Source of the DNA: a candidate division WOR-3 bacterium
GTDB lineage: Bacteria > Hydrothermota > Tepidihabitantia > Tepidihabitantales > Tepidihabitantaceae
Direction: 5' to 3'
NCBI GenBank assembly: GCA_026418295.1
Contig: JAOABP010000005.1
Coordinates: 100,864 to 164,863, forward strand
Length of the DNA: 64,000 nucleotides
Made by a program: the position numbers and the translations under genes. The notes under the pieces are model-generated. The model was not told the origin of the DNA. It ran no database searches and saw only the letters and a program-made list of their open reading frames with translations. Positions within the stretch are counted from its first letter, which is position 1, and each line of letters opens with the position of its first letter. Below are positions 1-64,000 of this stretch, one piece after another.

Positions 1-175
1 TCTTTTCATTGAACACCCGGCTTACCAGCCCATTGCCTTTTTTCAAATGGAGTGTAACATCGGAGGTCAGAATTCCGGCAGAATCCTGTCCCCGGTGTTG
101 GAGTGCGATCAGGCCGGTGACCAAGTCCGGTGCTACCGGTTGATTAAAGTAGAAAAGACCGAGAACACCACACAC
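1..175 (-). CDS. purF: Amidophosphoribosyltransferase PurF, N-terminal fragment; gene continues beyond the window start
   Basis: Minus-strand translation from GTG at 175 gives V/M-CGVLGLFYFNQPVAPDLVTGLIALQHRGQDSAGILTSD. The N-terminal Cys2 (Ntn glutamine amidotransferase) and the ALQHRGQ(D/E)SAGI motif are characteristic of PurF. Confidence 0.6.
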   Translation of the reverse strand, partial: MCGVLGLFYFNQPVAPDLVTGLIALQHRGQDSAGILTSDVTLHLKKGNGLVSRVFNEK

Positions 176-216
176 GGATTTATTTTAAGTCATTCAATTC
201 AGAATGCAAATGTTAG

Positions 217-1467
217 TTAATCACGGAGTCTGATGTCAAGGCACGGGATTTTCAACCGTTTTGCCATTCCGGCGGAAACGGTTAATGCCATGCCCGAACC
301 GATTATCTCGCTGCCCATGCGTCTTTTTAATAAATCGACTGCCCGATAAAGTCGTTCCATTTTTTCCAAGCGGAGTGGGTCATCAAAGAGAGTAATTTGA
401 CTGTTCCGGGCAGAGACGAGATGAGTCAGAATGACGCCGGTTTGACGGTAAACCCTGCCGGTTTGATAGATCGCATCAAATCCCTGTTGGATAAAGGGAG
501 CTAATAGAAGCGGATACGCCGTTGGTGCGGACAGCTTCAATTCTACTGCGCTTTCCTGAAATTCTTGGGTGCGGAGAAACAGAATCAGACGCTGAGGTGC
601 CAGCTGATAGCGCCGGGCTTTGAAGCAGGCGGCTTCAAGATTGGCACTGAGTCTGCTGAAGATCACGAGCCGGCTGGTGGTCGGGGAGAATGTCGCTGCC
701 TTGCTGATTGAGCGGTAGTTGTTCTTGGGTTCGGAATTTACCAGATATACCGGTCGACCGTTTAATTCCTGCCAGATTTCGTAGCAGGGTTTGGGGAAGT
801 GTTTCTGGATAAACATTTCGGACCGGCAGGCGAGGTCCAGTGCGGTTCTGATGCCCAGTTTATTACACCAGGCAGCGGTGTTGGTTCCGATTCCCCAAAC
901 CGCATCCACGGGCAATTTTTCCAGATACAGGTGAATCTGCCGCCCCGGGATTACTGTCAGTCCCCCAGGTTTTCTGTGCTGAGAGGCAATCTTGGCGAGA
1001 ACTTTAGTGAGGCTGATTCCGATAGAAACTGAGATGCCCAGTTCTGTCCGGATTGTTTCCTGAATCCGGAAACCCAGTTCCTCATAGGAGCAGTGATAGG
1101 CCCGACGCAGGCCGGTGATGTCCACAAACGCTTCATCAATTGAGTATTCTTCGACCGTTGGAGAAAATCGGCGGAGAATATCCATCAGCCGGATCGAAAA
1201 CAGACTGTATTTTTCATAATCGGAGTTAAGAATAATTACCGCTGGATAAAGGCGTTTCACCTCTTGGATCCGCATGCCCCGTTTGATCCCCAGCACCTTG
1301 GCTTCATAACTGGCAGCAGTGACGATTCCCCGTTCTTTGCCGACGACCAGCGGTTTACCAACGAGGTGGGGATTAGTTGCCTGCTCACAGGCAGCAAAGA
1401 AGGCATCGGCATCCACATGCAGAATAGCATTTTGCCAGTCGAAGACCAGGAGTGGCTGGGTGTTCAT
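217..1467 (-). CDS. Y-family DNA polymerase (DinB/UmuC-like translesion polymerase)
   Basis: N-terminus LHVDADAFFAACE and catalytic SIDEAF are the classic Y-family motifs. 416 aa. The start overlaps the lexA stop (ATGA), implying co-transcription. Confidence 0.85.
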   Translation of the reverse strand: MNTQPLLVFDWQNAILHVDADAFFAACEQATNPHLVGKPLVVGKERGIVTAASYEAKVLGIKRGMRIQEVKRLYPAVIILNSDYEKYSLFSIRLMDILRRFSPTVEEYSIDEAFVDITGLRRAYHCSYEELGFRIQETIRTELGISVSIGISLTKVLAKIASQHRKPGGLTVIPGRQIHLYLEKLPVDAVWGIGTNTAAWCNKLGIRTALDLACRSEMFIQKHFPKPCYEIWQELNGRPVYLVNSEPKNNYRSISKAATFSPTTSRLVIFSRLSANLEAACFKARRYQLAPQRLILFLRTQEFQESAVELKLSAPTAYPLLLAPFIQQGFDAIYQTGRVYRQTGVILTHLVSARNSQITLFDDPLRLEKMERLYRAVDLLKRRMGSEIIGSGMALTVSAGMAKRLKIPCLDIRLRD

Positions 1468-2048
1468 CGGTATTTCCGGATTACGGCGGTGACCACTCCT
1501 CCGATTCGCAGTTCCGCTCTGGGCTTCAAAGGCGGGTAGTTCGGATTTGCGGGGACGAGGACAATCTGTCCCCCCTGTTTTCTTAAATATTTAATCGTCC
1601 ATTCACCATCAACTTCAGCAATCACGATATCGCCATTCTTGGGGGTAATTGAGCGGTCAATCAGAACCATGTCTCCCGGGAGAATGCCGGCTTCCCGCAT
1701 TGAATCGCCAGTGACTTTCAAGAGGAAGGTGGCGGCTGAGTTGCGTATCAGCCATTCATCAAGTGAAATTTGGTTCAGAAGTTCCTCCTCGGCGGGAGAG
1801 GGAAAACCGGCTTCAACAGTGCCGAGCAGTTTCAAGGGGGAAAGCAGTTTCTGAGGAATAAGCCTGCCTTTTTCATCCTGAGTGATGATCCCGCGTGCCT
1901 TCAGTTTCTTCACCAGCCGGAAAACCGCATTTTTGGAACGCCAGCCAAAGAGCTGCGCAATTTCAGCGTAAGACGGCATCCGGCACCGCTGCCGGTAGAA
2001 CTGCCGGAGCTGTTCAATTTTATTGTTCAGGTCAGTGCTTCGCCTCAC
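1464..2048 (-). CDS. lexA: LexA repressor (S24 peptidase, SOS regulator)
   Basis: N-terminal winged helix (YAEIAQLFGWRSKNAVFRLVKKLKARGII), Ala-Gly cleavage site (VEAGF), Ser in GDSM and a downstream Lys (WTIKYL). 194 aa. Confidence 0.85.
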   Translation of the reverse strand: MRRSTDLNNKIEQLRQFYRQRCRMPSYAEIAQLFGWRSKNAVFRLVKKLKARGIITQDEKGRLIPQKLLSPLKLLGTVEAGFPSPAEEELLNQISLDEWLIRNSAATFLLKVTGDSMREAGILPGDMVLIDRSITPKNGDIVIAEVDGEWTIKYLRKQGGQIVLVPANPNYPPLKPRAELRIGGVVTAVIRKYR

Positions 2049-2060
2049 GAATTAATTATA

Positions 2061-2076
2061 GTGAACGATTGTTCAC
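2061..2076. promoter_or_regulatory. Candidate LexA operator (Cheo-type box GTGAAC-GATT-GTTCAC) 13 bp upstream of the lexA start
   Basis: Perfect 16-bp palindrome with a GAAC-N4-GTTC core in the lexA upstream region, located between the radical-SAM gene stop and the lexA start. Confidence 0.6.
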
Positions 2077-2103
2077 CTGTCAAGCAAAAATTTAATATCT
2101 ATC

Positions 2104-2988
2104 TTAGCTGTCGATACCCCGGCCTTCAAAGTCCGGGGTATAGTCGGCGGAGGCAGAGGAAAGTTCCTGCAGAAAACCTTCTTCAAAACCGAGGTCCAGA
2201 AAGTAATTCCTGATCTCCTGATACTCGGAAGGACGGAGGCGCCGGTTCATATCCGGCAGGGTTTCTGCCTGATAGGTCGGATAATACTGTGCCATCAGGC
2301 TGATCTGGGTCTGAGGTCCGAGATTGTCCCGAAGCCAGCGGAGGATTTTCTTGGAATCATCAATCTGTCCCGGTAGGACGAGATGGCGGACAATCAGACC
2401 CTGTTTGAGAATTCCATCCTCGTCATAGCGGTTTTCTTCGACCTGCCGTTTCATTTCCATGATTGCCGCGGAGGCGTATTTAAAATAGTTCGGTGCGGAG
2501 GAGAACTGCTGTGCTAGTTCGTCGGAAAAATACTTCAGATCAGGAAGATAGATGGAGACCAGACCTGTCAGTTGCCGCAGGGTTTCAACTTTCTCATAGG
2601 CGTTGGAGTTCCAGAGGATGGGAATCTGCAACCGCTGTTTCGCTGCTTCGAGCACCGGAATCAGCTGCAGGGTATAGTGGGTCGGGGTGACGAGGTTGAT
2701 GTTGTGGGCACCCTGATCTTCAAGCTGGAGCATGATTTCGACCAACCGCTCCGGTCTCACCTTCCTGCCGAACCCCAGCTGGGAGATGTCGTAGTTTTGA
2801 CAGAAACGGCAACGGAGATTGCAGTGGGAAAAGAAGATCGTTCCTGATCCTCTGGTGCCGGATACCGGTGGTTCCTCCCAGAAATGGAGCTGTGCCTGAG
2901 CGATTTCAATTTCATCGGTTGCCCGGCACCGGCCCGGTTTGACCGCGCGGTCAATGTTACATTCAAACGGACAGGCGTTGCAGATCAC
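2104..2988 (-). CDS. Radical SAM protein, PflX-like (homolog of pyruvate formate-lyase activating enzymes; COG1313 type)
   Basis: CNLRCRFC (CxxxCxxC) radical SAM cluster motif near the N-terminus plus an N-terminal Cys-rich segment (CNACPFECN). 294 aa. Confidence 0.7.
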   Translation of the reverse strand: MICNACPFECNIDRAVKPGRCRATDEIEIAQAQLHFWEEPPVSGTRGSGTIFFSHCNLRCRFCQNYDISQLGFGRKVRPERLVEIMLQLEDQGAHNINLVTPTHYTLQLIPVLEAAKQRLQIPILWNSNAYEKVETLRQLTGLVSIYLPDLKYFSDELAQQFSSAPNYFKYASAAIMEMKRQVEENRYDEDGILKQGLIVRHLVLPGQIDDSKKILRWLRDNLGPQTQISLMAQYYPTYQAETLPDMNRRLRPSEYQEIRNYFLDLGFEEGFLQELSSASADYTPDFEGRGIDS

Positions 2989-3078
2989 GGTTATAATTTT
3001 ACTCTTGAAGGAGGCAGTATCAACCCCGGGGTGGTGCTTGTGATTGGGCGAGCAGAGCAGTGAAATCCGGTCTCTGCC

Positions 3079-3106
3079 TTGACCCGTAGTGGAGGCGATT
3101 TAGAAT
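3079..3106 (+). promoter_or_regulatory. Sigma70-like promoter (TTGACC-16-TAGAAT) ending 6 nt before the uvrB ATG, giving a leaderless or near-leaderless mRNA
   Basis: -35 TTGACC at 3079-3084, 16-nt spacer, -10 TAGAAT at 3101-3106, ATG at 3113. There is no SD in between. Confidence 0.45.
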
Positions 3107-3112
3107 ATCCAG

Positions 3113-5140
3113 ATGCAGGAGCAGTTTCGGTTGCGATCGCCTTTTCAGCCCGCCGGTGACCAGCCGGAGGCGATTGAGCGGCTGGTTGAATTCATTCAGT
3201 CGGGAGCGAAGTACTCCACCCTTTTGGGGGTAACCGGTTCCGGCAAGACCTTTGTTATGGCATCGGTGATCGCCCGGCTGAACCGGCCGACAATTGTCAT
3301 TTCCCATAACAAGACGCTGGCAGCTCAGCTGTATGGCGAGTTCCGGCAGTTCTTTCCGGATAATGCGGTGGAGTATTTCATTTCTTATTATGACTATTAC
3401 CAGCCTGAGGCTTATGTGCCGGAACATGATCTCTACATTGAAAAGGATGCCTCAATTAACGAAGAGATCGAACGACTCCGCCTACGCGCCACCTCCAGTC
3501 TGATTGAGCGCCGGGATGTGATCGTTGTCGCATCAGTTTCCTGTATCTACAATCTCGGTGAACCCTGGGAGTTCCGGGAGTCGCTCTTTCCGATTGAACT
3601 GAATCGGGAGCTGGACCGGGAACAATTGCTGGAACAGCTGGTGAAACTGCAATACACCAGAAACGATTTTGAACTCAAGCGTTCCACCTTCCGGGTTCGA
3701 GGTGAGGTGGTGGAGGTTCATCCCTCGCACCGGGATTACGGGGTGCGGATTGAATTTCAGAATGATCGGATTGTCCGGCTGAGTATTTTTGACATTGTTT
3801 CCGGCGAGCTTATTGAGCGCCGGGAGCGAGTGGTAATCTATCCGGCACGCCATTTCATTACCGACGAAGAGCGGATTCAACAGGCGATTAAATCAATTGA
3901 GGCTGAACTCCGGCAGCGGGTGGCAGAGCTGGAGGCGCAGGGAAAACTCTTGGAGGCGCAGCGGCTCAGAACCAGAACCAAATTTGACTTGGAGATGATT
4001 CAGGAGTTCGGTTACTGTCCCGGGATCGAAAACTATTCCCGGCATCTTCTGGGCAAGGCGCCGGGAGAAAGGCCCTACTGCCTTCTGGACTATTTCCCGG
4101 CTGATTATCTGATGTTCATTGATGAGTCCCATCAGACCATTCCGCAGATTCAGGGGATGTATAATGGTGATCGATCAAGAAAACAGGTGCTGGTCGATTA
4201 CGGATTCCGGCTGCCCTCCTGTCTGGACAACCGGCCGCTGCGCTTTGACGAGTTTGAAACCCTGATCAATCAGGTGGTATTTACCTCGGCAACGCCGGGA
4301 GATTATGAGCTGGAGCGGAGTCAGGGCCGGGTTGCCGAGCTGATCGTCCGCCCCACCGGTCTGGTGGATCCGAAGATGATCGTCCGGCCGACTACCAATC
4401 AGGTGGACGATCTGCTGAATGAAATCCGGCAGCGGGTTGAGCGCCGGGAGCGGGTGCTGGTAACAACATTGACCAAGCGCATGGCCGAAGACTTGGCAGA
4501 GTACCTGACAGAACTGGGAATTCGTGTAAGGTATCTTCATTCCGAGATCGAGCCGCTGGAGCGGGTGGAGATTCTTCGCGGACTGCGGCTCGGTGAATTT
4601 GATGTGCTGGTCGGGATTAATCTTTTACGTGAGGGGCTGGACCTGCCGGAGGTGTCACTGGTGGCGGTGCTGGATGCGGACAAGGAGGGGTTTCTGCGCG
4701 ATGCCCGTTCCCTGATCCAGACCGCGGGCCGGGCGGCAAGAAATGTCCGGGGCGAGGTGATTTTATACGCCGACAACATTACCCGTTCCATCCGGAATGC
4801 GCTTGCTGAGACTGAGCGACGGCGGCAGAAGCAGATTGAGTATAACCGCCGGCACGGCATTGTTCCCCGTTCAATTGAAAAGACGACAGAACAGGTGCTG
4901 GGCACGACCGCGGTTGTCGATGTCCGGCAGGAGGAAACGGCAGAGAAAGAGTGGCAGGTTGCGGATAGGGAAGACCAAATGGAAATTCTGCTCCGTTTGG
5001 AAAAGGAAATGCAGCAGGCAGCGCAGAATTTGGAGTTTGAACGGGCAGCAAAACTGCGGGACAGAATCCGTGAACTCCAGCAGCAGATTGATGATGCGGA
5101 GTGGCGAAAAAGCCGGCGCAAACGGCTGAAAAATCGGTGA
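3113..5140 (+). CDS. uvrB: Excinuclease ABC subunit B
   Basis: Walker [10 protein letters not shown], helicase motifs, and a C-terminal UVR domain ([16 protein letters not shown]). 675 aa. Confidence 0.95.
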
Positions 5141-5172
5141 AGATTCCAGAAATCGGCTTTTAAAACCTCAGC

Positions 5173-6651
5173 TTAAGGTAGCTGCAGTTCAAAGTAATGA
5201 GTCACATCATCAGATGAGGTCGCAAGGCCTATTGCCACCACGCCGCTTTCAGCCGGTTGTAAAAGATGATAGGTGGCGGTCTCCCTTTCCAACTGTTGGT
5301 GCAGCAGGAATCGCTCCGTTTTTCCTTTCTGAAGGTTGAGTTTATAGACAAGAGTTTGCGTGTTGCTCGTAACCAGGGCATAGATGGAGGTGCCGGCATC
5401 AAGAAAATCAACAATCCGCCAGGGGAAGTTGAGACGGAATGTTTCTAGCATATAGCGCAGCGGTTCACTGGAGTGGTCGATCGCCGGAGTAACTGGTGTT
5501 GCATTCTCCCAGATCACGATCGAGTCCTCTAATTCAAATTCTTGGTTGGAGATCAGAATCTTGCCCGAATAACGATCGGCAGCGTAATACCGGTTATTCT
5601 GTCTGCGGACAAATGCTTCGTTATTTACGAGATAACCAAGCCGCAGTTCCTCAAATCTGGAATCAAGTTTACCAATAAAACGGATAAATCTGCCACCGGT
5701 ATCATAAACTGCCAGCTGGTGGATGTTCTTGAGATAAAATTCCTCCCGGAAAGGATTCCAGTCAGCGGGCAGATTTTCATCAGGTATTTCCGAACCCTGG
5801 GCAGGCCAGCCCCGGCAGTAAGGAAGAAACACAATTCCCGTTTCGGGAACGAGGGAGGCATCTGGATGTTCAAAAACGCCGGGAATGGTGTCAGGCCAGG
5901 ATTGAAATTCCACGCACCGTAACATCTGATTGGAATTTATGCTTTTGGTGACCATGACCGGTGCATTGAAGTAGTCAATCTGCACATTCTCATCTTCGTT
6001 TCTCATCCGAATGCTGGGCAGGGAGGCGGTGATTATGAGCAGGGAATCATCAAGAAACCGGTGACTGAAATACATAGAATTGATAATATTCATCGCCTTG
6101 AGTTTAAGCACAAGCTCTGCCGGCAGACGGATGAACAGCGCCTCTTCCGAACTGTCGGGATAAAGCGCACGCAGCAGCTTTCCAGTGAAGAGATCGAAGA
6201 CATAAACATGGAAGGTCATATGGTCGGTAAACGCAAGACGGGTACCGGCTGGATTGAGCGAAAGATAATACGTGCTAGAAATCGGATGTTCATCTGTGTC
6301 CCAAAGTCTTATCCGGCGCCGGAATTGCGGCTTTAGCCTTTTCCCCGGCACTCTTTTTTCTGAAATAGCGGCTGCGTTGCGGGCAACTCTCGGGCGGGAG
6401 CCGTCGGCGATGAAATGGGCAACTAAGATGGAGTCAATCCGGCAGCTCAGTGCCCGGGAAGAAATAAGTTCTCCGGTTGAGATTTTGAACTTGGTAACAA
6501 AGGGTACCTGGAGAGTACCGGCGGAAAATTGAAAGTTTCTGAGGAAGTTTTCATCAACCACCAAGAGCATTATCGACATTAAAACTCCGGCGCTGGAGAT
6601 AGCGTTCTGCCGCACGGCGGTGATTGGAGACCGCAAGCAGGGTGATGTCAT
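5173..6651 (-). CDS. Hypothetical protein; true start possibly at internal Met (around 6579)
   Basis: Long ORF with consistent codon usage and no recognisable motif. Its N-terminus overlaps the next minus-strand ORF by about 100 nt, so the start is uncertain. Confidence 0.45.
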   Translation of the reverse strand: MTSPCLRSPITAVRQNAISSAGVLMSIMLLVVDENFLRNFQFSAGTLQVPFVTKFKISTGELISSRALSCRIDSILVAHFIADGSRPRVARNAAAISEKRVPGKRLKPQFRRRIRLWDTDEHPISSTYYLSLNPAGTRLAFTDHMTFHVYVFDLFTGKLLRALYPDSSEEALFIRLPAELVLKLKAMNIINSMYFSHRFLDDSLLIITASLPSIRMRNEDENVQIDYFNAPVMVTKSINSNQMLRCVEFQSWPDTIPGVFEHPDASLVPETGIVFLPYCRGWPAQGSEIPDENLPADWNPFREEFYLKNIHQLAVYDTGGRFIRFIGKLDSRFEELRLGYLVNNEAFVRRQNNRYYAADRYSGKILISNQEFELEDSIVIWENATPVTPAIDHSSEPLRYMLETFRLNFPWRIVDFLDAGTSIYALVTSNTQTLVYKLNLQKGKTERFLLHQQLERETATYHLLQPAESGVVAIGLATSSDDVTHYFELQLP

Positions 6652-6952
6652 TTTTTACCCCCTGAGCCCGGAGGCGTTCGATGAACGGTACGATTCCTCC
6701 TTCGATCCTGGCAGCGATCATCGGCGGGACGACAAAAATGTATACAGTATCTGATTTGTAGGCAATACCAAGTTTCTGGAAAAAGCGGCGGACTTCACGA
6801 TTGGTGCCTTCAATCTGCGCCATCTGGTGAAGTTGCTGAGCCGGATTGAAATTGGAACCGAATAGATAAAAAGCGGTTAAAAGTATGAGAATAAGGGCAG
6901 GGGCAAGAATCTTACTGCCCCTGCCCGCATTTACCACTGAGTTACCTTTCAT
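6554..6952 (-). CDS. Small hypothetical membrane-anchored protein
   Basis: N-terminal hydrophobic segment ILAPALILILLTAFYLF, 132 aa, no known motif. Confidence 0.35.
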   Translation of the reverse strand: MKGNSVVNAGRGSKILAPALILILLTAFYLFGSNFNPAQQLHQMAQIEGTNREVRRFFQKLGIAYKSDTVYIFVVPPMIAARIEGGIVPFIERLRAQGVKNDITLLAVSNHRRAAERYLQRRSFNVDNALGG

Positions 6953-6959
6953 GTCTAGG

Positions 6960-7291
6960 TTATTCGAGCGGAGTAATTTCCTTGACCTTCAGTTCGTCAC
7001 CGTAAACTGGAGTTTCATCAAGCGGCAAAGGAGCACCCAGACGAATACGATAGCGCTGTCCTGAACTCGGGTCAGTACCCGTTAATTCAAGGAGGATATC
7101 AGGTGATGCATTAAAGGGAAGGGTAATCTCAAGACAGACAATGGAATCTCTGTCAGAGCAGATTCGAGGGGGAATAATTGTTATTCCTCCAGAACCATAG
7201 AGCTTGATATTAGCAGCGGTAAGTACAGGAATCAGGAAAAAAGAAGTCCGACGAAAAGAATGCGCAGGTTTGTTAATTTTTTTCCAAGCAT
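6960..7291 (-). pseudogene. Small secreted protein gene interrupted by a -1 frameshift at a T6 run (or a sequencing error)
   Basis: ATG at 7291 (minus) encodes a signal peptide, MLGKKLTNLRILFVGLLFS, then TGA. The adjacent frame continues for about 95 codons (…FLIPVLTAANIKLYGSGGITIIPPRICSDRDSIVCLEITLPF…EITPLE) with no start codon of its own. The frame switch sits at the homopolymer cttcttttttcc. Confidence 0.35.
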
Positions 7292-7365
7292 CCTTTTCCT
7301 TTTTTCACAGCCGGAGTTTTTCCGACTGCGACTAAATTATACTACTACTATTTGTCAACTTTAAT

Positions 7366-8466
7366 TTATTTCCTCATTCTCAGCCATAAACTGTGCAGGT
7401 GGCCGGCGATGGTCATTGCCTTTACCGGACAGATTTCTGAGCAGCAGAAGCAGCGGATGCATCTCCGGCGGTCAATTTCAGGGAAGGAGTTCATTTCGAT
7501 CGCACCTACCGGACAGTTACGGGCACATTCAGCACAACGGATGCAGCGGTTGCGGTTCAGGACTGGTACGCGGGGAATGATCAGCCGATATACCGGCCGG
7601 GAGAGGCGGGTGATCAAACTGGCGAATCCGGCACCAGGCAGGCGGAATCCGGGAATTGGTGCAAAATCACCATGGATCTGAATTGCGGTCCGGTCTGCCG
7701 GTCCTAGTCCGCGGCTGGCGGCAATCCGCACAGTCGGAATGGAGTCCGGTCGGACACCGGCAAGCATCGCCATCACCGCATCCAGGGCAACACCGTTTTC
7801 ACTGGCAAGCAGCAGATCCATCTTCCGCACCCTTCCGCCACTGGGGCCGTTGATTCCGTCCATGACCCGGATACCGTCCATGATATGGAACATTTTTACC
7901 GGCACCGCCTGATAGATGTCTATCAGCAGTTCGGCAAACTGCTCCGAACTGGCAGCTAGGGTGTGGAGATATGCCTTGTGACCGCCGGGGATGATGCCGA
8001 AAATGTTTTTGATCGCACCAGTGAGCAGGGTCAGGGCATGGGTTTTGAACACCGGCAGGTTGAGGATAATGTCAACTTCATGAATCAGGCTCGAGACCGG
8101 AATTTCTGTGGTATAGCGGGATGAGAGCGGCAGTTGCACCGGGTTGATTGATACATTCTGAAAACAGCTCTGACTGGCTTCAATCACACCGGTCGGTTTC
8201 AGGTAGTCTTCAATCCGGTTCCGGCGGGCGCCAGCCGGGTTGTCGCCGACGATTATTCTTTTGGCGTTGCGCCGTTTGAGCTCGGAGACGAGCTCATAAA
8301 CCAGCTCCGGACTGGTGGTTACTCCGGCTTCAGGTGGATGGGGCGCGAGCAGGTTAGGTTTGATCCAGATCCGTTTGCCGGAGAAGTCATAACCGAGGAA
8401 GTCAAGCGCCTCAATGACCGCTGCCTGCAGGTCGCCAATTTTTCGCACGAGTACCGAGGAGAACAT
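7366..8466 (-). CDS. DUF362-family protein with a C-terminal 2x[4Fe-4S] ferredoxin domain
   Basis: C-terminal CIRCAECARNCPVGAI and CIRCFCCSEICPV motifs. The N-terminal 280 aa resemble the DUF362 family. Confidence 0.65.
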   Translation of the reverse strand: MFSSVLVRKIGDLQAAVIEALDFLGYDFSGKRIWIKPNLLAPHPPEAGVTTSPELVYELVSELKRRNAKRIIVGDNPAGARRNRIEDYLKPTGVIEASQSCFQNVSINPVQLPLSSRYTTEIPVSSLIHEVDIILNLPVFKTHALTLLTGAIKNIFGIIPGGHKAYLHTLAASSEQFAELLIDIYQAVPVKMFHIMDGIRVMDGINGPSGGRVRKMDLLLASENGVALDAVMAMLAGVRPDSIPTVRIAASRGLGPADRTAIQIHGDFAPIPGFRLPGAGFASLITRLSRPVYRLIIPRVPVLNRNRCIRCAECARNCPVGAIEMNSFPEIDRRRCIRCFCCSEICPVKAMTIAGHLHSLWLRMRK

Positions 8467-8484
8467 TACTGAGTCGGCAGGTTG

Positions 8485-8676
8485 CTATTTGTTATCTTGA
8501 CCCGGGATGATATAAAGGACATTGGCAAGGGAGACTACCGCTTCGGGCTGGCGCTCCCTGCCTTCTGGAATTCCGGTGTCCCTGAACACCACATCCACCA
8601 TCTTGACCACACCCTCCTTGACGGTGTAGCCGCCGCAGACCGCATAGCCGCCGGATTTGAGATAGACGATGGGCAT
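8485..8676 (-). CDS. Small hypothetical protein (63 aa)
   Basis: ORF fills the gap between the acyl-CoA dehydrogenase and the DUF362 gene, with GC3-rich codon usage matching its neighbours. No motif recognised. Confidence 0.3.
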   Translation of the reverse strand: MPIVYLKSGGYAVCGGYTVKEGVVKMVDVVFRDTGIPEGRERQPEAVVSLANVLYIIPGQDNK

Positions 8677-8688
8677 TTTTCCTCCTTT

Positions 8689-9891
8689 CTACGCCTCAGG
8701 TCGGGGCAGGGTGACCCGCGCCGGTTTTTCCTGCCGGAAACCGAGGGCAAAGTCCGCTTGGAGCAGTTTGTGAATCTCCCGGCTCCCCTCATATATCTGA
8801 GCGCCCTTGGCATTCCGGTAGAAGCGTTCCACCGGATATTCGTCTGAGAAGCCGTAGGCACCCAGGATCTGCACCGCATTGCTTGCTGCCCGTTCGGCCG
8901 CCTCACAGGCAAAAAGTTTTGCCGCTGAGGTGGCACGGGTGGCGGTCCGGCCCTGATTTTTTTCCCAGCCGGCGCGGAGGTAGAGCAGTCTTGCAGCCTG
9001 ATAGCTGACCGACATGTCGGCGATCATTTCCTTGACAAGCTGATGCTCAGCGAGCGATTTCCCGAAGCTGCTGCGGGTAAGGGCGTAGCCGGACGCCGCA
9101 TCAAGGCAGGCACGGATCAGACCGGTGGCACCGGCAGCGACTGTGTAACGCCCCTGATCGATTGCAAACATGGCGATCCTGAAGCCTTCCCCCTCCAGAC
9201 CGAGACGGTTGGCTTCCGGGACCCGGACATCGCTCAGGGAAATGGAACCGGTATTGCCCGCACGGACGCCGAGCTTGTGATGGATGGTGCTAGTGGTCAG
9301 ACCGGGCATACCCCGTTCGAGGATAAAGGCGGTGATACCGGTGTGGTCCCGCCGCTGCTGTTTTTCACGATCAGTCCAAGCAAAGACAAGGAAGTGGTCG
9401 GCGATGTCCGCAAGAGAAATCCAGGTTTTCTCGCCGTTCAGGATGTAGCAGTTGCCATCCCGGCGGGCGGTCGCCCGGATACCCAGAACATCGGAGCCGG
9501 CATCCGGTTCGGTCAGACCGAAGGCGGCAAGTTTTTCCCCTTTTGCCTGAGGGACCAGATAACGTCTTTTCTGCTCTTCACTGCCCCAAGCCAGCATGGT
9601 CAGACTGACTAGACCGATGTGGACCGAAAGGATTACCCGTAATGAGGTGTCAACATACTCCAGCTCCTCACAGGCAAGTCCGAGACTGATATAGTCCCCA
9701 CCGCTTCCGCCCCAGACGGCAGGGATCGTCAGTCCAAGCAGACCCAGCTCCGCCATCTTCCGGGCGATCTGCGGGTCAAAGAACTGGTTGCGGTCGTTTT
9801 CCTGAATTCTGGGTTGAACCTCGTGGCGGGCAAACTCCCGGGCAAGTTTCTGCACGAGCTGCTGTTCTTCAGTGAAGGTGAAGTCGATCAC
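8689..9891 (-). CDS. Acyl-CoA dehydrogenase (short/medium-chain type)
   Basis: Typical ACAD N-terminus (FTEEQQLVQKLAREFARHEV), middle beta-domain and C-terminal helical domain. 400 aa. Overlaps the purB stop by 4 nt. Confidence 0.9.
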   Translation of the reverse strand: MIDFTFTEEQQLVQKLAREFARHEVQPRIQENDRNQFFDPQIARKMAELGLLGLTIPAVWGGSGGDYISLGLACEELEYVDTSLRVILSVHIGLVSLTMLAWGSEEQKRRYLVPQAKGEKLAAFGLTEPDAGSDVLGIRATARRDGNCYILNGEKTWISLADIADHFLVFAWTDREKQQRRDHTGITAFILERGMPGLTTSTIHHKLGVRAGNTGSISLSDVRVPEANRLGLEGEGFRIAMFAIDQGRYTVAAGATGLIRACLDAASGYALTRSSFGKSLAEHQLVKEMIADMSVSYQAARLLYLRAGWEKNQGRTATRATSAAKLFACEAAERAASNAVQILGAYGFSDEYPVERFYRNAKGAQIYEGSREIHKLLQADFALGFRQEKPARVTLPRPEA

Positions 9892-11183
9892 TTTCTGCCC
9901 AGTACCCGGCGGTAGACCGCATCCACATGCTGAACCAGATTTCGCAGCTGGAACACCGCTTCCAGTTCGGACGGGCTGAGATGGCGCTGTACTGTCCGGT
10001 CATTTCTGGCGAGCTGACTCAAGGTTGTGCCCGAGCTGATTGCTTCAAATGACAGTTTCTGCACCAGCCTGTAGGCACGGGTGCGGTTCATCCCCTTGTT
10101 TACCAGTGCCAGCAGCAGTGCCTGCGAGAAGAAGGTCTCACCTGAGATTTTCAGGTTTTTCTCCATCTGCTCCGGTCTGACCACCAGTCCGGCGAGGACT
10201 CGGTTCATCTGCCGGAGGCAGTAGTGGAGCAGGGTGAAGGCTTCGGGGATGATAATCCGTTCGGCGGCGGAGTTGGTCAGGTCCCGCTCGTGCCAGAGGG
10301 GGATGTTCTCGTAGCTGGCAAAGGCGTAGGAACGGATCACCCGGGTAAGGGAACAGATCCTTTCGCAGATGATCGGATTTTTCTTATGAGGCATTGCTGA
10401 GGACCCCGCCTGAGACTTGCCAAACGGTTCACTCACTTCACCGATTTCGGTTCGCTGGAGGTTGCGGATTTCGGTGGCGATCCTTTCCAGTCCGGTAGCG
10501 ATCAGTGCCAGCATCGAGAGGAGAAAGGCATGCCGGTCGCGGGGGATCACTTGGGTTGATACCGGTTCCACCTTCAGATTAAGCAGTTTCAAAACCCTTT
10601 TTTCCACCTCCGGGCTGAGCTGAGTGTAGGCACCGACGGTGCCTGATATTTTGCCGTAGGCGATTTCCGCCCGGGCGAGTTTGACCCGTTCAATGCCCCG
10701 ATTGATTTCCGCCAGCCAGGATAGGCATTTCAGCCCGAAAGTAATCGGTTCCGCATGTACGCCGTGGGTTCTTCCGATCATTGGAGTCCACTGGTAGCGG
10801 CGGGCAAGATTGGCAGTGGTCACCTGGAGTTCAAGGAGTGCCGTGTGGATTATATCCAGTGCCTGAACGCAGCGCAGCACCAAGGCGGTGTCAACCACAT
10901 CATAAGAGGTAATTCCGTAATGGACATACTTGCCTGCTTCGCCGGCACTTTTTGCCACGCTGCGGGTGAAGGCAATTACATCGTGGTTGGTTTCCTTTTC
11001 AAACCGTTCAATCTCACTGATTTTAAAAGTTGCCTGCTGGATTTTTTCTGCTGCCGGCTTCGGGATAATCCCCAGTTCGCCCTCGATCTTTGCCACCGCC
11101 TTTTCCACGAGCAGCCAGGTCTTGAACTTTGTCTCCTCAGACCAGAGCTGAGCCATTTCCGGTGTCTGGTAGCGGGAGGTCAT
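9888..11183 (-). CDS. purB: Adenylosuccinate lyase
   Basis: Fumarate lyase signature SSAMPHKKNP and a PurB-type N-terminus (YQTPEMAQLWSEETKF). 431 aa. Confidence 0.9.
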   Translation of the reverse strand: MTSRYQTPEMAQLWSEETKFKTWLLVEKAVAKIEGELGIIPKPAAEKIQQATFKISEIERFEKETNHDVIAFTRSVAKSAGEAGKYVHYGITSYDVVDTALVLRCVQALDIIHTALLELQVTTANLARRYQWTPMIGRTHGVHAEPITFGLKCLSWLAEINRGIERVKLARAEIAYGKISGTVGAYTQLSPEVEKRVLKLLNLKVEPVSTQVIPRDRHAFLLSMLALIATGLERIATEIRNLQRTEIGEVSEPFGKSQAGSSAMPHKKNPIICERICSLTRVIRSYAFASYENIPLWHERDLTNSAAERIIIPEAFTLLHYCLRQMNRVLAGLVVRPEQMEKNLKISGETFFSQALLLALVNKGMNRTRAYRLVQKLSFEAISSGTTLSQLARNDRTVQRHLSPSELEAVFQLRNLVQHVDAVYRRVLGRK

Positions 11184-11188
11184 AAATA

Positions 11189-12319
11189 CTATCTCAGCTG
11201 GTAGAGGATTCTTAACTGCTCACCCTTGCGATCAATAATCAGGTCGATTGAACCTTGAAGCCGGTTCAGCCGTTCCTGGAGCAGCCGGGCAGAACTGGCG
11301 ACCTTGCCCTGAAACACCAGAATTACATCACCCGGCAGCAGGCCGATTTTTTCGGCGATGGAATTTTCATTGACTCCAACGACCACTACCCCTTTCGTAT
11401 GGGCAAGACCGAAGCGACGTCGGAGCACCGGGTTGATATCGGCAACCACAAGACCGAGTGCAGTGCTGAATTTTTCATATTCAGCCTGAGTTTCTCCGAG
11501 AGCCTCGCTGATAAACCTTTTGACTTCATTAATGGGCCGGGCGAATCCGACACCTTCCGAACCACCGGCGTGGGAAAAAATGAAGGTGTTGATACCGATG
11601 ACCTCGCCCAGAGCATTGACCAGCGGACCACCCGAATTTCCGGGGTTGATTGCCGCATCAGTCTGAATCATATCGGTATAGACGGCACCGCCTCTGCCGG
11701 AACGGATGTCCCGGTGCAATGCGGAGATGACGCCGACGGTTACGGTCGGCTGGGCATCTTCAATCAGGAATCCGAACGGATTGCCGATGGCAATTGCCCA
11801 TTCGCCGATCAGCAGCTGGTCGGAATTACCCAGTGGTGCTACCGGCAGGTTATCGCCCGAAATTTTCAACAGTGCCAGGTCCCGGTCTGGATCAACGGCA
11901 AGGATTTCCGCATCGAAGCTCCGGTTGTCGGGCAGGGTTACCTTAATCTTGGTTGCATTGTTGACAACATGGGCATTAGTGATGATGTAACCCTTAGCAT
12001 CTACAATTACTCCCGAACCCATGGACTTGATTTCCTGCCGGAAGGTATGCCGGGGAAAGAAGTCCTGGAAGAAGTCGTCAAACCCGAAGATATCAAACGG
12101 GTCATAGGATACAATCCGCGTCTGAGTCACTACGACTGAGACCACCGCCGGGCTGACCTTCTGAGCGGCGATGACAATCGCATTTACCCGGGACCGGTCA
12201 ATTTCAGTATTAATCTGTTCAACTGCAGGCCGGGATGGAGGTTTTTCGGTTGTAGCGCCACAGGCAAGGGGCAGAAACGGCAGCAGCAATGCAATAATAT
12301 TAAGGGGATTGTATTTCAT
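11189..12319 (-). CDS. Trypsin-like serine protease, HtrA/DegP family (S1C) with PDZ domain, lipoprotein
   Basis: Lipobox LPLACG, TNAHVV (His), DLALLKI (Asp), GNSGGPL (Ser), and a PDZ-like C-terminus. 376 aa. Confidence 0.85.
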   Translation of the reverse strand: MKYNPLNIIALLLPFLPLACGATTEKPPSRPAVEQINTEIDRSRVNAIVIAAQKVSPAVVSVVVTQTRIVSYDPFDIFGFDDFFQDFFPRHTFRQEIKSMGSGVIVDAKGYIITNAHVVNNATKIKVTLPDNRSFDAEILAVDPDRDLALLKISGDNLPVAPLGNSDQLLIGEWAIAIGNPFGFLIEDAQPTVTVGVISALHRDIRSGRGGAVYTDMIQTDAAINPGNSGGPLVNALGEVIGINTFIFSHAGGSEGVGFARPINEVKRFISEALGETQAEYEKFSTALGLVVADINPVLRRRFGLAHTKGVVVVGVNENSIAEKIGLLPGDVILVFQGKVASSARLLQERLNRLQGSIDLIIDRKGEQLRILYQLR

Positions 12320-12367
12320 CGAATTAGTTTAACCGGCAATTGGAGTAAGGTCAAGCCTTGCCGGTGC

Positions 12368-12396
12368 TTGACAGAGGAAAAGGACAGATTTATAAT
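12368..12396 (+). promoter_or_regulatory. Consensus sigma70 promoter TTGACA-17-TATAAT upstream of the first T9SS cargo gene
   Basis: TTGACA at 12368-12373, 17-nt spacer, TATAAT at 12391-12396. A strong SD, AAGGAGG, is at 12469-12475 before the ATG at 12480. Confidence 0.5.
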
Positions 12397-12479
12397 TTAT
12401 TAAGCAGGCAGAAGACATCGGCAGTTCAATTTTTCTTCTTGGGTCTACATCCGGACGGCTTTAAAATTTTAAGGAGGTC

Positions 12480-15413
12480 ATGATGAGAAATCCGGGTTTG
12501 AACTCTGTAATACCCAGTTGCCTACTTTTATCAGTTTTCCTGATAATTTTTATCCCTCAATCTGGAAGGGCTCAGGTTGAAGTCTGGACTGCCCGCTATG
12601 ATGGCGGGGCTGATGACTGGGATGAGGCAACTTCAATGGTACTGACTCCGGACGGGAATATTGTGGTTACCGGTTTCAGTGTCGGCAGTGACAACAGTCG
12701 GGATATCGCTACTGTCAAGTTTTCCGGAACATATGGGGAGATTATCTGGAGCCAGCGCTGGACAAGAAGTACCGGATCAAGGGATGAAGGCTGGAAGGTC
12801 TGCAGTGATACCGCGGGCAACATTTTTGTTGCTGGCTGGACGAGGACGACCGGCGCCGACACCGATTTTGTAGTGATCAAGTATACGGCCGATGGCACTG
12901 AGGAATGGGTTCAGGTCTACGATTCCGCCGGCGGGGCAGACCGGGCGACTGGAGTTGTGCCCGATGAGGCAGGCGGATGTTACGCTGCCGGTTACTCCTC
13001 CAACGGCACCAATCGTGATTATGTGATTTTTCATTTCCGGCCGGATGGCAGTCGGGACTGGCTCGTGCGGTATAACGGACCGGCGAATGGAAATGATCTG
13101 GCGAATGCAGTTGCGCGGGATAGAGCGGGGAATATCTATGTCACCGGTTTCTCTTGGGGTGGTTCTGTTGCCCGGCTGGACTATCTGACAATGAAGCTCA
13201 GTCCGGCAGGCGAAACACTCTGGACCCGGCGTTATGACGGCACCGCAGTTGACAGTCTGATCAAGAATGATTTCGGATTTGCCCTTACGGTTGATGATTC
13301 CGGCTATGTCTATGTCACCGGCAGAGCCGGGGAAAGCGGCAGCTGGTATGACGGCACAACAATCAAGTATACACCGGCAGGCCAGGTGGTCTGGATTAAC
13401 CGTTTTGACTGGGGTGAAAATGCGCTTGATGGTACTGGTGAGATTAGAATCGGTTCGGATCGCAGTATTTATTGTGCGGGTTATACCGAGACCAATATCG
13501 GCTGGTTTGACATGGTAATTTACAAATTGGCGCCGGACGGGCAGCTGGAATGGCAGCGCAGTTATGATTATGTTGCCGATGATGACAGTGTGACCGGGTT
13601 GTGGGTTGACCGTTTTGGCAACGCCTATATTACCGGTTATTCCTATGGTGGAGATGGCTGTATGGACTGGGTGACAATGAAATACAATCCGAACGGTGCC
13701 CTGATCTGGATGGCACGGCACAGCACGTTTGACGAGGATGACCAGAGTTATGATATTGCGGTTAACGGTCTGGGTGACGTGCTGGTTGCCGGTTATGACT
13801 ATCTTGAGGGAAGTGAGGATTATGCGGTGGTCAAGTATTCCGCACCGGATGTCGGTGCTGCGCTGATCATTCAGCCGGTTGATACATTCCGTCTGGATGC
13901 AATTGTCACTCCCAAGGTGCGGGTGAAGAACTTCAGTGCGCTCAGCTTTACATTTCCGGTGAGGATTGAGATTGGCAATTTCTATTTTGACATCCAGCAG
14001 GTGCCGGCACTGGCACCCTATGATTCCGCGGATGTGACTTTTGCCCCATGGACCGTACGCGACCTTGGTGAGCATGCGGTGGTGTGCTATTCAATGCTTA
14101 ACGGTGACAAGGAGCCGGGGAATGATACGGTTCTGGGGAGGGTGATTACCGTCTCGGCATGGGAGCGGCTGGAAGACATGCCGGCTGGTGCTCGAGGGAA
14201 AGGGGTAAAGGATGGCGGTGCGCTGGCATTTGCCCAGGAGAGTCTGGTTTTCGGATTCAAGGGCAATAATACCACTGAATTTTATGCGTATAATACCCGG
14301 ACCGGGCGCTGGGTGACCAAGGAGAGTATTCCGGCGATCGGCAGGAGCGGCAGCCGGAAACGGGTCAAGGGAGGCGCCTGTCTTGCCGCCGATACCGCAG
14401 GGAGTCTGTTTGCCCTCAAGGGCAGTAATACTTTGGAGTTCTGGCGGTATTCAATTGCTGATAACCGCTGGACCCAGCTGCCCGATTTTCCGACCGGTGG
14501 CACGACCAAGCGGGTGAAGAATGGTGCCGGGATGGTTTATGTGCCACAGCTGCACCGGATTTATGCCCTGCGCGGCGCCAATACCAACGACTTCTACTGC
14601 TATGTAATTGCCCGGGATTCCTGGATGGTGAGGAAAAGCGTTCCTCCGGGGGAACGCAACCGGCGGATGAAGGATGGAAGTGCGATTGCCTATGACGGCG
14701 ATTCGCTGATCTATGCGCTCAAGGGTGGCACCTATGAGTTCTATGCCTATAACATCAGCCGGGATACATGGATTCAGCTGCCCTATATTCCGGACAGCAG
14801 GATTTATACCAAGCGCACCAAGATGAAGAAGGGGGCGGCGATGGCTTATGATTACCAGTTCCAGCGGGTTTATGCAACCAAGGGGGGTAAGTCAACCGAA
14901 TTCTGGTTCTTTGACGCAATCGGGGACAGCTGGAGTGAAACCCGAGATACCTTTCCCAGGGGTCCGGATAATAAGGCGCCTTCCAATGGCGGTGCGCTGA
15001 CCTATGGTTCCGGCAAGGTTTATGCCTTGAAGGGTAACAAGACCCGGGAGTTCTGGCGGTATAATGCCAATTTTCCGCTCACCCCCCCGCTGCCGGGTGT
15101 GCAGGCAGAATTGTCAAGCCTCTTGCCGCGACTGCGGATGACCGTTATGCCCAATCCGGTCCGGAGTTACGGTATGATCTGTTACACTCTTCCTCAGCCG
15201 GGTGCGGTGCGGATGACGGTCTATGACATCGCCGGCAGGGCGGTCCGGATGGTGAGACATGATTATCTGCCGGCTGGCGACCAGACGGAGCGGTTGGAAA
15301 CTGCCGGGCTGAGTGCCGGAGTGTATCTGGTTCGGATTGAGGTTCTGGACGGTTCGGGCAGATATGGCGCAACGCAGAAGGTTATAATTCCCGCTAATGG
15401 CAGAGAAAATTGA
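12480..15413 (+). CDS. Large secreted beta-propeller protein (SBBP repeats plus Kelch-like repeats) with a T9SS-type C-terminal sorting domain
   Basis: Signal peptide. Repeated YDG…D.A.A.A.D..GNIYVTG units (SBBP-like). Then eight or more roughly 48-aa repeats of KG.NT.EFW.Y…W type. C-terminus LSAGVYLVRIEV…QKVII resembles the Por secretion tail. 977 aa. Confidence 0.8.
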   Translation: MMRNPGLNSVIPSCLLLSVFLIIFIPQSGRAQVEVWTARYDGGADDWDEATSMVLTPDGNIVVTGFSVGSDNSRDIATVKFSGTYGEIIWSQRWTRSTGSRDEGWKVCSDTAGNIFVAGWTRTTGADTDFVVIKYTADGTEEWVQVYDSAGGADRATGVVPDEAGGCYAAGYSSNGTNRDYVIFHFRPDGSRDWLVRYNGPANGNDLANAVARDRAGNIYVTGFSWGGSVARLDYLTMKLSPAGETLWTRRYDGTAVDSLIKNDFGFALTVDDSGYVYVTGRAGESGSWYDGTTIKYTPAGQVVWINRFDWGENALDGTGEIRIGSDRSIYCAGYTETNIGWFDMVIYKLAPDGQLEWQRSYDYVADDDSVTGLWVDRFGNAYITGYSYGGDGCMDWVTMKYNPNGALIWMARHSTFDEDDQSYDIAVNGLGDVLVAGYDYLEGSEDYAVVKYSAPDVGAALIIQPVDTFRLDAIVTPKVRVKNFSALSFTFPVRIEIGNFYFDIQQVPALAPYDSADVTFAPWTVRDLGEHAVVCYSMLNGDKEPGNDTVLGRVITVSAWERLEDMPAGARGKGVKDGGALAFAQESLVFGFKGNNTTEFYAYNTRTGRWVTKESIPAIGRSGSRKRVKGGACLAADTAGSLFALKGSNTLEFWRYSIADNRWTQLPDFPTGGTTKRVKNGAGMVYVPQLHRIYALRGANTNDFYCYVIARDSWMVRKSVPPGERNRRMKDGSAIAYDGDSLIYALKGGTYEFYAYNISRDTWIQLPYIPDSRIYTKRTKMKKGAAMAYDYQFQRVYATKGGKSTEFWFFDAIGDSWSETRDTFPRGPDNKAPSNGGALTYGSGKVYALKGNKTREFWRYNANFPLTPPLPGVQAELSSLLPRLRMTVMPNPVRSYGMICYTLPQPGAVRMTVYDIAGRAVRMVRHDYLPAGDQTERLETAGLSAGVYLVRIEVLDGSGRYGATQKVIIPANGREN

Positions 15414-15426
15414 GGGAGGTTCCAAA

Positions 15427-18400
15427 ATGAAGTTTACAGTAGTAAAACTGGCCATTCTCAGCCTGATTCCGGTCCTTTTGACCGCCGGTGCGGTGGATAC
15501 GATGTGGCTGCGAATTTATCCGGGTTCGGATTCGGTAAGTGGTAATTTTAATCAGGCGGGTGATATCGGGTTTGACCCGCAGGGCAATATCATTGTCTGT
15601 GGTGCCGGCGAGAAGGGAACCGCGGGCAGTACCGATATGCTGGTTGCCAAGTTCAATCCATGGGGTGAGACGCTCTGGGTGCGCTCCTATGGCGGGATTG
15701 TGGGCAGTGAGGAGGATATGGCGCATGCGCTGGCGGTGGATTCGCTCGGAAATATCTATGTGGTCGGGGTCACTGCTCAGTCCGTTCCTTATGATCTTGA
15801 TATCACCTGGCTGAAATTTTCACCAGAAGGCAATCTCCTCTGGGCAAGAAGGACGATGCTGCCCGATGATGATATCGGTTATGATATTGAGATCGGCCTG
15901 CAGGGTGATATCTATGTCTGCGGTGCGGTTACCGATACCCATTTCGTTCTTTCCCGTTACTGGCTTGCCCGGATCAACCCGGTAAACGGCGATACGGTCT
16001 GGACTCGCAGTTATATTCTCGACACGCTGGCATTCAATGCAAAGCAGGACCGGCACCCGGATTTTGTGATGAGTGACTGGGACCGGTGGGACAACTGCGC
16101 AGCCGCGCTGGCGATTTCTCCGGACTCCGGGCATATCGTTACTACCGGCTTCGGCTACAGCGATAGCCGGAGCTATCAGGTGTGGACGATGAAGTTCCTT
16201 CCTGACGGCACCCGGCGCTGGCAGCATGAGCATTACTGGTCACTGGATTACGATGACGCCGGATTTGATGTCGCAGTGGCGAACAACGGCTACATCTTCG
16301 TTGCCGGGTTTGAGGAAAATGATTACAACTGGTATGATGCTACTCTTTTACGCTATTCGCCAACCGGCGGTACGCCTTCAGTGCGCAGGGTTAATGACCC
16401 GATGGATGATGAAGATTATTTCTTTGCAGTGACACTTGATGATTCTAACCCCCAGAATGTGTATGCCACCGGTGCCTATTATCAGAGCACGACAACCGGA
16501 TTTGATATTATTACCTACAAGGCGAATATGGCACTTACCGCCCGCTGGGGAACTGCCGGTGCGATCTTTTCCAGCAATCTTGATGATTACGGCTTTGCCA
16601 TTACTTACAATCAGGGCAAGGTTTATGTTGCCGGCAGAAAGGGCAATGACCTGGTGATACTGTGTTACCGGGTGGACAATGCGGTTCCGCACGACACCCT
16701 CTGGTCATTCAGCTACAATTCTCCATATAATCAGGAGGATTTTGCTGCTGCAGTTGCAGTCCGGGATTCGAACAGTGTCTACTTTGCCGGTCAGGCAGCG
16801 CGTAGCGGGCTTGCGAACAGTTACACCGATCTGGTTGCAGGTAGGCTGTTTTACCCTTATCCTGATGTCGGGGTGGATGCCATTCTTGCGCCTGCCGGCG
16901 TGGTGGGATATCAGGAAACGATTACACCTCAGGTCCGTTTTGTCAACAGCGGTAATTCGCTTGCCCGGTTCAATGCCACTCTGCGTATCGGCAGTGATTA
17001 CAGTCAGACGGTAAGCCGAAGTGCACCGCTCTATCCTGGTGATTCCTGTGTTTTAATCTTCCCGGACTGGGTGGCGCATCCGCTCGGGCAGGTGACGGTT
17101 GCTTGCACGGTGGCGATGAACGGTGACCGGGAACCGCTGAACAACCGGCTGACCGGTACAGTTGAGGTGGTGCTGCGCGATGCCGGCTGTCTGCGGATCG
17201 TGGCACCGGCGGATACCGTGGATTCGGGGGTGGCGGTTACACCGCAGGCATGGGTCCGCAATTACGGTACGGTTCAGGAGAATATCGGTGTCCGGTTCAG
17301 GATCGGCGACGGCTATGTAAATCAGCAGACGGTTCTGGTTGCTCCCGGGGAGAGCGCGCTGGTCCAGTTTGCCCTGTGGCGGCCGGCTGTGCCCGGCACT
17401 TGGGTTCTCCGCTGTTCGACCATGCTGACAGGTGATGTCAATCACGGCAATGATTTTGCTGATGGTCAGATTTTCGTCCGTTCCGGCGGTGGTGTCTGGC
17501 CCGCAGGCTGGCAGGAGGTGGCATCGGTGCTGTCGGCACCTTCCGGTCGAGCGGTCAAAGATGGCGGCTGGCTCGCATTTGACCCGGAACAGGGCAGGAT
17601 TTATGCGGTCAAGGGGTACAAGACTGGCGATTTCTACGTCTATGACATTTATGCCAACCGGTGGGCCACTCTTACCCCCTGGCCTGCCGGCACCGAGGGT
17701 AAGCTGCCCTACAAGGGTTCTGCGGGCTGTTATGGTGATGGCAGGATATGGGCGGTCAAGGGGTATAATACGCCAGGGTTCTGGTGTTATGAAATCAGCA
17801 CAGGTGAGTGGCGTCAGCTCCAGAATATCCTGCCGGGAAACTCGGGCAAGTATCCGAAGGGCGGAACCGATCTGGTGTATGCCGAAGTGGATGGTGTCGG
17901 TTATGTGTATCTGCTCAAGGGTTACAAGTGCGATTTCATGCGTTATAATACCGTGACTGGAGTCTGGGAACCGCTGCCGGATGCACCGGGAGGAATCAAA
18001 CCCAAGTGGGATAAAGGTTCTTGGCTTGCCTTTGACGGTGATAATACGCTTTATGCGCATAAGGCAAAGTATCATGAATTTTGGACCTTTGATGTCCGGG
18101 CAGGGCAGTGGAGTCTGACTCAGCTGCCTAATCTGCCGTTTGCCAGTCAGCGCACCGGCAAAAGCAAGAAGTCCAAGGATGGTGGTGCCGGTTTCTATTA
18201 CAACGGTTTCATCTATGCGCTCAAGGGGGGCAATACCTGTGAGTTCTACCGGTTTGACTGTGCCGGTCAGACCTGGATCGAGCTCGACCCGATGCCGGAG
18301 ATCGGTTCCACCGGTAGAAAGAAGCGGGTCAAGGCGGGTGGTGATATCGTTGCCGGTGTCAACGCCTGCTGGGCACTGAAGGGCAATAAAACACTCGAGT

Positions 18401-18747
18401 TCTGGCGTTACGGACTGCTCCTGCCGGTAGAACCGGACCGAGGTGCGCACAGTGCTCAGAGCGGTGAGGTGGCTGGTGCCGGGTGCTGGCAGTTGATGCC
18501 GGTTTACACCCGGGCGGGGGTCGGTTTCCGGTATTCTGCTCCGGAGCCGGTGCGGATTCAGGTACAGGTTTATGACCGGTCGGGCAGGCTGGTGCTGACC
18601 CTGCCGGAAATGCAGATCACCGGCACTGGAACCGTCAAGCCCGATCTCTCCGGTCTCAGTGCCGGAGTTTATCTTCTGAAACTGGAGGCGGATGACGGCA
18701 CAGTTCAGCAGAAAAAGCTGATCTTGCGACCGTCAGCGGAGGAGTAG
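15427..18747 (+). CDS. Paralogous large secreted beta-propeller protein (SBBP plus Kelch-like repeats) with a T9SS-type C-terminal sorting domain
   Basis: SD GAGGGAGG before the ATG at 15427; signal peptide MKFTVVKLAILSLIPVLLTAGA. Same repeat architecture as the upstream gene. C-terminus LSAGVYLLKLEADDGTVQQKKLILRP. Confidence 0.8.
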   Translation: MKFTVVKLAILSLIPVLLTAGAVDTMWLRIYPGSDSVSGNFNQAGDIGFDPQGNIIVCGAGEKGTAGSTDMLVAKFNPWGETLWVRSYGGIVGSEEDMAHALAVDSLGNIYVVGVTAQSVPYDLDITWLKFSPEGNLLWARRTMLPDDDIGYDIEIGLQGDIYVCGAVTDTHFVLSRYWLARINPVNGDTVWTRSYILDTLAFNAKQDRHPDFVMSDWDRWDNCAAALAISPDSGHIVTTGFGYSDSRSYQVWTMKFLPDGTRRWQHEHYWSLDYDDAGFDVAVANNGYIFVAGFEENDYNWYDATLLRYSPTGGTPSVRRVNDPMDDEDYFFAVTLDDSNPQNVYATGAYYQSTTTGFDIITYKANMALTARWGTAGAIFSSNLDDYGFAITYNQGKVYVAGRKGNDLVILCYRVDNAVPHDTLWSFSYNSPYNQEDFAAAVAVRDSNSVYFAGQAARSGLANSYTDLVAGRLFYPYPDVGVDAILAPAGVVGYQETITPQVRFVNSGNSLARFNATLRIGSDYSQTVSRSAPLYPGDSCVLIFPDWVAHPLGQVTVACTVAMNGDREPLNNRLTGTVEVVLRDAGCLRIVAPADTVDSGVAVTPQAWVRNYGTVQENIGVRFRIGDGYVNQQTVLVAPGESALVQFALWRPAVPGTWVLRCSTMLTGDVNHGNDFADGQIFVRSGGGVWPAGWQEVASVLSAPSGRAVKDGGWLAFDPEQGRIYAVKGYKTGDFYVYDIYANRWATLTPWPAGTEGKLPYKGSAGCYGDGRIWAVKGYNTPGFWCYEISTGEWRQLQNILPGNSGKYPKGGTDLVYAEVDGVGYVYLLKGYKCDFMRYNTVTGVWEPLPDAPGGIKPKWDKGSWLAFDGDNTLYAHKAKYHEFWTFDVRAGQWSLTQLPNLPFASQRTGKSKKSKDGGAGFYYNGFIYALKGGNTCEFYRFDCAGQTWIELDPMPEIGSTGRKKRVKAGGDIVAGVNACWALKGNKTLEFWRYGLLLPVEPDRGAHSAQSGEVAGAGCWQLMPVYTRAGVGFRYSAPEPVRIQVQVYDRSGRLVLTLPEMQITGTGTVKPDLSGLSAGVYLLKLEADDGTVQQKKLILRPSAEE

Positions 18748-20226
18748 GACCCGGCGCAGCGGCAGGGCTGCGGTTTTAAGGAAGTAGATGCCGGAAGATA
18801 GGTGGGCAAGCCGGTTCGGACCGGGGTGGATTTCCGCTACTTTCCTTCCGGTCCGGTCCAGAAGCAGACCGTAATCAGGGGCGGTAATCACAGGCAGGTG
18901 ATAGACTGAAGTCTGGAGGCTGGTGCCCGGCTTGCGCTCCGGGCGGTCCGCAACCGCGGTGAGAAACCGGGGTTTAAGCATGCCATCGCCCACAAGGCAC
19001 ATCCCATAAAACCAGGAGCGTTCCCAGGGTTCAAAACCGTCCTGTGCCTGAGAGGTGAACCAATCCCGGAATGCGAGTGCCAGCGGTTCACCAGTGGCAA
19101 GGGGGAGATAGAAGTCCTGAAACTCAAGCATGGAGCCGGTTTTGGTGGAGCCGATCGCCGCCAGCCCGGATGATGACTGAAACACATACCTGCCACCGCA
19201 ATACCCGGGTTCAACAAACCGGACATTGGAGCAGGCAAACAGGTTGTAAAAGCAGGCTTCGGGATTAATGCGCGGGATGGACTCGCCATAGAACCAGTCC
19301 CAGCTCTGGCTGTGGTTGTATTTCATCGCATGGCCTCCGGGCCAGGAATGGGCACACAGCTGAATCCACTGATAGGCGGCGGTATCGATCCGGGGTTTGT
19401 AGTCCCGGACCCGGGTCTGCTCCGAATCGGCGACAAACACCCGCTCCGGATACAGGAGGCCGACATGTGAGTTCCATTCCCCTGCCCAGGGTGTCCAGTC
19501 GTCATCAATGTAAGTGAGCGCCCGGTCCCGGACTTGGAGCCTGCCGGTGCGGTAGGCGTGGAGACGGGCAAGATACTGCTGAATCAGACTGATATTCGGG
19601 CTGATGGTTGAGGTGTAAATCCGGGCGATGCCGATCTCCGGCTCAACTGTGCCGTAATGGGTGTCATAGATGCGGTCCGAACCGTGAATAAGCGAGTCCA
19701 GCGTATCCAGCCGGACAAGGGTATCCAGCCAGACTCCATCAAGATCCATCAGAAAGAGATCACAGGGAAACTCCTCATAATGCTCATCCGGGTCCCTTCT
19801 GCCGTTGCTGTTCCAGTCGTCAATCAATTGAAACCAGGGGACTGGCAGGTTGCCGATCAGAACGGCGGCGCTCAGGCTGGAGTCCTGGTATTCACGCCAG
19901 AGAAAGGTACGTAGTGACTCCGGGCTGGTGCCGGTGATGGCGAAGGCGGCAACCGAGTAGCCTTCACCGGTTAGGTCCGCATAGAGGGTGTCAAGCCACG
20001 GGTTCAGGGCACTTACGAGCGAGTCCTGAATCAGGATGTCAACCCGCGGGTCAAACCGGCTGCCGGCACCGGCAAACGGCTCGACCTGCCACCGGCTGGT
20101 CAGGGGCTGGCGGGCAACGAACTCCTGATAGCTGAGCGGTCTTGAGGAGTCCGGACCCAGCCAGCGCAGGACCGTAACCTCAGGGGGGACGGTCAGGATA
20201 AGCAGGGCGGGGATCAGAATGTCCAT
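18733..20226 (-). CDS. Peptidase C25 (gingipain-like cysteine peptidase) family protein with a T9SS-type C-terminal sorting domain
   Basis: Motifs HSWPGGHAM and NLFACSN are consistent with the C25 His/Cys dyad region. N-terminal signal peptide. C-terminus SSGIYFLKTAALPLRRVLLLR. Convergent with, and overlapping by 15 nt, the 3' end of the upstream cargo gene. Confidence 0.65.
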   Translation of the reverse strand: MDILIPALLILTVPPEVTVLRWLGPDSSRPLSYQEFVARQPLTSRWQVEPFAGAGSRFDPRVDILIQDSLVSALNPWLDTLYADLTGEGYSVAAFAITGTSPESLRTFLWREYQDSSLSAAVLIGNLPVPWFQLIDDWNSNGRRDPDEHYEEFPCDLFLMDLDGVWLDTLVRLDTLDSLIHGSDRIYDTHYGTVEPEIGIARIYTSTISPNISLIQQYLARLHAYRTGRLQVRDRALTYIDDDWTPWAGEWNSHVGLLYPERVFVADSEQTRVRDYKPRIDTAAYQWIQLCAHSWPGGHAMKYNHSQSWDWFYGESIPRINPEACFYNLFACSNVRFVEPGYCGGRYVFQSSSGLAAIGSTKTGSMLEFQDFYLPLATGEPLALAFRDWFTSQAQDGFEPWERSWFYGMCLVGDGMLKPRFLTAVADRPERKPGTSLQTSVYHLPVITAPDYGLLLDRTGRKVAEIHPGPNRLAHLSSGIYFLKTAALPLRRVLLLR

Positions 20227-20505
20227 AACTGATTATAATCATCAGCTCAGAGCAGTCAAAGCGGGTTGTGCGGTTGCCTAACATTCATCTCGTTCGAAAA
20301 CAGTTTTTTCTTTTTTGCGGAATGAACCAGGCGATTTCTCCACTCCGGTCGAAATTACTTTGTTCCCTTTTTGTCATTCCGAACGAGGCGTAACCCGAGC
20401 CGATGAACCCCTTGCATAATGTAGAGCACAGAATGAAGTGAGGGGTTTTCTCCACTGCGCTCCGCCTTAAGCTCCGCTCAGGTCAAAATGACGGGAAGGG
20501 AGGTT

Positions 20506-22287
20506 TTATTCCGGGCGGAGTTGTTGTCGCTTTAATTGCTCACACCGCTGTGCGTCGCCAGCAGTACAAAAGTCAGTCTTTTGTGTCTTGCCTTCACGCT
20601 TCAGCTGTTCCCTGCAGCCGGCCAGAAATTCATCATTAAGCACTCTGCCTGTCAGTGAGCCGGTCTTATGCTGTTCTACCGGCATCAGTTGGCGAATCAG
20701 CTCAGCGGAGATATCCTGACGTTCACCGGTTACCAGCCAGTAAACTTTGGTTCCGGGTCTGCCGGCGATTACAAACCGGTTGTCGGTAATGTCTTCAATG
20801 ACATACACTTCATAGCTGCCGACGCCGGTAAGCTGGATGTGCGGGTTGCGGTTGAGGGCGGAAAAGTAATCCGGGAGTCGGACTTCGGCCTTGCCCGAGG
20901 AATCGAGAATTACACTCCCTTCATAGATGTTTCTCATCTCCGGTCCCCCGATTGAGTAATGATTGAGAATTTTACCACATGGGTCGAGGGGATGATCAAT
21001 TGTGATTGCACCACCAGTCTGAGACAATATGCCGCATCTCAATTGACCGGAGGCAGTTGCAGTTTGACCGTTGAAGGCGGCGGAGTTGGAAAATCCAGCG
21101 GGAACGACTGAGTGATAGCCGGCAGCAAAGCTGTGGTCACCGGCAGCGGTGTCATTTTCTCCCCCGGCAACTGCTGCACCCGGGCCGCTGGCAAGGTTAA
21201 GTTCGCCCCCAGCAATCGTGGCACCGCGTCCACTGGCAGTATTGCCACGTCCACCCGCTACGGTCGCTCCGCTGGCAGCCGCCAGATTCCCCGAACCTCC
21301 CCCTATGGCAGTACAGTTGTCGCTGGCTACGTTGTCAATACCACCGGCTACCGCGGCACAATAACCTCTGGCGATATTGTATTTACCACCGGCAACAGTT
21401 GCATTAGTGCCGGAGGCGGTATTTGCTCTGCCTCCAGCGACAGTAGCACGGCTGGAACTGGCAGTATTTCCTGAACCGCCTCCGACCACAGCATAGGTGC
21501 CGCTTGCGGTATTAGTGTCCCCGCCAGCAACAGTAGCATAGTCAGCTATGGCGTCGTTGCTGTACCCCCCGCCGACAAAAGCTCCATTTCCGACCGCCCT
21601 GTTGCCGAAGCCGGCAGCAACTCCGCAATAGGTGTAATCCCGGTCCGGGGCGCCGGTGGTGCAGGCAACCCCGAAGTTGACATGAGTGCAGCGCTCGTTG
21701 CCATGAAGCATATTATCCGCCCTGCCTCGTGTCAGCCCCAGAAAGTTAACCGTAGATAGTACTGAATCCGGTTCACCTCTTACCCATGTTTTTGGGATCT
21801 CCAGACTGGTGCTCAGTGCGTAATTTGCGGTGTCAGCCCGGTTGGCAGTAAAGGCATAGGCAGCGGAAACAATCCTTAACCTAGGTGTAAGTTCTGCGCA
21901 CGTGCCAACCTGCACGCTGAGGTAAAGATTTCCGTCATCAGGGACTTCATTGAGTGGAGTTACCAATCCCAACAGAGTGGAAAAAATTCCACCTTGGACT
22001 TCCAAGTTCCGGGTTTCAGACCAGAATGGATTTCCTCCGGTTTCCTGGGTATAAAGTCTAAAAGTCAGCTGATAGGTGCCATCCGGTACCGGATGGCCGA
22101 GTGAATCGGTTAATCTGCCTTGATAGGACAGCAGCTTCGGAATGACGATGGGCTCGGGGGCGGCAGTTATCGAACAGGCGTTAGACGCCCGGGAATTGTG
22201 AAAAGCAGGCAGAATCACCGCATTCTGGTCCGGCAGGACAACAGTGCTTAAAAGAATAACTGCCAGCAGTACAGTTCTGAGGTTCAC
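20506..22287 (-). CDS. Secreted beta-helical repeat protein (ATVAGG-x2-N-x-ASG repeats) with a phage-tail-fibre-like C-terminal domain
   Basis: Signal peptide. About 12 tandem 14-15-aa repeats of type (A/T)TVAGGxxNTASGxx. C-terminal roughly 170 aa lack repeats. Lower GC than its surroundings. 593 aa. Confidence 0.6.
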   Translation of the reverse strand: MNLRTVLLAVILLSTVVLPDQNAVILPAFHNSRASNACSITAAPEPIVIPKLLSYQGRLTDSLGHPVPDGTYQLTFRLYTQETGGNPFWSETRNLEVQGGIFSTLLGLVTPLNEVPDDGNLYLSVQVGTCAELTPRLRIVSAAYAFTANRADTANYALSTSLEIPKTWVRGEPDSVLSTVNFLGLTRGRADNMLHGNERCTHVNFGVACTTGAPDRDYTYCGVAAGFGNRAVGNGAFVGGGYSNDAIADYATVAGGDTNTASGTYAVVGGGSGNTASSSRATVAGGRANTASGTNATVAGGKYNIARGYCAAVAGGIDNVASDNCTAIGGGSGNLAAASGATVAGGRGNTASGRGATIAGGELNLASGPGAAVAGGENDTAAGDHSFAAGYHSVVPAGFSNSAAFNGQTATASGQLRCGILSQTGGAITIDHPLDPCGKILNHYSIGGPEMRNIYEGSVILDSSGKAEVRLPDYFSALNRNPHIQLTGVGSYEVYVIEDITDNRFVIAGRPGTKVYWLVTGERQDISAELIRQLMPVEQHKTGSLTGRVLNDEFLAGCREQLKREGKTQKTDFCTAGDAQRCEQLKRQQLRPE

Positions 22288-22656
22288 TTATGCCTCCAGT
22301 TTAAAATATGATCAAATTTTTCCCGGTTGAATGAATTTTATTTCGGACATCTTGATAATAAATAATACTGGCAGGTGATTTGTCTGTCAAAGTATTTCAT
22401 ATCCCTATATTTTTAGAGTCATAAATCGGACAGAATTTCACATCGGAAAACGGCTGGCATATAGCATTTTCTCCTAACTTCCGGAATGACAAGTGGTTGC
22501 CAATCTGTCTTCGCTCTGAGGCTGGATTTTGGGGGTAGGTCCCGGGGTCATCCCTTTTCCGGGGCGGGGTTTGAGTTTGCCGCCCGGTCCGGTTTCGAGT
22601 TGGGGTACGCACCATGGTATTAGTGGATTTACTCCGTTTCCGGATTATAATTGGGC

Positions 22657-24822
22657 ATGCGCCGGGTTGTATTCGGGCTTTTGTTTGCCGGCTGGGTGCT
22701 GGCTGAGCCGGTGCGTATCGGTCTGGCGCTTTCCGGTGGTGCTGCCCTGGGGCTTGCCCATGTCGGTGTCCTGAAGGTGCTGGAGCGTGAGGGGCTGGAA
22801 TTTGTCGGAATCTCGGGAAACAGCATGGGTTCGCTCGTGGGCGGTGTTTATGCTGCCGGTTACAGCGCCGCTCAGATTGAAAGTATTGCACTGAGCGTTG
22901 ACTGGAACCGGCTTTTCTCCTCGCAGCCCGCCTATGGTGCCCAGTATCTGCAGGAGAAGCAGCAGGCAGAAAGGTATATCCTGCGCCTGCGGCATAACCG
23001 GTTTCTGCCTTATCTGCCGGGCGGGCTGATTCCGCTGCAGAATGTTGAGCTTCTGCTTAACCGGCTCTTGGCTGAGGTCGAGTTTAATACCGGATACGAT
23101 TTTGACCGGCTGCCGGTGCCCTACCGGGCGGTGGCGGTTGACATCCGGGCAGGCAGGAAGGTGGTGTTGAGGTCGGGTCGGCTGGAGCAGGCGATCCGGG
23201 CAAGCATTGCCATTCCCGGGGTTTTTTCGCCTGAGGTGATCGAGGGCCGGGAGCTGGTGGATGGCGGGGTGCTGGATTATCTGCCTGTGACCGCACTGGA
23301 GGATTTTCAGCCCGATTTTGTGATTGCGGTTTTGACGATGCGGCACCAGGAGTCCCCAAACCAGAGTCTGCTGGATATCGCCTCCCGCAGTATTGATCTG
23401 ATGAGCATCGCCAATGTTGAGCGTGCAAAGGAGCAGGCGGATGTGGTCATTGAGCCTGATGTGTCAAGATTTCTTCACTCCGATTTTGCCCGCGCCCGGG
23501 AACTGATTGCTGCCGGGGAGTCGGCAGCGATGCGGGCACTGCCGGTGATCCGGGAGAGGCTCAGGGGCAGGGTGCCGGTGCGGAGCAGAAACCGGATTGA
23601 ACCCCGGTCTGTGCCGGTGGTGCGGCGGGTGGTCTTTGAAGGTCTGAAGCGGACCCGGCGCTCGCTGCTTCTGCCCTATCTGCGCACCCGGGAGGGTGCA
23701 AGGTTGAATTTCGGCCTGCTCCTCGGGGACGTGGAGCGGCTGTTTAATACCGGGCTGTTTGAGGATGTGAATTTCCGGCTGACAGAGGTGACCGCGGAGA
23801 GTGCGGATGTGATCTTTGAGGTTAATGAGCGGCCGTTCGGTTTCTATGCGTTCGGGGTGCGGTATGACAATTATGACAATGTGGTGGTCGGGGCTGAGGT
23901 TGGGGAGGAAAATATTTTGGGTTCGGGCGCAACCGTCCGGGCCGGCGGGGTCGTCGGTAACCCGAATGAGTTCCGACTGGGAATTACGGGCACACGGATT
24001 TTTCAGCTGCCGTTCGGATACCGGATTGACGGTTATATCAGTTCGCTGAACCGGAGTCTGTGGGAGCAGGGCAGGTTCGGTTCCAGTTACTTTGTCCGGG
24101 TGCGGGGGGCAGTGGTGGAGGCGGGTTACAGCACGGGGAGAAATGGTTTTTTCAACTTTGGCGCCCGGGTGGAGCGGATCGGTTATGAGGGTACAGCAGT
24201 GGAGACGCTGGCCGCTGGCTGGCTTGCCGGTCTGCGGGCAAATCTGGAGTTCAATACATTTGACCGGCTGGAGTTGTCCGGCAGAGGACTGGGATACCGG
24301 TTGAGCGGGTTTTATTCCAGCCAAAAGGTACTGAGCCGGTTTGAGTTTCTGAAGACGGAGTTTTCGGGCGAGCAGGTGGTGCCGCTGCTTGACCGCTGGG
24401 CACTGCGCTGGTGGACCGATATCGGGCTGGTGCTGGGCAGACTGCCGTTCAGCGAGCAGTTCCTTTCCGGGGGTGAACGGTTTACCGGTTTTGCACCCGA
24501 GGAGTTTGTGAGTGAACAGCGGGTGATCGCCGGTTCGGCACTGCGGTGGCGGGTGCTGAATCTGCTGAACCGGGATGATTATCCGGTATATCTTGAGGCG
24601 AACGTTAATGCCGGAACCTTTACCCGGCCTGATTCGCTGCTAGTGAGCGACCGGATTGGGGAGCAGTTACACTGGGGCGCGGGTTTTGGTTTGATGACGA
24701 ATACACCGGCAGGACCGCTGAAACTGATTATCGGGCTGGGCAATTTTTTCAAGCGGACGCCCCATCCGGGTGGCGTGCGGATTTACCTTTCTCTCGGTAG
24801 AGAGTTCCGATATCGGCGCTGA
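22657..24822 (+). CDS. Patatin-like phospholipase fused to POTRA plus Omp85-type beta-barrel (PlpD-like, type Vd secretion architecture)
   Basis: Patatin oxyanion-hole and nucleophile motifs (LALSGGAALG, GNSMG, DGG). The C-terminal 400 aa resemble the bacterial surface antigen (BamA/TpsB) barrel and end in an aromatic-rich segment. ATG at 22657 is preferred over the TTG at 22651. Confidence 0.8.
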   Translation: MRRVVFGLLFAGWVLAEPVRIGLALSGGAALGLAHVGVLKVLEREGLEFVGISGNSMGSLVGGVYAAGYSAAQIESIALSVDWNRLFSSQPAYGAQYLQEKQQAERYILRLRHNRFLPYLPGGLIPLQNVELLLNRLLAEVEFNTGYDFDRLPVPYRAVAVDIRAGRKVVLRSGRLEQAIRASIAIPGVFSPEVIEGRELVDGGVLDYLPVTALEDFQPDFVIAVLTMRHQESPNQSLLDIASRSIDLMSIANVERAKEQADVVIEPDVSRFLHSDFARARELIAAGESAAMRALPVIRERLRGRVPVRSRNRIEPRSVPVVRRVVFEGLKRTRRSLLLPYLRTREGARLNFGLLLGDVERLFNTGLFEDVNFRLTEVTAESADVIFEVNERPFGFYAFGVRYDNYDNVVVGAEVGEENILGSGATVRAGGVVGNPNEFRLGITGTRIFQLPFGYRIDGYISSLNRSLWEQGRFGSSYFVRVRGAVVEAGYSTGRNGFFNFGARVERIGYEGTAVETLAAGWLAGLRANLEFNTFDRLELSGRGLGYRLSGFYSSQKVLSRFEFLKTEFSGEQVVPLLDRWALRWWTDIGLVLGRLPFSEQFLSGGERFTGFAPEEFVSEQRVIAGSALRWRVLNLLNRDDYPVYLEANVNAGTFTRPDSLLVSDRIGEQLHWGAGFGLMTNTPAGPLKLIIGLGNFFKRTPHPGGVRIYLSLGREFRYRR

Positions 24823-24833
24823 GCCGGAGTGTT

Positions 24834-25511
24834 TCAGTCGCGACTGCCCGGACAGGCGCGGACGCAGAGTCCGCAGATAAACTGATGGACAAAGTGCTGG
24901 CACTGAAACTCCCTGAGTTTTTCAAAGCATGCCTGATGGTCAAAATCTTCCGGTTTTTCCCGGATTGCACCGGCTGGACAGACGGAGATGCAGTTGCGGC
25001 ATTCACCGCAGTTCCGGTTGAGCGGTGTGCCCGGCTCCAGTTCCAGATCGGTGAGGATGGTGACGAGCCGGACCTGAGCGCCGTATTCCGGAGTGACGAG
25101 CAGGTTGTTTCTGCCCAGCCAGCCGAGCCCGGCTTCAATTGCAATCCGCTTGTGGGAGAGGTGTGCCCGCTGGTTCTGCCAGTCAACAATCTGGGAGGCG
25201 GGGACGGGCAGGGCGCGGTAGTCGTTGTGCTGAAGCCAGATGGTGATGTCAAGGGCAATCCGATCCAGGGTGAAGTTGACCTGCCGGTAGTGGTGTTCGT
25301 AAAGCAGATCCGGATGATCGGGCAGGGCGTCAAGGATTTCCCGGGCGAGCCGGACCGCCAGTGTAATTGCATAGGGGAGCCGGTCAAGTGTGTTTCTGGG
25401 CAGGATGAAGTCGTCAGTTCTGATTTTACGCAGGTCAGCAACGCCAATCAGCGCCGCACCCCGGGTGCGGGCAAGTGATTCCAGTTCGGTGCGCAGGCGG
25501 ATCAGGCTCAT
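24834..25511 (-). CDS. Short QueG-like 4Fe-4S protein (epoxyqueuosine reductase-related; lacks the usual C-terminal extension)
   Basis: GLGWLGRNNLLVTPEYGAQVRLVTILTDLEL … CGECRNCISVCPAGAI matches the QueG core and its ferredoxin motif. A second Cys cluster, CGLCVRACP, is also present. Only 225 aa. Confidence 0.5.
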   Translation of the reverse strand: MSLIRLRTELESLARTRGAALIGVADLRKIRTDDFILPRNTLDRLPYAITLAVRLAREILDALPDHPDLLYEHHYRQVNFTLDRIALDITIWLQHNDYRALPVPASQIVDWQNQRAHLSHKRIAIEAGLGWLGRNNLLVTPEYGAQVRLVTILTDLELEPGTPLNRNCGECRNCISVCPAGAIREKPEDFDHQACFEKLREFQCQHFVHQFICGLCVRACPGSRD

Positions 25512-27403
25512 TCGGGTTCCGTAACGATTATATCCGGTGCCGGTTTTTTATCAAGATATACCGTAAGGGCAAAGATGGCTGCCGGCGTTATTCCCGGAAT
25601 CCGCTGTGCCTGACCGACCGATGCGGGCCGGATACGGGTCAGTTTCTCACGGACTTCAGTGGACAGACCGGGGACCTGATAGTAATCGATGCCCGCAGGA
25701 ATCCTAAGTTCCTCAAGTTCCTGAAAGCGGGCGACCTGCCTTTTTGTCCTTTCAATATAGCCTTCATATTTAACCTCAACCTCAATCAGTTCCTGAACCG
25801 GCAGGGGCAGCTGGGGCGCAGATTCGGTCAGCCGGCACAAAGTCTGCCAGTTAATTTCCGGCCGGCGCAGCAGTTCGAGGGCTGAAGCCGGTTCCTGAAG
25901 GGGAGTGGTTTTGAGCTCCTTAAGGATCCGGTTAACCCGGTCTGAAGGTCTGATCCGGCAGGTGCGCAGCCATTGCATACCTTTCTGGAACTGCTGATTT
26001 TTTTCCTCAATCTTGCGGAAGCGCTCCGGACTGAGCAGACCCAGCTCATATCCTCTTGGTCCGAGCCGTAGGTCGGCGTTGTCTTCGCGCAGGAGAAGCC
26101 TAAACTCAACGCGGGCGGTGAACATCCGGTAGGGCTCATCAGTTCCCTTGGTGACCAAGTCGTCAATCAGGACTCCAATATAGGCATCAGCCCGTGAGAG
26201 AATAAAAGGCGGTCTGCCTTTGACCTTCAATGCCGCATTGATGCCGGCAACCAGTCCCTGAACCGCTGCCTCCTCGTAACCGGTGGTGCCGTTAATCTGC
26301 CCGGCAAAGAAGAGGTTCCGGATCAGCCGGGTCTCAAGGGTGGGATGGAGCTGGGTCGGGTCGGCATAGTCGTGTTCAATTGCATAGCCGGGCCGGAGCA
26401 TCCGGCATTCCTCCAGACCGGGGATGGAGTGGAGCATCCTTTCCTGAATTTCCACCGGCAGTGAGGTGGAAATGCCGTTGGGATAGCATTCGATCGTGTC
26501 GGTCCCTTCGGGTTCAATGAAGATGTGGTGGCGCTCCCGTTCAGCAAATTTGACCACCTTGTCCTCAATTGACGGGCAGTAACGGACACCCCGGCCCTTG
26601 ATCACGCCGGTGTAGAGCGGGGAGTATTTCAGTCCTTTCCGGACAATTTCATGGGTTTTGGGAGTGGTATAAGTGAGATGGCAGACCGCCCGGTTCCGGG
26701 GTGTCTGTTCGGTCCAGAAGGAGAACGGACGGGGTGGCTCGTCACCCTCCTGCTTCTGGAGGGCATCAAGCCTGACTGTGCGGATGTCAATGCGGGGCGG
26801 GGTGCCGGTTTTGAATCTGCCGATCCGGAAGCCCAGTTCTTGCAGGTTCCGGCTCAGAAGGTTTGATGGTGCCTCGCCCAGTCTGCCGGCGGGAAAGCTG
26901 ACCAGTCCGATGTGGACCAGCCCGGAGAGAAATGTCCCGGGCGCAAGGATTATCGTTCGGGCGTAGAACTTCTCCCCAGTTTCGGTCTCGACGCCGACCG
27001 CTGTTTTTCCCCGGGTGATTACCCGGGCGCAACTTCCCTGACGGAGGAAAAGGTTTCCGGTTTTTTCCAGAATTGAGCGCATCAGCTGACGGTAGTGCTG
27101 ACGGTCAACCTGAACCCGGGAGGAGCGGACCGCCCGGCCTGAGCTGGTATTCAACTGGCGGAAGTGGATGCCGGCAAGGTCGGTAACCTGTGCCATCTGC
27201 CCGCCCAGCGCATCCAGCTCCCGGACGAGCTGGCCCTTGCCGATACCGCCAACCGCGGGATTGCAGGACATCAGAGCAATGGTGTCCAGGTTCTGAGTTA
27301 AAAGCAGCGTTCTTGTGCCCAGCCGGGCACTAACCAGTGCCGCTTCACATCCCGCATGACCGGCACCGACCACAATGACATCAAATTTTTCTGCCGGCAT
27401 CAC
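25508..27403 (-). CDS. mnmG: tRNA uridine-5-carboxymethylaminomethyl modification enzyme MnmG (GidA)
   Basis: FAD-binding DVIVVGAGHAGCEAA and the full-length GidA architecture. 631 aa. Confidence 0.95.
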   Translation of the reverse strand: MMPAEKFDVIVVGAGHAGCEAALVSARLGTRTLLLTQNLDTIALMSCNPAVGGIGKGQLVRELDALGGQMAQVTDLAGIHFRQLNTSSGRAVRSSRVQVDRQHYRQLMRSILEKTGNLFLRQGSCARVITRGKTAVGVETETGEKFYARTIILAPGTFLSGLVHIGLVSFPAGRLGEAPSNLLSRNLQELGFRIGRFKTGTPPRIDIRTVRLDALQKQEGDEPPRPFSFWTEQTPRNRAVCHLTYTTPKTHEIVRKGLKYSPLYTGVIKGRGVRYCPSIEDKVVKFAERERHHIFIEPEGTDTIECYPNGISTSLPVEIQERMLHSIPGLEECRMLRPGYAIEHDYADPTQLHPTLETRLIRNLFFAGQINGTTGYEEAAVQGLVAGINAALKVKGRPPFILSRADAYIGVLIDDLVTKGTDEPYRMFTARVEFRLLLREDNADLRLGPRGYELGLLSPERFRKIEEKNQQFQKGMQWLRTCRIRPSDRVNRILKELKTTPLQEPASALELLRRPEINWQTLCRLTESAPQLPLPVQELIEVEVKYEGYIERTKRQVARFQELEELRIPAGIDYYQVPGLSTEVREKLTRIRPASVGQAQRIPGITPAAIFALTVYLDKKPAPDIIVTEPE

Positions 27404-27463
27404 AGCTGATTTTAGTTTCTCCTGAGAGAAATGTCAATCAGCCGCCCTGGGTGATATTCAGAT

Positions 27464-27491
27464 TTGACACCAATCGGGTTCAGGTTAAAAT
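27464..27491 (+). promoter_or_regulatory. Sigma70-like promoter TTGACA-16-TAAAAT ending 9 nt before the ATG of the first outer-membrane protein gene
   Basis: TTGACA at 27464-27469, TAAAAT at 27486-27491, ATG at 27501. Confidence 0.4.
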
Positions 27492-27500
27492 CGTGTAACC

Positions 27501-28319
27501 ATGCGCACGCTCTTGCCCCTGTTTATGTTGCTGGGAATGGCGGTAATGCCGGTTCATGCCCTTTTTGAGGAAAATGCATCAGGTGTCCGGGCAGAGGGGA
27601 TGGGCGGCAGTTTCTGCGCGGTGGCGGATGATCTGAGTGCGCTTGATTTCAATCCTGCCGGGCTTGCCTTTGTTCAGGAGAGACAGTTTCAGAGTTTTTA
27701 CAAACTGCTTTACGGCGGGGTGGGAGTCAATCTGCATACCTTCCATGCCGGTCTGGCACTGCCATTGAGCCGGCTCGGGTGTCTGGCAGGGCGGGTCCAG
27801 GAGACCGGTTTTGAGCTTCAGTCCCAGCGTTCGTTCAAGCTGGGACATGGCTTTTTACTGGCAGATGGGCTGGCATTCGGTTATGGAATCAACGGCTATA
27901 ATTTCGTTCAGCAGGAGCTGGGTTCCGGATATGCCTTTGGCCTGGATGTAAGCCTCTTTGCCCGGCTTGCCCGTTACTGGACCGTTGGGTTTTACGGTCA
28001 TAATATCAACCTGCCGAAAATCGGTTCTTCAGAACTGCCGTCTGTGCTTGTCCTGGGGCTGGGGTTTTCTCCCCGGCAGGGCATTCAATCCTCTCTGCAG
28101 GTGAGCAAGGAGCCCGGGATGCCTACCAGAATTGCTCTGGGGCAGGAGTTTGAGGTTGTGTCCGATTATCTTGTCCTGCGTGCGGGTGTCCAGAATGAAC
28201 CGGTCCGGTTCGCCCTCGGACTGGGTACCGGTTTACGGCGGGTCGGGATTGACTATGCACTGATCACCCATCCGGTTCTGCCTTTTACTCATAACTTCGG
28301 ACTGCGGGTGAAATTTTAG
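27501..28319 (+). CDS. Small outer-membrane beta-barrel protein, FadL/PorV/PorP-SprF-like (N-terminal NPAG hatch motif)
   Basis: Signal peptide. GMGGSFCAVADDLSALDFNPAGLA resembles the N-terminal motif of FadL-like and PorP/SprF-type OM barrels. Amphipathic beta-strand pattern with C-terminal aromatic residue (RVKF). Confidence 0.5.
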   Translation: MRTLLPLFMLLGMAVMPVHALFEENASGVRAEGMGGSFCAVADDLSALDFNPAGLAFVQERQFQSFYKLLYGGVGVNLHTFHAGLALPLSRLGCLAGRVQETGFELQSQRSFKLGHGFLLADGLAFGYGINGYNFVQQELGSGYAFGLDVSLFARLARYWTVGFYGHNINLPKIGSSELPSVLVLGLGFSPRQGIQSSLQVSKEPGMPTRIALGQEFEVVSDYLVLRAGVQNEPVRFALGLGTGLRRVGIDYALITHPVLPFTHNFGLRVKF

Positions 28320-28323
28320 CCTG

Positions 28324-30708
28324 ATGCTGCTGGTTCTTGTCTGGATATTTAACCTGTGGACAGCAGATAATCAGCTGGATATCAACCGGGCAAGCCGGGC
28401 AGAGATCGGTCAGCTGCCGGTTGATTCCCTGACTGCGGACCGGATCTATGAGTATCTCCAGCTTTACGGCCGGTTCAACAGTATCTATGATCTGCTGAAG
28501 GTTCCCGGAATTACCCCTGAGAAACTGGATGAGCTGAAGCCGGTGATTTACATCCGGCCCCGGAGCTGGGAGGAGCGGGCAACAGAGAATATTCAGCGGA
28601 TTCAGCGCCGGCTGGCAGCTGAGGACAGTCCGGGCAGGGCGGTAGTAGAGGAGTGGCAGGATCTGCTGCTGGACCCGCTCAACATTAACCGCGCAACGGT
28701 GGATGAACTGCTGCTGCTGGAGAATGTGTCGCTGGTTGATGCGGTGGCGGTCGTGAATTTCATCCGGCAGGGAGGGAGGATCACGAGCCGTCGGGATCTG
28801 GCGAGTCAGGTTCCGGGTCTTTCAGCATATGGGTATCGCGGGATGCGGAATTATGTGACCTTTCAGGACCGGGCTGATACTGCCCGGGTCAGGATCTGGA
28901 GCGGGAACTACCGGTTGAAATACGAAAGCGGGCAGGACTGGGAGGTGCTTACCAGCACGGAGGAGTTTACCGCAGCATTGAACAGCCTGGTTCAGGACAG
29001 CATCCGGTTCCGGGAGGCTGGGTTTACCGAATCGGAGCTGGCATTTTACCGGGATAGGTTGAGCCAGGAGCTGGATTTTAGAAAAAACATGGGTAATACG
29101 GGAATAATGCGTCACCGGTTACGGGCACGGATTGGTGAGCAGATCCGGGCTGGAGGGTTCGTGGAGCAGAATTTATACGAAAAGGCGGGTTTCAGCGGTG
29201 TCAGGGGTTGTGTGACTGTTGACAAAATCGGTCCGGTCCGACGGCTGCTCGTGGGTGATTACCGGCTGACGCTGGGGCAGGGACTTTTAATCGATAACAA
29301 TTTTGAGCTGATGGCAAGGACGCATAAGCGAACCGCCGGCCTTTTCGCTGATCTGACCGAGAATTCCGGGTTTGGGCTCCGCGGGGCGGCGGTGGATCTG
29401 AAATTAAATCGGTTCGGCTTATTGGGATTTTATTCACTGGCAAAGCGGGACGGGATTCTAAATCCGGACAGCACGGTAAACTGGTATATCCTTTCCACAC
29501 CACGCTACCCGACATTTAAAAATCTATTTAGTCAGACCGATGCCGGAGCCAGCTGGTCCGCTGACCTTTCCCAGCTGGGTTTTCTGCCACTCGGAACGCG
29601 CTTGGGAGTAAACGGTCTTTTTTCCCGTACCAGCCGGAGTCTGCAGCCGGCTGCCCGCTATGTTGAGCTTCCCGGTGATGCGGAGATTATTGATGATCCG
29701 AACTGGGCCCGGCTGGATACGGGCAGAACCCGGCTGTTTTATTCTGCCGATTTCCGGACGGTGATTAACAATTTTGCCCTGGAAGGGGAGGTTGCTCACC
29801 AGCATCGGGGTGGCAGTGCCTATCTGCTGAAGGGTTATCTGCAGCATGATCTGCTGAATCTGACCGTACTTTACCGGCATTATGATGTCAGTTATGTCAA
29901 TCCGTATAACCGCGGGTTCTGTGAGGAGCTGCGGTTTGAGGATACACCGCTGGAAAAGCCCTACCGGCTCATTGACCCGGCGTATGCTGCGCTCCAGAAT
30001 TTCCCGATGCCCAAAGCGGAGCAGGGGTTTTTTGCCGAGATGCGCTATCAGATCTCCCGACAGATTACTTTTACCCGTGCGTATCTTGATGTCTGGCGCA
30101 ACCTTGCCTATGGAGCGGACAATTTCCGGTTTCAGGCGGAAATGGAATACCGCCCGGTTTTCCCACTGCGGCTGCGCTTCCGGCAGAAGGTTCAGTTGAA
30201 GGAGCGGCCGAGGCTGGTGCTGGGCACCGGTTCATTGTCCATGGAGTCCTCACTGCGGGCACTGGTTTCGCTTTCCAACTGGGACTATCTGACTGGCGAA
30301 CTGCGGTACAGCAGAACCCGGCTGACGCCAACGATGAAATACGATGACCGGGCAAGTATTGAGGGCGATTTTCTACTTGTGCAGTGGGAGCACAACTTTT
30401 CGGACGATTTTCAGGGGGAGCTGGGAATTGCCGGCTGGCGCAGCGGCGGCATGTCGAACTGGATGTTTGAGGACAACGGGATTGATTTTGTTGACGGCGA
30501 CGGGTGCAAGTGGTATCTGGCATTGACTAACCGCCTGACCGATAACCTCCTTGTTTACCTCAAGTTCCGGCAGAAGTTAAGCATATTTCCCCATACCGGT
30601 TTGAGTGGAAACGGGGGCGTCCATTATCCGGAAGGCATGCCGGTTCGGGATTTTATGAGTCAGAGCCGGCGGTTTGATATCTGGCTGCAGATTGATTTTC
30701 TCTGGTGA
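28324..30708 (+). CDS. Outer-membrane beta-barrel protein with two N-terminal ComEA-like helix-hairpin-helix DNA-binding domains
   Basis: LDINRASRAEIGQLP…DLLKVPGITPEKLDELKP and LNINRATVDELLLLENVSLVDAVAVVNFIRQGG are ComEA-type HhH motifs. The remaining 600 aa show alternating beta-strand patterns and a C-terminal …IDFLW. 794 aa. Confidence 0.55.
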   Translation: MLLVLVWIFNLWTADNQLDINRASRAEIGQLPVDSLTADRIYEYLQLYGRFNSIYDLLKVPGITPEKLDELKPVIYIRPRSWEERATENIQRIQRRLAAEDSPGRAVVEEWQDLLLDPLNINRATVDELLLLENVSLVDAVAVVNFIRQGGRITSRRDLASQVPGLSAYGYRGMRNYVTFQDRADTARVRIWSGNYRLKYESGQDWEVLTSTEEFTAALNSLVQDSIRFREAGFTESELAFYRDRLSQELDFRKNMGNTGIMRHRLRARIGEQIRAGGFVEQNLYEKAGFSGVRGCVTVDKIGPVRRLLVGDYRLTLGQGLLIDNNFELMARTHKRTAGLFADLTENSGFGLRGAAVDLKLNRFGLLGFYSLAKRDGILNPDSTVNWYILSTPRYPTFKNLFSQTDAGASWSADLSQLGFLPLGTRLGVNGLFSRTSRSLQPAARYVELPGDAEIIDDPNWARLDTGRTRLFYSADFRTVINNFALEGEVAHQHRGGSAYLLKGYLQHDLLNLTVLYRHYDVSYVNPYNRGFCEELRFEDTPLEKPYRLIDPAYAALQNFPMPKAEQGFFAEMRYQISRQITFTRAYLDVWRNLAYGADNFRFQAEMEYRPVFPLRLRFRQKVQLKERPRLVLGTGSLSMESSLRALVSLSNWDYLTGELRYSRTRLTPTMKYDDRASIEGDFLLVQWEHNFSDDFQGELGIAGWRSGGMSNWMFEDNGIDFVDGDGCKWYLALTNRLTDNLLVYLKFRQKLSIFPHTGLSGNGGVHYPEGMPVRDFMSQSRRFDIWLQIDFLW

Positions 30709-30717
30709 GGAGGCACA

Positions 30718-31818
30718 GTGAAATTGAGATTCTGGAAAGTACTGTTCAGCCTACTTGCCGGTGGAACCGGTGCATTTGCCAGTGTGCCGGTGCGAAACTG
30801 GTGGGGCGAGGAGCTGAGTGCTGAACCCTCAGCCATATTCCTTTATCCTTCAAAACTGACGGGTTACCGCGGAGCGGCGGTCTTTGCCGGACTGGGCAGC
30901 AGCATGCTGAGTGAGGAGCGGACCCGGCTGGTGTACGACCAGTTTGAAAATACGATCGGCGAGGCGGCGTATGCGGATAACATCAGCTGGTCGCTGCATT
31001 TCGGACCTTTTGCCGGTGTTTATCGCTGGAGGGGGTTCGGTTTCGGCGCCGGGCTGACACAGGTCCGGGATTTCAGCTATCAGTACCTGAAGGAATATCT
31101 GGACGATTTTTATGTGAAAATCGGTGAGGACCGGGTTGAGCAGTCAGGCGGCATCTGGACCGGAGCGCTTGCGGTCGGATACAGTCCGGTTTCGTGGCTT
31201 GAGATCGGTGCCGGAGGAAGATATCTTTATGGTCAGCGCAGACTGGAACTGGTTCACATCCGGGTGCCGGAGACATCAGCGGTCAGCCTGAAAAGCAGCA
31301 TCAGGGGTGCGGGCTGGCAGGCGGGTGCGGGGTTTGTTTCCCGCGCTGGCTGGAGGGTGGATGCGTGTTACCAGTCTGCGATCCGTTCTGGCAGCGGGGA
31401 TTCAGACACAATCAGGAAGCTGCCCTGGTGTGCCGGTATCGCTGCGGAATTGAATGTCCCGGGTGTACTGCCAGCGAGAATGCTTGCCGAGGCAAAGCTG
31501 TCCGGCTGGTCTGAAGTGGATTCCGGTTTCCGGAATGTGCTGAGCGTGCGGGCGGGGATTGAACACCGGCTGCTCAATCGGGTGCGGATGAGTTACGGGT
31601 TCGGTGTTGACCCGCTCTTTTCCAATTCCGCAGTGCACCGGCTTCTGGGGCGGTTCGGGCTTGGGTTTGATATCAGCCGGCTGCGGCTGGATTTTAATCT
31701 TCAGGCGAGCCGGGAAGAACTTGATGCCGGAGATTTTGCCCTGCCGGTGGAACCGGCAGACATCCGGGTTTATCAGGACCGAATCGGTCTGACGCTTAAT
31801 TTTCGTTATGATATTTAG
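30718..31818 (+). CDS. Hypothetical outer-membrane beta-barrel protein
   Basis: Signal peptide (LLAGGTGAFA), Gly/aromatic-rich alternating strands, C-terminus LTLNFRYDI. Confidence 0.45.
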   Translation: MKLRFWKVLFSLLAGGTGAFASVPVRNWWGEELSAEPSAIFLYPSKLTGYRGAAVFAGLGSSMLSEERTRLVYDQFENTIGEAAYADNISWSLHFGPFAGVYRWRGFGFGAGLTQVRDFSYQYLKEYLDDFYVKIGEDRVEQSGGIWTGALAVGYSPVSWLEIGAGGRYLYGQRRLELVHIRVPETSAVSLKSSIRGAGWQAGAGFVSRAGWRVDACYQSAIRSGSGDSDTIRKLPWCAGIAAELNVPGVLPARMLAEAKLSGWSEVDSGFRNVLSVRAGIEHRLLNRVRMSYGFGVDPLFSNSAVHRLLGRFGLGFDISRLRLDFNLQASREELDAGDFALPVEPADIRVYQDRIGLTLNFRYDI

Positions 31819-31824
31819 GGGCTG

Positions 31825-33363
31825 ATGGAAAGAAGACAGGTGAAGTTCTGCCGTTTCTGGCTGTTTGTCAGTCTGCTGCTGGTCACCAGTACAGCTGATG
31901 CCGGAGTTCAGCATCTGATTATTGTCCATACCAATGATATTCACGGTGCACTCCTCCCGGCTGAGGCTTACTGGCTGGACAACAACTTTCCGCCCCCGCT
32001 GGCTAACGCCGCAGGAGCGCTGACTGTAATTCGGGAGTTGCGGGATTCAGCGGTTCGGCACGGATACGGATTTCTGCTGCTGGATGGTGGTGATATCTTC
32101 AAGGGAACACCGGTAGGGGATTTCACCCGCGGCCAGGCGGTCATCGACTTTTTCCGGCAGGCAGGGTATGATGCGGTTGCGCCCGGCAATCACGATTTTG
32201 ATTTCGGCTGGCAGGTACTGAAGGAGATTGCCGACTCATCACGGATCCCCTGGATTGCCACCAATGTCCGGGTACCGGATGGCGACAGTCCGCCCGGTTA
32301 TCTGAAGCGGAGTCATATCTTTGAGCGTGGCGGTATCAAGATCGGCATCCTGGGGGTTCTGACCAAGTATCTCTACGGTATGGTGAACGAGTCGTTGACG
32401 GGCGGGCTTGATATTCTGCCTTATTATGATGTTGTCCGGGAGGAGGTAGCGAGGCTGCGGGAAGCCGGTGCTGAGATTGTGATTGCGCTGAATCATATCG
32501 GTTACACCCACGATCAGCGGTTTGCCGATTCAGTATCCGGTGTGGATGTGATTATCGGTGCCCACAGCCATACCGGTGTTGAGCCGCCTTATGAGAGTCC
32601 GAAAAACCATGTCATCATCCAGCAGGCGTATTCAAAACTGAGTTCAATCGGGGTGCTGGATATCAGCTTTGACACCGGAAGCCGGCGGATTTTAGGTTAT
32701 CAGGGCCGGTTGATTGATCTGCTCGCCGATGAGGTGCCCATGGATTCTATTTATGCCCGGCGGCTGGATTCAATCCGGCAGGTTGCGGAAAAGGGGTTTG
32801 ACGAGGTTCTGGGGTATGCCCGGCGCGAGCTGACCCGGGGCGGATTTACCGAAACCCCGATGGGCAATCTGATTACCGATGCCATGCGGGAGCGTTTCGG
32901 GACGGAAATTGCGGTGCACAATTCCGCCGGTATCCGGGCAAACATCCCTGCCGGTCCGGTGACCTATCGCCACATTTATCAGGTGGATGTTTTCGGCAAT
33001 ACCGTGGTTACCGGCAGGTACACGGGCAGACAGATCAAGGAGATTCTGGAGGTGTCGGTAAACGGACATCACGCCATCTTTCAGGTTTCAGGGGTGAGAA
33101 TGAAATACACGCTGAACCGGCCGATCGGGAAAAGGGTGCTGTGGGTTGAAGTCAATGGTGCCCCGCTTGACTCGAACCGGATTTATACTCTGGCAACCAA
33201 TTCCTACCTGGCGTCCGGAACCGGTGAATACCACATCTTTGCTGAGGGGGTTGATCTGGAGGACAGCTTTCTGCCGTTGCGCGATGTGCTGGCAGACTAC
33301 ATCCGGCGTCATTCTCCGGTGGATGCCAGAATCGAGGGCAGAATTGTGCTGATTGACCGATGA
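31825..33363 (+). CDS. Bifunctional metallophosphatase/5'-nucleotidase (UshA family), secreted
   Basis: Signal peptide. Calcineurin-like phosphoesterase motifs (HTNDIHG, GGDIFKG, GNHDFD) and a 5'-nucleotidase C-terminal domain. 512 aa. Confidence 0.85.
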   Translation: MERRQVKFCRFWLFVSLLLVTSTADAGVQHLIIVHTNDIHGALLPAEAYWLDNNFPPPLANAAGALTVIRELRDSAVRHGYGFLLLDGGDIFKGTPVGDFTRGQAVIDFFRQAGYDAVAPGNHDFDFGWQVLKEIADSSRIPWIATNVRVPDGDSPPGYLKRSHIFERGGIKIGILGVLTKYLYGMVNESLTGGLDILPYYDVVREEVARLREAGAEIVIALNHIGYTHDQRFADSVSGVDVIIGAHSHTGVEPPYESPKNHVIIQQAYSKLSSIGVLDISFDTGSRRILGYQGRLIDLLADEVPMDSIYARRLDSIRQVAEKGFDEVLGYARRELTRGGFTETPMGNLITDAMRERFGTEIAVHNSAGIRANIPAGPVTYRHIYQVDVFGNTVVTGRYTGRQIKEILEVSVNGHHAIFQVSGVRMKYTLNRPIGKRVLWVEVNGAPLDSNRIYTLATNSYLASGTGEYHIFAEGVDLEDSFLPLRDVLADYIRRHSPVDARIEGRIVLIDR

Positions 33364-34982
33364 AAATCTGGCAGTTGAAACCGGCGGACGAAAGGCAGAT
33401 TCAGAGTGTGGCCGAGGGTTGTGGTATTTCCCGGGAGTTTGCCCGGATGCTGGTCGTGCGGGGGGTTACGACCAGAGATGATGTGCGTATCTGGCTGAAC
33501 CCGCGTCTCTCCGATCTCCATCCCAGCGAGCTCCTGCCGGATTTCGATGCCGCAGTGCACCGGATTCAGCAGGCGATCGCTCACCGGGAGCGGATTCTGG
33601 TCTGGGGGCATGATGACCTGGACGGGATCACCGCGGTTCTGGTCATGGTGAAGGTGCTGAGCAGTCTGCAGGCGAATGTTGATTATCATATTCCGGTAAA
33701 GGGCAGGGATAAGCATGGACTTGATGCCCGGCTGGTGGCAGGTCTGCCGGCAGAAAGGAAACCGGGGCTGATCATCACGGTTGACTGCGGAATTTCCAAT
33801 CACAGCGATATTGCCGAGCTGAGACAGCAGGGGGTGGAGGTGATCGTCACAGATCATCATGAGGTGGTCATGCCTTTGCCGCCAGCGCTGGCGGTAGTGG
33901 ATCCGAAGCGCAGTGACAGCGAATATCCCTACGGACAGCTGACCGGTGCGGGCGTGGCACTGAAGCTGATGATGGGACTGGTGGCACACCGGCTCGGATT
34001 GAGCGTCACTCAGTTTGTTTCCGCTCAGCCGGAGCTGCTGGAGCTGGTGACACTGGGGACGGTGGCTGACCGGGCGCCCCTGACCGGTGAAAACCGCATT
34101 CTGGTGAAGCTGGGGTTTGACCGGCTGATGAAGACCAGGCTGCCGGCGCTGCGCGCGGTGCTGGACAATCTGAGAGAGGGGAATGAACCGTTGACGGTAT
34201 CAACATTTCTTACCGAGCTGCTGCCGCTGTTTGCCGCGGCGAACGGCAGTGAAGGGGTGAGGAAATTTCTTTCCCGGGATCTGGCGGAAGTGCAGGCGTG
34301 GGTGAAAGAATTGACAGTCCGCAGTCAGGAGTGGCGGCAGGAGGCGGAAAGGACATTTCAGCTGGCACAGGCGCATGTCCGGCTCGGTGACGGCATTCTG
34401 TTCGTTCAGCATCCGGAGCTCTCGCTCCGGGCGCTGGGTTTCAGTGCGGCACGGTTGAAGGACCGGTATCAGGTGCCGGCAATTGTCATCGGCCGGCGGG
34501 ATGATGTCTGGGTCGGGGAGTGCCGGGGTATTGAGGGCGTGGATCTGATGGAGCTTTTGCGTGCCCACCGCAACTTCTTTATTGATTTCGGCGGGCACAA
34601 GAAGGCAGCCGGATTTACCATCAGCCCGGACCGGGTGGATGAGTTCATTGTTTCGGCAGAGCGATTCGCCCACGAAAACTTTGCCGGCAGAATCATGCCG
34701 GAGAATCAGCTGACGGCAGATGCTGAGCTGCCACTTTCCCGGTTCAATACTGAGATCTGCCGGCTGGCACCGTTTGGGGAAGGTAACCCGGAACCGGTTC
34801 TGATTTCCGAGCCGGTCCGCCTGATTCCCCAAGAGAAGGGATTTGTGCCTGAGACCCGCCCGGATTTGATCCTTTGCTGCCGTCGGGGCGGCATGGAGAT
34901 TCAGCCGGAGATTTCTTATTCGGTACTGTATTCCGTTGATGACCTGTGCCGGCTCTGGCTCGTTGATCTTCAGCCCGTATAA
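33360..34982 (+). CDS. recJ: Single-stranded-DNA-specific exonuclease RecJ (DHH/DHHA1 family)
   Basis: DHH motifs (HDDLDGITA, ITVDCG, DHH) and DHHA1 (GGHKKAAG). 540 aa. Start overlaps the upstream stop (ATGA). Confidence 0.75.
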   Translation: MKIWQLKPADERQIQSVAEGCGISREFARMLVVRGVTTRDDVRIWLNPRLSDLHPSELLPDFDAAVHRIQQAIAHRERILVWGHDDLDGITAVLVMVKVLSSLQANVDYHIPVKGRDKHGLDARLVAGLPAERKPGLIITVDCGISNHSDIAELRQQGVEVIVTDHHEVVMPLPPALAVVDPKRSDSEYPYGQLTGAGVALKLMMGLVAHRLGLSVTQFVSAQPELLELVTLGTVADRAPLTGENRILVKLGFDRLMKTRLPALRAVLDNLREGNEPLTVSTFLTELLPLFAAANGSEGVRKFLSRDLAEVQAWVKELTVRSQEWRQEAERTFQLAQAHVRLGDGILFVQHPELSLRALGFSAARLKDRYQVPAIVIGRRDDVWVGECRGIEGVDLMELLRAHRNFFIDFGGHKKAAGFTISPDRVDEFIVSAERFAHENFAGRIMPENQLTADAELPLSRFNTEICRLAPFGEGNPEPVLISEPVRLIPQEKGFVPETRPDLILCCRRGGMEIQPEISYSVLYSVDDLCRLWLVDLQPV

Positions 34983-34987
34983 CTCCC

Positions 34988-36154
34988 GTGTCCCCGGCAA
35001 AAATTTCAATTACCCGCCGGAAATCGGCACGGGGCCATCTCTGGGTGTTCGCGGATGAGATCAGAAAAATTGAGGGGGAGCCTGAGAAAGGTGATCTGGT
35101 CCGGGTATATGAGCAGGGCAGGCTGATCGGTTCCGGGATGTTCAATCCTGATTCGCTGATCCGGGTCCGGCTTTACTCATTTCGGGATGAGGATCTGGAT
35201 GAGGAGCTGCTGATACAGCGGTTGACGGCAGCGCATCGGCGGCGCCAGCAGAAACTGCCTCAGGAACAGGATTTCCGGCTGGTATTCGGAGAGAGTGATT
35301 TTCTGCCCGGACTGGTGATCGACAAGTATGGTGATCACTTTGCGGTTCAGGTCTATGCTGCGGGCTTTGACCGCCGCATCGAAATGGTGGTCAGTGCGCT
35401 GTGCCGGCTGTTTCCGGTAAAGGCGATCTATGAGAAGGATGACATCAAGCTCCGGGAGCCCGAAGGGCTGGAGCGCCGGGAACGGCTGCTATACGGTCAG
35501 CCCGACCCGGACCTCATCATCTCGGAGAACGGTGTCCGGTTCTATGTGGACATCGCCGGCGGGCAGAAGACCGGTTATTTCTTTGACCACCGGCTCACCC
35601 GCAGGAAGGTCCGGCGTCTGGCACGAAACCGCCGGGTGCTGGATGTGTTCTGCTACACCGGCTCTTTTGCAATCAATGCGGCACTGGGCGGGGCAACCGA
35701 GGTGATTGCGGTTGATATTTCGTCCGAAGCCTGCCGCTGGGCAGAGCGTAACGCCCGCCTGAACGGAGTTGAGGGCAGGTGCCGGTTTGTCACCGCCGAT
35801 GCCTTTGAATACCTGCAGGAACTGCTGGCATGCGGTGAGCGGTTTGACCTGGTCAATCTTGATCCGCCCGCATTTATCAAGAGCCAGAAGCAGAAGCCGT
35901 CCGGGATCAAGGGATATGAGAAGATCAACCGGCTGGCACTGGCACTGCTGAAACCCGGCGGGATTCTGGTTTCTTCATCCTGTTCCCATTATCTGTTCTG
36001 GCAGGACCTGCTGGATGTGGTCAGTAATGCCGCCGCAGAACTTAACCGGCAGTTTGTCATCCTTGACCGTTCCACTCAGGGGCCGGATCATCCGGTTCTG
36101 CCGCAGATGCCCGAATCCGAATACCTGCGCTGTCTCATTGTTCAGGTGAATTAG
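34988..36154 (+). CDS. Class I SAM-dependent rRNA (cytosine-C5) methyltransferase, RlmI/RlmK-like, with N-terminal PUA domain
   Basis: PUA-like N-terminus, SAM-binding LDVFCYTGSFA, and DPPAF catalytic motif. 388 aa. Confidence 0.75.
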   Translation: MSPAKISITRRKSARGHLWVFADEIRKIEGEPEKGDLVRVYEQGRLIGSGMFNPDSLIRVRLYSFRDEDLDEELLIQRLTAAHRRRQQKLPQEQDFRLVFGESDFLPGLVIDKYGDHFAVQVYAAGFDRRIEMVVSALCRLFPVKAIYEKDDIKLREPEGLERRERLLYGQPDPDLIISENGVRFYVDIAGGQKTGYFFDHRLTRRKVRRLARNRRVLDVFCYTGSFAINAALGGATEVIAVDISSEACRWAERNARLNGVEGRCRFVTADAFEYLQELLACGERFDLVNLDPPAFIKSQKQKPSGIKGYEKINRLALALLKPGGILVSSSCSHYLFWQDLLDVVSNAAAELNRQFVILDRSTQGPDHPVLPQMPESEYLRCLIVQVN

Positions 36155-36620
36155 ACTTGAAATTTCACCTTTCTGACGAAGACCGGTAATGATATCACCA
36201 GAACAGGAGCCGGCAGGAGGACACAGGTGACCGGCGAGAACACACTATGGGAAGCCGGGCAGACAGCAGAACCGAAAACCGGGGGCGAGATAGGGGTTGA
36301 ACTGGAATGCGGAGTCCGGCCGGGTTTGAGACCGGCGTCAGGCTTCAGATCGAGCGTCGGGGCAGGACCTGCAGCCGGACCAGGGCTAGCCCCCGGCTCC
36401 CCCCTCCGAAGCAAATTCCGGGTAAAAATTAGTTTAAGTTCCAGCCTGATAAGTACTTGGAGGCAGAAGTTAAACGGCACATCAATAAGATACCGGTGCG
36501 CAGGCAGAAGTGGAGGAGAGGTGGGTAAATGAGAGGTCCAGTTTAACCGGACACTTGGGCGGTTTGTTTCCGGTTGCGGTCAGACAGTCAATCTGCGGGT
36601 GTATTATTCCTTAAATTTTC

Positions 36621-36648
36621 TTGACTTGTGACCTTGCTGGTTTATCAT
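36621..36648 (+). promoter_or_regulatory. Sigma70-like promoter TTGACT-16-TATCAT, 11 nt upstream of the hdrC ATG (short-leader transcript of the hdr super-operon)
   Basis: TTGACT at 36621-36626, TATCAT at 36643-36648, ATG at 36660. No SD in between. Confidence 0.4.
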
Positions 36649-36659
36649 TTTTTCTTAGC

Positions 36660-37052
36660 ATGAGTTCACAGGACAACTCCCAGCTTGTTTCCCAAATTGA
36701 AGAGTTGAGCGGTCAGCGAGTCAGTGACTGTTACCAGTGCGGATGCTGTACTGCGGGCTGTCCGGTCGGCGAGCTGATGGACCCGCCGCCGAGCCGGGCG
36801 ATCCGGCTGCTGCAGCTGGGCCGGGCGCAGGAGCTTTTGGCAAGTGAAGGTATCTGGGTGTGTGCGAGCTGTCTCGTGTGCGGGACCCGCTGTCCGCGCA
36901 ATGTGGATTATGCCAAAATTGCCGAGGCGTGCCGGGCACTGATTCTGCGGGCAAAGCGGAGTCAGGTTGATCCCGATGTGGTGGATGATCAGGACCTGCA
37001 GGATGTGCCTCAGCAGGCATTTATCGCCAGTTTCCGGAAGTTTTCGGTATGA
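36660..37052 (+). CDS. hdrC: Heterodisulfide reductase subunit C-like (2x[4Fe-4S])
   Basis: CYQCGCCTAGCP and CASCLVCGTRCP motifs. The ATG at 36660 is preferred over the upstream TTG, which lies inside the -35 box. Confidence 0.8.
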   Translation: MSSQDNSQLVSQIEELSGQRVSDCYQCGCCTAGCPVGELMDPPPSRAIRLLQLGRAQELLASEGIWVCASCLVCGTRCPRNVDYAKIAEACRALILRAKRSQVDPDVVDDQDLQDVPQQAFIASFRKFSV

Positions 37053-37906
37053 AATATCCCTACTATCCAGGCTGTACCCTTTATTCCAAGGCAAGGAATC
37101 TTGACCGGTGCGGCCGGCTCGCAGCGGCGCGGGCCGGTTTTGAGCTTGAGGAGCTGCCCTCGTGGAACTGCTGTGGCGCAATTTACAACACCAATACTGA
37201 TGATCTGGCAGCTCAGGTCGGACCGGTTCGCGTGCTGGCCAAGGCAAGTCAGCAGGGCAGACGGCTGGTGACCCTGTGCGCCGCCTGTTACAATGTGCTG
37301 AAGCGGGCAAATGAGCGACTCCATGCCACCGGTTTTGAGCAGGACCGGCAGCGGATTCTGGAGTTTGTTGATGAGCCGTTTGAGCAGGATGTTGAGGTTG
37401 TGCATTACCTTGAGGTGCTCAAGGAGCTGGGCTGGGATGCGATCCGGCAGCGGGTGGTGCGTTCGCTGAACGGTCTGAAGGTGGCATCCTACTACGGCTG
37501 TCTGATGGTGAGACCCAGGGAGGTGCTGAAGTTTGACGATCCGGAGAACCCGGTGGTGATGGATGAGCTGATGGCGACATTGGGGGGAGAGCCGGTGCGG
37601 TTTGATTTCAAGGCGGAGTGCTGTGGCGGGTATCTGGTGATAAACCGCCGGGCGGTTGCCGATGCCTGTTCCCTGCGGGTGGTGGAGAATGCCCGGACCT
37701 GGGGAGCGGAGGCAATTGTGACCACCTGTCCGCTCTGCCAGTACAATCTGGAGAGCGCCCAGTTGCGCCGGGGAACGGTATTGACGCCGGTTTTTTATTT
37801 CACTCAGATTCTCGGTCTGGCGCTGGGACTGGAGCCGGCAGAGCTGGGCTTTGAGGATAACAAACTGGACCCGGTGCCGTTTCTGAAGGAGAAGGGGCTC
37901 TTGTGA
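37049..37906 (+). CDS. hdrB: Heterodisulfide reductase subunit B-like (two CCG domains)
   Basis: Two Cys-rich CCG motifs (NCCGAIYN, CCGGYL with flanking Cys). ATGA overlap with hdrC. Confidence 0.85.
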   Translation: MKYPYYPGCTLYSKARNLDRCGRLAAARAGFELEELPSWNCCGAIYNTNTDDLAAQVGPVRVLAKASQQGRRLVTLCAACYNVLKRANERLHATGFEQDRQRILEFVDEPFEQDVEVVHYLEVLKELGWDAIRQRVVRSLNGLKVASYYGCLMVRPREVLKFDDPENPVVMDELMATLGGEPVRFDFKAECCGGYLVINRRAVADACSLRVVENARTWGAEAIVTTCPLCQYNLESAQLRRGTVLTPVFYFTQILGLALGLEPAELGFEDNKLDPVPFLKEKGLL

Positions 37907-39843
37907 AGCGCCGGATCGGAGTCTTTGTCTGTCACTGCGGGATCAACATTGCGGGTGTGGTGAAGGTGCCGGAGCTGGTTGAGCGGGCAAAAAATATTCC
38001 CGGGGTGGTGACGGCGCTGGATTATGTCTACTGCTGTTCGGATCCGGGACAGCGGTTGATCCGGGAGACAATTCAGAAGGAGCGGCTGGAGGGGATTGTG
38101 GTTGCCTGCTGTTCGCCCAATCTCCATGAGGCAACCTTCCGCAAGGCGGCAGCCGAAGCCGGACTCAATCCGTATCTCTGTGAAATTGCCAATATCCGGG
38201 AGCAGTGCTCCTGGGTGACTTCAGACCGGGATGCTGCCACTGAGAAGGCGGAGGGTATTGTCAGGACGATGGTGGCAAAGGTGAGCCATGATCAGCCGCT
38301 TGTCCGGCTTGGTGTGCCGATTGTCAAGCGGGCGCTGGTGGTTGGAGCAGGAATTGCCGGCATCCAGGCGGCGCTGGACATTGCCAACGCCGGATATGAG
38401 GTGGTGCTGGTGGAGAAGGAGCCGTCAATCGGCGGACACATGGCTCAGCTTTCCGAGACCTTTCCGACGCTCGACTGCTCCCAGTGCATTCTGACCCCGA
38501 AGACGGTGGAGGCGGGCCGTCATCCGAAAATCAGGCTTCTGACCTATTCCGAGGTTGCCGAGGTCTCCGGGTTTGTGGGCAATTTCCGGGTGAAGATCCG
38601 GCAGAAGCCGCGCTATGTTGACCTTGACGCCTGCACCGGCTGTGGCATCTGTCTGGAGAAGTGTCCGGTGCGGGTGGAGTCGGTGTTTGACCGGAATCTG
38701 ACCCGGCGCCGGGCGATCTATCGGCTCTTTCCGCAGGCGGTGCCGAACAAGGTGGTGATTGATGCCCAACACTGCCGGCAGTTGCAGGGCAAAAAATGCG
38801 GGGTGTGTGCCAAGGTCTGTCCGGCGCAGGCAATCCGGTATGATGACCAGGAGCGGATTGTTGAGGAGGAGGTAGGGGCGATCGTGCTTGCTACCGGCTA
38901 TGAGCTTTTTGACAGCCGCCGGCTCGGTGCCTACGGGCTCGGGGTGGTGCCGGATGTAATTGACAGTCTCGCCTTTGAGCGCATCCTTTCCGCCTCCGGA
39001 CCGTTTGCCGGTGAGGTGCGCCGGCCTTCGGATGGCAGGGTGCCCAAGCGGGTGGTCTTTGTCCAGTGTGCCGGTTCCCGGGATTCAAATCAGGGTGTGC
39101 CCTACTGTTCGAAGATCTGCTGCATGTATACCGCCAAGCATGCCCTGCTTTACCGGCACCGGGTGCATGATGGTGAGGCGGTTGTCTGCTATATTGATGT
39201 CCGGACCCCGGGAAAGGGGTTTGAGGAGTTTTACCGCCGGGCAACGGATGAAGGTGTCCAGTATCTCCGGGGTAAGGTGTCCAAGATCTTCCGGCGCGGA
39301 GACCGGGTGGTGGTCTGGGCTGCGGATACGCTGGCGGGCAAGAAGCTGGAGATTGAGGCGGATATGGTGGTGCTGGCGAGTGCGGTGGTGCCCAATCCTG
39401 ACGGTGTAGCGCTGGCACGCAGGCTGAAGATACCGGTTGACGGCTGGGGGTTTCTGTCTGAAGCCCACCCGAAACTCCGGCCGGTGGAGACCCTGACCGC
39501 CGGTTTCTTCCTCTGCGGTTGCGGTCAGGGACCGAAGGACATCCCCGAGACGGTGGCACAGGCGTCAGGTGCTGCTGCCAAGGTGCTGGCGATGTTCGGC
39601 CAGAGTGAGCTGTATCATGAGCCGGTGACCGCAGTGGTGGATGAGGAGATTTGCGTCGGGTGCGGCAACTGTGAGCGCACCTGTGCCTATGAGGCGGTCC
39701 GGGTTGATCCGCACCGCGGCAAGGCGGTGGTGCAGGCGGTGATGTGTGAAGGGTGTGGTGCCTGTTCGGTTGCCTGCCCGGCAGGAGCGATCAACCTGAA
39801 GAACTTCACCAAGCAGTCGCTGACCGAAATGGTGGATGTATGA
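37903..39843 (+). CDS. hdrA: Heterodisulfide reductase subunit A-like (FAD, multiple Fe-S)
   Basis: N-terminal VFVCHCGINIAGVV…YCCSDP domain, FAD-binding ALVVGAGIAGIQAALD, ferredoxin-type Cys clusters, and CSKICCMY. 646 aa. Confidence 0.9.
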   Translation: MKRRIGVFVCHCGINIAGVVKVPELVERAKNIPGVVTALDYVYCCSDPGQRLIRETIQKERLEGIVVACCSPNLHEATFRKAAAEAGLNPYLCEIANIREQCSWVTSDRDAATEKAEGIVRTMVAKVSHDQPLVRLGVPIVKRALVVGAGIAGIQAALDIANAGYEVVLVEKEPSIGGHMAQLSETFPTLDCSQCILTPKTVEAGRHPKIRLLTYSEVAEVSGFVGNFRVKIRQKPRYVDLDACTGCGICLEKCPVRVESVFDRNLTRRRAIYRLFPQAVPNKVVIDAQHCRQLQGKKCGVCAKVCPAQAIRYDDQERIVEEEVGAIVLATGYELFDSRRLGAYGLGVVPDVIDSLAFERILSASGPFAGEVRRPSDGRVPKRVVFVQCAGSRDSNQGVPYCSKICCMYTAKHALLYRHRVHDGEAVVCYIDVRTPGKGFEEFYRRATDEGVQYLRGKVSKIFRRGDRVVVWAADTLAGKKLEIEADMVVLASAVVPNPDGVALARRLKIPVDGWGFLSEAHPKLRPVETLTAGFFLCGCGQGPKDIPETVAQASGAAAKVLAMFGQSELYHEPVTAVVDEEICVGCGNCERTCAYEAVRVDPHRGKAVVQAVMCEGCGACSVACPAGAINLKNFTKQSLTEMVDV

Positions 39844-42800
39844 GCGGTAATGGTGATCAGAGACCGATGACCGGTGCGGCGCTGGTGGTCGGCGCGGGAA
39901 TTGCCGGCATTCAGACAGCCCTGGAGCTGGCAGAGTCCGGTTTCAAGGTCTATCTTGCCGACTCCTCACCGGCGATCGGCGGGGTAATGGCGATGCTGGA
40001 CAAGACCTTCCCGACCAATGACTGTTCGATGTGTATCCTGGCACCGAAGCTGGTGGGTACGGGCCGGCATCCGAATATTGAACTTCTGAACTGTGCGGAA
40101 CTGCTGGAATTAAAGGGTGAGCCGGGTAATTTCATTGCCCGGATCCGGCAGCGGCCGCGGTATGTACTTCTGGAGAAGTGCACCGGCTGTCTGGACTGCA
40201 CCAAGGTCTGTCCGGTCCGGGTGCCGGATGAATACAATCAGCGGCTCTCGGAAAGGGGTGCGATTTATAAACGTTTTGCCCAGGCGATTCCCAATGCGGT
40301 GGCGATTGACAAGGGTGAGCGCCGGGCACCCTGCCGGCTTGCCTGTCCGGCCGGGGTTAATGCCCAGGCTTATATCGCCCTGACCCGCGCCCGCAGATTC
40401 AAGGAGGGTTATCTCAAGGTCCGGGAACGGCTGCCATTTGTCGGCATCTGCGGCCGGGTGTGTCATCACCCGTGTGAACAGGAGTGTAACCGGCAGCAGG
40501 TTGATGGTGAGCCGCCGGTGGCGATCCGGACAATCAAGCGGTTTCTTGCCGACTATGCGGCATCTCAGGGTGGTGTGCCCTACCCGGCACCGGCAGCGGA
40601 ACGGGAGGAGCGGATTGCGGTTATCGGTGCCGGACCGGCAGGGCTGACCTGCGCGCTGGATCTGCGGCTTAAGGGTTATCAGGTCACCGTTTTTGAGGCT
40701 GCGGACCAGCCCGGTGGCATGATGCGCTGGGGAATTCCTGCCTACCGCCTGCCGCGGAATGTGCTCGATCAGGAGATTAAGGATATACTTGATACCGGAA
40801 TTGAGCTGAAGCTGAATACACCGGTCAGAACAACCGCGGAACTGCAGGAGTTGCGCAATCAGGGCTATCGGGCGGTTTTTGTTGCCCTTGGTGCCCAGCG
40901 CAGCCGGACCCTGAATATTCCGGGTATGGAGCTTGAGGGGGTTTTGCACGGAATTGAGTTTTTGCGCCAGGTTAACCGGGGTGAGGCGCCGGCGGTGGGC
41001 AGGCGGGTGGTGGTTATTGGCGGTGGCAATGTGGCGGTGGATGTGGCGATGTGTGCCCGGCGCGCCGGTGCCGAGGAAGTAACGATGGTGTGTCTTGAGC
41101 AGCGGGAGGAGATGCCGGCGCACGAATGGGAGATTGAGGAGGCGCTGGCTGAGGGCATCAAAATCATGCCGGGCTGGGGTCCGGCAGCGATCCGGGGAGA
41201 AAACGGCAGGGTCAAGGGTCTGGAGACGGTAGAATGCGTCCGGGTGTTTGATGAACAGCGCCGGTTCAATCCGGCGTTCAACCCGGAGCATACCGGATTT
41301 GTGTCCGCAGATACGGTAATTCTGGCAATCGGACAGCAGGTGGCGGCTGAAGGGTTTGAAGGCATTGAACGGGGACCGGGCGGAACATTCAGGGTTGATC
41401 CGGTGACGCTGGAGGTCAGCGGGCTGGAAGGTGTTTTTGCCGGTGGCGATCTGGTGAGCGGACCGGCATCAGTAATTGAGGCGGTCCAGGCCGGGCATGA
41501 GGCGGCGATTTCTATTGACCGTTTTATCCGGGGGGAGGATCTGCGTGCAGGCAGACCGGAGCCGAAGCCGGAGAAGGCAAAGGTCGAAGACTCTGCCGCT
41601 TACCGGACCGGAATCAGAAAACAGCCACGGACCGGGGAACCGGTTCTGCCGCCTGGTGAACGCAGTGGTGAGCGGGAGATTAACCTTGGTTTCTCTGAGG
41701 AACAGGCGGTCCTTGAGGCACAGCGGTGTCTGGACTGCGGAGTGTGCTGTGAGTGTCTGCAGTGTGTTGCCGCCTGTGAAGCAGGGGCAATTGATCACCT
41801 CCAGCAGGCGCAGGAGCGGGAGCTGCAGGTGGGGGCGGTGGTTCTTGCCGGCGGGTTCACCGAGCACAAGCCGGTTGCTGATGTCAGTCTGGGATATGGC
41901 CGGCATCCGAACATTATCACCAGTCTGGAGTTTGAGCGAATCCTTTCCGCCACCGGTCCTTACGAGGGGCATGTGCGCCGGCCTGGAGACCGGACTCAGC
42001 CGAAGAAGATCGCCTGGGTGCAGTGTGTGGGGTCAAGAAATCAGGAGCATTATTACTGTTCTTCGGTCTGCTGCATGTTTGCAACCAAGGAGGCGGTGAT
42101 CGCCAAGGAGCACTGCCTCGGTGATCTGGAGTGCCATATCTACTATATGGACATGCGCTGCTTCGGTAAGGGGTTTGAGCGCTATTATGAGCGGGCGGAA
42201 AAGGAATACGGTGTGGTCTTCCGCCGGTCAAGGGTGAGTGCAATCCGTGCTGTGCCCGATTCCGGTGATCTGATTATCTCCTATGAGGATGAACAGGGTC
42301 AGCTTCATGATGAGGTTTATAATCTGGTGGTGCTCTCGAGTGCGCTCGTGCCCAGCCCGGAGATGAGAAGTCTCTGCGAACGGCTCGGGGTCAAAACCGA
42401 TGAACAGGGTTTTGTCCAGACCGAGAGCTACTATCCGGTGGCGACGAGCCGGAGTGGTGTTTTTGCCTGCGGTGTGCTGACCGAGCCCAAGGACATTCCG
42501 GAGACGGTCACCGAAGCGACCGGCTGTGCTGGTGCGGTTGCCGGGCTGCTCAGTCCTGCCCGGAATACACTGGTGAGCAGGAAGAGTTATCCTGCGGAGC
42601 GGGATGTTACTCTGGAGGAGCCGAGGATCGGGGTTTTTGTCTGTAACTGCGGGATCAATATTGGCGGGGTGGTGCGGGTGCCGGAGGTGGTGGAGTATGC
42701 CCGGACCCTGCCCGGTGTGGTGCATGCGGAGGAAAACCTGTTTACCTGTTCCCAGGATACCCAGGAGAAGATCAAGCGGGTGATTCAGGAGCAGAGGTTG

Positions 42801-44285
42801 AACCGGGTGGTGGTGGCATCCTGTACCCCCAGAACCCATGAGCCACTGTTTCAGGAGACGCTGGCAGAAGCCGGACTCAACCGGTATCTTTTCACGATGG
42901 CAAACATCCGGGATCAGTGTTCCTGGGTGCACATGCATCTGCCGGTCGAGGCCACTGCGAAGGCAAAGGAACTGGTGCGGATGGCGGTTGCCAATGCCCG
43001 CCGACTCAAGCCGCTGGGCTCTTCCTCCCAGAAGGTCATTCAGCGGGCGCTGGTTATTGGCGGTGGTGTTGCCGGAATGACCGCGGCATTGTCAATTGCC
43101 GAGCAGGGGTTTGAGGTTTGTCTGGTGGAACGGGAAAAGGAGCTGGGTGGTAATCTGCGCCGGTTACGCTACGATGAGGCCGGTAATCAGACCGCCGAGC
43201 TTGCGAGCCGGCTGGAGCGTCAGGTCCGCTCTCACCCCCGAATCCGGGTGCTGACCGGAGTTGAGGTTACCGGGGTCAGCGGTTACATCGGCAACTACCG
43301 GTCAACGGTGCGTCCGGTGGCAGGTTCTGATGCTGGTGAAGAAATTCTGGAGCATGGGGTCTTTGTGGTAGCGGTAGGGGCAAATGAGTATGTGCCAAAG
43401 GAGTATTTCTACCGTGAGGACGAGCGGGTAAAGACCCAGCTGGAGCTGGAGGCTTTGCTGGAGCAGGGGACTGATTTCAATTCGCAGAGTGTAGTGATGA
43501 TTCAGTGTGTTGGCTCCCGGAACAGCGAGCATCCCTGGTGTTCCCGGGTCTGCTGTACTGAGGCAGTCAAGAATGCGCTGGCGATCCGGCGGCGCTATCC
43601 GCAGTCCCGGGTTTACATTTTCTACCGGGATATGCGGACCTACGGTTTCCGGGAGGCGCTGTACCGTGAGGCTCGGCGTGCCGGCGTTGTTTTCATTCAT
43701 TACGAGCCTGATGATCTGAAGGTGGAGAAGCGGGATGGCAGAATTGTTGTCTCCAGCTATGATCCGGTGCTGGCACAGCGGATTGCAGCTGCTGCTGACT
43801 GGCTGGTGCTTTCAACCGGAATTGTGCCCGCACCGGTGAACTCCCAGCTGGCAAAGATGCTCAAGGTGCCGTTGAATGAGGACGGGTTCTTCCTTGAAGC
43901 CCATATGAAGCTCAGGCCGGTGGACTTCAACACCGCCGGTATCTTCATGGCTGGAATGTGTCACAGTCCGCGTTTTATTTCCGAGACCATCGCTCAGGCG
44001 CTGGCAGCGGCGGCCCGTGCCGGTTCGGTGATCAGTCAGGACAGTATTACCACCTCGGCGGTGGTTGCCCGGGTTAATACCCGCTGGTGTGCGGGCTGCG
44101 GGGTCTGTGAGCAGGTTTGCCAGTATGAGGCGGCACGGCTCAATCCCGAAACCGGGAAATCGGAGGTGACTCCTGTGCTCTGTCAGGGCTGCGGGGCATG
44201 TGCAGCTGCCTGTCCGTCAAATGCGATTGAACTTCAGGGGTTTGAATCAAAGCAGCTGCTGGCAATGATTGAGGAGGCGCTGTGA
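39840..44285 (+). CDS. Giant HdrA-like / GltD-like (NAD(P)H-binding FAD oxidoreductase) / HdrA-like fusion protein (about 1481 aa)
   Basis: Module 1: ALVVGAGIAGIQTALELAESG, with ferredoxin Cys clusters. Module 2: IAVIGAGPAGLTCALDL…VVVIGGGNVAVD, the pyridine-nucleotide-disulfide/GltD-type two-dinucleotide fold. Module 3: complete HdrA (VFVCNCGINIGGVV, ALVIGGGVAGMTAALS, CSRVCCTE, C-terminal ferredoxin). ATG at 39840 overlaps the hdrA stop. Confidence 0.8.
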   Translation: MSGNGDQRPMTGAALVVGAGIAGIQTALELAESGFKVYLADSSPAIGGVMAMLDKTFPTNDCSMCILAPKLVGTGRHPNIELLNCAELLELKGEPGNFIARIRQRPRYVLLEKCTGCLDCTKVCPVRVPDEYNQRLSERGAIYKRFAQAIPNAVAIDKGERRAPCRLACPAGVNAQAYIALTRARRFKEGYLKVRERLPFVGICGRVCHHPCEQECNRQQVDGEPPVAIRTIKRFLADYAASQGGVPYPAPAAEREERIAVIGAGPAGLTCALDLRLKGYQVTVFEAADQPGGMMRWGIPAYRLPRNVLDQEIKDILDTGIELKLNTPVRTTAELQELRNQGYRAVFVALGAQRSRTLNIPGMELEGVLHGIEFLRQVNRGEAPAVGRRVVVIGGGNVAVDVAMCARRAGAEEVTMVCLEQREEMPAHEWEIEEALAEGIKIMPGWGPAAIRGENGRVKGLETVECVRVFDEQRRFNPAFNPEHTGFVSADTVILAIGQQVAAEGFEGIERGPGGTFRVDPVTLEVSGLEGVFAGGDLVSGPASVIEAVQAGHEAAISIDRFIRGEDLRAGRPEPKPEKAKVEDSAAYRTGIRKQPRTGEPVLPPGERSGEREINLGFSEEQAVLEAQRCLDCGVCCECLQCVAACEAGAIDHLQQAQERELQVGAVVLAGGFTEHKPVADVSLGYGRHPNIITSLEFERILSATGPYEGHVRRPGDRTQPKKIAWVQCVGSRNQEHYYCSSVCCMFATKEAVIAKEHCLGDLECHIYYMDMRCFGKGFERYYERAEKEYGVVFRRSRVSAIRAVPDSGDLIISYEDEQGQLHDEVYNLVVLSSALVPSPEMRSLCERLGVKTDEQGFVQTESYYPVATSRSGVFACGVLTEPKDIPETVTEATGCAGAVAGLLSPARNTLVSRKSYPAERDVTLEEPRIGVFVCNCGINIGGVVRVPEVVEYARTLPGVVHAEENLFTCSQDTQEKIKRVIQEQRLNRVVVASCTPRTHEPLFQETLAEAGLNRYLFTMANIRDQCSWVHMHLPVEATAKAKELVRMAVANARRLKPLGSSSQKVIQRALVIGGGVAGMTAALSIAEQGFEVCLVEREKELGGNLRRLRYDEAGNQTAELASRLERQVRSHPRIRVLTGVEVTGVSGYIGNYRSTVRPVAGSDAGEEILEHGVFVVAVGANEYVPKEYFYREDERVKTQLELEALLEQGTDFNSQSVVMIQCVGSRNSEHPWCSRVCCTEAVKNALAIRRRYPQSRVYIFYRDMRTYGFREALYREARRAGVVFIHYEPDDLKVEKRDGRIVVSSYDPVLAQRIAAAADWLVLSTGIVPAPVNSQLAKMLKVPLNEDGFFLEAHMKLRPVDFNTAGIFMAGMCHSPRFISETIAQALAAAARAGSVISQDSITTSAVVARVNTRWCAGCGVCEQVCQYEAARLNPETGKSEVTPVLCQGCGACAAACPSNAIELQGFESKQLLAMIEEAL

Positions 44286-44319
44286 AAGGCAAATCTTGGT
44301 GCGCGGCAGGAGGTGACAG

Positions 44320-44739
44320 ATGAGCTTTGAACCCAAAATTGTTGGTTTTCTCTGTAACTGGTGCACCTATGCGGGTGCGGATCTGGCAGGAACTTCACGG
44401 CTCCAGTATCCGCCGAATATGCGGCCGATCCGTGTGATGTGTTCCGGGGCGGTGGATTCGGTTTACATCCTCCGGGCACTGCTGGAAGGGGCAGATGGGG
44501 TCTTCATCGGCGGTTGTCATCCGGGTGACTGCCATTATGTTTCCGGTAACTACAAGACCAGGCGCCGGATGGTGCTGTTCAATTCAATCATGCGGGCGCT
44601 CGGGCTGGATGAAGGGCGGGTGCTATTGCGCTGGATATCCGCTGCAGAGGGTAAGAAATTTGCCGATACGGTAACGGAGATGACTGAGCGGTTGCGTCAG
44701 CTCGGTCCCAGTCCGTTCCGGAAGCTGTGGGAGGTGTGA
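44320..44739 (+). CDS. mvhD: MvhD/FlxD-like methyl-viologen-reducing hydrogenase delta subunit homolog ([2Fe-2S] electron-transfer subunit)
   Basis: IVGFLCNWCTYAGADLAG…CSGAVDSVYILRALLEGADGVFIGGCHPGDCHY is the MvhD signature. SD AGGAGGTG lies upstream. Confidence 0.85.
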   Translation: MSFEPKIVGFLCNWCTYAGADLAGTSRLQYPPNMRPIRVMCSGAVDSVYILRALLEGADGVFIGGCHPGDCHYVSGNYKTRRRMVLFNSIMRALGLDEGRVLLRWISAAEGKKFADTVTEMTERLRQLGPSPFRKLWEV

Positions 44740-44740
44740 T

Positions 44741-45880
44741 TTGGGCAAGATCGGTCTGCTGCCAGTAAAGGATAACCGTCCGATTCAGACGCTGCGTGAA
44801 CTTTTTGTCCGCTGGCTGGAATCGGGTCGTGTGTCTGCTCTGCTGGTGCCGGCGGTTTCCCCTGCTGGGATAGCGGCGCCGGTGCTCTGGTCTGATCCGG
44901 AGAAAGCATCCCAGATTTATCCGCTTCTGCCGGTGATGGGAATTAACAGTGCCGGTGTGGTGGCAGAGATTGCTGCGGATAAGGCGGAAGGCAGCCGGCT
45001 GGGAGTGGTATTAAGACCGTGTGAGCTGCGGGCGGTGGTGGAGCTGATTAAGCTTCAGCAGATTGCCCGGGACAATCTGGTGCTGATCGGCGTGGACTGT
45101 GCGGGAACATACAAGCCGACTACATTGGTAAATGAGCTCAAAAGTGATGCAGGGGAACTTGAGAACTGGATTACCGGGTTTCTGACCGCTCAGGACCGGT
45201 ATCTGAAGGATGAGCGGTTACGCCGAGCCTGTCAGCTGTGTGAATTTCCGGTTCCGCTCGTTTATGATGTGGCGCTCGGCTTTCTCGGGGTCAATCCGAA
45301 GGAACAGCTGCTGATTCAGTCTGCCAGTGAGCTGGGAGATATGCTGCTGTCCGAAGTGAACATTTCGCCCGTTGCAGCAGTGCCGGCAGAGAGGCAGGTG
45401 TATCTCGACCATTTCATTCAAAACCGCCAGGAGCAGGCAGTCAGGATGATTGCCGATTTTGACCGGACTGCTCTCGGCCCGGAAAAGCTGGTGCGCTATT
45501 TTGCCCACTGCATCAACTGCCATAACTGCATGAAGGTGTGTCCGGTCTGTTACTGCCGGGAATGTTTCTTTGACTCGGAGGTTCTGAAGCGGGACCTGGA
45601 TGGTTATATCCGGGTGTCCCGGCGTAAAGGGCTGAACCGGATGCCGGCAGATACACTGCTGTTTCATCTGACCAGAATGAACCACATGATGACCTCCTGT
45701 GTCCAGTGTGGCATCTGTGAGGATTCCTGTCCAGCCGGGATCGGTCTGAGCGTCATGTTCAGGAAGGTTTCCCGGGAGGCGCAGGCAGCATTTGAATATC
45801 TGTCCGGTCGCTCGCTTGAGGAGCCGTTGCCGCTGACCACCTTCCGGGAGGATGAGTTCCGGCAGATCGGGGAGGATTAG
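44741..45880 (+). CDS. FrhB/FdhB-family-like Fe-S flavoprotein (coenzyme F420 hydrogenase/dehydrogenase beta-subunit-like) with C-terminal 2x[4Fe-4S]
   Basis: N-terminal domain with LRPCELRA-type motif. C-terminal CINCHNCMKVCPVCYC and CVQCGICEDSCP. TTG or ATG start immediately after the mvhD stop. Confidence 0.55.
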   Translation: MGKIGLLPVKDNRPIQTLRELFVRWLESGRVSALLVPAVSPAGIAAPVLWSDPEKASQIYPLLPVMGINSAGVVAEIAADKAEGSRLGVVLRPCELRAVVELIKLQQIARDNLVLIGVDCAGTYKPTTLVNELKSDAGELENWITGFLTAQDRYLKDERLRRACQLCEFPVPLVYDVALGFLGVNPKEQLLIQSASELGDMLLSEVNISPVAAVPAERQVYLDHFIQNRQEQAVRMIADFDRTALGPEKLVRYFAHCINCHNCMKVCPVCYCRECFFDSEVLKRDLDGYIRVSRRKGLNRMPADTLLFHLTRMNHMMTSCVQCGICEDSCPAGIGLSVMFRKVSREAQAAFEYLSGRSLEEPLPLTTFREDEFRQIGED

Positions 45881-45882
45881 TC

Positions 45883-46554
45883 ATGGCAGAACTGCTCCTG
45901 AACGAACTGGATGCCGGTTTCAAGCACCGGATTGCAGAACGGATGGGCGATGACAGTTTTCTCAACTGTTTTGCGTGCGGTTCCTGCACCGCCTCCTGTC
46001 CGGTGCGCCGGCTGGAGGAAAAATACAATCCCCGCCGGCTGATCAGGATGGCGATTCTGGGAATGAAGGAGGAGGTTTACCGCTCGGAATTCCTCTGGCT
46101 CTGTTCCTATCACTCTACCTGCCATTATCGCTGTCCGCAGAAGGTGAATATCGGAGCAGTCTGTGATGCGGTGGTGCGGATCCGGCAGGAGCGGGACGAA
46201 AACCACTGGCCGGCAGGTCCCTCCCGCGAGTTTCGCCAGCGGGTGCTGCGGGAGGTTTCTGGCGTGAGCGCCTGTTTTGTCTGCGGAACCTGCACCGCGG
46301 TCTGTCCCGAAAGTTTTCTTGATCCTTCGCGGGATCCAAGAAAGTTCATCCGCAAGGTCAATCTCGGTCTGGCACAGGCGGCACTGGCCGATGAGTTCAA
46401 GGATATCTGCGCCACCCATTTCCGGTGTGAGAGCCGCTGTCCGCAGGGGGTGAAGATCAGCCGGGTGATGCAGGTGCTGCGCGAGCTGGCGCTGGAAGAC
46501 GGTTTTTCCTGTCCCGAATCGTTAAACTTTCTGAAAAACCAGACAGATGAGTGA
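45883..46554 (+). CDS. HdrC-like protein with duplicated 2x[4Fe-4S]-type domains
   Basis: Two halves, each with CxxCxxCxxxCP plus a second Cys motif (CFACGSCTASCP…CHYRCP; CFVCGTCTAVCP…CESRCP). 223 aa. Confidence 0.7.
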   Translation: MAELLLNELDAGFKHRIAERMGDDSFLNCFACGSCTASCPVRRLEEKYNPRRLIRMAILGMKEEVYRSEFLWLCSYHSTCHYRCPQKVNIGAVCDAVVRIRQERDENHWPAGPSREFRQRVLREVSGVSACFVCGTCTAVCPESFLDPSRDPRKFIRKVNLGLAQAALADEFKDICATHFRCESRCPQGVKISRVMQVLRELALEDGFSCPESLNFLKNQTDE

Positions 46555-49500
46555 GCCGAAATTTTCGGACCGGGTGTTAGTTATCGGTGGCGGGATCGGC
46601 GGTGTTCAGGCAGCGCTTGATCTCGCCGATACCGGCAGAAAGGTTTATCTGGTGGAAAGTGCGCCGGCGATTGGTGGCTATATGGCGATGCTGGATAAAA
46701 CTTTTCCCACCAATGACTGTTCGATGTGCATTCTCAGCCCCAAGCTGGTCAGCTGTGCCCGCCATCCGAATGTGGAGCTGATGACATTGAGCCAGCTGGT
46801 GACCATCAGCGGTGAGCCGGGCAGGTTTCGGGTGCGGATTGTCCGCCATGCCCGCTCGGTGGATCTTTCCCGGTGCACCGGCTGTGGTGACTGTCTGGAG
46901 AAGTGTCCGGTCAAGGTGCCGAATGAGTTTGAGGGCGGTCTGGCTCAACGCCGGGCAATCTACCGGCTGTATGCTCAGGCGGTACCCAATGCACCGGTGA
47001 TTGACCGCCGTTTCTGCCTCAAATTCACCAAGGACCGGTGTGGTAACTGTGCACGGGTGTGCAAGGCCGGGGCGATTGATTACAGCCAGCAGGATGAGGA
47101 GATTGAACTGGAAGTCGGTGCGGTGATTAACGCAAGCGGCAGTGTGATTGTTGATCCGCAGCTCCGAAAGGAGTTCGGACACCGGCGCCTCGCCAATGTG
47201 GTTACCGCACTGGAGTTTGAGCGTATCCTTTCCGCCTCCGGTCCTTATTCCGGGCATGTCCTTCGACCTGGTGATGGTAAGGAGCCGAAACGCATTGCCT
47301 GGGTTCAGTGTTTCGGTTCCAGGGATGAGTCAATTGATCACGGTTACTGTTCCTCAGTCTGCTGTATGTATGCGGTCAAGGAGGCGGTGATCGCCCGGGA
47401 GCACAATCCGGCGATCGAACCGACAATTTTCTATATGGACATCCGGGCTTACGGTAAGGAGTTTGACCGCTATATTGAACGGGCACAGAAGCAGTACAGG
47501 GTGAGATTCGTCCAGGCAAGGGTGGCGGAAATTCTTGAGCAGAAGGAGAATGGGGGGCTGATTGTCCGCTACGCTGATAATGGTGGTCAGCGTTCTGAGC
47601 TGTTTGATCTGGTAGTACTGTCCTGCGGGCTCAGTGCCCGGGAATTTACAGGTATGACGGTGAAAGTGGATAGTACCGGATTTCCCGTAACCAGGCTGAC
47701 CGAGCCGGTCAGCAGTTCCAGTGCGGGGGTATTTCTGGCAGGCAGCTGTGCAGTGCCGGTGGCGATCCCCGAGACGGTGATGGCGGCATCAGCAGCAGCA
47801 CTGAAGGCGATGACGCTGACCGTTCCGGCGGCGAAAGCCGTATCTGAAGAGCAGGGTGGTTCTGAACTTGATGTTGCCGGTGCCGCTCCCCGGATCGGTG
47901 TTTTTGTCTGCAACTGCGGGATTAATATCGGCGGAGTAGTGCGGGTGCCGGAGGTGGTGGAGTATGCCCGGACACTGCCCGGAGTGGTGTATGCAGAAGA
48001 GAATCTCTATTCCTGTTCGGCGGATACGCTGACGAAGCTCAAGCAGAGGGTCAGGGACTATAATCTGAACCGGGTGGTGGTGGCATCCTGTTCTCCCCGG
48101 ACGCACGAGCCGCTGTTCCAGCAGACACTGGCTGAAGCAGGACTGAACCCGCATCTGTTTGCGATGGCAAACATCCGGGACCAGTGTTCCTGGGTGCATC
48201 CGGACCGGGATAGGGCAACGGAAAAGGCAAAGGATCTGGTCAAGATGGCGGTCGCCAGGGTACGCCGGCAGCTACCGCTCAAACCGGTGAAACTGCCGGT
48301 TACCAGGGCGGCGCTGGTCGTCGGTGGCGGTATCAGTGGTATGGCGGCAGCGCTGGCGCTTGCTGACACCGGCGTTGATGTTTGTTTGGTGGAGCGGGAG
48401 CCGGTTCTCGGGGGTATGGCAAGAAGGATTTACGAGACAATTGAAGGCGAGGATGTCCAGCGGCTTCTGGCAGAAATGGTGGCGCAGATAAAATCGCATC
48501 CCCGAATCCGGATTTTTACCGAAGCGGAAATCAGGCGCATCAATGGCTTTGTCGGTTCATTTGAAACTACGGTTGCAGTTGCGGGCAGAGAGGAGATAGT
48601 GCGTCACGGGGTTGTGATTGTTGCCACCGGTGCTCAATACCGTCAGCCTGACGAATATCTTTATGGACAGGATCCGAGAATCCACACCCAGCAGGAGCTG
48701 GAGGAGATTGTTGCCCGCCAGCCTGAGGAGCTGAAGCGATTGGATACCGTAGTTATGATTCAGTGTGTCGGTTCGCGGGAGGGGGAGCATAACTACTGTT
48801 CCCGGGTCTGCTGTACTGAGGCAGTCAAGAATGCGCTGGCAATCAAACGCATTAATCCGGATTGCGATATTTACATTCTTTACCGGGATATCCGCACCTA
48901 TGGCACACTGGAGCGATATTACCGTCAGGCACGGGAGGCGGGGGTGATATTTGTCCGCTATGAGGAGACGGATAAACCTCAGGTGAAAGTGTCTGAGGGA
49001 AAACTGCAGGTTGAACTGCTCGAACCCGTACTGAAGATGCTCCTGAGGCTGCAGCCGGATTGGCTGATTCTCTCCAGTGGAGTAACGCCTTATGCCGATG
49101 CCTCAATACTGGGACAGTTGCTGAAGGTGCCGTTGCAGCAGGACGGATTTTTCCTTGAGGCGCATGCCAAGCTCCGGCCCGTGGATTTTGCCACTGAAGG
49201 GGTATTTGTTGCCGGGATGTGCCGTTATCCCAAGTTCATCCCCGAGGCGGTGGCATCGGCACAGGCGGCTGCCGGCAGGGCGGCAACCGTTCTCGCCCGG
49301 GAGTATATTGAGGCTGAACCCTATCAGGCGGTGGTTAATCCGGAGCGCTGCTCTGCCTGCGGGATGTGTGAAAAACTGTGTGCCTATCGGGCAATTGAAG
49401 TGCAGGTGATTGATGAGCGTTCCGGCAGGCGGGCAGCAGTTGTCAATCAGGCGATGTGCAAGGGCTGTGGTGCCTGCGCCGCCAACTGCCGGTCGGCGGC

Positions 49501-49570
49501 AATTGATATCCGGGGTTTTGTTGCCGAAAACATCAGTCGTGAGCTTGCCGCACTTTTTGCCGAAGATTAA
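46547..49570 (+). CDS. Tandem HdrA-like / HdrA-like fusion protein (1007 aa)
   Basis: Module 1: VLVIGGGIGGVQAALDLADTG with ferredoxin clusters. Module 2: VFVCNCGINIGGVVRVPEVVEYARTLPGVV, ALVVGGGISGMAAALALADTG, CSRVCCTE and a C-terminal ferredoxin. Overlaps the upstream gene by 8 nt. Confidence 0.8.
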   Translation: MSEPKFSDRVLVIGGGIGGVQAALDLADTGRKVYLVESAPAIGGYMAMLDKTFPTNDCSMCILSPKLVSCARHPNVELMTLSQLVTISGEPGRFRVRIVRHARSVDLSRCTGCGDCLEKCPVKVPNEFEGGLAQRRAIYRLYAQAVPNAPVIDRRFCLKFTKDRCGNCARVCKAGAIDYSQQDEEIELEVGAVINASGSVIVDPQLRKEFGHRRLANVVTALEFERILSASGPYSGHVLRPGDGKEPKRIAWVQCFGSRDESIDHGYCSSVCCMYAVKEAVIAREHNPAIEPTIFYMDIRAYGKEFDRYIERAQKQYRVRFVQARVAEILEQKENGGLIVRYADNGGQRSELFDLVVLSCGLSAREFTGMTVKVDSTGFPVTRLTEPVSSSSAGVFLAGSCAVPVAIPETVMAASAAALKAMTLTVPAAKAVSEEQGGSELDVAGAAPRIGVFVCNCGINIGGVVRVPEVVEYARTLPGVVYAEENLYSCSADTLTKLKQRVRDYNLNRVVVASCSPRTHEPLFQQTLAEAGLNPHLFAMANIRDQCSWVHPDRDRATEKAKDLVKMAVARVRRQLPLKPVKLPVTRAALVVGGGISGMAAALALADTGVDVCLVEREPVLGGMARRIYETIEGEDVQRLLAEMVAQIKSHPRIRIFTEAEIRRINGFVGSFETTVAVAGREEIVRHGVVIVATGAQYRQPDEYLYGQDPRIHTQQELEEIVARQPEELKRLDTVVMIQCVGSREGEHNYCSRVCCTEAVKNALAIKRINPDCDIYILYRDIRTYGTLERYYRQAREAGVIFVRYEETDKPQVKVSEGKLQVELLEPVLKMLLRLQPDWLILSSGVTPYADASILGQLLKVPLQQDGFFLEAHAKLRPVDFATEGVFVAGMCRYPKFIPEAVASAQAAAGRAATVLAREYIEAEPYQAVVNPERCSACGMCEKLCAYRAIEVQVIDERSGRRAAVVNQAMCKGCGACAANCRSAAIDIRGFVAENISRELAALFAED

Positions 49571-49594
49571 CAGACGACACGGTTCTGGAACAGG

Positions 49595-50029
49595 ATGAAG
49601 CCTGATTCTCATCCTTACCGACTTCTCGACCACACAGCGGATTTAAAAGTGGAAATATACGGGCAGGGGTTGAAGGAACTGTTTTGCAACGCTGCCTTCA
49701 TGGTTTTTGATGTCATGCTGGATTTAAAAGAGGTGCGTGAACAGGGGCAGTATGAAATCTCGCTGCAATCGACAGATCTGCCTGAACTCTTTCTGGACTG
49801 GCTTCGCGAACTGCTTTTTCTCTTTTCAACCCGCAGTTTTGTCACCAGACGGGTCGAAATTTCGGCATTACAGAGCGAACCTGCGCAGCTGAAAGCAGTA
49901 GTCTACGGCGAAAGTTATGATCCGGACCGGCACGGATTGAAAATTGAGATTAAAACCCCCACCTATCATCAGTATCAGATTGAACAGATGCAGGAAGGGT
50001 ATCGGGCAACCGTAATCTTTGATGTATAG
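49595..50029 (+). CDS. Archease
   Basis: LLDHTADLKVEIYG…ELF..AA motif typical of the archease family. 144 aa. Lies 24 nt after the hdr operon on the same strand. Confidence 0.75.
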   Translation: MKPDSHPYRLLDHTADLKVEIYGQGLKELFCNAAFMVFDVMLDLKEVREQGQYEISLQSTDLPELFLDWLRELLFLFSTRSFVTRRVEISALQSEPAQLKAVVYGESYDPDRHGLKIEIKTPTYHQYQIEQMQEGYRATVIFDV

Positions 50030-50032
50030 CTA

Positions 50033-51202
50033 TCAGCCGCCGGGTTTTAAAGGCGAGATTTCCCTTAACCGTTTTACGACCCGTTCCATCACCTCAACCG
50101 CATAATCAATTTCTGCTTCGGTGTTTTCCTCTCCCAGCGAGAAACGGACGACAGAATTTCGATAGATTTCCGGTACACCGATTGCCTTGACGGTCGGGGA
50201 GGGTTCAGGTTCACCGGAAGAACAGGCAGAACCGGAGGCAACGGCAATGCCCTCCAGATCCAGATTCATCAGCAGTGCCTCTCCTTCCACATATGCGACG
50301 CTGAAATGGCTGGTGTTGGGCAATCTTTTCTCCGGATGACCATTAAGTCGCACATCAGAAATCCGTGCCAGAATACCCTTTTCCAGCCGGTCCCGCAGCT
50401 GCCGGATACGGGCGACATTCTGTTGCCATTCTTCTTTAAGAATTTCACAGGCCTTGCCGATACCGATGATGCCGATGACATTTTCGGTACCGGCGCGCAG
50501 GCCCCGCTGATGATGCCCGCCGTGAATCAATGGCACAATCGGAGTTCCAGAACGGATGAAGAGCACGCCGATTCCCTTAGGGGCATGAATTTTATGACCT
50601 GATATGGTCATCAGATCTACCCCCAGATTCTGGACATCAATTTCGATCTTGCCGGCGGCAGAGACCGCATCGGTATGTACCAATACTTCATGTTCATGAC
50701 ATATTCGGACAATTTCCCTTACCGGTTCAATTGTGCCGATCTCGTTATTGGCAAGCATTACACTGACAAGCACGGTCTGAGGAGTGATTGCCTTACGCAC
50801 CGCTTCCGGGTCGACGATACCATAAGCGTCTACCGGCAGGTAGGAGATCTGCCAGCCCATTTCAGCAAGATAGTTGGCACTGCCCAGCACTGAAGCATGT
50901 TCAATCGGGCTGGTGATGATGTGTCGTCCCTTTTTCAGCATCAGCGCGGCAGCGACACCCTTGATTGCCCAGTTGTTGGCTTCAGTACCGCCGCTGGTAA
51001 AGAAGATTTCTGCCGGCTTGGCGTTAAGAAATGCCGCAACTTGCTCCCGGGCTTTTTCAATCCCTTCAGCGCATTCCCGGCCGAATGAGTGCAGGTTCGA
51101 AGGATTGCCGAAGATATCAGTCAGGTAAGGTGCAATTGCTTCCTTAACCCGCGGATCAATCGGGGTTGTTGAGTTGTTGTCCAGATAGACACGCATTTTC
51201 AT
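50033..51202 (-). CDS. Cysteine desulfurase (NifS/IscS family, PLP-dependent)
   Basis: Class-V aminotransferase fold, PLP lysine in SGHKIHAPKG, and active-site Cys in SGSACSSG. 389 aa. Confidence 0.9.
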   Translation of the reverse strand: MKMRVYLDNNSTTPIDPRVKEAIAPYLTDIFGNPSNLHSFGRECAEGIEKAREQVAAFLNAKPAEIFFTSGGTEANNWAIKGVAAALMLKKGRHIITSPIEHASVLGSANYLAEMGWQISYLPVDAYGIVDPEAVRKAITPQTVLVSVMLANNEIGTIEPVREIVRICHEHEVLVHTDAVSAAGKIEIDVQNLGVDLMTISGHKIHAPKGIGVLFIRSGTPIVPLIHGGHHQRGLRAGTENVIGIIGIGKACEILKEEWQQNVARIRQLRDRLEKGILARISDVRLNGHPEKRLPNTSHFSVAYVEGEALLMNLDLEGIAVASGSACSSGEPEPSPTVKAIGVPEIYRNSVVRFSLGEENTEAEIDYAVEVMERVVKRLREISPLKPGG

Positions 51203-51725
51203 TTTTTTGCTCCTTCTTTTTTCTCGATTTTAATCCTCCGATGAATTCATAAAGTAATATCAGAATTACACCGATTACTACAAAAGTATCCGCCAGATTG
51301 AATGTAAACCAGCGGAATCCGAGTGAACGAATTTCAAAGTCAATGAAATCGATAACATGACCCAGCCGTACCCGGTCCACGAGATTGCCCAGCGCACCGC
51401 CCAAGATAATACCATAGGCACACCCGAGATAGGTGCTATGGGTCTTTAATGCCAGGATCAGTACCAATATAATCCCGGTAAGCTGCAACAGGTAGTGGAG
51501 CCAGACTGCGCCGAATGATATCCCGAATACCCCGAAGGGGTTGGTATTATAGGAAATTTTAAGCAGATCACCTATTATCGGGATTGAAACGGGTGCTGCC
51601 GGTCTGTTGAAAATACCATAGACAAGATTTTTGGTTAGCTGGTCAGCAAACAAAGCCAGAATGCTGGTCCAGACAAAAGAACGGCCCAGCACCGGGGCGC
51701 TGCGGACGGGTTCTGAATTGGACAT
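51156..51725 (-). CDS. lspA: Lipoprotein signal peptidase (signal peptidase II)
   Basis: Four TM segments with conserved N and D (NTNPFGVFG, FNLADT). 189 aa. Confidence 0.85.
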   Translation of the reverse strand: MSNSEPVRSAPVLGRSFVWTSILALFADQLTKNLVYGIFNRPAAPVSIPIIGDLLKISYNTNPFGVFGISFGAVWLHYLLQLTGIILVLILALKTHSTYLGCAYGIILGGALGNLVDRVRLGHVIDFIDFEIRSLGFRWFTFNLADTFVVIGVILILLYEFIGGLKSRKKKEQKNENACLSGQQLNNPD

Positions 51726-52675
51726 CAGGATGTCTTTTCTGCTGCAGCAATAAGCTGGTCGATCTGATCAGGGGGGTAAACTCGGATATGATAATGCTGG
51801 GCAAACTGTTGTGCTTCGGGGCTTAATGCGGTTCCTGCGATCAGAATAATATCCTGCGCCCCGATATCATATGCCTTGGCATAAAGCTTTATTACTTCCT
51901 CGGCCGGTATTTCGGTTGCTCCTCCGGCAAATCCGATAACGACCTGATGTTCCAGCGGACCGGATCGTTTGACCGCGAGAATGTCAATCAAATGTCTTGC
52001 TCCAGACCGGCCCGATACGGTAACCGCTTCCTGGACCTCATATCCTTCCTGGGTTAGCAGGTTCTTTACCCGGCTCCGGGGTATCCTTTCTTCCTGAATC
52101 TTTTTCATTTGTTCAGGGTTAACACAATATTTATAGAGCACAAGTTCGCGTACGCCGTTTTTTTCATACAGCTGACCGCAGCCACTGCAGTGCCAGCGTT
52201 CCACCGGCAATCGGATTAATTCACGGCAGTGAGGGCAGCGGTACCGGTAACCCAGATCTTCATAATCACTGCCCAGCAGCAGCAATTCATCACGGCATTT
52301 CGGACAGACCCTCCGGTTATAGCGAAGAAAATCATCGGCCGGTCCGGAATAACCGCAAGTTCGATGTTTTAATACTCGGGTGCGAAGAATTTCCGGAGAG
52401 TGGCATTTGGGGCAGAAAAAAACAAGTTTCAGCCGATCGGCATTACATCGCGGACAAAGAAATATTCTTTCAGCAAACTGCCGTTCCAGATATCCGAGCC
52501 GGGAGAGATCCTCAAGAAGCTGGACTGCAACCTGAGCGTCGATTTTCAGGTACGATTCTACGAGTGGATAGCTGATGCCTTCCGGGGTATGAGGGGCAAA
52601 GACCGGTTCAAGCGATCGGTCTGGTTTTTCTGTCAGCAGTTCAAAAAGCTTCAGCAGGTTGCTGTCTGTTTCCAT
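51725..52675 (-). CDS. Hypothetical protein: N-terminal winged-helix-like segment, multiple CxxC zinc ribbons, and a C-terminal restriction-endonuclease-like (PD-(D/E)xK-like?) domain
   Basis: Six CxxC pairs (CPRC, CPKC, CPKC, CPHC, CSGC and others). C-terminus SGARHLIDILAVKRSG…VVIGFAGG resembles Mrr/NucS-like nuclease cores. 1-nt overlap with lspA. Confidence 0.45.
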   Translation of the reverse strand: METDSNLLKLFELLTEKPDRSLEPVFAPHTPEGISYPLVESYLKIDAQVAVQLLEDLSRLGYLERQFAERIFLCPRCNADRLKLVFFCPKCHSPEILRTRVLKHRTCGYSGPADDFLRYNRRVCPKCRDELLLLGSDYEDLGYRYRCPHCRELIRLPVERWHCSGCGQLYEKNGVRELVLYKYCVNPEQMKKIQEERIPRSRVKNLLTQEGYEVQEAVTVSGRSGARHLIDILAVKRSGPLEHQVVIGFAGGATEIPAEEVIKLYAKAYDIGAQDIILIAGTALSPEAQQFAQHYHIRVYPPDQIDQLIAAAEKTS

Positions 52676-52751
52676 TCCGGAACTCCTTATGTGTTATTAT
52701 AAACTTAATTTCACTTCAGTCAAATAAGTTTGCTCAATTGACAATTGAGAT

Positions 52752-54788
52752 TTGATGTTTAACTTTAAAACTGTGCAGGGTTTTATTGTACTCATCGTAA
52801 CTCTGTTTGCTGTCATTAGTGGAAGAGTTTTTCCGGGCTATCAGTTAAAATTTGCTACTGTGGGAGATGAGGACATTTCCGGTAATAATCAGGCAGGAGA
52901 GACTGGAAGGGATTTGCCCCGCTGCTTAGCACTTCAGGTTTTAGACCGGGGAAAGCCCGTTGCCAATATTCAGGTGCATTTTTCCATTTTGAGCGAACCG
53001 GTAGAAAACAGTTACCCGGGTAATTTCCGCGCCCGGCTTTCAGACACCGTCGTTTATACCGATCAGTTGGGTATTGCCCGTACGAGGCTGAGACTGGGAA
53101 GTAATACTGGTGAATATCTGATTAAAGGGGAAACGGCGGGCAGGGAACTGGTGTTTGTGATCCGGGGGTTAAAACATCGCTGGTATCTCGGGACAGTTCT
53201 GGAAATTATCGGCGGGATGGCGATTTTTCTTTTCGGCTTGTATTACGGTGCCAAAGGGTTAAGGCGACTGGCAGGTGATAGACTGCGGCAGGTCCTTTTT
53301 GCGTTGATTCCCAACCGGCTGCTCGGGGTCTTGGTGGGAATTATTGTTACCACGATTTTCCAGTCCTCCAGCGCCACGATCGGGCTTTTAATTTCGCTTG
53401 CCTCTTCCGGACTCATTACGGCGGGACAATCACTGGGGGTCATTCTGGGGGCTGATATCGGCACGACAATTACAATCCAGCTGCTTTCATTCCGGATATA
53501 CGAATATGCCCTTTTTGCCGTTGCAGCCGGATTGCTGCTGATGAATTCGAGCTGGCGGATGAAAGATATCGGCCAGGTAATTTTCGGATTCGGGCTGGTA
53601 TTTTTTTCCATGAAGATAGTTCTGAGTGCCGTGGAACCGGTAAAGTACCTGCCACAGTTTCAGGCGTTTTTCCGTGCGGGCACCATGCATCCGTTCTACT
53701 CGTTCGTGCTGGCGCTGGTTTTTACCGCTCTGGTGCGTTCTTCGGCAGCGACGATCGGAATGACGGTTGGGCTGTCCTTTTCGGGAATAATCGGACTGGA
53801 AAGTGCGATTCCTTTTCTTCTGGGGGCAAATGTTGGCAGTGGTGTAACAGCACTGATTACGGCATGGAACGCCAAGTCCGAAGGCAGGCGGGTGGCGCTC
53901 GCCCAACTCCTGTTTAAATTGGTTACTACCCTGATGGTTATTCCCGTAATCCCGCCGGCCATAGTTCTTTTCTCCCGAACATCCCCCATCGTTGCCCGGC
54001 AGATTGCCAATGCCCATACACTGATTAATATAGCGGCAACAGTGATTTTTCTTCCGTTACTTGGCGTCATCGAGAAACTGCTGCGGGTGATTATTCCGGA
54101 GCAGGCGGATGATGAAGCGGGTCCAAGGTACCTTGATACTGCAGCACTTGAGAGTCCGGAACTGGCGCTGGCACAGGGAACCCGGGAAATACTGAGAATG
54201 GGAGAGATGGTGCAGAATATGCTGGAGAAGTCACTGCTCTTTTTCTTGGAAAATGATAAAGAAGGCTGTCGCTGGTTGGCATCAGAAGATGACCGGATCG
54301 ACCGGTTGGAAGAAGAGCTGATGGTTTTTTTGTCAAAGATCCCTCCGGAATCGCAGAATCCGGAGACATCGAAACGTACGCGGACACTGTTTTACATAAC
54401 TGAGGAACTGGAACATATCGCAGACATTGTTTCCAAAAATATGGTAGTATACATCAGAAAAAGGATAAACCACAACTTGGCTTTTTCTGCTGCTGGCCTG
54501 GAGGAGATCAAGGTTTTTCACCAGCAAGTGCTGAAAAATCTGGCAATGGCGCTTGGCTGCATCGCCACCTGGGATGGAAAGATGGCACAGCAGTTAGTAG
54601 AAAAAAGGGTATGGGGGATTGAGAGAAAGCGGGAATTGCAAAACCGTCATCTTGAAAGGCTTGCACTCGGTTTAAAGGAAACTCTGGATACTTCCTCAAT
54701 TCACCTGGATTTGATTTCGGACCTCGAAAGAATCAATTTCCATTGTACTCAGATAGGTGCTGCGATAGCAAGCGTCACAGGGGGCTGA
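52752..54788 (+). CDS. Na/Pi-cotransporter II-related protein (NptA/YjbB family) with a C-terminal PhoU-like domain and an N-terminal extra-cytoplasmic domain
   Basis: Duplicated Na_Pi_cotrans motifs (QSSSATIGLLISLA, VRSSAATIGMTVGL). C-terminal PhoU-like helical repeats. N-terminal roughly 130-aa domain following a signal/anchor. Confidence 0.8.
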   Translation: MMFNFKTVQGFIVLIVTLFAVISGRVFPGYQLKFATVGDEDISGNNQAGETGRDLPRCLALQVLDRGKPVANIQVHFSILSEPVENSYPGNFRARLSDTVVYTDQLGIARTRLRLGSNTGEYLIKGETAGRELVFVIRGLKHRWYLGTVLEIIGGMAIFLFGLYYGAKGLRRLAGDRLRQVLFALIPNRLLGVLVGIIVTTIFQSSSATIGLLISLASSGLITAGQSLGVILGADIGTTITIQLLSFRIYEYALFAVAAGLLLMNSSWRMKDIGQVIFGFGLVFFSMKIVLSAVEPVKYLPQFQAFFRAGTMHPFYSFVLALVFTALVRSSAATIGMTVGLSFSGIIGLESAIPFLLGANVGSGVTALITAWNAKSEGRRVALAQLLFKLVTTLMVIPVIPPAIVLFSRTSPIVARQIANAHTLINIAATVIFLPLLGVIEKLLRVIIPEQADDEAGPRYLDTAALESPELALAQGTREILRMGEMVQNMLEKSLLFFLENDKEGCRWLASEDDRIDRLEEELMVFLSKIPPESQNPETSKRTRTLFYITEELEHIADIVSKNMVVYIRKRINHNLAFSAAGLEEIKVFHQQVLKNLAMALGCIATWDGKMAQQLVEKRVWGIERKRELQNRHLERLALGLKETLDTSSIHLDLISDLERINFHCTQIGAAIASVTGG

Positions 54789-54797
54789 AACAAAAAA

Positions 54798-54819
54798 GAG
54801 CCCCGAAAAGTCGGGGCTC
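54798..54819. terminator. Perfect GC-rich hairpin (GAGCCCCGA-AAAG-TCGGGGCTC) immediately after the transporter stop; a U-run is on the minus-strand side only
   Basis: 9-bp stem with a 4-nt loop, 10 nt downstream of the stop at 54788. It is preceded (plus strand) by AAACAAAAAAG, which reads as CTTTTTTGTTT on the minus strand. Confidence 0.45.
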
Positions 54820-55119
54820 AGGTGCAGAGCTGCGACGCATCTCACCCCTTTCGCCGCTCCCTCAATTTTACTTATTAAATAAGCAAAAATTATACCAAAA
54901 TAATGTCGCATTGAGCATATTGCATAATTATTTTAAAATTAATAACTTAGCATATGTAGTCCATAACATCGTCAGCTGTTAGTAATTTTTGCTGCTTATA
55001 AAATCAGCAGCACTGCAGTATTTTTCTGCGGTCTTTTAATTATTGAGTTTATATTGCTAAATGGGTTTATCTTGACTGATTGGAATTTTTGTTGTATTAT
55101 ACTTAAAAAAGGAGTGGCG

Positions 55120-55767
55120 ATGAAAGTATATGCCAAGGTGTTTTGGGGTCTGTTAGTGATCTGGTTTTCGGTTCAGGCGCAATCCCAAACCGACACAGTA
55201 CCTGTTCCTTTTGATTCTTTAATGGATTATCGGGTCAGCGTTGACGGTTATATTGATGCAGAAGACAATGAATATCCCGCAAGTTTCCGCGATCCGGCAA
55301 CAGGGGTTACTGTCTACTGGGGACATGATGATAGTCTCGTTTACGTAGGCATGGAGGCAAAGGGGAAAGGCTGGCTGGCGATCGGATTTGGCTCACCGGT
55401 AATGAACGGGTCCAACATGATCATCGGCCTGTATTCAGACGATTCACTGGCAGTATTTAATCATATCGGGGGAGAAAGAGGTCATCGTGCAGTTAGTGGT
55501 GACATCGGTCTGATTGAAGACTGGGAGATTGACTATGACGATGAAACCAATACTCTGGCTTTGGAATTTGTTTATCCCCTGCGCTGGCAGGGACTGTCTG
55601 GCACCGCAGTCAAGTCTCTTGATCCCGGCAATGTCTATGATTTCATCCTTGCCCGTAATCCCCGTGGTATCTCGCTCAAGGCGAAGCACGCGCAGAAGTC
55701 GCGCGGGTTTTTAAAAATTGAACCGGGACCGATTTCCAAGGATTCTACAACAGTCCCCGAAAGGTAG
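55120..55767 (+). CDS. Secreted DOMON-like domain protein
   Basis: SD AAAAGGAG followed by ATG at 55120; signal peptide MKVYAKVFWGLLVIWFSVQAQS. VYWGHDDSLVYVGMEAKGKGWLAIGFGS…NMIIG resembles DOMON-type ligand-binding domains. Confidence 0.45.
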   Translation: MKVYAKVFWGLLVIWFSVQAQSQTDTVPVPFDSLMDYRVSVDGYIDAEDNEYPASFRDPATGVTVYWGHDDSLVYVGMEAKGKGWLAIGFGSPVMNGSNMIIGLYSDDSLAVFNHIGGERGHRAVSGDIGLIEDWEIDYDDETNTLALEFVYPLRWQGLSGTAVKSLDPGNVYDFILARNPRGISLKAKHAQKSRGFLKIEPGPISKDSTTVPER

Positions 55768-55819
55768 CTGAATTACACTGCTGACGCTTACGATTTGCGT
55801 ATTATTTCGCATTTCAGAG

Positions 55820-56527
55820 GTGGATTTCTCCCGATTGCATGCTGATTCAATTGACGCTGATGTTGTACTTGTGCTTCATTTCGGGGGGTGGGGCAATGTA
55901 CCGTTGGCGCTGGCCGGTGAGTTCGTGCCGTTAGTATCAGGTGTTGAACGTTACTTTCAGATACACGGGTTCCGCACGCTTGTTGCATCCTATCGTCGCG
56001 CACCCGCTGACTTTCCTGATGCTCCGGATCTGGGTGTGCAGCTGGCAGTTGTGACTGAGATGTTCGGGTTTCACAAAACCCGGGTGCGCAGGTTTGCGGT
56101 GCTGCTGGAAACGCTGGCGGTAAAAAACCCGGATGTTCATTTCATCCTGTTGGGCCAGTCGAATGGTGCAATCTTTGTTGATGAGGCAATTAAACTGCTG
56201 TCTTCGCGTTTTGCCAACCGGGTGGCTGGTATTGTTGCCGGAATGCCCTTCTGGAAGAACGCCAGTGGTTGTGAAAATATACTCTATCTTGATAATGAAG
56301 GAAATGACGAGTTGACCAAGGGTGAGGTTGGCGAGATTTTCGGCACGGTATTGCAGCGGCTTTATCAACGGATGGCAGCAGTCCTTGGTTTGAGAATCGG
56401 AAGGTATGAGCGGATATGGTATCTGCCAAGTCATGATTATGACTGGCAGCAGGTGGAACCGGCAGTAACAGCCTTCCTTGATCGTCTGCAATTAAAGAAG
56501 TCGAAGGCTTCATCCGTTGACAATTAG
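55820..56527 (+). CDS. Alpha/beta-hydrolase fold protein (GxSxG esterase/lipase-like)
   Basis: HFILLGQSNGAIF nucleophile elbow. Start codon uncertain (GTG at 55820 or a downstream ATG). Confidence 0.45.
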   Translation: MDFSRLHADSIDADVVLVLHFGGWGNVPLALAGEFVPLVSGVERYFQIHGFRTLVASYRRAPADFPDAPDLGVQLAVVTEMFGFHKTRVRRFAVLLETLAVKNPDVHFILLGQSNGAIFVDEAIKLLSSRFANRVAGIVAGMPFWKNASGCENILYLDNEGNDELTKGEVGEIFGTVLQRLYQRMAAVLGLRIGRYERIWYLPSHDYDWQQVEPAVTAFLDRLQLKKSKASSVDN

Positions 56528-56587
56528 AATTTGTTTGATAAATTATGGGATTGTGGTGATGACAACAGTCGATAAAAAGGAGGAGTT

Positions 56588-58051
56588 ATGCACACCCGGT
56601 CAGGAATGCTGATGTTGATAATTGCCGGATTACTGATATTTACCGGTTGTCCCAAACCACCATTACAGCCGGAAACACCGCGCGGGTCAGAGATTGTATT
56701 TCAGAATACAGTTTATTCATGCACGACGGTAACCTCTGATCCCGCAGGCCTGAAGGTGGCATATCAGTTTGACTGGGGAGATGGCGTCAGGTCAGAATGG
56801 TCCAGCTGGGTTGAAGGCGGTACGCCCTACGCCGACACTCATACCTATGTGCAGAGCGGTGAGGTCAGTATCATGGTCCGGGCGAAGAATACGAAGGGCA
56901 AGATTTCGAGCTGGTCCGAGCCGCTGGTGGTTAATGTCAGCCCGGGTGAGGGCAATGTACTCTGGAAATTCGGTTATTATGATTCCGAGGAACCGGAGGA
57001 TTCGGCTGATTTTACCAATCATACGTTCGCCATTGGTCCGGAAGGGCAGATTTATATCGGCTCCGGCGATATCTGTGCGCTACTCTGTCGAAAAGCCAAC
57101 GGTGCCCGGCGGTGGGAGTTCATTGACCCGGAAGAGGAGGAATTTTCTTCCGCACCGGCGATTGCCGAGGATGGCACAATTTATGCCGGAACCGAAGGAG
57201 GAAAGTTCTATGCACTGGCGCCATCGGGGACCACAAAATGGGAAATTGATTTTCGTTCCGCCATACTGACTCCGCCGGCAATTGGTACTGATGGGACAGT
57301 TTACATTCAACCCGAGGATGATACGGTTTATGCAGTCGACCCTGCTAATGGCGCCCGAAAATGGACCTTTTATGCCGGCGGTGGAGTGCGGTCACCAGTG
57401 GTCGGTGCTGACGGAACGGTTTATATTTCTCAGGATGATACCTTGTTTGCGCTGGATCCGGCTAACGGCAGTATCAAATGGCGCTATGGTATGAGGCAGG
57501 CGATCGCAGTTTCACCGGCAGTTGACGTCAGCCGCAATGTGCTCTATGTCGTGGATGAAGATGGGTGGCTGGCATCTGTAAATCTTGCTGACGGCAGTGA
57601 AAACTGGCAGGTCTGGATCAGCGGTGACGCAACAGCCCCGGTGATAGATGAAACCGGGAGAGTCTATATCACCGGCGGGGGACGGCTGTATGCAATAAAT
57701 CCGGCAAATGGGGCCATTGAGTGGGACTGGGTTGCTCCAGTTTCGGAGGAAATGACGATGCCGGCAGTGTCAAGCGAAGGGGTAATTTACTTTCTGGTGT
57801 TCTCTTCGGCGGTAACCGGAGCAACGGATACGCTTTATGCGGTGAACCGGGATGGCAGTCGGCGCTGGGCAGTAGGGTTAGCATCTGGAACACCCCTGGA
57901 TTTCGTATCTGCCCCCAAAATTGACTCTCAGGGGCTGGTGTATATCGGTAACGGAACAAGAGCCTGGTGTGTGGTGGGCAAGGGAGGTCCGGCAGCTTCA
58001 TCCTGGCCCATGTTTCAGTCGGATATCAGGAATTCAGGAAGGGCAAGGTAG
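56588..58051 (+). CDS. Lipoprotein with N-terminal PKD-like domain and PQQ-type (BamB-like) beta-propeller repeats
   Basis: Lipobox LIFTGC. YQFDWGDGVRSEWSSW is a PKD motif. There are at least seven repeats of DGT(I/V)Y(A/I)G….L(Y/F)A(L/V)(D/N)P.(N/T)G..KW type. Confidence 0.7.
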   Translation: MHTRSGMLMLIIAGLLIFTGCPKPPLQPETPRGSEIVFQNTVYSCTTVTSDPAGLKVAYQFDWGDGVRSEWSSWVEGGTPYADTHTYVQSGEVSIMVRAKNTKGKISSWSEPLVVNVSPGEGNVLWKFGYYDSEEPEDSADFTNHTFAIGPEGQIYIGSGDICALLCRKANGARRWEFIDPEEEEFSSAPAIAEDGTIYAGTEGGKFYALAPSGTTKWEIDFRSAILTPPAIGTDGTVYIQPEDDTVYAVDPANGARKWTFYAGGGVRSPVVGADGTVYISQDDTLFALDPANGSIKWRYGMRQAIAVSPAVDVSRNVLYVVDEDGWLASVNLADGSENWQVWISGDATAPVIDETGRVYITGGGRLYAINPANGAIEWDWVAPVSEEMTMPAVSSEGVIYFLVFSSAVTGATDTLYAVNRDGSRRWAVGLASGTPLDFVSAPKIDSQGLVYIGNGTRAWCVVGKGGPAASSWPMFQSDIRNSGRAR

Positions 58052-58065
58052 ACCGGGGATAGGAT

Positions 58066-61047
58066 ATGGATAATCGGATGTCTTCTGATTCACCCCAGAA
58101 AACAGTTTTTCAGCCAGTACCGGCTCAGCCGGACTATCAGGCTATTCAGCACCGGATACTGAAATTTTGGGAGCAGGGGCGGCATTTTTACCGGCTGATG
58201 GCACGGAACCGCGGTAATCCGAAATTCAAATTTCTTGACGGTCCGATTACTGCCAACGGTCCGATGGGTGTGCATCATGCCTGGGGCAGGACCTATAAGG
58301 ATCTGTTTCAGCGATACAAGGCGATGCAGGGTTTTGATCAGCGCTTCCAGAACGGCTTTGACTGTCAGGGGCTCTGGGTTGAGGTAGAGGTAGAAAAGGA
58401 ACTGGGTTTCAAGTCCAAGCGGGACATCGAGAAGTTCGGGATCGACCGGTTTGTGGAGAAATGCAAGGAGCGGGTACTGCGTTTCTCCCGGATTCAGACT
58501 CAGCAGTCAATCCTGATTGGACAGTGGATGGACTGGGAGAACTCATATTATACCATGTCGGAAGAAAACAACTACTCCATCTGGTATTTTCTCAAGGAGT
58601 GTCATCGCCGCGGGTTGATTTATGAGGGAACCGATGTCATGCCCTGGTGTGCCCGGTGCGGGACCGCGATTTCTGATATGGAGATTGCCACCGAGGGCTA
58701 CCGGGAACTGACTCATCCGGCAGTTTATGTCAGATTCCCTCTTGTTGAAAGAGAAGGTGAAAGTCTGCTGGTCTGGACGACAACCCCGTGGACCCTGAGT
58801 TCTAACACCGGGGCTGCGGTTCATCCGGATCTGACCTATGTCCGGGCAAGACTCGGGGATGAGGTGCTGATACTGGCGCAGGAGCGACTGGCGGTGCTGG
58901 GCACTGACTTCCGGGTGCTTGAAGAGATTCCCGGTTCGGAACTTGCCGGGCTGAAGTACCGTGGTCCTTTTGACGAACTGCCTGCTCAGCAGGGTGTCGA
59001 GCACCGGGTTGTTCTCTGGGAGGATGTCAGTGCTAATGAAGGCACGGGTATTGTGCACATCGCACCCGGGTGCGGCAAGGAGGATTTCCTTCTGGGGAAG
59101 GAGCAGGGTCTGGCGGTAATTGCTCCGCTGCTGGAAGACGGCACATTCCAGGAGGGTTTTGACTGGCTGACCGGCAGGTTTGCGGGGGAAGTTGCATCCG
59201 ATATCTTTGAAAACTTGCGGAGCAAGGGACTGCTTTTCTGCGTTGAGGATTATACTCACCGTTATCCGGTCTGCTGGCGTTGCGGTCAGGAGCTGGTCTT
59301 CCGGCTCGTGGATGAGTGGTTCATCCGGATGGATCCGTTGCGGGAGGAGATAATGAATTCGGCGCGGCAGGTGCGCTGGATCCCTGAGTTCGGTCTGGAC
59401 CGCGAACTGGACTGGTTGCGCAATATGTCCGACTGGTGCATCTCCAAGAAGCGTTACTGGGGTCTGGCGCTGCCGATTTTCAAATGCCGCTGTGGCTGGT
59501 TTGATGTCATTGGCTCGCGGGAAGAGCTGAGACAGCGGGCAGTAGCCGGCTGGGAACGGTTTGAGGGTCACACACCTCATCGTCCGTGGGTTGATGAGGT
59601 CAAAATTGCCTGCCCCCAATGCGGCAGTCCTGTTTCCCGGATTAAGGACGTGGGTAACCCCTGGCTGGATGCGGGGATTGTGCCCTTTTCTACCACCCAT
59701 TATCTGAGCGACCGCCAATACTGGCAGGAGTGGTTTCCATTTGATTTTATCACCGAATCGTTTCCGGGGCAGTTCCGGAACTGGTTCTATGCGATACTGG
59801 CGATGAGTACAGTGCTGGAAAAATGTTCACCTTTCAAGACGGTGCTGGGCTATGCGACGATGAAGGCGGAGGACGGACGGGAGATGCATAAATCTTGGGG
59901 AAATGCGATTGAGGTGGAGGAGGCGGTTGAGAAGATGGGGGCGGATGTGATGCGCTGGGTATTTGCCCGCCACAATCCGGTTCAGAATCTGCTTTTCGGT
60001 TTCAAGGTCGGGCAGGAAGTCCGACGTAAGCTGCTGACCTTCTGGAATGTTTACGGATTTTTTGTCACCTATGCCAACATTGATCAGATCAATCCGGTGA
60101 AACTTCAGGTTGAGGCGGAGGACCTGACTCTGCTGGATCGCTGGATTTTATCCCGTCTGAATTCACTGGTGAAACTGGCGCGTAACCGTCTTGATGATTA
60201 CGACTGTATGAGTGTGGCACTGGCGGTTGAGGATTTTATTGAGGATCTGTCCACCTGGTATGTCCGCCGGAACCGGCGGCGCTTCTGGAAATCGGCAGAA
60301 GACCGGGATAAAGCAGCTGCCTACTATACGCTCTATCAGTGTATAGTGACGCTGATAAAGCTGGTGGCGCCGATCATGCCCTTCATAACTGAGGATATAT
60401 ATCAGAATCTCGTCCGGAGCTGTGATGCCGATGCCCCAGATAGCATCCATCTGTGTTTTTACCCCGAACCGGATGAGAAAATGATCAACTTGGAACTGGA
60501 GCGGGAGATGAAGATGGTCCGGGCGCTGGTTTCCCTTGGTCATGCGGCGCGGGAAAAGGCACAGATCAAGGTCCGTCAACCTCTCTCCCGGATGATCGTG
60601 AATATAAAATCAGCCGGCAGCCGGGACTGGTTGCTGCCGTACGCTGATATCATCCGGGATGAGCTCAATGTCCGGGAGCTTCAGTTTGCCGATCCCAATG
60701 AGCTGTCCGGCTCGGGACTGGTCATTCAGGAGGATGAGGATTATGTCATCGGGCTGGATACCAGTTTAACTCCGGAGCTGGAGTATGAAGGTATTGCCCG
60801 GGAACTGGTGCGCAAGATTCAGAATATGCGCAAATCTGCCGGATTTGAAGTCGTGGACCGGATTGCACTCAGCTGCCAGTGTGCGGGCAAACTGGAGGCG
60901 GCGATCCGGATGTTCTCTGACTATATCCGCCAGGAAACTCTTGCGCAGGATATCACCTTTGCACCCCTGACGGATTATGACTCGGTCGCCGAGTTTGTTA
61001 TCAATAACTGTCCGGTCCGTGTGGAAATAAAGAGAGAGAGGAAGTAA
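58066..61047 (+). CDS. ileS: Isoleucine--tRNA ligase (type 2, long form)
   Basis: Class I HIGH region (PITANGPMGVHHAWG), KMSKS-like (MHKSWGN), editing CP1 domain, and a zinc-binding C-terminus. 993 aa. Confidence 0.95.
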   Translation: MDNRMSSDSPQKTVFQPVPAQPDYQAIQHRILKFWEQGRHFYRLMARNRGNPKFKFLDGPITANGPMGVHHAWGRTYKDLFQRYKAMQGFDQRFQNGFDCQGLWVEVEVEKELGFKSKRDIEKFGIDRFVEKCKERVLRFSRIQTQQSILIGQWMDWENSYYTMSEENNYSIWYFLKECHRRGLIYEGTDVMPWCARCGTAISDMEIATEGYRELTHPAVYVRFPLVEREGESLLVWTTTPWTLSSNTGAAVHPDLTYVRARLGDEVLILAQERLAVLGTDFRVLEEIPGSELAGLKYRGPFDELPAQQGVEHRVVLWEDVSANEGTGIVHIAPGCGKEDFLLGKEQGLAVIAPLLEDGTFQEGFDWLTGRFAGEVASDIFENLRSKGLLFCVEDYTHRYPVCWRCGQELVFRLVDEWFIRMDPLREEIMNSARQVRWIPEFGLDRELDWLRNMSDWCISKKRYWGLALPIFKCRCGWFDVIGSREELRQRAVAGWERFEGHTPHRPWVDEVKIACPQCGSPVSRIKDVGNPWLDAGIVPFSTTHYLSDRQYWQEWFPFDFITESFPGQFRNWFYAILAMSTVLEKCSPFKTVLGYATMKAEDGREMHKSWGNAIEVEEAVEKMGADVMRWVFARHNPVQNLLFGFKVGQEVRRKLLTFWNVYGFFVTYANIDQINPVKLQVEAEDLTLLDRWILSRLNSLVKLARNRLDDYDCMSVALAVEDFIEDLSTWYVRRNRRRFWKSAEDRDKAAAYYTLYQCIVTLIKLVAPIMPFITEDIYQNLVRSCDADAPDSIHLCFYPEPDEKMINLELEREMKMVRALVSLGHAAREKAQIKVRQPLSRMIVNIKSAGSRDWLLPYADIIRDELNVRELQFADPNELSGSGLVIQEDEDYVIGLDTSLTPELEYEGIARELVRKIQNMRKSAGFEVVDRIALSCQCAGKLEAAIRMFSDYIRQETLAQDITFAPLTDYDSVAEFVINNCPVRVEIKRERK

Positions 61048-61439
61048 TGGCACAAAAGAAACAGAAAGCCGGCTCACCCCTGAGCAAAAAGGACCTGCTG
61101 CGGCTGGAAAAGGCGCTGCTGGAGGAGAAACAGCGGGTGCTCCGTCAGAGCAGTTTCACCCAGCAAGTTATGGACACACCTGCTGCTGCCGGCGATCTTT
61201 CCAGCCATCGCACCCATGTTGCTGATCAGGGGACGGAAAACTACCAGCGGGAACTGGCATCCCAGCTTAAGTCAATTGAGTCCGATGCCCTGCGGGAGAT
61301 TGACGCCGCCCTAGACCGAATTGCCCGTGGAACTTACGGAATCTGCGAGCGCTGCGGTGAGCCGATACCACTGGCACGCCTGGAAGTGATACCCTATGCC
61401 CGGCTGTGCATGAAGTGTCTGAAAAGTCGGCAGACTTAA
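61047..61439 (+). CDS. DksA/TraR-family C4-type zinc-finger protein
   Basis: Coiled-coil N-terminus and C-terminal CERCGEPI…CMKC four-Cys finger. ATG overlaps the ileS stop. Confidence 0.8.
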   Translation: MAQKKQKAGSPLSKKDLLRLEKALLEEKQRVLRQSSFTQQVMDTPAAAGDLSSHRTHVADQGTENYQRELASQLKSIESDALREIDAALDRIARGTYGICERCGEPIPLARLEVIPYARLCMKCLKSRQT

Positions 61440-62221
61440 ACCCAGGAGTCAACCCGGGACAGCGGCAGCGGGCTGACACTGGCGGGTCGAATCACCGCTT
61501 GGAGCGAAATATCCGCCTGACAATTGAGTTTGACGGTACCGCCTATGCCGGCTGGCAGATTCAACCCAACTGCCAGACGGTACAGGGTATGCTTACAGCA
61601 GCTGTTGAAGCGGTTCTGGGTACAAAGGTTGTAGTCCATGGCTGCAGCCGGACTGATGCGGGGGTGTCGGCGCGGAACTATGTGGCTAACTTCCGCTGTC
61701 CGGTAAAAATGCCGGTTGAGCGTATCCCGCCGGCACTTAATTACCATCTGCCCGATGATATTTTTGTGAAAGCTGCTGAAGTTGTTGCCGACGATTTTCA
61801 CGCCCGTTACAGTGCCCGGGGAAAAGTTTATTCCTATTACATTGTCTGCGGGCGGTCGCCGTTAAGACGAAGGTTTGCCTGGGAATATACCGGCAGAATT
61901 GATATTGGGCGACTGAAAGACTGCGGGCAGCTGTTCCTCGGTGCCAGCGATTTCAGCCGGTTCTGCTATGACCGCTCGGGCAGCGGCTGGTGCACGGTAC
62001 GGTCAATTACAGTCCGGCAGCATTGCGACGAGCTCATCATAACCGTGCGGGGCGACCGGTTTCTCTATAAGATGGTACGGCGGATTGTCGGCGCACTGGT
62101 GGCGTATGCCAGCGGCAGAATCACTAAAAAGGATATCCGCGCCGCACTGAACGGGAAAAAGCACCGTCCTTTCGTCACCGCACCCGCCTGCGGTCTGATC
62201 CTCGAGCGGGTGATTTATTGA
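61406..62221 (+). CDS. truA: tRNA pseudouridine(38-40) synthase TruA; true start probably downstream (for example in-frame TTG at 61499)
   Basis: IEFDGTAYAGWQIQ and catalytic RTDAGVSA motifs. Confidence 0.85.
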   Translation: MHEVSEKSADLNPGVNPGQRQRADTGGSNHRLERNIRLTIEFDGTAYAGWQIQPNCQTVQGMLTAAVEAVLGTKVVVHGCSRTDAGVSARNYVANFRCPVKMPVERIPPALNYHLPDDIFVKAAEVVADDFHARYSARGKVYSYYIVCGRSPLRRRFAWEYTGRIDIGRLKDCGQLFLGASDFSRFCYDRSGSGWCTVRSITVRQHCDELIITVRGDRFLYKMVRRIVGALVAYASGRITKKDIRAALNGKKHRPFVTAPACGLILERVIY

Positions 62222-62247
62222 CTGTTGACATCCGCTTTTCAGACTGA

Positions 62248-63495
62248 TTACTGCTCCCGGTAGCGCCGGGCGGCATCATCCAGCGCCTGTTGCGGTGTTT
62301 TCGCTCCCAGTGTTGCCGCCTCCAGTTCTTCCACCAGCGCTTTTCTGCCGGCAAGCCACTTCAAGCCCCGGGGTTCGAACACCCCGTATTCGAGCTGCCG
62401 GTAGGCGGCGAGCAGTCCCGGCGTGGTGGCAAAGCGCTCTTGAAGTTGCGGGTCGTCCAGACAGGAACGGTGAATCGGCACATACCAGGTACCCAGCGAC
62501 CATTTTACCTGCTGTTTCGGAGCAATGAACCATTTGATAAAGCGCCAAGCTGCCTTTTTTTCTGCCGGTGAAGCCTTCTTGAACATGCCGATGTTTGTGC
62601 CGTAGATGATGGCGGCAGGTTTACCTTCTACCGGAATCGGTGCCATGCCGACCGGAAATTTTTCCTGTCCGGCAATCGGGGCGCGCCAGGTGGAACTGCC
62701 GGTAATGGTGGCGATTCTGCCGACAAGAAAATCTTCCATCGGGTTTCTGCCGGTGGCGGTAGTCTGAACACTGTCCCGGAATATCAGATCAAGCTGAAAG
62801 GAAAGCACCTCAACGCCAAGCGGACTGTTGAATTCTGGTTCGCCATCCTCGTGGCTGAGAAATCTGCCGCCGCGCTGAAAGAGCATTGAACCGAAAATCC
62901 AGATATCGGTACCATTGGCGGTTGCCCAGGTTGCGATTGTGCCGTCAGGATTCCGGCGCAGCAGTTTCCGGCACATCTGGCGGAATTCGGACCAGGTGCG
63001 GGGAAATGAGTCGTAGCCTGCCTGTCGGAGCAGTTCAACATTGTAGTAGTAAACCGGGACACTTTTGTTGAACGGCAGTGTAAGGATTTTCCCGTCCCAG
63101 CGATTGTTTTCCAGCAGCCCCGGATAGATATCAGCAATTTCGGAACTGTCCATGCCATCCGGTCCCAGGATGTAATCCTCAAGAAATTCGAGCTGACCTG
63201 CTGCGTAAAGCTGCGTAGTCCAGTTTTCATACATCTGGGCAATAGTGGGCGGATTCTGGACCGCAACCGCACCCAGCAGTTTCTGTGCCAGCGCATCATA
63301 GTTTCCCATACCGACGAGCTCGATCTTGATATCCGGATTTTCCCGCTCAAACTCCTCCACCATCAGCTTGAGCGTTTTCTGGGCTTCTCCACCCATCGCA
63401 TGCCAGAACTTTACCTTTACCTTTTCGCTCCCGGAACGACAGTCAGGAGCAAGGATTGAGATTGTGAAAAGTAAGGGCAGCAGCCAGTGGCGCAT
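62248..63495 (-). CDS. ABC transporter periplasmic substrate-binding protein (family 1, sugar/oligosaccharide type)
   Basis: Signal peptide. SBP_bac_1-like N-terminus (KVKFWHAMGGEAQKTL…). 415 aa. Confidence 0.8.
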   Translation of the reverse strand: MRHWLLPLLFTISILAPDCRSGSEKVKVKFWHAMGGEAQKTLKLMVEEFERENPDIKIELVGMGNYDALAQKLLGAVAVQNPPTIAQMYENWTTQLYAAGQLEFLEDYILGPDGMDSSEIADIYPGLLENNRWDGKILTLPFNKSVPVYYYNVELLRQAGYDSFPRTWSEFRQMCRKLLRRNPDGTIATWATANGTDIWIFGSMLFQRGGRFLSHEDGEPEFNSPLGVEVLSFQLDLIFRDSVQTTATGRNPMEDFLVGRIATITGSSTWRAPIAGQEKFPVGMAPIPVEGKPAAIIYGTNIGMFKKASPAEKKAAWRFIKWFIAPKQQVKWSLGTWYVPIHRSCLDDPQLQERFATTPGLLAAYRQLEYGVFEPRGLKWLAGRKALVEELEAATLGAKTPQQALDDAARRYREQ

Positions 63496-63595
63496 AAATA
63501 AATTTTAGCCGCAGACACCGCGCTGTCAAACTGCCGGTTCCATCGATTAAACAGATTTGACAGCAAATGCATATTTTTTATAATTTTTGAGTTCC

Positions 63596-63677
63596 GCCGG
63601 GGTGGTGGAAATGGCAGACACGCATGGTTGAGGGCCATGTGCCTCACGGCATGCAGGTTCAAATCCTGTCCCCGGCA
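63596..63677 (+). tRNA. tRNA-Leu (anticodon GAG), class II with long variable arm
   Basis: Hand-folded. Acceptor GCCGGGG/CCCCGGC. D-stem GTG/CAC with a GG-containing D-loop. Anticodon stem CATGG/CCATG with loop TTGAGGG. Variable arm TGCC-TCAC-GGCA. T-arm GCAGG-TTCAAAT-CCTGT. Discriminator A. No encoded CCA. Confidence 0.7.
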
Positions 63678-63690
63678 CTGAGAAATCCGC

Positions 63691-64000
63691 ATGAAAGTCC
63701 CCCGGGTTTTAATAATTGTGCTGGATGGTGTTGGTTGTGGTGAACTGCCGGATGCAGCCCGGTTTAACGATTGCGGGTCCAACACACTGAAGAATCTGGC
63801 GCAGGCAATGGGTGGGCTTAATCTGCCCAACCTTACCCGGCTCGGACTGGGAAATATCATTGAGATTCCCGGTGTGCCGGCACAGCGTAATCCACAGGCA
63901 GCATTCGGAATGATGGCGGAGAAATCAGCAGGTAAGGATTCAACTACTGGGCACTGGGAGATTGCCGGTGTCGTTACGGTCGAGCCATTTCCAGTTTTCC
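63691..64000 (+). CDS. deoB: Phosphopentomutase, N-terminal part; gene continues beyond the window end
   Basis: MKVPRVLIIVLDGVGCGELPDAARFNDCGSNTL matches the DeoB N-terminus (metal-binding VLDG.G.G). Confidence 0.75.
   Translation, partial: MKVPRVLIIVLDGVGCGELPDAARFNDCGSNTLKNLAQAMGGLNLPNLTRLGLGNIIEIPGVPAQRNPQAAFGMMAEKSAGKDSTTGHWEIAGVVTVEPFPVF

What the first reader, a model, noticed from the sequence alone, without database searches (positions are those of the whole stretch)
27501..34982. Co-directional cluster of three outer-membrane barrels, secreted 5'-nucleotidase and RecJ: candidate extracellular DNA capture and scavenging module
Six plus-strand genes are packed with 5-10 nt gaps or overlaps. 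They encode a FadL/PorP-like small OMP, an OMP with two ComEA-type HhH DNA-binding domains, another OMP, a signal-peptide-bearing UshA-family 5'-nucleotidase and RecJ ssDNA exonuclease (followed by rlmI). A surface DNA-binding barrel, a nucleotide-dephosphorylating exoenzyme and an ssDNA exonuclease in one transcriptional unit suggest a DNA uptake or DNA-as-nutrient pathway not matching known competence loci.
Basis: inference. Interest (0 to 1): 0.65.

Follow-up and report, generated by a model that had tools for sequence, protein, structure and literature searches.

The report
Outer-membrane DNA/nucleotide scavenging operon
An uncultured WOR-3 bacterium carries a conserved operon in which an uncharacterised large outer-membrane pore, fused to two ComEA-like DNA-binding-type domains, sits between two small helper barrels next to a secreted 5'-nucleotidase; in related phyla the same genes are joined by surface DNA-binding proteins and nucleases, so it is most likely a new kind of machine for taking up outside DNA or nucleotides.

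Summary
Six tightly packed + strand genes (gaps 4, 9 and 6 nt, a 4-nt overlap, then 5 nt) encode:
- g1, a PorV/PorQ-like small barrel
- g2, a 794-aa protein with two HHH_3 domains and a predicted 24-strand barrel
- g3, a FadL-fold barrel
- g4, a signal-peptide 5'-nucleotidase
- g5 RecJ and g6 RlmI

The HhH-barrel is not a fusion artefact. It is full length in 208 species-level genomes of FCB candidate phyla.

Linkage is graded across 80 related loci:
- g1 next to g2: 70/71
- g3: 54/71
- a 5'-nucleotidase or metallophosphatase: 43/54
- RecJ adjacent: only in the window's own clade (13/14), and within 10 kb in 4/8 of a sister group
- RlmI: only in the window's clade

In distant relatives the gene upstream of g1 is a T9SS surface protein with OB-fold, DUF5689 or LTD domains (30/33). 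DUF5689 is the predicted DNA-binding partner in the Bacteroides Ddb and Riemerella transformation systems. NucT-like PLD nucleases, a secreted PHP hydrolase and ABC importer genes also appear.

Best reading: a Ddb-like nucleic-acid and nucleotide acquisition module built on a non-TonB HhH-fused barrel. RecJ is loosely attached and RlmI is a passenger. No function has been tested experimentally. This is a new variant of a known kind.

The parts
27464..27491 (+). Sigma-70-like promoter candidate (TTGACA-16-TAAAAT, 11/12) for the operon. It is paired with a divergent site for mnmG at 27437-27409.
   Evidence: The -10 element ends 9 nt before the g1 ATG, so the mRNA is either leaderless or the site is a misprediction.
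27501..28319 (+). g1: small outer-membrane barrel, PorV/PorQ-like (FadL superfamily), 272 aa, with a signal-like N-terminus.
   Evidence: NCBIfam PorV_fam E 8e-10 over residues 26-272, 38.7 bits against a cut-off of 90. Adjacent to g2 in 70/71 related loci.
28324..30708 (+). g2: HhH-barrel protein, 794 aa. It has a short signal-like N-terminus, tandem ComEA/EEPD1-type HhH_3 domains, and a predicted 24-strand beta-barrel ending in ...DFLW.
28369..28557 (+). g2 HhH_3 domain 1 (residues 16-78). Net charge is near neutral to acidic. Hairpins read LPVDS and VPGIT instead of the canonical GIG.
   Evidence: Pfam HHH_3, alignment to ComEA and EEPD1, charge analysis.
28675..28863 (+). g2 HhH_3 domain 2 (residues 118-180). 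Basic (pI about 9.7). It contains the family-invariant residues V135, S136, D139, A140, G165, L166, G170 and R175.
28897..30705 (+). g2 barrel (residues 192-794): 24 predicted strands, with a 59-residue acidic helical insert between strands 1 and 2.
   Evidence: AF2 pLDDT 78, pTM 0.74. Only generic barrel matches in the PDB; the best is the 24-strand FimD usher, TM below 0.31 normalised to the query.
30718..31818 (+). g3: FadL-fold barrel, 366 aa, with a signal-like N-terminus.
   Evidence: AF2 pLDDT 85. Foldseek matches FadL, TodX and BamG at TM 0.60-0.67. UniRef names it PorV/PorQ family. Follows g2 in 54/71 loci.
31825..33363 (+). g4: secreted (probably periplasmic) 5'-nucleotidase-family metallophosphatase, 512 aa. 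No T9SS C-terminal domain and no lipobox.
   Evidence: Pfam Metallophos + 5_nucleotid_C. PDB 2z1a E 1e-53. The metal motifs DxH, GD, GNHD and GAHSH are readable in the translation. A homologue lies downstream of g2 in 43/54 loci.
33360..34982 (+). g5: RecJ-family 5'-3' ssDNA exonuclease, 540 aa, no signal peptide. It overlaps the g4 stop by 4 nt.
   Evidence: TIGR00644 332 bits against a cut-off of 397. PDB RecJ E 2e-48. Motifs HDDLDG, DCG, DHH and GGH are readable. Adjacent only in the window's clade (13/14).
34988..36154 (+). g6: RlmI-like 23S rRNA m5C methyltransferase. Probably co-transcribed as a passenger gene.
   Evidence: Present downstream only in the window's clade (10/10, against 0/31 elsewhere).

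Best explanation
g1-g4 form a conserved outer-membrane module for acquiring extracellular nucleic acid or nucleotides. It is a Ddb-like DNA-utilisation locus of the uncultured FCB phyla, built on a different transporter.

Proposed mechanism (inferred, not shown):
- g2 forms a wide 24-strand channel in the outer membrane.
- Its two N-terminal ComEA/EEPD1-type HhH domains hang in the periplasm and hold incoming DNA or oligonucleotide. This gives inward bias without TonB or a pilus.
- The FadL/PorV-like barrels g1 and g3 are accessory subunits, as PorV, PorQ and BamG are in their complexes. In relatives they probably dock the T9SS-anchored surface proteins encoded beside them: OB-fold/DUF5689/LTD DNA binders, and a PHP hydrolase that has its own PorQ-like barrel.
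- Nucleases cut the polymer. These are NucT-like PLD enzymes in some lineages; none is encoded in this window.
- The periplasmic 5'-nucleotidase g4 removes the 5'-phosphate, so that nucleosides and phosphate can cross the inner membrane.
- In the window's clade the surface-binder gene is not adjacent. RecJ and RlmI have been appended to the 3' end of the operon. RecJ, being cytoplasmic, could degrade any imported single strand, or it may be only a neighbour. RlmI is unrelated.

Shown here: gene order, domain content, the family-wide fusion, the conserved linkage and the predicted folds.
Inferred: DNA binding, the topology of g2, complex formation, the substrate, and the direction of transport.
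For: - Tight packing, with a single upstream promoter-like site.
- g1-g2 adjacent in 70/71 loci, g3 in 54/71, and a 5'-nucleotidase or metallophosphatase in 43/54. The loci span WOR-3, Edwardsbacteria, TA06, Cloacimonadota, Latescibacterota, Fermentibacteria/Aegiribacteria and Stahlbacteria, with g2 identity down to 33%.
- An even more divergent 884-aa member keeps the order HhH-barrel, PorV-like barrel, 5'-nucleotidase.
- A T9SS-CTD protein homologous to the OB-fold/DUF5689/LTD reference set lies immediately upstream of g1 in 37/59 loci, and in 30/33 of the most distant group. In the representatives scanned, these proteins carry OB-fold (PF01336), DUF5689 and/or LTD domains. Two of them match the first ~110 positions of the ExeM/NucH extracellular-nuclease model.
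- DUF5689 is the DdbD / RA0C_RS04920 family. It is the predicted DNA-binding partner (AlphaFold model and fold similarity to a DNA-binding domain, not assayed) of the outer-membrane transporter in the Bacteroides DNA-utilisation locus, which is required for DNA depletion. It is also essential for Riemerella natural transformation, which additionally needs a separate HhH protein.
- PLDc_2 proteins of about 185 aa, with signal-like N-termini and NucT similarity, lie between g3 and the phosphatase gene in 6 loci by the strict count, plus a seventh (L077) seen.
- A T9SS-secreted CehA/PHP metallohydrolase with its own PorV/PorQ-family barrel follows the 5'-nucleotidase in 8/50 loci.
- ABC importer components are adjacent in several loci.
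- The g2 N-terminus aligns across both HhH units with the tandem HhH of the nuclease-family protein EEPD1 (E 4e-9) and with ComEA. HhH2 is basic in most members.
- g4 is a complete 5'-nucleotidase with its metal motifs.
Against: - No experiment exists for any member of the family.
- The window's own locus has no surface DNA binder and no nuclease outside the cytoplasm. tblastn with the relatives' proteins finds none in the 64 kb.
- The HhH hairpins have lost the canonical G-I-G glycines, and HhH1 is acidic. HhH_3-like folds are not always DNA binders (own knowledge: PsbU).
- 5'-nucleotidase-family enzymes also act on UDP-sugars, NAD and, in the case of SoxB, thiosulfate adducts. The family match alone does not fix the substrate.
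- The genome carries de novo purine genes (purB, and the start of purF), so nucleotide scavenging is not obligatory.
- g1 and the small PorQ-like barrels could be ordinary T9SS attachment parts.
- Model coordinates could not be inspected, so the periplasmic placement of the HhH domains rests on strand parity and loop lengths only.
Confidence: 0.55

Rival explanations
1. Natural-transformation uptake. The g1-g3 complex is the outer-membrane entry port of a pilus-independent competence system, like the one in Riemerella. It feeds DNA to ComEC for recombination rather than for food.
For: The Riemerella system needs exactly three kinds of part: a DUF5689 surface protein, an outer-membrane barrel and an HhH protein. 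In this family the barrel and the HhH part are fused, and the DUF5689/OB gene is adjacent in relatives. The PLD proteins resemble NucT, a nuclease family connected with DNA transfer in Helicobacter (reference list seen).
Against: The most constant partner is a 5'-nucleotidase (43/54). Further hydrolases and ABC importers join the locus, which points to catabolism. Loss of RecJ raises transformability in Synechocystis, as cited in PMC3597990, so a co-transcribed RecJ argues against preserving incoming DNA. No comEC, comF or dprA appears in the window's annotations. The rest of the genome was not seen.
Confidence: 0.15
2. T9SS cargo-attachment module. g1, g3 and the extra PorQ-like barrels anchor neighbouring T9SS-CTD proteins to the cell surface. 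g2 is a structural hub whose HhH domains mediate protein contacts. On this reading nothing is imported through g2.
For: g1 and the 264-293 aa barrels match PorV/PorQ models. Each sits directly after a CTD-bearing gene in relatives. The g3 fold equals that of FadL and BamG, and BamG is a docking subunit for a surface lipoprotein. The most conserved stretch of the g2 N-terminus is the acidic linker (residues 94-118), which suggests a protein interface.
Against: The window's clade keeps g1-g3 with no adjacent CTD gene (0/14). A 24-strand barrel is far larger than an anchor needs. The periplasmic 5'-nucleotidase has no CTD, yet it is the steadiest partner. This reading does not explain the tandem ComEA-type domains.
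Confidence: 0.15
3. Mostly coincidental neighbourhood. The genes are unrelated envelope and housekeeping genes that happen to be co-directional.
For: RlmI, and largely RecJ, are joined only in one clade. RecJ and RlmI are cytoplasmic housekeeping enzymes.
Against: The g1-g2-g3-phosphatase order persists down to 33% g2 identity in at least seven candidate phyla, and in a still more divergent member. Chance does not give that.
Confidence: 0.05
4. Surface eDNA adhesin for biofilm. The HhH domains are exposed and tether the cell to extracellular DNA.
For: The protein carries HhH DNA-binding-type domains, and neighbours in relatives have LTD and OB surface domains.
Against: Strand parity (24 strands, short turns on the side of the C-terminus) puts the N-terminus in the periplasm. 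One relative has periplasm-type TPR repeats fused before the HhH units. The link to hydrolases fits consumption rather than adhesion.
Confidence: 0.05

Closest known systems
Bacteroidales DNA-utilisation locus ddbABCDEF, and the related Riemerella anatipestifer natural-transformation genes RA0C_RS04915, RA0C_RS04920 and RA0C_RS02645 (bioRxiv 10.1101/2025.03.18.642099; PMC8459023)
   Same: It is a PUL-like logic for DNA within the FCB superphylum. The shared parts are a surface DUF5689 protein predicted to bind DNA (present beside g1 in relatives), an outer-membrane barrel, secreted or periplasmic nucleases, and an HhH protein needed for uptake in Riemerella.
   Different: The transporter is different. 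DdbC and RS04915 are TonB-dependent-type barrels. g2 has no plug, TonB-receptor or CarboxypepD_reg match at E<=0.01, and it carries the HhH domains itself. The surface proteins are T9SS-CTD cargo, not lipoproteins. Two FadL-like barrels are added. A 5'-nucleotidase is the constant enzyme. The window's locus lacks both the DUF5689 gene and the nucleases.
ComEA, the periplasmic DNA receptor of Gram-negative competence (Vibrio, Neisseria)
   Same: HHH_3 domains of the ComEA type. The proposed role is holding DNA in the periplasm as it enters.
   Different: ComEA is a small soluble or anchored protein that works with the PilQ secretin and a retracting pilus. Here two degenerate HhH units are fused to a 600-residue barrel. 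The ComEA equivalog cut-offs are not reached (38.9 against 152 bits).
EEPD1, a eukaryotic protein with tandem HhH domains and an EEP nuclease-family domain (PDB 9yi2)
   Same: It is the best sequence match in the PDB. It covers both HhH units and their spacing (E 4e-9).
   Different: There is no EEP domain in g2. The partner domain is a membrane barrel.
UshA-type periplasmic 5'-nucleotidases used for growth on nucleotides and eDNA as a phosphate source (Vibrio cholerae, PMC4714964, title and abstract only; Shewanella, own knowledge); Bacillus subtilis YhcR, which combines OB-fold, nuclease and 5'-nucleotidase (own knowledge)
   Same: g4 has the same two-domain enzyme architecture, a signal-like N-terminus and the metal motifs. 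The pairing of OB-fold DNA binders with a 5'-nucleotidase recurs.
   Different: g4 is not a UshA orthologue (176 against 600 bits). It sits in an operon with three barrels. Its substrate has not been tested.
FadL-superfamily accessory barrels of FCB bacteria: PorV and PorQ (T9SS), and BamG (Bacteroidota BAM; PMC12611786)
   Same: g3 has the FadL/BamG fold. g1 matches the PorV/PorQ model. All of these are small barrels that serve as docking subunits for surface proteins within larger outer-membrane complexes.
   Different: The scores are below the family cut-offs. g1 (272 aa) is much shorter than PorV or PorQ. There is no evidence here of a link to SprA, PorU or PorZ.

Membership tests
ComEA family (g2) | HHH_3 (PF12836) DNA-binding domain | tested here: met
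   56.3 bits against the gathering score of 27, with two stretches.
ComEA family (g2) | Reaches the curated ComEA model cut-offs (TIGR01259, TIGR00426) | tested here: not met
   38.9 against 152.35 bits, and 34.7 against 53.1 bits.
ComEA family (g2) | Canonical G-h-G hairpins and a basic surface | tested here: inconclusive
   The hairpins read VDS, GIT, NVS and GLS. HhH1 is acidic to neutral and HhH2 is basic.
ComEA family (g2) | Binds DNA | not testable with these tools
   This needs EMSA or fluorescence anisotropy with residues 16-180.
Ddb-type DNA-utilisation locus | TonB-dependent-type outer-membrane transporter (DdbC) | tested here: not met
   g2 has no TonB_dep_Rec, Plug or CarboxypepD_reg hit at E<=0.01. 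It is predicted to have 24 strands, with the best fold hits being ushers.
Ddb-type DNA-utilisation locus | Adjacent DUF5689 surface protein (DdbD) | tested here: not met
   Absent from the window and from its clade (0/14). Present beside g1 in 37/59 related loci.
Ddb-type DNA-utilisation locus | Secreted or periplasmic nucleases in the locus | tested here: not met
   None in the window. NucT-like PLD proteins occur in 6 of the 54 relatives that could be assessed, and PHP/CehA hydrolases in 8 of 50.
PorV/PorQ family (g1) | Reaches the NF033709 cut-off | tested here: not met
   38.7 against 90 bits. The match does span residues 26-272.
FadL-fold 14-strand barrel (g3) | Fold similarity to FadL, TodX and BamG | tested here: met
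   Foldseek E 1e-13, TM 0.60-0.67.
FadL-fold 14-strand barrel (g3) | Pfam Toluene_X or NCBIfam BamG score above the cut-off | tested here: not met
   No Pfam hit. BamG scores 20.7 against 250 bits.
5'-nucleotidase / UshA family (g4) | Metallophos + 5_nucleotid_C architecture with the metal-binding motifs | tested here: met
   138 and 38.4 bits, both above the gathering scores. Full-length match to 2z1a. The motifs are read from the translation.
5'-nucleotidase / UshA family (g4) | UshA equivalog score | tested here: not met
   175.9 against 600 bits. g4 is a family member, not an orthologue.
RecJ (g5) | DHH + DHHA1 domains with the catalytic motifs | tested here: met
   The motifs are readable.
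RecJ (g5) | TIGR00644 trusted cut-off | tested here: not met
   332.1 against 396.9 bits. The OB domain matches only partially.
Canonical competence locus | comEC, comF, dprA, pilQ or pilins nearby | tested here: not met
   None among the Pfam-annotated genes that cover most of the window. The rest of the genome was not seen.

The most novel reading that the evidence does not exclude
The g2 family is a third route for DNA across a Gram-negative outer membrane. It would be a 24-strand channel independent of TonB and of pili, with its own built-in ComEA-like periplasmic ratchet. It would be flanked by FadL-like barrels that dock T9SS-displayed OB-fold/DUF5689 DNA receptors and hydrolases, forming a 'DNA utilisome' that is widespread in uncultured FCB phyla.
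Probability: 0.3. Interest if true: 0.85.

Novelty: new variant of a known kind. Interest (0 to 1): 0.62.

Why it matters
Extracellular DNA is a large pool of phosphorus, nitrogen and carbon in sediments and hot springs, which are the habitats of WOR-3 and its relatives. How DNA crosses the outer membrane without a type IV pilus or a TonB-dependent transporter is not known.

If the reading is right, it would have three consequences:
- It would define a new family of outer-membrane transporters, of roughly 100 clusters at 50% identity, none of them characterised.
- It would extend the newly described Ddb and Riemerella paradigm beyond the Bacteroidota.
- It would give a genomic marker for DNA-foraging capacity in uncultured lineages.

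It would also give a concrete, testable protein for asking whether a tethered ComEA-type domain can drive uptake on its own.

Tried and rejected
- Foldseek against the PDB gave only generic barrels for g2.
- Model coordinates are not exposed. The pore lumen, the plug and the placement of the HhH domains could not be inspected.
- tblastn of the relatives' OB/DUF5689, LTD, PLD, PHP-CTD, small-barrel and ABC proteins against the window found only the g4 and g5 counterparts and one CTD tail.
- Pairwise BLAST of g1 against g3, and of g1 against the PorQ-like 293-aa barrel, showed no significant similarity. I do not call them paralogues.
- Rfam found no riboswitch or other RNA in the region.
- A literature search combining HhH, PorV, outer membrane and nucleotidase found nothing relevant.
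- Context look-ups for two very divergent members returned contigs that were short or carried no informative neighbours.
- The weak BamG hit for g3 was followed up. It reflects only the shared FadL fold.
- A role for the two large T9SS beta-propeller proteins upstream in the window was considered and dropped. They have no nucleic-acid-related domains.

Full report
**Source and observation**

The window is part of a 94-kb metagenome contig (JGI 3300025161). Its proteins are 93% identical (g2) to those of a MAG named candidate division WOR-3.

g1 to g2 are separated by 4 nt, g2 to g3 by 9 nt and g3 to g4 by 6 nt. g4 and g5 overlap by 4 nt, and g5 to g6 are separated by 5 nt.

A strong sigma-70-like site (TTGACA-16-TAAAAT) lies at 27464-27491, in the 97-nt divergent gap to mnmG. 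There is no convincing terminator inside the cluster, and the next good promoter-like site is at 36621. The -10 element ends only 9 nt before the g1 ATG, so either the transcript is leaderless or the site is a misprediction. The same six-gene order occurs on 13 contigs that carry the identical g2 protein.

**What the six proteins are**

- **g1 (272 aa)** matches the NCBIfam PorV/PorQ model over nearly its whole length. The score is below the cut-off (E 8e-10, 38.7 against 90 bits).
- **g2 (794 aa)** has two HHH_3 units. Its N-terminal 180 residues align across both units with the tandem HhH region of EEPD1 (E 4e-9) and with ComEA structures.
- An AlphaFold2 model of g2, built on 25 homologues (pLDDT 78, pTM 0.74), gives 24 beta-strands from residue 192 to the C-terminal ...DFLW. 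Foldseek against the PDB returns only generic barrels. The best is the 24-strand FimD usher, at low TM.
- **g3 (366 aa)** has no Pfam hit, but its model (pLDDT 85) has the FadL fold (TM 0.60-0.67 to FadL, TodX and BamG).
- **g4 (512 aa)** is a complete two-domain 5'-nucleotidase-family enzyme. Its best solved relative is the Thermus 5'-nucleotidase (E 1e-53, full length). The metal motifs are readable, there is a signal-like N-terminus, and there is no T9SS C-terminal domain.
- **g5** is a RecJ-family exonuclease (solved RecJ structures at E 2e-48; all DHH motifs present; slightly below the TIGR00644 cut-off). It has no signal peptide.
- **g6** is an RlmI-like rRNA methyltransferase.

The descriptive part of the finding is therefore correct. 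The only adjustment is that g1 is PorV/PorQ-like rather than PorP-like.

**Is the HhH-barrel a fusion artefact?**

No. Homologues align from end to end, with invariant residues in both halves. A scan of one genome per species found 208 relatives, of which the best 80 were kept.

A profile search of 1.8 billion cluster representatives found about 130 at E<1e-30. The thousands of weaker hits are presumably other HhH proteins, but this was not examined. Ten of ten very divergent members still start with HHH_3. The fusion defines the family.

**Conservation of the neighbourhood**

I called ORFs in the 80 genome loci and searched them with the window's proteins. Only loci with enough flanking DNA were counted for each gene.

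| Feature | All loci | g2 identity >=49% (window's clade) | g2 identity 39-49% | g2 identity <39% |
|---|---|---|---|---|
| g1 directly upstream of g2 | 70/71 | 18/18 | 13/13 | 39/40 |
| g3 directly downstream of g2 | 54/71 | 18/18 | 12/13 | 24/40 |
| 5'-nucleotidase or shorter metallophosphatase within 5 kb downstream | 43/54 | 15/15 | 11/11 | 17/28 |
| RecJ adjacent to the phosphatase gene | 13/50 | 13/14 | 0/11 | 0/25 |
| RecJ-like DHH gene within 10 kb | 14/41 | 10/10 | 4/8 | 0/23 |
| RlmI within 10 kb | 10/41 | 10/10 | 0/8 | 0/23 |

The loci come from WOR-3, Edwardsbacteria, TA06, Cloacimonadota, Latescibacterota, Fermentibacteria/Aegiribacteria and Stahlbacteria. g2 identity goes down to 33%.

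A still more divergent 884-aa member keeps the order HhH-barrel, PorV-like barrel, 5'-nucleotidase.

The 39-49% group with a nearby RecJ-like gene is Edwardsbacteria and TA06. In the Edwardsbacteria-type loci two genes lie between the phosphatase and the RecJ-like gene; in the TA06 locus it lies several genes further downstream.

**What joins the module elsewhere**

This is the most informative result.

- *Surface DNA binders.* In 37/59 loci, and in 30/33 of the most distant group, the gene immediately upstream of g1 is homologous to a reference set of T9SS C-terminal-domain proteins from these loci. In the representatives scanned, these carry an OB-fold nucleic-acid-binding domain, DUF5689 and/or a lamin-tail domain. 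Two representatives match the first ~110 positions of the ExeM/NucH extracellular-nuclease model.
- *What DUF5689 is.* It is the family of DdbD and of Riemerella RA0C_RS04920. DdbD is the predicted surface DNA-binding partner of the transporter DdbC in the Bacteroides thetaiotaomicron ddbABCDEF locus. That prediction rests on an AlphaFold model and on fold similarity to a DNA-binding domain. The locus is required for depletion of exogenous DNA. The Riemerella homologues are essential for natural transformation, together with a separate HhH protein.
- *Nucleases.* Proteins of about 185 aa with a PLDc_2 domain, signal-like N-termini and similarity to nuclease NucT lie between g3 and the phosphatase gene. 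This holds in six loci by the strict count, and a seventh (L077) appears.
- *A secreted hydrolase.* A T9SS-secreted CehA/PHP-family metallohydrolase follows the 5'-nucleotidase in 8/50 loci. It starts with the LHxHTxxSDG motif and has its own PorV/PorQ-family barrel, which in one case scores above the curated cut-off.
- *Importers.* Solute-binding proteins, permeases and a MalK-like ATPase are adjacent in several loci.

None of these extra genes is in the window. In the window's clade the surface-binder gene is never adjacent (0/14).

**Topology of g2**

With 24 strands and the usual C-terminal aromatic signal, the last strand ends in the periplasm. Counting back, every short 2-4-residue turn falls on the periplasmic side and the long loops fall outside. 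That places the N-terminus, and hence the HhH domains, in the periplasm. It also places the 59-residue acidic helical insert between strands 1 and 2 on the outer side or inside the lumen (inference).

One relative carries TPR repeats in front of the HhH units. This arrangement is typical of periplasmic extensions of outer-membrane barrels such as PgaA and BcsC (own knowledge).

I could not inspect the coordinates, so this remains an inference.

The HhH hairpins have lost the canonical G-I-G glycines. HhH1 is neutral to acidic, while HhH2 is basic in most members and holds the invariant residues. DNA binding is plausible but not assured.

**Most likely mechanism (confidence about 0.55)**

g1-g4 form an outer-membrane module for acquiring extracellular nucleic acid or nucleotides. 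It is a functional analogue of the Ddb loci.

- g2 is the channel, and its periplasmic ComEA-type domains retain incoming polymer.
- g1 and g3 are docking subunits, in the manner of PorV, PorQ and BamG.
- g4 dephosphorylates the resulting 5'-mononucleotides, so that nucleosides and phosphate can be imported.
- A catabolic fate is favoured over recombination. The steadiest partner is a nucleotidase, and the accessory genes are hydrolases and importers.
- RecJ is cytoplasmic. Its linkage is restricted to the window's clade and, more loosely, to one sister group.
- RecJ might degrade imported single strands. A review cites work showing that loss of RecJ raises transformability in Synechocystis. 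From my own knowledge, Palchevskiy and Finkel reported that ssDNA exonucleases including RecJ are needed by E. coli to use DNA as a nutrient. Equally, RecJ may be a housekeeping neighbour.
- RlmI is a passenger.

**Rival readings**

- Natural-transformation uptake (0.15). The parallel with Riemerella supports it. The hydrolase-rich context and the co-transcribed RecJ argue against it.
- A T9SS cargo-attachment complex with no import role (0.15). The repeated pairing of a CTD gene with a PorV/PorQ-like barrel supports it. The 24-strand size, the retention of g1-g3 without any CTD neighbour, and the nucleotidase link argue against it.
- Surface eDNA adhesin (0.05).
- Coincidence (0.05), which is refuted for g1-g4.

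**Caveats**

- No member of the family has been studied experimentally.
- The window's own locus is a reduced version, without a binder or a nuclease.
- The genome has de novo purine genes.
- 5'-nucleotidase-family enzymes have other substrates.
- Signal peptides were read by eye.
- The record labels of MAGs may be imprecise; one locus is labelled Bacteroidales.

**Comparison with known systems, and novelty**

The concept of a locus for using exogenous DNA in the FCB superphylum is known from 2021 and 2025 work. The membership tests fail for the defining transporter: there is no TonB-dependent-type barrel. In this window they also fail for the DUF5689 partner and for the nucleases.

The HhH-fused 24-strand barrel family, with its two FadL-like companions, is uncharacterised as far as my searches show. 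I therefore rate this a new variant of a known kind, with interest 0.62.

The most novel reading not excluded is a TonB-independent and pilus-independent DNA channel with a built-in ComEA ratchet (probability about 0.3).

Noticed in passing
window 22651-24822 (+): A single 723-aa protein fuses a patatin-like phospholipase domain to a POTRA domain and an Omp85 barrel (PlpD-like architecture). It lies two genes upstream of the cluster.
   Followed up: partly
window 12480-15413 and 15397-18747 (+); 18733-20226 (-): Two beta-propeller (Kelch/SBBP) proteins of about 1000 aa carry T9SS C-terminal sorting domains. Next to them is a 497-aa protein with a weak Peptidase_C25 match; C25 is the family of the T9SS sortase PorU. 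None has a nucleic-acid-related domain.
   Followed up: partly
window 36621-49570 (+): A long heterodisulfide-reductase-like cluster starts after a 466-nt gap downstream of rlmI. It has CCG and 4Fe-4S proteins, large FAD/NAD(P) oxidoreductases including a fusion protein of about 1500 aa, and an FlpD/MvhD-like gene.
   Followed up: no
L034 9889-13653: In one Edwardsbacteria MAG the HhH-barrel and the following FadL-like barrel read as a single 1254-aa ORF. This is either a real fusion or an assembly frameshift.
   Followed up: no
P0098 (1251 aa): A family member carries about 430 extra N-terminal residues, including TPR repeats, in front of the HhH units. This is consistent with a periplasmic N-terminus.
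   Followed up: partly
L092 8001-13787: A very divergent 884-aa HhH-barrel is still followed by a PorV-like 475-aa protein and a 557-aa 5'-nucleotidase. It has no g1 upstream; rmuC lies on the opposite strand instead.
   Followed up: partly
window 217-5140 and 9888-11183: The left end of the window holds a LexA-like S24 peptidase paired with a Y-family polymerase, and also uvrB and purB. The start of purF lies just beyond the window's left end on the same contig. The organism therefore has de novo purine genes.
   Followed up: no
window 27409-27491: Two back-to-back 11/12 sigma-70-like promoter matches sit in the 97-nt mnmG/g1 divergent gap. The one facing g1 ends 9 nt before the ATG, with no Shine-Dalgarno sequence, which suggests a leaderless transcript.
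   Followed up: partly
window 52752-54788 (+): This gene encodes a Na/Pi cotransporter fused to PhoU domains. It is a possible inner-membrane route for phosphate released by g4, but it is not linked to the cluster.
   Followed up: no

What the first reader, a model, noticed from the sequence alone, without database searches (positions are those of the whole stretch)
28324..30708. ComEA-like tandem HhH domains fused to a roughly 600-aa outer-membrane beta-barrel
ComEA-type HhH modules are normally small periplasmic or membrane-anchored DNA receptors. Here two of them (residues about 20-75 and about 115-160) precede a long region with OM-barrel features, including an alternating strand pattern and a terminal aromatic (…IDFLW). 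This would be an outer-membrane-embedded DNA-binding protein. I do not recognise this architecture from characterised systems.
Basis: partly seen in the sequence, partly recalled or inferred. Interest (0 to 1): 0.6.

Follow-up and report, generated by a model that had tools for sequence, protein, structure and literature searches.

The report
ComEA-like domains fused to outer-membrane barrel
This gene encodes two ComEA-type DNA-binding modules fused to a large predicted outer-membrane pore; it belongs to a widespread, unstudied family that sits next to nucleotide-degrading enzymes and may be how these bacteria take up environmental DNA.

Summary
ORF 28324-30708 (+, 794 aa) has two HHH_3 domains (residues 16-75 and 119-178). 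Their closest relatives by sequence and predicted fold are ComEA and EEPD1. About 600 further residues are modelled as a roughly 24-strand outer-membrane barrel with a C-terminal aromatic beta-signal, amphipathic strands and a net-positive predicted lumen.

The barrel matches no Pfam, NCBIfam or PDB sequence. The fusion is not a one-off. All 10 distant relatives found with the barrel alone carry HHH_3. The family occurs in 205 reference genomes (WOR-3 and related candidate phyla) and has a full-length-homologous branch of at least 2,768 Bacteroidota proteins.

A short PorV-like barrel gene lies directly upstream in 69/71 loci and in 5/5 Bacteroidota loci. Outside Bacteroidota the cassette adds a BamG/FadL-like barrel (52/69) and a 5'-nucleotidase (42/55). 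It often also has a DUF5689-like OB-fold surface protein (36 loci), and some loci add a NucT-like nuclease.

Best reading (confidence about 0.5): an outer-membrane conduit with tethered periplasmic DNA-binding domains, part of a system that captures and degrades environmental DNA. DNA binding and transport are inferred, not shown. I found no paper on this family. Novelty: new variant of a known kind.

The parts
27464..27491 (+). Sigma-70-like promoter (TTGACA-16-TAAAAT, 11 of 12 matches) just upstream of the cassette. A divergent twin on the minus strand faces mnmG.
   Evidence: This is a consensus match only. The next comparable site on the + strand is at 36621.
27501..28319 (+). 272-aa short PorV/FadL-family outer-membrane barrel. 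It is the conserved partner gene and ends 4 nt before the HhH-barrel gene.
   Evidence: NCBIfam PorV/PorQ family E 8e-10, 38.7 bits, below the cut-off of 90. The family profile hits PorV 6h3i_F at E 1.4e-8. It lies directly upstream in 69/71 loci and in 5/5 Bacteroidota loci.
28324..30708 (+). The finding: a 794-aa protein with a leader, two HhH domains and a roughly 24-strand barrel.
28324..28368 (+). Short hydrophobic leader (MLLVLVWIFNLWTAD), a presumed signal peptide.
   Evidence: Read from the sequence. It has no charged n-region. More distant homologues have longer, canonical signal peptides. No signal-peptide predictor was available.
28369..28548 (+). HhH domain 1 (residues 16-75), ComEA-like.
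   Evidence: Pfam HHH_3. Aligns to ComEA 8dss. N-terminal model pLDDT above 90. Closest PDB fold is ComEA 8dss: rmsd 1.4 A, 66 columns, 35% identity.
28675..28857 (+). HhH domain 2 (residues 118-178). This domain is an insertion specific to the WOR-3-type branch.
   Evidence: HHH_3 E 4.2e-5 when scanned alone. The tandem pair aligns to the EEPD1 N-terminus, E 3e-8. It is absent from the Bacteroidota branch in hhalign.
28897..30705 (+). Predicted 24-strand outer-membrane beta-barrel (residues 192-794). Family motifs are GDY-x4-GQGL (residues 311-321) and NPYxRxF (residues 526-532).
   Evidence: Conserved columns. No Pfam, NCBIfam or PDB sequence match.
28927..29103 (+). Acidic helical insert between strands 1 and 2 (residues 202-260, 6 K/R against 11 D/E). 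By strand parity it is an extracellular loop or a lumen insert.
   Evidence: DSSP of the model; charge count. It is largely absent in the Bacteroidota branch.
30676..30705 (+). C-terminal beta-signal (...FDIWLQIDFLW).
30718..31818 (+). 366-aa BamG/FadL-like barrel with a signal peptide.
   Evidence: The family profile hits BamG 9n2d_B at E 2.7e-11, 9hjm_F at 1.1e-10, and TbuX/FadL weakly. NCBIfam BamG matches 18/24 members, all far below the cut-off. It lies downstream in 52/69 loci.
31825..33363 (+). 512-aa secreted UshA-type metallophosphatase/5'-nucleotidase.
   Evidence: Pfam Metallophos plus 5_nucleotid_C at E 4e-40; NCBIfam UshA-like. It lies downstream in 42/55 loci, and in 25/25 where the HhH-barrel is at least 40% identical.
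33360..34982 (+). RecJ-like DHH/DHHA1 exonuclease. It overlaps the 5'-nucleotidase gene by 4 nt. Membership of the system is uncertain.
   Evidence: Co-located in only 15/47 loci.

Best explanation
The gene encodes an outer-membrane protein. A large barrel of about 24 strands with a positively charged lumen carries two ComEA-type helix-hairpin-helix domains on its periplasmic N-terminus.

It most likely works as the outer-membrane component of a system that acquires environmental DNA. The proposed steps are as follows. DNA or DNA fragments pass through or dock at the barrel. The tethered HhH domains bind the incoming duplex at the periplasmic mouth and bias its inward movement, as free ComEA does in pilus-dependent uptake. 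A periplasmic 5'-nucleotidase then converts the products to nucleosides and phosphate; in related loci a NucT-like nuclease also takes part. The two flanking FadL/PorV-type small barrels probably dock on the large barrel, as PorV does on SprA and BamG does on BamA. In most related lineages the upstream one probably holds a surface OB-fold (DUF5689-like) DNA-binding protein by its T9SS-type C-terminal domain.

Shown in silico: the domain architecture, the barrel prediction, family-wide conservation of the fusion, and the gene neighbourhood. Inferred: periplasmic orientation, DNA binding, passage of DNA through the barrel, and physical association of the three barrels.
For: Architecture.

The HhH domains are closest to DNA-binding relatives. 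The family profile against PDB gives EEPD1 1.2e-20 and ComEA 8e-12 and 7.5e-11, but PsbU only 0.18-1. The modelled domain superposes on ComEA 8dss at 1.4 A and on PsbU at about 7.6 A.

The fusion is obligate: 10/10 distant relatives found with the barrel alone have HHH_3, and hhalign between the WOR-3 and Bacteroidota branches gives probability 100, E 1.4e-46, over 587 columns.

The predicted lumen face is net +16 (37 K/R against 21 D/E), and net +8 to +21 in all 52 diverse members, while the domain overall is neutral.

The genes are tightly packed, with gaps of 4, 9 and 6 nt and then a 4-nt overlap, behind one strong promoter-like site.

Neighbourhood across several candidate phyla: small barrel 69/71, BamG-like barrel 52/69, 5'-nucleotidase 42/55. 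An OB-pair protein with Pfam DUF5689, OB-fold or lamin-tail hits and a T9SS-type sorting domain lies directly upstream of the small barrel in 36 loci. Some loci add a NucT-like PLD nuclease, a PHP metallohydrolase with a sorting domain, and a UgpB-like binding protein.

DUF5689 proteins are the proposed surface dsDNA-binding subunit of the Bacteroides ddb DNA-utilisation locus, and a DUF5689 protein is essential for Riemerella transformation (PMC12478041; PMC8459023).

Precedents for FadL-type barrels acting as adaptors on big barrels: PorV homology and BamG.
Against: - No experiment exists for any member of the family.
- The first hairpin of each HhH domain lacks the canonical Gly-x-Gly (LPVDS and ENVSL instead of LPGIG), and both domains are charge-neutral (9/9 and 7/6 K/R against D/E), unlike the typically basic ComEA.
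- HHH_3-like folds also occur in proteins that do not bind DNA (PsbU, GspK; weak hits).
- The window itself has no DUF5689/OB-pair protein, nuclease or competence gene.
- In close relatives the sorting-domain protein upstream of the small barrel is a Kelch propeller, not a DNA binder.
- In 5 Bacteroidota loci only the two-gene core is kept, among unrelated housekeeping genes.
- The lumen charge comes from sequence parity, not from model coordinates. Pore openness could not be measured.
- No energy source (TonB box, pilus, ATPase) is evident.
Confidence: 0.5

Rival explanations
1. A platform for anchoring or exporting surface proteins, accessory to T9SS-type sorting. The PorV-like small barrel binds the C-terminal sorting domain of the protein encoded upstream and docks it on the large barrel. 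The HhH domains are only a periplasmic structural or regulatory module, and DNA is not the substrate of the barrel.
For: The small barrel is homologous to PorV. A protein with a FlgD_ig or Por_Secre_tail sorting domain lies directly upstream of it in 36 loci, and a second 'sorting-domain protein plus small barrel' pair occurs in L021, L027 and L074. The cargo varies: Kelch propeller in L011 and L019, PHP hydrolase, OB-pair protein. The window carries Por_Secre_tail proteins.
Against: It does not explain why a ComEA-type HhH domain is kept in every member from WOR-3 to Bacteroidota. It does not explain the steady association with a 5'-nucleotidase, nor why most cargo proteins carry nucleic-acid-binding folds. 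Adjacency to sorting-domain proteins is not consistent in the 5 Bacteroidota loci. It is compatible with the main model as a sub-function.
Confidence: 0.2
2. An envelope-biogenesis or housekeeping outer-membrane protein, for example associated with BAM or LPS transport, whose HhH-like domains bind something other than DNA.
For: The downstream neighbour is BamG-like. In Bacteroidota the pair sits among housekeeping genes, including OstA/LptD_N-like and LpxD genes. The family is very widespread (at least 2,768 Bacteroidota proteins). The HhH first hairpins are degenerate.
Against: The BamG-like neighbour scores far below the BamG cut-off (20.7 against 250 bits), so it is a paralogue and not BamG itself. 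The HhH profile is far closer to ComEA and EEPD1 than to PsbU. The nucleotidase, nuclease and OB-fold neighbours outside Bacteroidota are unexplained. The family was not reported among BAM subunits in the two 2025 structures: a term search of PMC12611786 for BamG, PorV and FadL did not surface it, and the second paper was not opened.
Confidence: 0.1
3. A selective outer-membrane channel for nucleotides or short oligonucleotides, or another polyanion, that feeds the periplasmic 5'-nucleotidase. The HhH domains merely retain substrate or tether nucleases, and long DNA is not translocated.
For: The lumen is net-positive, as in the polyanion exporter AlgE, which is among the fold hits. The 5'-nucleotidase is conserved. 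UgpB-like organophosphate-type binding proteins occur in extended cassettes. No motor is evident.
Against: A 24-strand barrel is far larger than known nucleoside or nucleotide channels need to be (my own knowledge). HhH domains recognise duplex backbone rather than mononucleotides (established property of the fold). The surface OB-pair proteins suggest capture of polymeric DNA.
Confidence: 0.15

Closest known systems
ComEA (periplasmic or membrane-anchored DNA receptor of natural transformation; PDB 8dss, 8dfk, 2duy)
   Same: Same HHH_3 fold, and the closest sequence and structure neighbour of the N-terminal domains. The predicted periplasmic location at the point of DNA entry is also shared.
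   Different: ComEA is small (about 65-200 aa) and is soluble or anchored in the inner membrane. Here two copies are covalently fused to a 600-aa outer-membrane barrel. The first hairpins have lost Gly-x-Gly. The protein scores 38.9 bits against the TIGR01259 cut-off of 152.
DdbC/DdbD DNA-utilisation loci of Bacteroidales and the related Riemerella anatipestifer transformation genes RA0C_RS04915/04920 (PMC12478041, PMC8459023)
   Same: An outer-membrane barrel plus a surface DUF5689/OB-fold dsDNA-binding protein plus periplasmic or secreted nucleic-acid hydrolases in one locus. DUF5689-like proteins occur in 36 related cassettes here.
   Different: The barrel there is a TonB-dependent transporter with a lipoprotein partner. 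Here it is an unrelated barrel with no plug or TonB-box match and with fused HhH domains, and the partner carries a T9SS-type sorting domain next to a PorV-like barrel. The window itself lacks the DUF5689 gene.
SprA-PorV (T9SS translocon) and BamA-BamG (Bacteroidota BAM)
   Same: A large barrel accompanied by a FadL-family small barrel that acts as an adaptor for surface proteins. The neighbours here are remote homologues of PorV and BamG.
   Different: The large barrel here is neither SprA (36 strands, about 2,400 aa) nor Omp85. The small barrels are shorter (272 and 366 aa) and score below the curated family cut-offs.
EEPD1 (human; tandem HhH plus endonuclease/exonuclease/phosphatase domain; PDB 9yi2)
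   Same: It is the best PDB sequence match, and it aligns across both HhH domains and the linker (query residues 10-180, E 3e-8; profile E 1.2e-20).
   Different: In EEPD1 the C-terminal partner is a soluble nuclease-fold domain in a eukaryotic protein, not a membrane barrel.
Chaperone-usher pore FimD/PapC (24-strand barrel)
   Same: The best fold match and a similar strand count.
   Different: TM-score is only 0.25-0.43 and identity about 10%. There is no Usher or plug Pfam match and no chaperone or pilin genes nearby.

Membership tests
ComEA / HHH_3 | HHH_3 domain above the Pfam gathering score | tested here: met
   56.3 bits against 27, two stretches.
ComEA / HHH_3 | Full-length match to the ComEA model TIGR01259 (cut-off 152 bits), or to the repeat model TIGR00426 (cut-off 53) | tested here: not met
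   38.9 and 34.7 bits, HhH part only.
ComEA / HHH_3 | Canonical Gly-hydrophobic-Gly hairpins in both HhH motifs of a domain | tested here: inconclusive
   The second hairpins are kept as PGIT and PGLS. The first hairpins are LPVDS and ENVSL, with no Gly (sequence; alignment).
ComEA / HHH_3 | Binds dsDNA without sequence specificity | not testable with these tools
   Needs EMSA or similar.
Outer-membrane beta-barrel protein (BAM substrate) | C-terminal beta-signal ending in an aromatic residue | tested here: met
   ...QIDFLW. Aromatic terminus in 48/49, 77/102 and 106/120 relatives.
Outer-membrane beta-barrel protein (BAM substrate) | Even number of amphipathic antiparallel strands closing a barrel, with short periplasmic turns and long outer loops | tested here: met
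   24 strands in the AF2 model. Turns on the C-terminal (periplasmic) parity are 2-5 residues, with one of 11; the other side has loops of up to 59. Amphipathicity exceeds 1000/1000 shuffles. All top fold hits are outer-membrane barrels.
Outer-membrane beta-barrel protein (BAM substrate) | Sec signal peptide | tested here: inconclusive
   A 15-residue hydrophobic leader without a basic n-region. More distant homologues have canonical leaders. No predictor was available.
TonB-dependent transporter (as DdbC / RA0C_RS04915) | Plug domain, TonB box, TonB_dep_Rec barrel | tested here: not met
   No Pfam or NCBIfam hit at E up to 10 on the C-terminal 604 aa. The fold match to such receptors has TM about 0.3.
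Chaperone-usher pore | Usher Pfam domains with a plug, and adjacent chaperone and pilin genes | tested here: not met
   No Pfam hit. The neighbours are unrelated.
PorV/PorQ family (neighbour 27501-28319) | NCBIfam NF033709 at or above 90 bits | tested here: not met
   38.7 bits, E 8e-10, but full-length coverage. The profile against PorV 6h3i_F gives E 1.4e-8. It is a remote homologue, not a curated member.
BamG (neighbour 30718-31818) | NCBIfam NF053685 at or above 250 bits | tested here: not met
   20.7 bits. The profile against BamG 9n2d_B gives E 2.7e-11. It is a paralogue within the FadL superfamily.
ddb-type DNA-utilisation locus | DUF5689 surface protein next to the transporter | tested here: not met
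   Absent from the whole window. Present in 36 related loci.
Riemerella RA0C_RS02645 (HhH protein essential for transformation) | Orthology to this family | tested here: inconclusive
   The sequence was not obtainable. Its listed 'homologues' in E. coli and Citrobacter with about 0.8 query cover suggest a ComEA of about 300 aa with three repeats, not a barrel fusion. This is an inference.

The most novel reading that the evidence does not exclude
The HhH-barrel, together with its PorV-like partner, is a previously unrecognised outer-membrane DNA translocon of the FCB superphylum and allied candidate phyla. It would be independent of pili, secretins and TonB, and powered only by a covalently tethered ComEA-type ratchet. 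It would serve DNA scavenging and possibly natural transformation in lineages where the route of DNA across the outer membrane is unknown.
Probability: 0.3. Interest if true: 0.85.

Novelty: new variant of a known kind. Interest (0 to 1): 0.68.

Why it matters
How DNA crosses the outer membrane without a type IV pilus and secretin is an open question for Bacteroidota and their relatives. The P. gingivalis competence paper says so explicitly, and a TonB-dependent DdbCD-type system is the only current candidate.

This family offers a second, testable candidate: a ComEA module physically fused to a pore, with a fixed PorV-like partner. It is present in thousands of genomes, including cultured Bacteroidota such as Sanyastnella, Halocola and Lentimicrobium.

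It would also extend the emerging pattern of FadL-type small barrels acting as adaptors on large barrels (SprA-PorV, BamA-BamG) to a third machine. And it would give a function to a large barrel family that domain databases do not cover. If the DNA link fails, the conserved two-barrel module is still an uncharacterised envelope complex worth defining.

Tried and rejected
- Alignments A2 and A3 were too diverse for the genome scan. A1 was used instead, which biases the 80 loci towards WOR-3-like relatives.
- I tried to link the family to Riemerella RA0C_RS02645. No sequence or accession match was obtained, and the coverage pattern of its listed homologues argues it is an ordinary multi-HhH ComEA, so I dropped it as evidence.
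- P. gingivalis ComEA PGN_0421 has its ComEA domain at residues 94-165, which looks like a small canonical ComEA and not this family. Its length is not stated in the paper.
- ORF cluster 'c3' turned out to be a single-linkage artefact of shared sorting domains and Ig repeats. I replaced it with a purpose-built HMM of the OB-pair module.
- A search for that module, nucleases or competence genes elsewhere in the window was negative.
- I considered usher, TonB-dependent receptor, LptD-like and autotransporter readings. They are rejected for lack of any family domain and for low TM-scores.
- RecJ and the methyltransferase downstream are probably co-transcribed bystanders: RecJ is co-located in only 15/47 loci.
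Full report
**1. What is at the coordinates**

ORF 28324-30708 (+) encodes 794 aa. ATG 28324 is the first possible start after an in-frame TGA, and it lies 4 nt after the stop of the upstream gene. The closest public relative is a candidate division WOR-3 genome bin: the HhH-barrel is 93% identical, and its flanking genes are 86-94% identical and in the same order.

**2. N-terminal HhH domains**

- Pfam HHH_3 matches at E 3.4e-15 (56.3 bits, cut-off 27) with two passing stretches: residues 16-75 and, scanned alone, 119-178 (E 4.2e-5).
- NCBIfam comEA models hit only this part and fall far below their full-length cut-offs.
- Against PDB sequences, the tandem pair with its linker aligns to the N-terminus of EEPD1 (E 3e-8), and domain 1 aligns to ComEA 8dss.
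- With a 52-member family profile the values are EEPD1 1.2e-20 and ComEA 8e-12 and 7.5e-11, while the non-DNA-binding HhH protein PsbU reaches only 0.18-1.
- A separate AF2 model of residues 1-190 (pLDDT 82, above 90 within both domains) is closest to ComEA 8dss (rmsd 1.4 A, 66 columns, 35% identity) and to 2duy. PsbU superposes at about 7.6 A.

So 'ComEA-like' is justified. There are caveats. In each domain the first hairpin has lost Gly-x-Gly (LPVDS, ENVSL), while the second keeps PGIT and PGLS. Both domains are charge-neutral.

**3. C-terminal region**

- No Pfam, NCBIfam or PDB sequence matches it, even at E 10.
- The full-length AF2 model (32-sequence alignment; pLDDT 78.4, pTM 0.74) has about 24 long strands between residues 192 and 793.
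- Counting back from the C-terminus, the turns on the C-terminal side are 2-5 residues (one of 11), and the loops on the other side reach 59 residues. This is the classic outer-membrane protein pattern, and it puts the N-terminal HhH domains in the periplasm. That orientation is an inference from topology rules.
- All top Foldseek PDB hits are outer-membrane barrels (FimD usher E 3e-9, MtrB, SlpA, FadL, AlgE, TonB-dependent receptors), but TM-scores are 0.2-0.43. It is therefore a generic large barrel and not a member of a solved family.
- Strand amphipathicity is 2.37 against 1.39 +/- 0.21 for shuffles, with 0 of 1000 reaching it. An aromatic C-terminus occurs in 48/49, 77/102 and 106/120 relatives.
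- By sequence parity, the polar (lumen) faces carry 37 K/R against 21 D/E. The net charge is +8 to +21 in every one of 52 diverse members, although the domain overall is neutral and the loops are acidic.

**4. The family**

- 52 full-length homologues share 38-95% identity.
- A search of 1.84 billion representatives with the barrel alone found 212 proteins, most of them 650-890 aa with the barrel starting after residue 200. All 10 tested carry N-terminal HHH_3.
- They come from Edwardsbacteria, Gemmatimonadota, Dependentiae, Bacteroidales and Chitinophagales.
- A genome scan found relatives in 205 species genomes. The 80 kept include WOR-3, TA06, Latescibacterota, Cloacimonadota, Fermentibacteria/Aegiribacteria and Stahlbacteria.
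- A profile of the roughly 700-aa Bacteroidota branch retrieves at least 2,768 proteins at E below 1e-10, labelled only 'helix-hairpin-helix domain-containing' or 'ComEA family'. These include cultured Sanyastnella, Halocola and Lentimicrobium.
- hhalign of the two branches gives probability 100, E 1.4e-46, over 587 columns spanning HhH1 and the whole barrel. The WOR-3 branch has an insertion at about residues 88-247, comprising the second HhH domain and a helical segment.

**5. Neighbourhood**

In the window six genes are packed with gaps of 4, 9 and 6 nt, a 4-nt overlap and a final 5-nt gap. They sit behind a strong promoter-like site at 27464-27491.

- The upstream 272-aa protein is a remote PorV/FadL-family barrel (NCBIfam E 8e-10; profile against PorV 6h3i_F E 1.4e-8).
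- The downstream 366-aa protein is a BamG/FadL-like barrel (profile against BamG 9n2d_B E 2.7e-11).
- Next come a secreted UshA-type 5'-nucleotidase, RecJ and a methyltransferase.

Across loci with enough flank, co-occurrence is: small barrel 69/71, BamG-like barrel 52/69, 5'-nucleotidase 42/55 (25/25 where the HhH-barrel is at least 40% identical), and RecJ 15/47.

In 5 of 5 Bacteroidota loci, a homologue of the small barrel lies directly upstream, often overlapping the HhH-barrel gene. Homology is supported by hhalign at 99.7-99.8% and by an HMM at E 1e-44 to 1e-47. The other cassette genes are absent there. The conserved core is therefore the two-barrel pair.

**6. Extended cassettes**

Unbiased ORF clustering and a custom HMM show a further component. 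In 36 loci the gene directly upstream of the small barrel encodes a secreted protein with one to three OB-pair modules and a T9SS-type C-terminal sorting domain. Among 37 upstream proteins scanned with Pfam, DUF5689 hits 11, an OB-fold 10, the lamin-tail domain 9 and FlgD_ig 18.

Some loci add:
- a NucT-like PLD nuclease;
- a PHP metallohydrolase with a sorting domain, followed by a second small barrel;
- a UgpB-like binding protein;
- a MalK-like ATPase.

DUF5689 is the proposed surface dsDNA-binding subunit (DdbD) of the Bacteroides DNA-utilisation locus, and the DUF5689 protein RA0C_RS04920 is essential for Riemerella transformation.

The window itself lacks the OB-pair gene. Its lineage has mnmG there instead. 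The Kelch proteins with sorting domains at 12480-18747 resemble the proteins found upstream of the small barrel in L011 and L019.

**7. Interpretation**

Architecture and conservation are solid. Function rests on three lines of evidence: homology of the HhH domains, guilt by association with enzymes that act on nucleic acids and phosphoesters and with surface OB-fold proteins, and a conserved electropositive lumen.

The best-supported model is an outer-membrane DNA conduit or receptor with a tethered periplasmic ComEA-type ratchet, feeding periplasmic hydrolases. The FadL-type small barrels would act as lateral adaptors, by analogy with PorV on SprA and BamG on BamA.

The rivals are:
- a platform for anchoring proteins that carry a sorting domain;
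- an envelope-biogenesis factor;
- a channel for nucleotides or oligonucleotides.

**8. Literature**

Searches found no study of this fusion. The Riemerella HhH protein RA0C_RS02645 could not be tied to the family and is probably a plain multi-HhH ComEA (inference). The essential ComEA of P. gingivalis appears to be a small canonical one, and that paper states that passage of DNA across the outer membrane is unexplained.

**9. Verdict**

The protein belongs to a large family that is annotated but uncharacterised. Its barrel is new to the domain databases, and it has a fixed PorV-like partner. Novelty: new variant of a known kind. Interest: 0.68.

Noticed in passing
window 22651-24822 (+): A 723-aa fusion of patatin-like phospholipase, POTRA and an Omp85 barrel. 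From my own knowledge, this is the architecture of PlpD-type (type Vd) secreted lipases. It lies next to the cassette only in close relatives.
   Followed up: partly
window 3005-22604: About 19.6 kb lies between blocks that are adjacent in the 70%-identical relative L001. It holds UvrB, DUF362-ferredoxin, acyl-CoA dehydrogenase, adenylosuccinate lyase, an HtrA-like protease, two giant Kelch/SBBP proteins, a C25-like peptidase and a 593-aa beta-roll protein. This is an insertion in this lineage or a deletion in L001.
   Followed up: partly
window 12480-15413 and 15397-18747 (+): Two tandem proteins of 977 and 1116 aa with Kelch/SBBP propellers and Por_Secre_tail sorting domains. The second is 38% identical to the protein directly upstream of the small barrel in L011 and L019. 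This suggests the cassette's sorting-domain partner was displaced in this lineage.
   Followed up: partly
window 62248-63495 (-): A UgpB-like solute-binding protein. It is 41% identical to the binding protein that sits just upstream of the OB-pair gene in Edwardsbacteria, TA06 and Fermentibacteria cassettes.
   Followed up: partly
L021, L027, L074 (about 13.2-15.4 kb in locus coordinates): A second module downstream of the 5'-nucleotidase: a CehA/McbA (PHP) metallohydrolase with a T9SS sorting domain, followed by a second PorV-like small barrel. This repeats the 'sorting-domain protein then small barrel' pattern.
   Followed up: partly
L031, L032, L041, L071, L076 (between the BamG-like barrel and a short UshA-like gene): One or two PLD-family proteins of about 190 aa that resemble nuclease NucT (E 5e-13). 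In these loci the 5'-nucleotidase is reduced to its metallophosphatase half, about 300 aa.
   Followed up: partly
window 27409-27491: Back-to-back promoter-like sites with 11 of 12 matches (both TTGACA ... TAAAAT) in the 97-nt gap between mnmG (-) and the small-barrel gene (+). The + site ends only 9 nt before the ATG.
   Followed up: no
window 37903-49570: A run of very large flavin and iron-sulfur oxidoreductase genes (646, 1510 and 1007 aa with many Fer4, Pyr_redox and FAD domains), apparently a heterodisulfide-reductase-like or electron-bifurcating complex.
   Followed up: no
window 5173-6651 (-): A 492-aa ORF with no Pfam match at E up to 1e-4.
   Followed up: no
whole window: GC skew is positive in almost every 2-kb bin and the cumulative skew rises steadily, consistent with one replication arm. 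Most genes are on the + strand.
   Followed up: no

What the first reader, a model, noticed from the sequence alone, without database searches (positions are those of the whole stretch)
36660..49570. Eight-gene super-operon encoding three multi-module HdrA proteins (including a 1481-aa HdrA-GltD-HdrA fusion) with HdrB, HdrC, MvhD and an FrhB-like subunit, but no hydrogenase or formate dehydrogenase
All eight genes are co-directional with overlapping or near-zero junctions (ATGA overlaps at 37049, 37903 and 39840; 2-3 nt gaps at 44739/44741 and 45880/45883; an 8-nt overlap at 46547). Together they encode at least five HdrA-type FAD/Fe-S modules, one GltD-like NAD(P)H-binding module, one HdrB (CCG), two HdrC-like ferredoxins, one MvhD and one FrhB-like flavoprotein. 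Canonical flavin-based electron-bifurcating Hdr complexes pair HdrABC with MvhAGD hydrogenase, formate dehydrogenase or Flx/Flox modules. Here the only obvious electron-input module is the internal GltD-like domain, plus the FrhB-like subunit. The stoichiometry (five HdrA modules to one HdrB) and the fusion architectures are unusual. This looks like an undescribed NAD(P)H-linked, possibly confurcating or bifurcating, Hdr-type megacomplex.
Basis: partly seen in the sequence, partly recalled or inferred. Interest (0 to 1): 0.85.

Follow-up and report, generated by a model that had tools for sequence, protein, structure and literature searches.

The report
NADH-linked Hdr operon with HdrL
This is a real, conserved eight-gene operon of an uncultured WOR-3 bacterium that combines a standard heterodisulfide reductase (HdrABC) with two fused double-HdrA proteins, one carrying a built-in NAD(P)H-binding domain. 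The building blocks were already named in genome papers ("HdrL", tandem HdrA), but none of these enzymes has been purified or assayed.

Summary
Eight co-directional genes (36660-49570, + strand) with overlapping or near-zero junctions encode HdrC, HdrB, HdrA, a 1481-aa HdrA/GltD/HdrA fusion, MvhD, an FdhB-like protein, a doubled HdrC-like protein and a 1007-aa tandem HdrA. No hydrogenase, formate dehydrogenase or Flx gene was found among the ORFs scanned in the 64-kb window.

The large ORFs are not misassemblies. Full-length relatives (45-97% identity) occur in WOR-3, many Desulfobacterota, Chloroflexota, Bacillota, Planctomycetes, Acidobacteria, Asgard, Bathyarchaeia and Thermoplasmatota.

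"Undescribed" is wrong for the parts. The fusion is "HdrL" (D. autotrophicum 2009; the HdrABC/HdrL cluster of S. fumaroxidans 2018). It is also called "type III HdrA" or HdrA-NfnB (ANME-1, 2022 and 2025). The tandem HdrA is "type II", comparable to BamE and the Moorella HdrA. All functional proposals for HdrL are predictions.

New here:
- The eight-gene combination is seen only in WOR-3 among the loci I examined.
- g4 is a g8-like pseudo-dimer with GltD inserted into its ferredoxin domain.
- Its pyridine-nucleotide site carries Leu-Glu where NADPH enzymes carry Arg-Arg, which suggests NADH.

Best reading: an NADH-linked, flavin-based electron-bifurcating or confurcating disulfide reductase system with an unknown thiol substrate. 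Whether it forms one megacomplex is unproven. Interest is moderate.

The parts
36621..36648 (+). Promoter-like site TTGACT-16 nt-TATCAT, ending 11 nt before the g1 ATG. There is no Shine-Dalgarno sequence, so the transcript would be nearly leaderless.
   Evidence: 10 of 12 matches, the best site in the region; the block AAATTTTCTTGACTT...TTATCATTTTTTCTT is conserved in the WOR-3 relative L086, while the rest of the ~500-nt spacer has diverged. This is a consensus match plus conservation; no transcript data exist.
36660..37052 (+). g1: HdrC-like ferredoxin subunit (130 aa), with two CxxCxxCxxxCP motifs.
   Evidence: Fer4_8, Fer4_17. (TIGR03290 HdrC at 59 bits, below the cutoff of 160). (motifs at residues 24 and 68).
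37049..37906 (+). g2: HdrB-type subunit (285 aa) with two CCG domains. This is the only disulfide-reducing catalytic subunit in the operon.
   Evidence: PF02754 CCG, two stretches, E 2.4e-17. (TIGR03288 HdrB at 143.8 bits and SdhE at 153.8 bits, both below their cutoffs). The Cys motifs C..CC..CxxC appear twice in the translation.
37903..39843 (+). g3: canonical four-domain HdrA (646 aa). It has the N-terminal cluster domain, the FAD/TrxR-like domain with DCSQC and CxGSR..CxxxCC-x4-K, the inserted ferredoxin domain and the C-terminal ferredoxin domain.
   Evidence: NF040770 at 793 bits over residues 4-645..
39840..40319 (+). g4 (HdrL) module M1, first part (residues 1-160). It contains the FAD-binding GxGxxG, the DCSMC pair (C62/C65) and the first half of the inserted ferredoxin domain. 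It has no N-terminal cluster domain.
   Evidence: In selenoprotein homologues C65 aligns with a TGA codon.
40320..41711 (+). g4 GltD/NfnB-like insert (residues ~161-624). It contains the Fer4_20 region, expected to hold two [4Fe-4S] clusters as in NfnB/GltD (family knowledge, not checked here), a FAD Rossmann motif (GAGPAG), R303 (equivalent to Arg187 of T. maritima NfnB) and an NAD(P)H Rossmann motif GGGNVA followed by V-C-L-E420.
   Evidence: Fer4_20 at 162-243; Pyr_redox_2 at 258-552. (PRK12771 at 546 bits, residues 155-684). (9BOV_A, 9N5U_A, 8OH5_C, 4YLF_B, 5JCA_L). (aligned motifs). (E420 and R303 invariant in 14 homologues).
41712..42614 (+). g4 module M1, second part (residues 625-925). 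It contains the second half of the inserted ferredoxin domain (CCECLQCVAAC) and the rest of the TrxR-like domain with CVGSR..CSSVCC-x4-K. It has no C-terminal ferredoxin domain.
   Evidence: (residues 631-851 align to HdrA 8RVU_a residues 296-517).
42615..44285 (+). g4 module M2 (residues 926-1481). It has the N-terminal cluster domain, an FAD domain lacking both DCSxC and the inserted ferredoxin domain, the CVGSR..CSRVCC-x4-K motif, and the C-terminal two-cluster ferredoxin domain.
   Evidence: (residues 925-1098 align to 5ODC_A residues 1-174).
44320..44739 (+). g5: MvhD-type [2Fe-2S] adaptor (139 aa).
   Evidence: FlpD, E 5.6e-54, full length. (VhuD at 139 bits; also matches the C-terminal MvhD part of the HdrA2 model at 175 bits).
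44741..45880 (+). g6: FdhB-like (FrhB family) iron-sulfur protein and probable flavoprotein (379 aa), with no FdhA partner.
   Evidence: FdhB chains of the Fdh-Hdr complexes: 9T1S_M at 2.9e-29, 8RVU_E at 3.6e-27, 7BKB_E at 3.2e-22, aligned over residues 81-368. (FrhB_FdhB_C at 25.1 bits). Flavin binding was not tested.
45883..46554 (+). g7: doubled HdrC-like protein (223 aa). Each half has CxxCxxCxxxCP plus CxxHxxCxxxCP, so His replaces the second Cys of the second motif.
   Evidence: TIGR03290 at 124 bits, two stretches. (alignment to HdrC 8RVV_C: CSYHSTCHYRCP against CTTCYSCQERCP). (the same His in WOR-3 L001 and in Clostridia MAG L012).
46547..47881 (+). g8 module M1 (residues 1-445). It has the FAD domain with DCSMC, an intact inserted ferredoxin domain and the CFGSR..CSSVCC-x4-K motif. 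It has neither the N-terminal domain nor the C-terminal ferredoxin domain.
   Evidence: 52% identical to g4 M1..
47882..49570 (+). g8 module M2 (residues 446-1007). It has the N-terminal cluster domain, an FAD domain without DCSxC or the inserted ferredoxin domain, and the C-terminal ferredoxin domain.
   Evidence: 55% identical to g4 M2..

Best explanation
The operon encodes a soluble, cofactor-rich, Hdr-type flavin-based electron-bifurcating/confurcating system of a WOR-3 bacterium. Its pyridine-nucleotide entry point is built into an HdrA subunit.

Shown by sequence:
- One HdrB with both CCG cluster sites intact.
- One canonical HdrA.
- Two paralogous pseudo-dimeric tandem HdrAs (g4 and g8).
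- An NfnB/GltD-like FAD + FeS module spliced into the inserted ferredoxin domain of g4.
- An MvhD adaptor.
- An FdhB-like protein without FdhA.
- A doubled HdrC-like protein.

Inferred mechanism:
- NADH is favoured over NADPH because Leu-Glu replaces the Arg-Arg that contacts the 2'-phosphate.
- NADH is oxidised at the GltD-insert FAD.
- Electrons pass through the insert's two [4Fe-4S] clusters and the split ferredoxin-domain clusters to an HdrA-type FAD.
- That flavin splits electron pairs between a high-potential branch (TrxR-domain cluster, then HdrC, then HdrB, which reduces a disulfide or persulfide of unknown identity) and a low-potential branch that ends at ferredoxin.
- Ferredoxin would be reached through the intact inserted ferredoxin domains of g3 and/or g8. 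MvhD, the FdhB-like protein and the doubled HdrC-like protein would serve as wires between modules.
- The system may run in reverse.

Functionally this would be an analogue of FlxABCD-HdrABC, with HdrL taking the place of, or adding to, the Flx NADH-dehydrogenase module.
For: - Domain and motif content.
- All five HdrA modules keep the Lys five residues after the CC motif. This is the Lys409 that contacts N5 of the bifurcating FAD in HdrA (PMC6405883). The non-bifurcating FAD of BamE has Gln there (bioRxiv 10.64898/2026.04.10.717634).
- g4 R303 aligns with NfnB Arg187 at the flavin N5 and is invariant in 14 homologues.
- NAD(P) site: NADPH-dependent relatives (NfnB, Stn, NfnABC-type) read V-Y-R-R, whereas g4 reads V-C-L-E, and E420 is invariant. 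The family splits 40 YRR to 31 C/S-L/P-E, as expected for a specificity switch.
- The 2nd Cys of the DCxxC pair is selenocysteine (TGA) in Desulfobacteraceae-type homologues, which indicates redox chemistry at that residue.
- HdrL is followed by MvhD in at least 40 of 58 species loci with enough downstream sequence. HdrC and HdrB are often adjacent to it.
- In WOR-3 L087 the same eight genes directly follow flxDCBA-like genes. In L001 they adjoin NuoE/F-like genes. This places the operon in NADH/ferredoxin redox metabolism.
- Tight gene junctions and a conserved promoter-like site only upstream of g1 fit co-expression.
- The literature proposes the same kind of function for HdrL and type III HdrA (PMC2702500, PMC5947623, PMC12054007, PMC9012536).
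Against: - No member of the HdrL family has been purified or assayed, so every step of electron flow is inference.
- The GltD module sits exactly where canonical HdrA hands low-potential electrons to ferredoxin. NAD(P)H could therefore be a product or a low-potential-branch partner rather than the donor.
- Its FAD could also be a second bifurcation site (PMC9012536).
- Nucleotide specificity rests on a motif rule only. The family-wide GxGxxA motif and the closest solved relatives are of NADPH type.
- The HdrB substrate is unknown. CoM-S-S-CoB is implausible in a bacterium, and representative WOR-3 genomes are reported to lack dsr genes (PMC12542636), so DsrC is doubtful too.
- The role of FdhB-like g6 without FdhA, in a bacterium with no evidence of F420, is unexplained.
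- Sub-modules occur separately elsewhere, so a single complex is unproven.
Confidence: 0.5

Rival explanations
1. The operon does not encode one megacomplex. It encodes two or three separable enzymes that are only co-transcribed: (i) HdrABC (g1-g3); (ii) HdrL-MvhD-FdhB-like (g4-g6); (iii) doubled HdrC-like protein plus tandem HdrA (g7-g8). They might share ferredoxin or NADH as diffusible intermediates.
For: -: the units occur independently. HdrL-MvhD stands alone in many Desulfobacterota. C-B-L-D occurs in Chloroflexi and Planctomycetes. L-D-F-C-B occurs in Syntrophales and Smithella. A2x-D-F or CC-A2x-F occur without an adjacent HdrL.
- tandem HdrA lies near HdrL in only 6 of 70 loci, and a single HdrA in only 3 of 70.
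- In L001 the gene order is shuffled and HdrCB lies after g8.
Against: - Across WOR-3 species with 65-97% identity in g4, all eight gene types stay together with tight junctions.
- There is only one HdrB for three HdrA-type proteins.
- g7 and g8 alone have no obvious substrate site.
- The BCRII and Fdh-Hdr-Mvh precedents show that such modules do assemble into very large complexes.
Confidence: 0.35
2. The system acts on sulfur rather than on an organic heterodisulfide. HdrB would reduce, or in reverse form, a protein-bound persulfide or polysulfide (TusA/DsrE-type carrier or free polysulfide) using NADH. This could be the missing cytoplasmic sulfur reductase of WOR-3.
For: - HdrL is flanked by DsrE and TusA genes in Cloacimonas MAG loci L002 and L003, which also carry a GcvH-like/HdrC fusion.
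- HdrL is also flanked by DsrE and TusA in WOR-3 bacterium 4484_100, locus L088.
- A cultured WOR-3 strain is reported to reduce elemental sulfur, although representative genomes lack dsr and psr. A SudA (GltD-like) route was suggested (PMC12542636).
- From my own knowledge: GltD-like SudA was first described as a sulfide dehydrogenase.
Against: - No DsrE, TusA, LbpA or rhodanese gene was found among the ORFs scanned in this 64-kb window, or next to the operon in L086, L087 or L001.
- The association is seen in a minority of loci.
Confidence: 0.2
3. The system is a transhydrogenase-like or ferredoxin:NAD(P)+ oxidoreductase in which the NfnB-like FAD is the bifurcating site. The HdrA flavins would replace NfnA as the second branch, and HdrBC would be regulatory or vestigial.
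For: - The insert is most similar to the NfnB-like modules of Stn and NfnABC-type enzymes and to NfnB itself.
- It keeps the N5-contacting Arg.
- Chadwick et al. noted that such proteins have two potential bifurcation sites (PMC9012536).
Against: - HdrB has both CCG motifs intact and is conserved beside HdrL in many lineages.
- No second pyridine-nucleotide site (NfnA/FNR-like) is present in the window.
Confidence: 0.1
4. The system is F420- or formate-linked, like the archaeal type II HdrA-FdhB clusters, with g6 as the F420H2 dehydrogenase site.
For: g6 is a full-length homologue of F420-dependent FdhB. Archaeal type II HdrA clusters with FdhB are proposed to use F420 (PMC12054007, PMC9012536).
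Against: - The organism is a Gram-negative-type bacterium of WOR-3.
- There is no FdhA and no F420-related gene among the ORFs scanned in the window.
- Some FrhB-family members use ferredoxin rather than F420 (from my own knowledge: BciB, HCAR).
Confidence: 0.04
5. The long ORFs are assembly or frameshift artefacts that join separate genes.
For: None found.
Against: - g4 is 97% identical over its full length to an independent MAG protein.
- More than 100 protein clusters cover at least 98% of it.
- 80 species genomes carry full-length relatives.
- g8-length homologues (1007-1042 aa) follow in L001, L086 and L087.
Confidence: 0.01

Closest known systems
HdrABC/HdrL cluster of Syntrophobacter fumaroxidans (Sfum_0819-0824) and HdrL-MvhD loci of Desulfobacterium autotrophicum HRM2
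   Same: - Both have an HdrA/GltD ("glutamate synthase") fusion followed by mvhD.
- In S. fumaroxidans the cluster also includes hdrABC and an FdhB-like FeS protein, which covers six of the eight gene types found here.
- It is proposed to be NADH-linked and confurcating (PMC2702500, PMC5947623).
- Deltaproteobacterial homologues align over the full length of g4 at 46-51% identity.
   Different: - This operon adds a doubled HdrC-like protein with His-substituted motifs (g7) and a second, insert-free tandem HdrA (g8).
- The gene order differs.
- The host is a WOR-3 bacterium, and canonical dsr genes are reported absent from representative WOR-3 genomes, so DsrC is doubtful as the substrate.
- g4 has Cys where the Desulfobacteraceae-type proteins have Sec.
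- I could not fetch the Sfum or HRM2 sequences themselves, so the equivalence rests on the published descriptions plus related MAG loci.
Type III HdrA / HdrA-NfnB fusions (ANME-1 HdrA9-11; Bathyarchaeota), and type II fused HdrA of methane-metabolising archaea
   Same: - The GltD/NfnB insertion lies inside the inserted ferredoxin domain.
- The fused double HdrA shows complementary loss of the N-terminal domain and of the Cys197-type cysteine (PMC9012536, PMC12054007).
- Archaeal full-length relatives of g4 exist in Thermoplasmatota, Bathyarchaeia and Promethearchaeota.
   Different: - In g4 and g8 the module order is [Cys-pair module]-[N-domain module]. This is the reverse of ANME HdrA3/4 as described.
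- The archaeal authors proposed NADH on the basis of a GXGXXG motif. g4 has GGGNVA, and the NADH argument here rests on Leu-Glu against Arg-Arg.
- Those archaea have CoM-S-S-CoB as an obvious substrate. This bacterium does not.
BamE of class II benzoyl-CoA reductase (BamBCDEFGHI), Geobacter metallireducens
   Same: - BamE is a single polypeptide that is a fused HdrA dimer.
- Its N-terminal TrxR domain carries the bifurcating FAD (Lys at N5) and a Cys59-Cys62 pair. g8 has C58/C61 and g4 has C62/C65 in the N-terminal module.
- An MvhD-like adaptor (BamF) and an HdrBC-like subunit (BamD) are also present (bioRxiv 10.64898/2026.04.10.717634).
   Different: - BamE's second FAD has Gln and is non-bifurcating. 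Both modules of g4 and g8 keep Lys.
- No BamB/C tungsten module is present, and the window has no NuoEFG-like input module (one is present next to the cluster in L001).
FlxABCD-HdrABC (Desulfovibrio vulgaris)
   Same: - It is a soluble NADH dehydrogenase/heterodisulfide reductase with an MvhD-like FlxD.
- It is proposed to couple NADH oxidation to reduction of ferredoxin and a disulfide.
- In WOR-3 L087, flxDCBA-like genes sit directly upstream of the same eight genes.
   Different: FlxA, FlxB and FlxC are absent from the window. NAD(P)H binding is provided by a GltD-type domain inside HdrA, not by an FNR-like FlxA.
MvhAGD-HdrABC and Fdh-Hdr(-Mvh) complexes of methanogens (PDB 5ODC, 7BKB, 8RVU, 9T1S)
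   Same: HdrA, HdrB, HdrC, MvhD and FdhB homologues are all present. These are the best solved-structure matches.
   Different: - MvhA, MvhG and FdhA are absent.
- NCBIfam equivalog cutoffs are not reached (HdrA2 model 793 against 1100; HdrB 144 against 345; HdrC 59 against 160).
- The tandem and GltD-inserted HdrAs have no counterpart in those structures.
NfnAB / StnABC / NfnABC-type GltD-like modules (PDB 4YLF, 5JCA, 8OH5, 9BOV, 9N5U)
   Same: The insert has the same Fer4_20 + FAD + NAD(P)H fold family, at E 1e-63 to 1e-104, and keeps the Arg at the flavin N5.
   Different: - No NfnA partner is present.
- The 2'-phosphate Arg-Arg is replaced by Leu-Glu.
- The module is embedded in an HdrA ferredoxin domain.

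Membership tests
HdrL / type III HdrA (HdrA with GltD-NfnB insertion) | HdrA-type TrxR-like FAD domain with the CxGSR...CxxxCC cluster motif | tested here: met
   g4 has two such domains (C729... and C1223...). HdrA models score 935 bits.
HdrL / type III HdrA (HdrA with GltD-NfnB insertion) | GltD/NfnB-like module inserted between the two cluster motifs of the inserted ferredoxin domain | tested here: met
   the insert lies between CTGCLDCTKVCP (residue 114) and CCECLQCVAAC (residue 636). Searches identify residues 155-684 as GltD/NfnB-like.
HdrL / type III HdrA (HdrA with GltD-NfnB insertion) | mvhD gene immediately downstream | tested here: met
   g5 starts 34 nt after g4. The same holds in at least 40 of 58 related loci.
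HdrL / type III HdrA (HdrA with GltD-NfnB insertion) | Oxidises or reduces NAD(P)(H) | not testable with these tools
   Only motifs are available: GAGPAG and GGGNVA Rossmann motifs are present, and Leu-Glu replaces the Arg-Arg of NADPH enzymes.
Type II / fused tandem HdrA (BamE-like, Moorella HdrA-like) | Two TrxR-like FAD domains in one polypeptide | tested here: met
   g8: GxGxxG at residues 14 and 593, CxGSR..CxxxCC at 255 and 740.
Type II / fused tandem HdrA (BamE-like, Moorella HdrA-like) | Complementary domains: one module has the Cys pair and inserted ferredoxin domain but no N-terminal domain; the other has the N-terminal domain and lacks the Cys pair | tested here: met
   alignment, for both g8 and g4.
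Type II / fused tandem HdrA (BamE-like, Moorella HdrA-like) | The two modules pack like the HdrA homodimer | not tested
   This would need a 3-D model with coordinates or an experimental structure. The tools return no inter-domain geometry.
Canonical CoB-CoM heterodisulfide reductase HdrABC | HdrB with two CCG domains, HdrC with two [4Fe-4S] motifs, four-domain HdrA | tested here: met
Canonical CoB-CoM heterodisulfide reductase HdrABC | Equivalog-level similarity to the methanogen enzymes (NCBIfam cutoffs) | tested here: not met
   HdrA2 model 793 against 1100; HdrB 143.8 against 345; HdrC 59 against 160.
Canonical CoB-CoM heterodisulfide reductase HdrABC | Substrate is CoM-S-S-CoB | not testable with these tools
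   The host is a WOR-3 bacterium. No methanogenesis genes were found among the ORFs scanned in the window.
FlxABCD-HdrABC | FlxA (FNR-like NAD(P)H/FAD subunit) plus the FlxB and FlxC FeS subunits next to hdrABC | tested here: not met
   They are absent among the ORFs scanned in the window. They are present upstream of the same operon in L087 and divergently in L001.
Mvh-Hdr / Fdh-Hdr complexes | Catalytic MvhA/MvhG hydrogenase or FdhA formate dehydrogenase subunit | tested here: not met
   None was found among the ORFs scanned in the window. Only the MvhD and FdhB homologues are present.
Sulfur-oxidising sHdr-like system | Lipoate-binding protein (LbpA/GcvH-like), DsrE3/TusA and two HdrBC pairs | tested here: not met
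   None was found among the ORFs scanned in the window. DsrE, TusA and GcvH-like genes occur only beside HdrL in L002, L003 and L088.
NfnAB transhydrogenase | NfnA (FNR-like, [2Fe-2S]) partner of the NfnB-like subunit | tested here: not met
   No NfnA-like ORF is in the operon.

The most novel reading that the evidence does not exclude
The eight proteins may form one particle that holds several bifurcation-competent flavins in series. These would be the NfnB-like FAD, which keeps the N5 Arg, and up to five HdrA-type FADs, all of which keep the N5 Lys. Such a cascade would couple NADH oxidation to reduction of ferredoxin and of a sulfur-based acceptor (persulfide or polysulfide) at the single HdrB. 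It would then be both the first multi-stage HdrA bifurcation cascade and the missing cytoplasmic sulfur reductase/energy-coupling site of dsr-less WOR-3 bacteria.
Probability: 0.1. Interest if true: 0.85.

Novelty: new variant of a known kind. Interest (0 to 1): 0.5.

Why it matters
HdrA-based complexes are one of the four known families of flavin-based electron bifurcation. HdrL and tandem HdrA proteins are very widespread in anaerobes: at least 80 species genomes across more than 15 phyla in one scan. They are abundant in syntrophs and sulfate reducers, yet no HdrL enzyme has been purified.

This WOR-3 operon gathers a canonical HdrABC, an HdrL, an insert-free paralogue of HdrL, and the connecting MvhD, FdhB-like and HdrC-like subunits in one compact unit that looks co-transcribed. 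It comes without hydrogenase, formate dehydrogenase or Flx modules. That makes it a clean candidate for expression and cryo-EM. Such work could settle three questions:
- what the GltD insert does (donor, acceptor or second bifurcation site);
- what HdrB reduces in bacteria that have neither CoM/CoB nor DsrC;
- whether the Leu-Glu / Arg-Arg dichotomy sets NADH or NADPH use.

It does not overturn current ideas. It offers a well-defined test case for them.

Tried and rejected
- Misassembly or frameshift origin of the large ORFs: rejected.
- Rfam scan of the window: only a tRNA-Leu was found. There is no riboswitch or leader RNA upstream of the operon.
- Rex-box search (TTGTGA-N6-TCACAA, up to 2 mismatches): two hits, both far from the operon and at chance level.
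- Terminator scan: 19 sites against 12.3 +/- 3.9 expected. All sites within the operon lie within coding sequence (one on the - strand falls in the spacer upstream of g1), and none lies between g8 and the archease gene. This gives no evidence for internal termination.
- Hidden hydrogenase, Fdh or Flx genes elsewhere in the 64-kb window: none among 38 ORFs scanned. ORFs 18733-20226(-) and 20506-22287(-) were not scanned.
- A direct alignment to BamE, Moorella HdrA, Sfum_0824 or HRM2 HdrL was not possible. BamE is not in the PDB copy, and the one genome-contig scan did not return those organisms.
- The Pereira 2011 review could not be retrieved.
- My automated count of MvhD downstream of HdrL undercounts, because my ORF caller extends starts upstream (one search compared). 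It is reported as a lower bound.
- Structure prediction was not run. The tools give no cofactor or inter-domain distances, so it could not decide between the competing wiring schemes.
- One protein comparison failed on wrong coordinates.

Full report
**1. What is there**

Between 36660 and 49570 the + strand carries eight long ORFs. I read the junctions directly from the sequence:
- ATGA overlaps at g1/g2 (37049) and g3/g4 (39840).
- A GTGA overlap at g2/g3 (37903).
- A 34-nt spacer with GGAGG before g5.
- A 1-nt gap before the TTG start of g6, with GGGAGGTG upstream.
- A 2-nt gap before g7.
- An 8-nt overlap at g7/g8.

Pfam and NCBIfam and sequence searches against solved structures identify the products:
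- g1: HdrC-like (130 aa, two CxxCxxCxxxCP motifs).
- g2: HdrB (285 aa, two CCG domains with complete Cys motifs).
- g3: a complete four-domain HdrA (646 aa).
- g4: a 1481-aa HdrA/GltD/HdrA fusion.
- g5: MvhD (FlpD, E 5.6e-54).
- g6: an FdhB homologue (379 aa). Its best matches are the FdhB subunits of the Fdh-Hdr complexes 9T1S, 8RVU and 7BKB, at E 3e-29 to 3e-22 over residues 81-368.
- g7: a doubled HdrC-like protein (223 aa).
- g8: a 1007-aa tandem HdrA.

The flanks are housekeeping genes: a 5'-nucleotidase, a DHH phosphoesterase and an RlmI-type methyltransferase upstream; archease, a class-V aminotransferase and LspA downstream. No hydrogenase, FdhA or Flx gene was found among the window ORFs scanned. 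Two ORFs (18733-20226 and 20506-22287, - strand) were not scanned.

**2. Organism and reality of the fusions**

Omp85/POTRA, BamB-like and LspA genes mark a diderm bacterium. g4 is 97% identical over its full length to a protein of a "candidate division WOR-3 bacterium" MAG. The next ~55 hits (64-92% identity), of which those that carry a name are labelled WOR-3 or simply "bacterium", are also full length.

Three further WOR-3 genomes carry the same gene set:
- L086 (80% identity in g4) has the identical eight genes and identical flanks, including the archease gene.
- L087 (72%) has the same eight genes, preceded in the same direction by flxDCBA-like genes (FlpD, two Fer4 proteins, and a NAD_binding_1 + DHODB_Fe-S_bind protein).
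- L001 (65%, complete chromosome CP070680.1) has the order HdrC-HdrA-HdrL-MvhD-FdhB-like-2xHdrC-tandem HdrA-HdrC-HdrB. NuoE-like, NuoF-like and Fer2_4 proteins follow, and flxDCBA-like genes lie divergently upstream.

One scan of one genome per species returned at least 598 related stretches. The best 80 were mostly full-length (~1480 aa, 44-53% identity) relatives. They come from Desulfobacterota (Syntrophales, Smithella, Desulfobacteraceae, Desulfarculus), Chloroflexota, Bacillota (including the cultured Desulfotruncus arcticus), Planctomycetota, Acidobacteriota, Thermotogae, Spirochaetes, Armatimonadota, Atribacteria, Promethearchaeota, Bathyarchaeia and Thermoplasmatota. Misassembly is excluded.

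**3. Anatomy of the HdrA proteins**

Motif mapping and a module alignment show that the "five HdrA modules" are of three kinds.

g3 is canonical.

g8 is built of two modules:
- M1 (residues 1-445) has the FAD domain with the DCSMC pair, an intact inserted ferredoxin domain and the CxGSR...CxxxCC cluster motif. It has neither the N-terminal cluster domain nor the C-terminal ferredoxin domain.
- M2 (residues 446-1007) has the N-terminal domain, an FAD domain without the Cys pair and without the inserted ferredoxin domain, and the C-terminal ferredoxin domain.

g4 has exactly the same M1-M2 build, plus a ~465-residue GltD/NfnB-like module. This module is spliced between the two cluster motifs of the M1 inserted ferredoxin domain, after CTGCLDCTKVCP (residue 114) and before CCECLQCVAAC (residue 636).

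Identities are g4-M1/g8-M1 52%, g4-M2/g8-M2 55%, and M1/M2 only 31-33%. So g4 and g8 are old paralogues of one tandem protein, not recent duplications. Each tandem protein holds one copy of each accessory HdrA domain plus two FAD domains. It is a pseudo-dimer, as proposed for fused archaeal HdrAs (PMC9012536) and as seen in the cryo-EM structure of BamE (bioRxiv 10.64898/2026.04.10.717634). This removes much of the apparent strangeness of "five HdrA to one HdrB".

All five modules keep the Lys five residues after the CC motif. In HdrA this Lys409 contacts N5 of the bifurcating FAD (PMC6405883). The non-bifurcating FAD of BamE has Gln at that position. So none of the five sites can be dismissed as merely structural on sequence grounds.

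**4. The GltD-like insert**

Its closest solved relatives are the NfnB-like modules of large Stn and NfnABC-type subunits (9BOV_A, 9N5U_A, 8OH5_C). NfnB (4YLF_B, 5JCA_L), GltD and dihydropyrimidine dehydrogenase follow.

g4 R303 aligns with Arg187 of T. maritima NfnB, the residue at N5 of the bifurcating FAD (PMC6405883). It is invariant in 14 HdrL homologues.

At the end of the second strand of the NAD(P)H Rossmann fold, the NADPH-dependent relatives read V-Y-R-R. g4 reads V-C-L-E, and E420 is invariant in the alignment. Among 72 HdrL-type ORFs from the fetched loci, 40 have the YRR form and 31 the C/S-L/P-E form.

By the usual Rossmann-fold rule, an acidic residue there binds the ribose hydroxyls of NADH, and arginines bind the 2'-phosphate of NADPH. 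On that rule the window protein belongs to an NADH-type subclass. This is inference, not measurement.

**5. Other subunits**

- **g5-g6** reproduce the MvhD-FdhB "input arm" of the methanogen Fdh-Hdr complexes, but without FdhA.
- **g7.** In both halves the second HdrC motif reads CxxHxxCxxxCP. It aligns with the CxxCxxCxxxCP of HdrC. The His is conserved in WOR-3 L001 and in a Clostridia MAG, L012, where the gene again follows an FdhB-like gene. This suggests His-ligated clusters.
- **The Cys pair.** In Desulfobacteraceae-type HdrL homologues the second Cys of the DCxxC pair (g4 C65) is a TGA codon. This matches the selenoprotein status reported for HdrL1 and HdrL3 (PMC2702500) and points to redox chemistry at that position. 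BamE forms a Cys59-Cys62 disulfide at the equivalent site.

**6. Expression signals**

The best promoter-like site in the region is TTGACT-16 nt-TATCAT at 36621-36648. It ends 11 nt before the g1 ATG, and there is no Shine-Dalgarno sequence. This block is conserved in L086 while the rest of the ~500-nt spacer has diverged. In L087, where flx genes precede the operon, hdrC has a Shine-Dalgarno sequence, and a TATAAT box lies before flxD.

There is no convincing terminator inside the operon, nor in the 24 nt between g8 and the archease gene. A single transcription unit is likely but untested.

**7. Conservation of sub-modules**

I scored ORFs of 85 related loci against the eight proteins.
- HdrL-MvhD is the constant pair: at least 40 of 58 loci with enough downstream sequence. 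This is an undercount.
- HdrC and HdrB lie next to HdrL in many lineages, for example C-B-L-D in Chloroflexi and Planctomycetes and L-D-F-C-B in Syntrophales and Smithella.
- An FdhB-like gene follows MvhD in 12 of 70 loci.
- A tandem HdrA lies nearby in 6 of 70 loci.
- All eight gene types together were seen only in WOR-3.
- In a Cloacimonas MAG (L002, L003) and in WOR-3 bacterium 4484_100 (L088), HdrL is flanked by DsrE and TusA genes.

**8. Most likely function**

The best-supported reading is an NADH-linked, flavin-based electron-bifurcating or confurcating Hdr-type system.
- NADH is handled by the GltD insert of g4.
- Its clusters connect through the split ferredoxin domain to an HdrA-type FAD.
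- One branch leads via the TrxR-domain cluster and HdrC to the only HdrB, which reduces an unidentified disulfide or persulfide.
- The other branch leads to ferredoxin through the intact inserted ferredoxin domains of g3 and/or g8.
- MvhD, the FdhB-like protein and the doubled HdrC-like protein act as connectors.

Functionally this resembles FlxABCD-HdrABC. The flx genes in front of the same operon in L087, and their absence here, fit HdrL being an alternative or additional NADH module.

Caveats:
- The insert occupies the canonical ferredoxin exit, so the direction of electron flow and the identity of the bifurcating flavin are open.
- The HdrB substrate is unknown. CoM-S-S-CoB is implausible, and dsr genes are reported absent from representative WOR-3 genomes (PMC12542636).
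- A single complex is unproven.

I put about 0.5 on this reading. The main rivals are: separable complexes that are merely co-transcribed (0.35; this rival is about architecture, not chemistry); a sulfur/persulfide-reducing role (0.2); an Nfn-like transhydrogenase role (0.1); and F420 linkage (0.04).

**9. Comparison with what is known, and novelty**

- The HdrA/glutamate-synthase fusion followed by mvhD was named HdrL in D. autotrophicum (PMC2702500).
- S. fumaroxidans makes an "HdrABC/HdrL" set (hdrABC, an FdhB-like FeS protein, MvhD, HdrL) abundantly with sulfate, and it is proposed to confurcate (PMC5947623).
- The NfnB insertion and the fused complementary HdrAs were described in ANME (PMC9012536) and were classified as type III and type II HdrA (PMC12054007).
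- BamE is a structurally solved fused HdrA dimer (2026 preprint).
- The WOR-3 survey mentions only mvhADG-hdrABC (PMC12542636).

So the parts and the general idea are known.

What appears new:
- the WOR-3-specific eight-gene combination of all three HdrA kinds with a His-variant doubled HdrC;
- the recognition that g4 is g8 plus an insert;
- the YRR / C-L-E split of the family.

I rate this a new variant of a known kind, with moderate interest (0.5). It is a good experimental handle on an open question, not a surprise.

Noticed in passing
window 49595-50029 (+): An archease gene (PF01951, E 1.5e-40) starts 24 nt after the g8 stop codon, on the same strand and with no terminator-like site between. 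The same adjacency occurs in WOR-3 L086 and L087. It may be co-transcribed with the hdr operon although it is functionally unrelated (archease is an RtcB cofactor).
   Followed up: partly
window 36621-36660; L086 ~6770-6812: A conserved promoter-like block (TTGACT-16 nt-TATCAT) ends 11 nt before the hdrC ATG, with no Shine-Dalgarno sequence. This suggests a nearly leaderless first gene. In L087 hdrC has a Shine-Dalgarno sequence and lies behind flx genes instead.
   Followed up: partly
window 36383-36392: The palindrome GGGCTAGCCC lies in the otherwise diverged ~500-nt spacer upstream of the operon and is conserved in L086. It is the only copy in the window (0.09 expected by chance). It could be a protein-binding site or the remnant of a hairpin.
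   Followed up: partly
window 45883-46554 (g7); L001 16015-16713; L012 1623-2402: Both halves of the doubled HdrC-like protein have CxxHxxCxxxCP in place of the second CxxCxxCxxxCP motif of HdrC. The His is conserved between WOR-3 and a Clostridia MAG, so the clusters may be His-ligated.
   Followed up: partly
L079, L080, L030, L032, L035 (aligned with g4 residue C65): In Desulfobacteraceae-type HdrL homologues the second Cys of the FPTNDCxxC motif is encoded by in-frame TGA (selenocysteine). The window protein has Cys at this position.
   Followed up: yes
72 HdrL-type ORFs in loci L001-L085: The family splits at the NAD(P) 2'-site into a YRR class (40 ORFs, as in NADPH-dependent NfnB) and a C/S-L/P-E class (31 ORFs, including the window and WOR-3). 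This is a likely NADPH/NADH specificity switch.
   Followed up: partly
L002/L003 (Cloacimonas MAG) and L088 (WOR-3 bacterium 4484_100): HdrL is flanked by DsrE and TusA genes. In L002 there is also a response-regulator/GcvH-like/HdrC fusion plus HdrB, and MvhD-MvhG-like genes lie downstream. This hints at a sulfur-carrier link in some lineages.
   Followed up: no
L001 21187-24449: In the WOR-3 chromosome CP070680.1 the hdr cluster continues into a FAD/NuoE-like fusion (434 aa), a NuoF-like protein (617 aa) and a Fer2_4/Fer4 protein (591 aa, cut off at the locus end). This resembles a HydABC- or BamGHI-like NADH/ferredoxin module.
   Followed up: no
window 22651-24822 (+): A patatin-like phospholipase is fused to POTRA and Omp85 domains (723 aa), giving a PlpD-like outer-membrane lipase.
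   Followed up: no
window 51725-52675 (-): A protein combining TackOD1 ("Thaumarchaeal output domain 1") with an Mrr-like restriction endonuclease domain. It is conserved at the same position in L086 and L087.
   Followed up: no
window 12480-18747 (+): Two adjacent very large proteins (977 and 1116 aa) carry beta-propeller/Kelch repeats and a C-terminal Por_Secre_tail (type IX secretion sorting) domain.
   Followed up: no
window 5173-6651(-), 27501-28319(+), 30718-31818(+), 55820-56527(+): These long ORFs have no Pfam match at E <= 1e-4. The 30718-31818 ORF has a same-length counterpart, also without Pfam hits, in L086.
   Followed up: no
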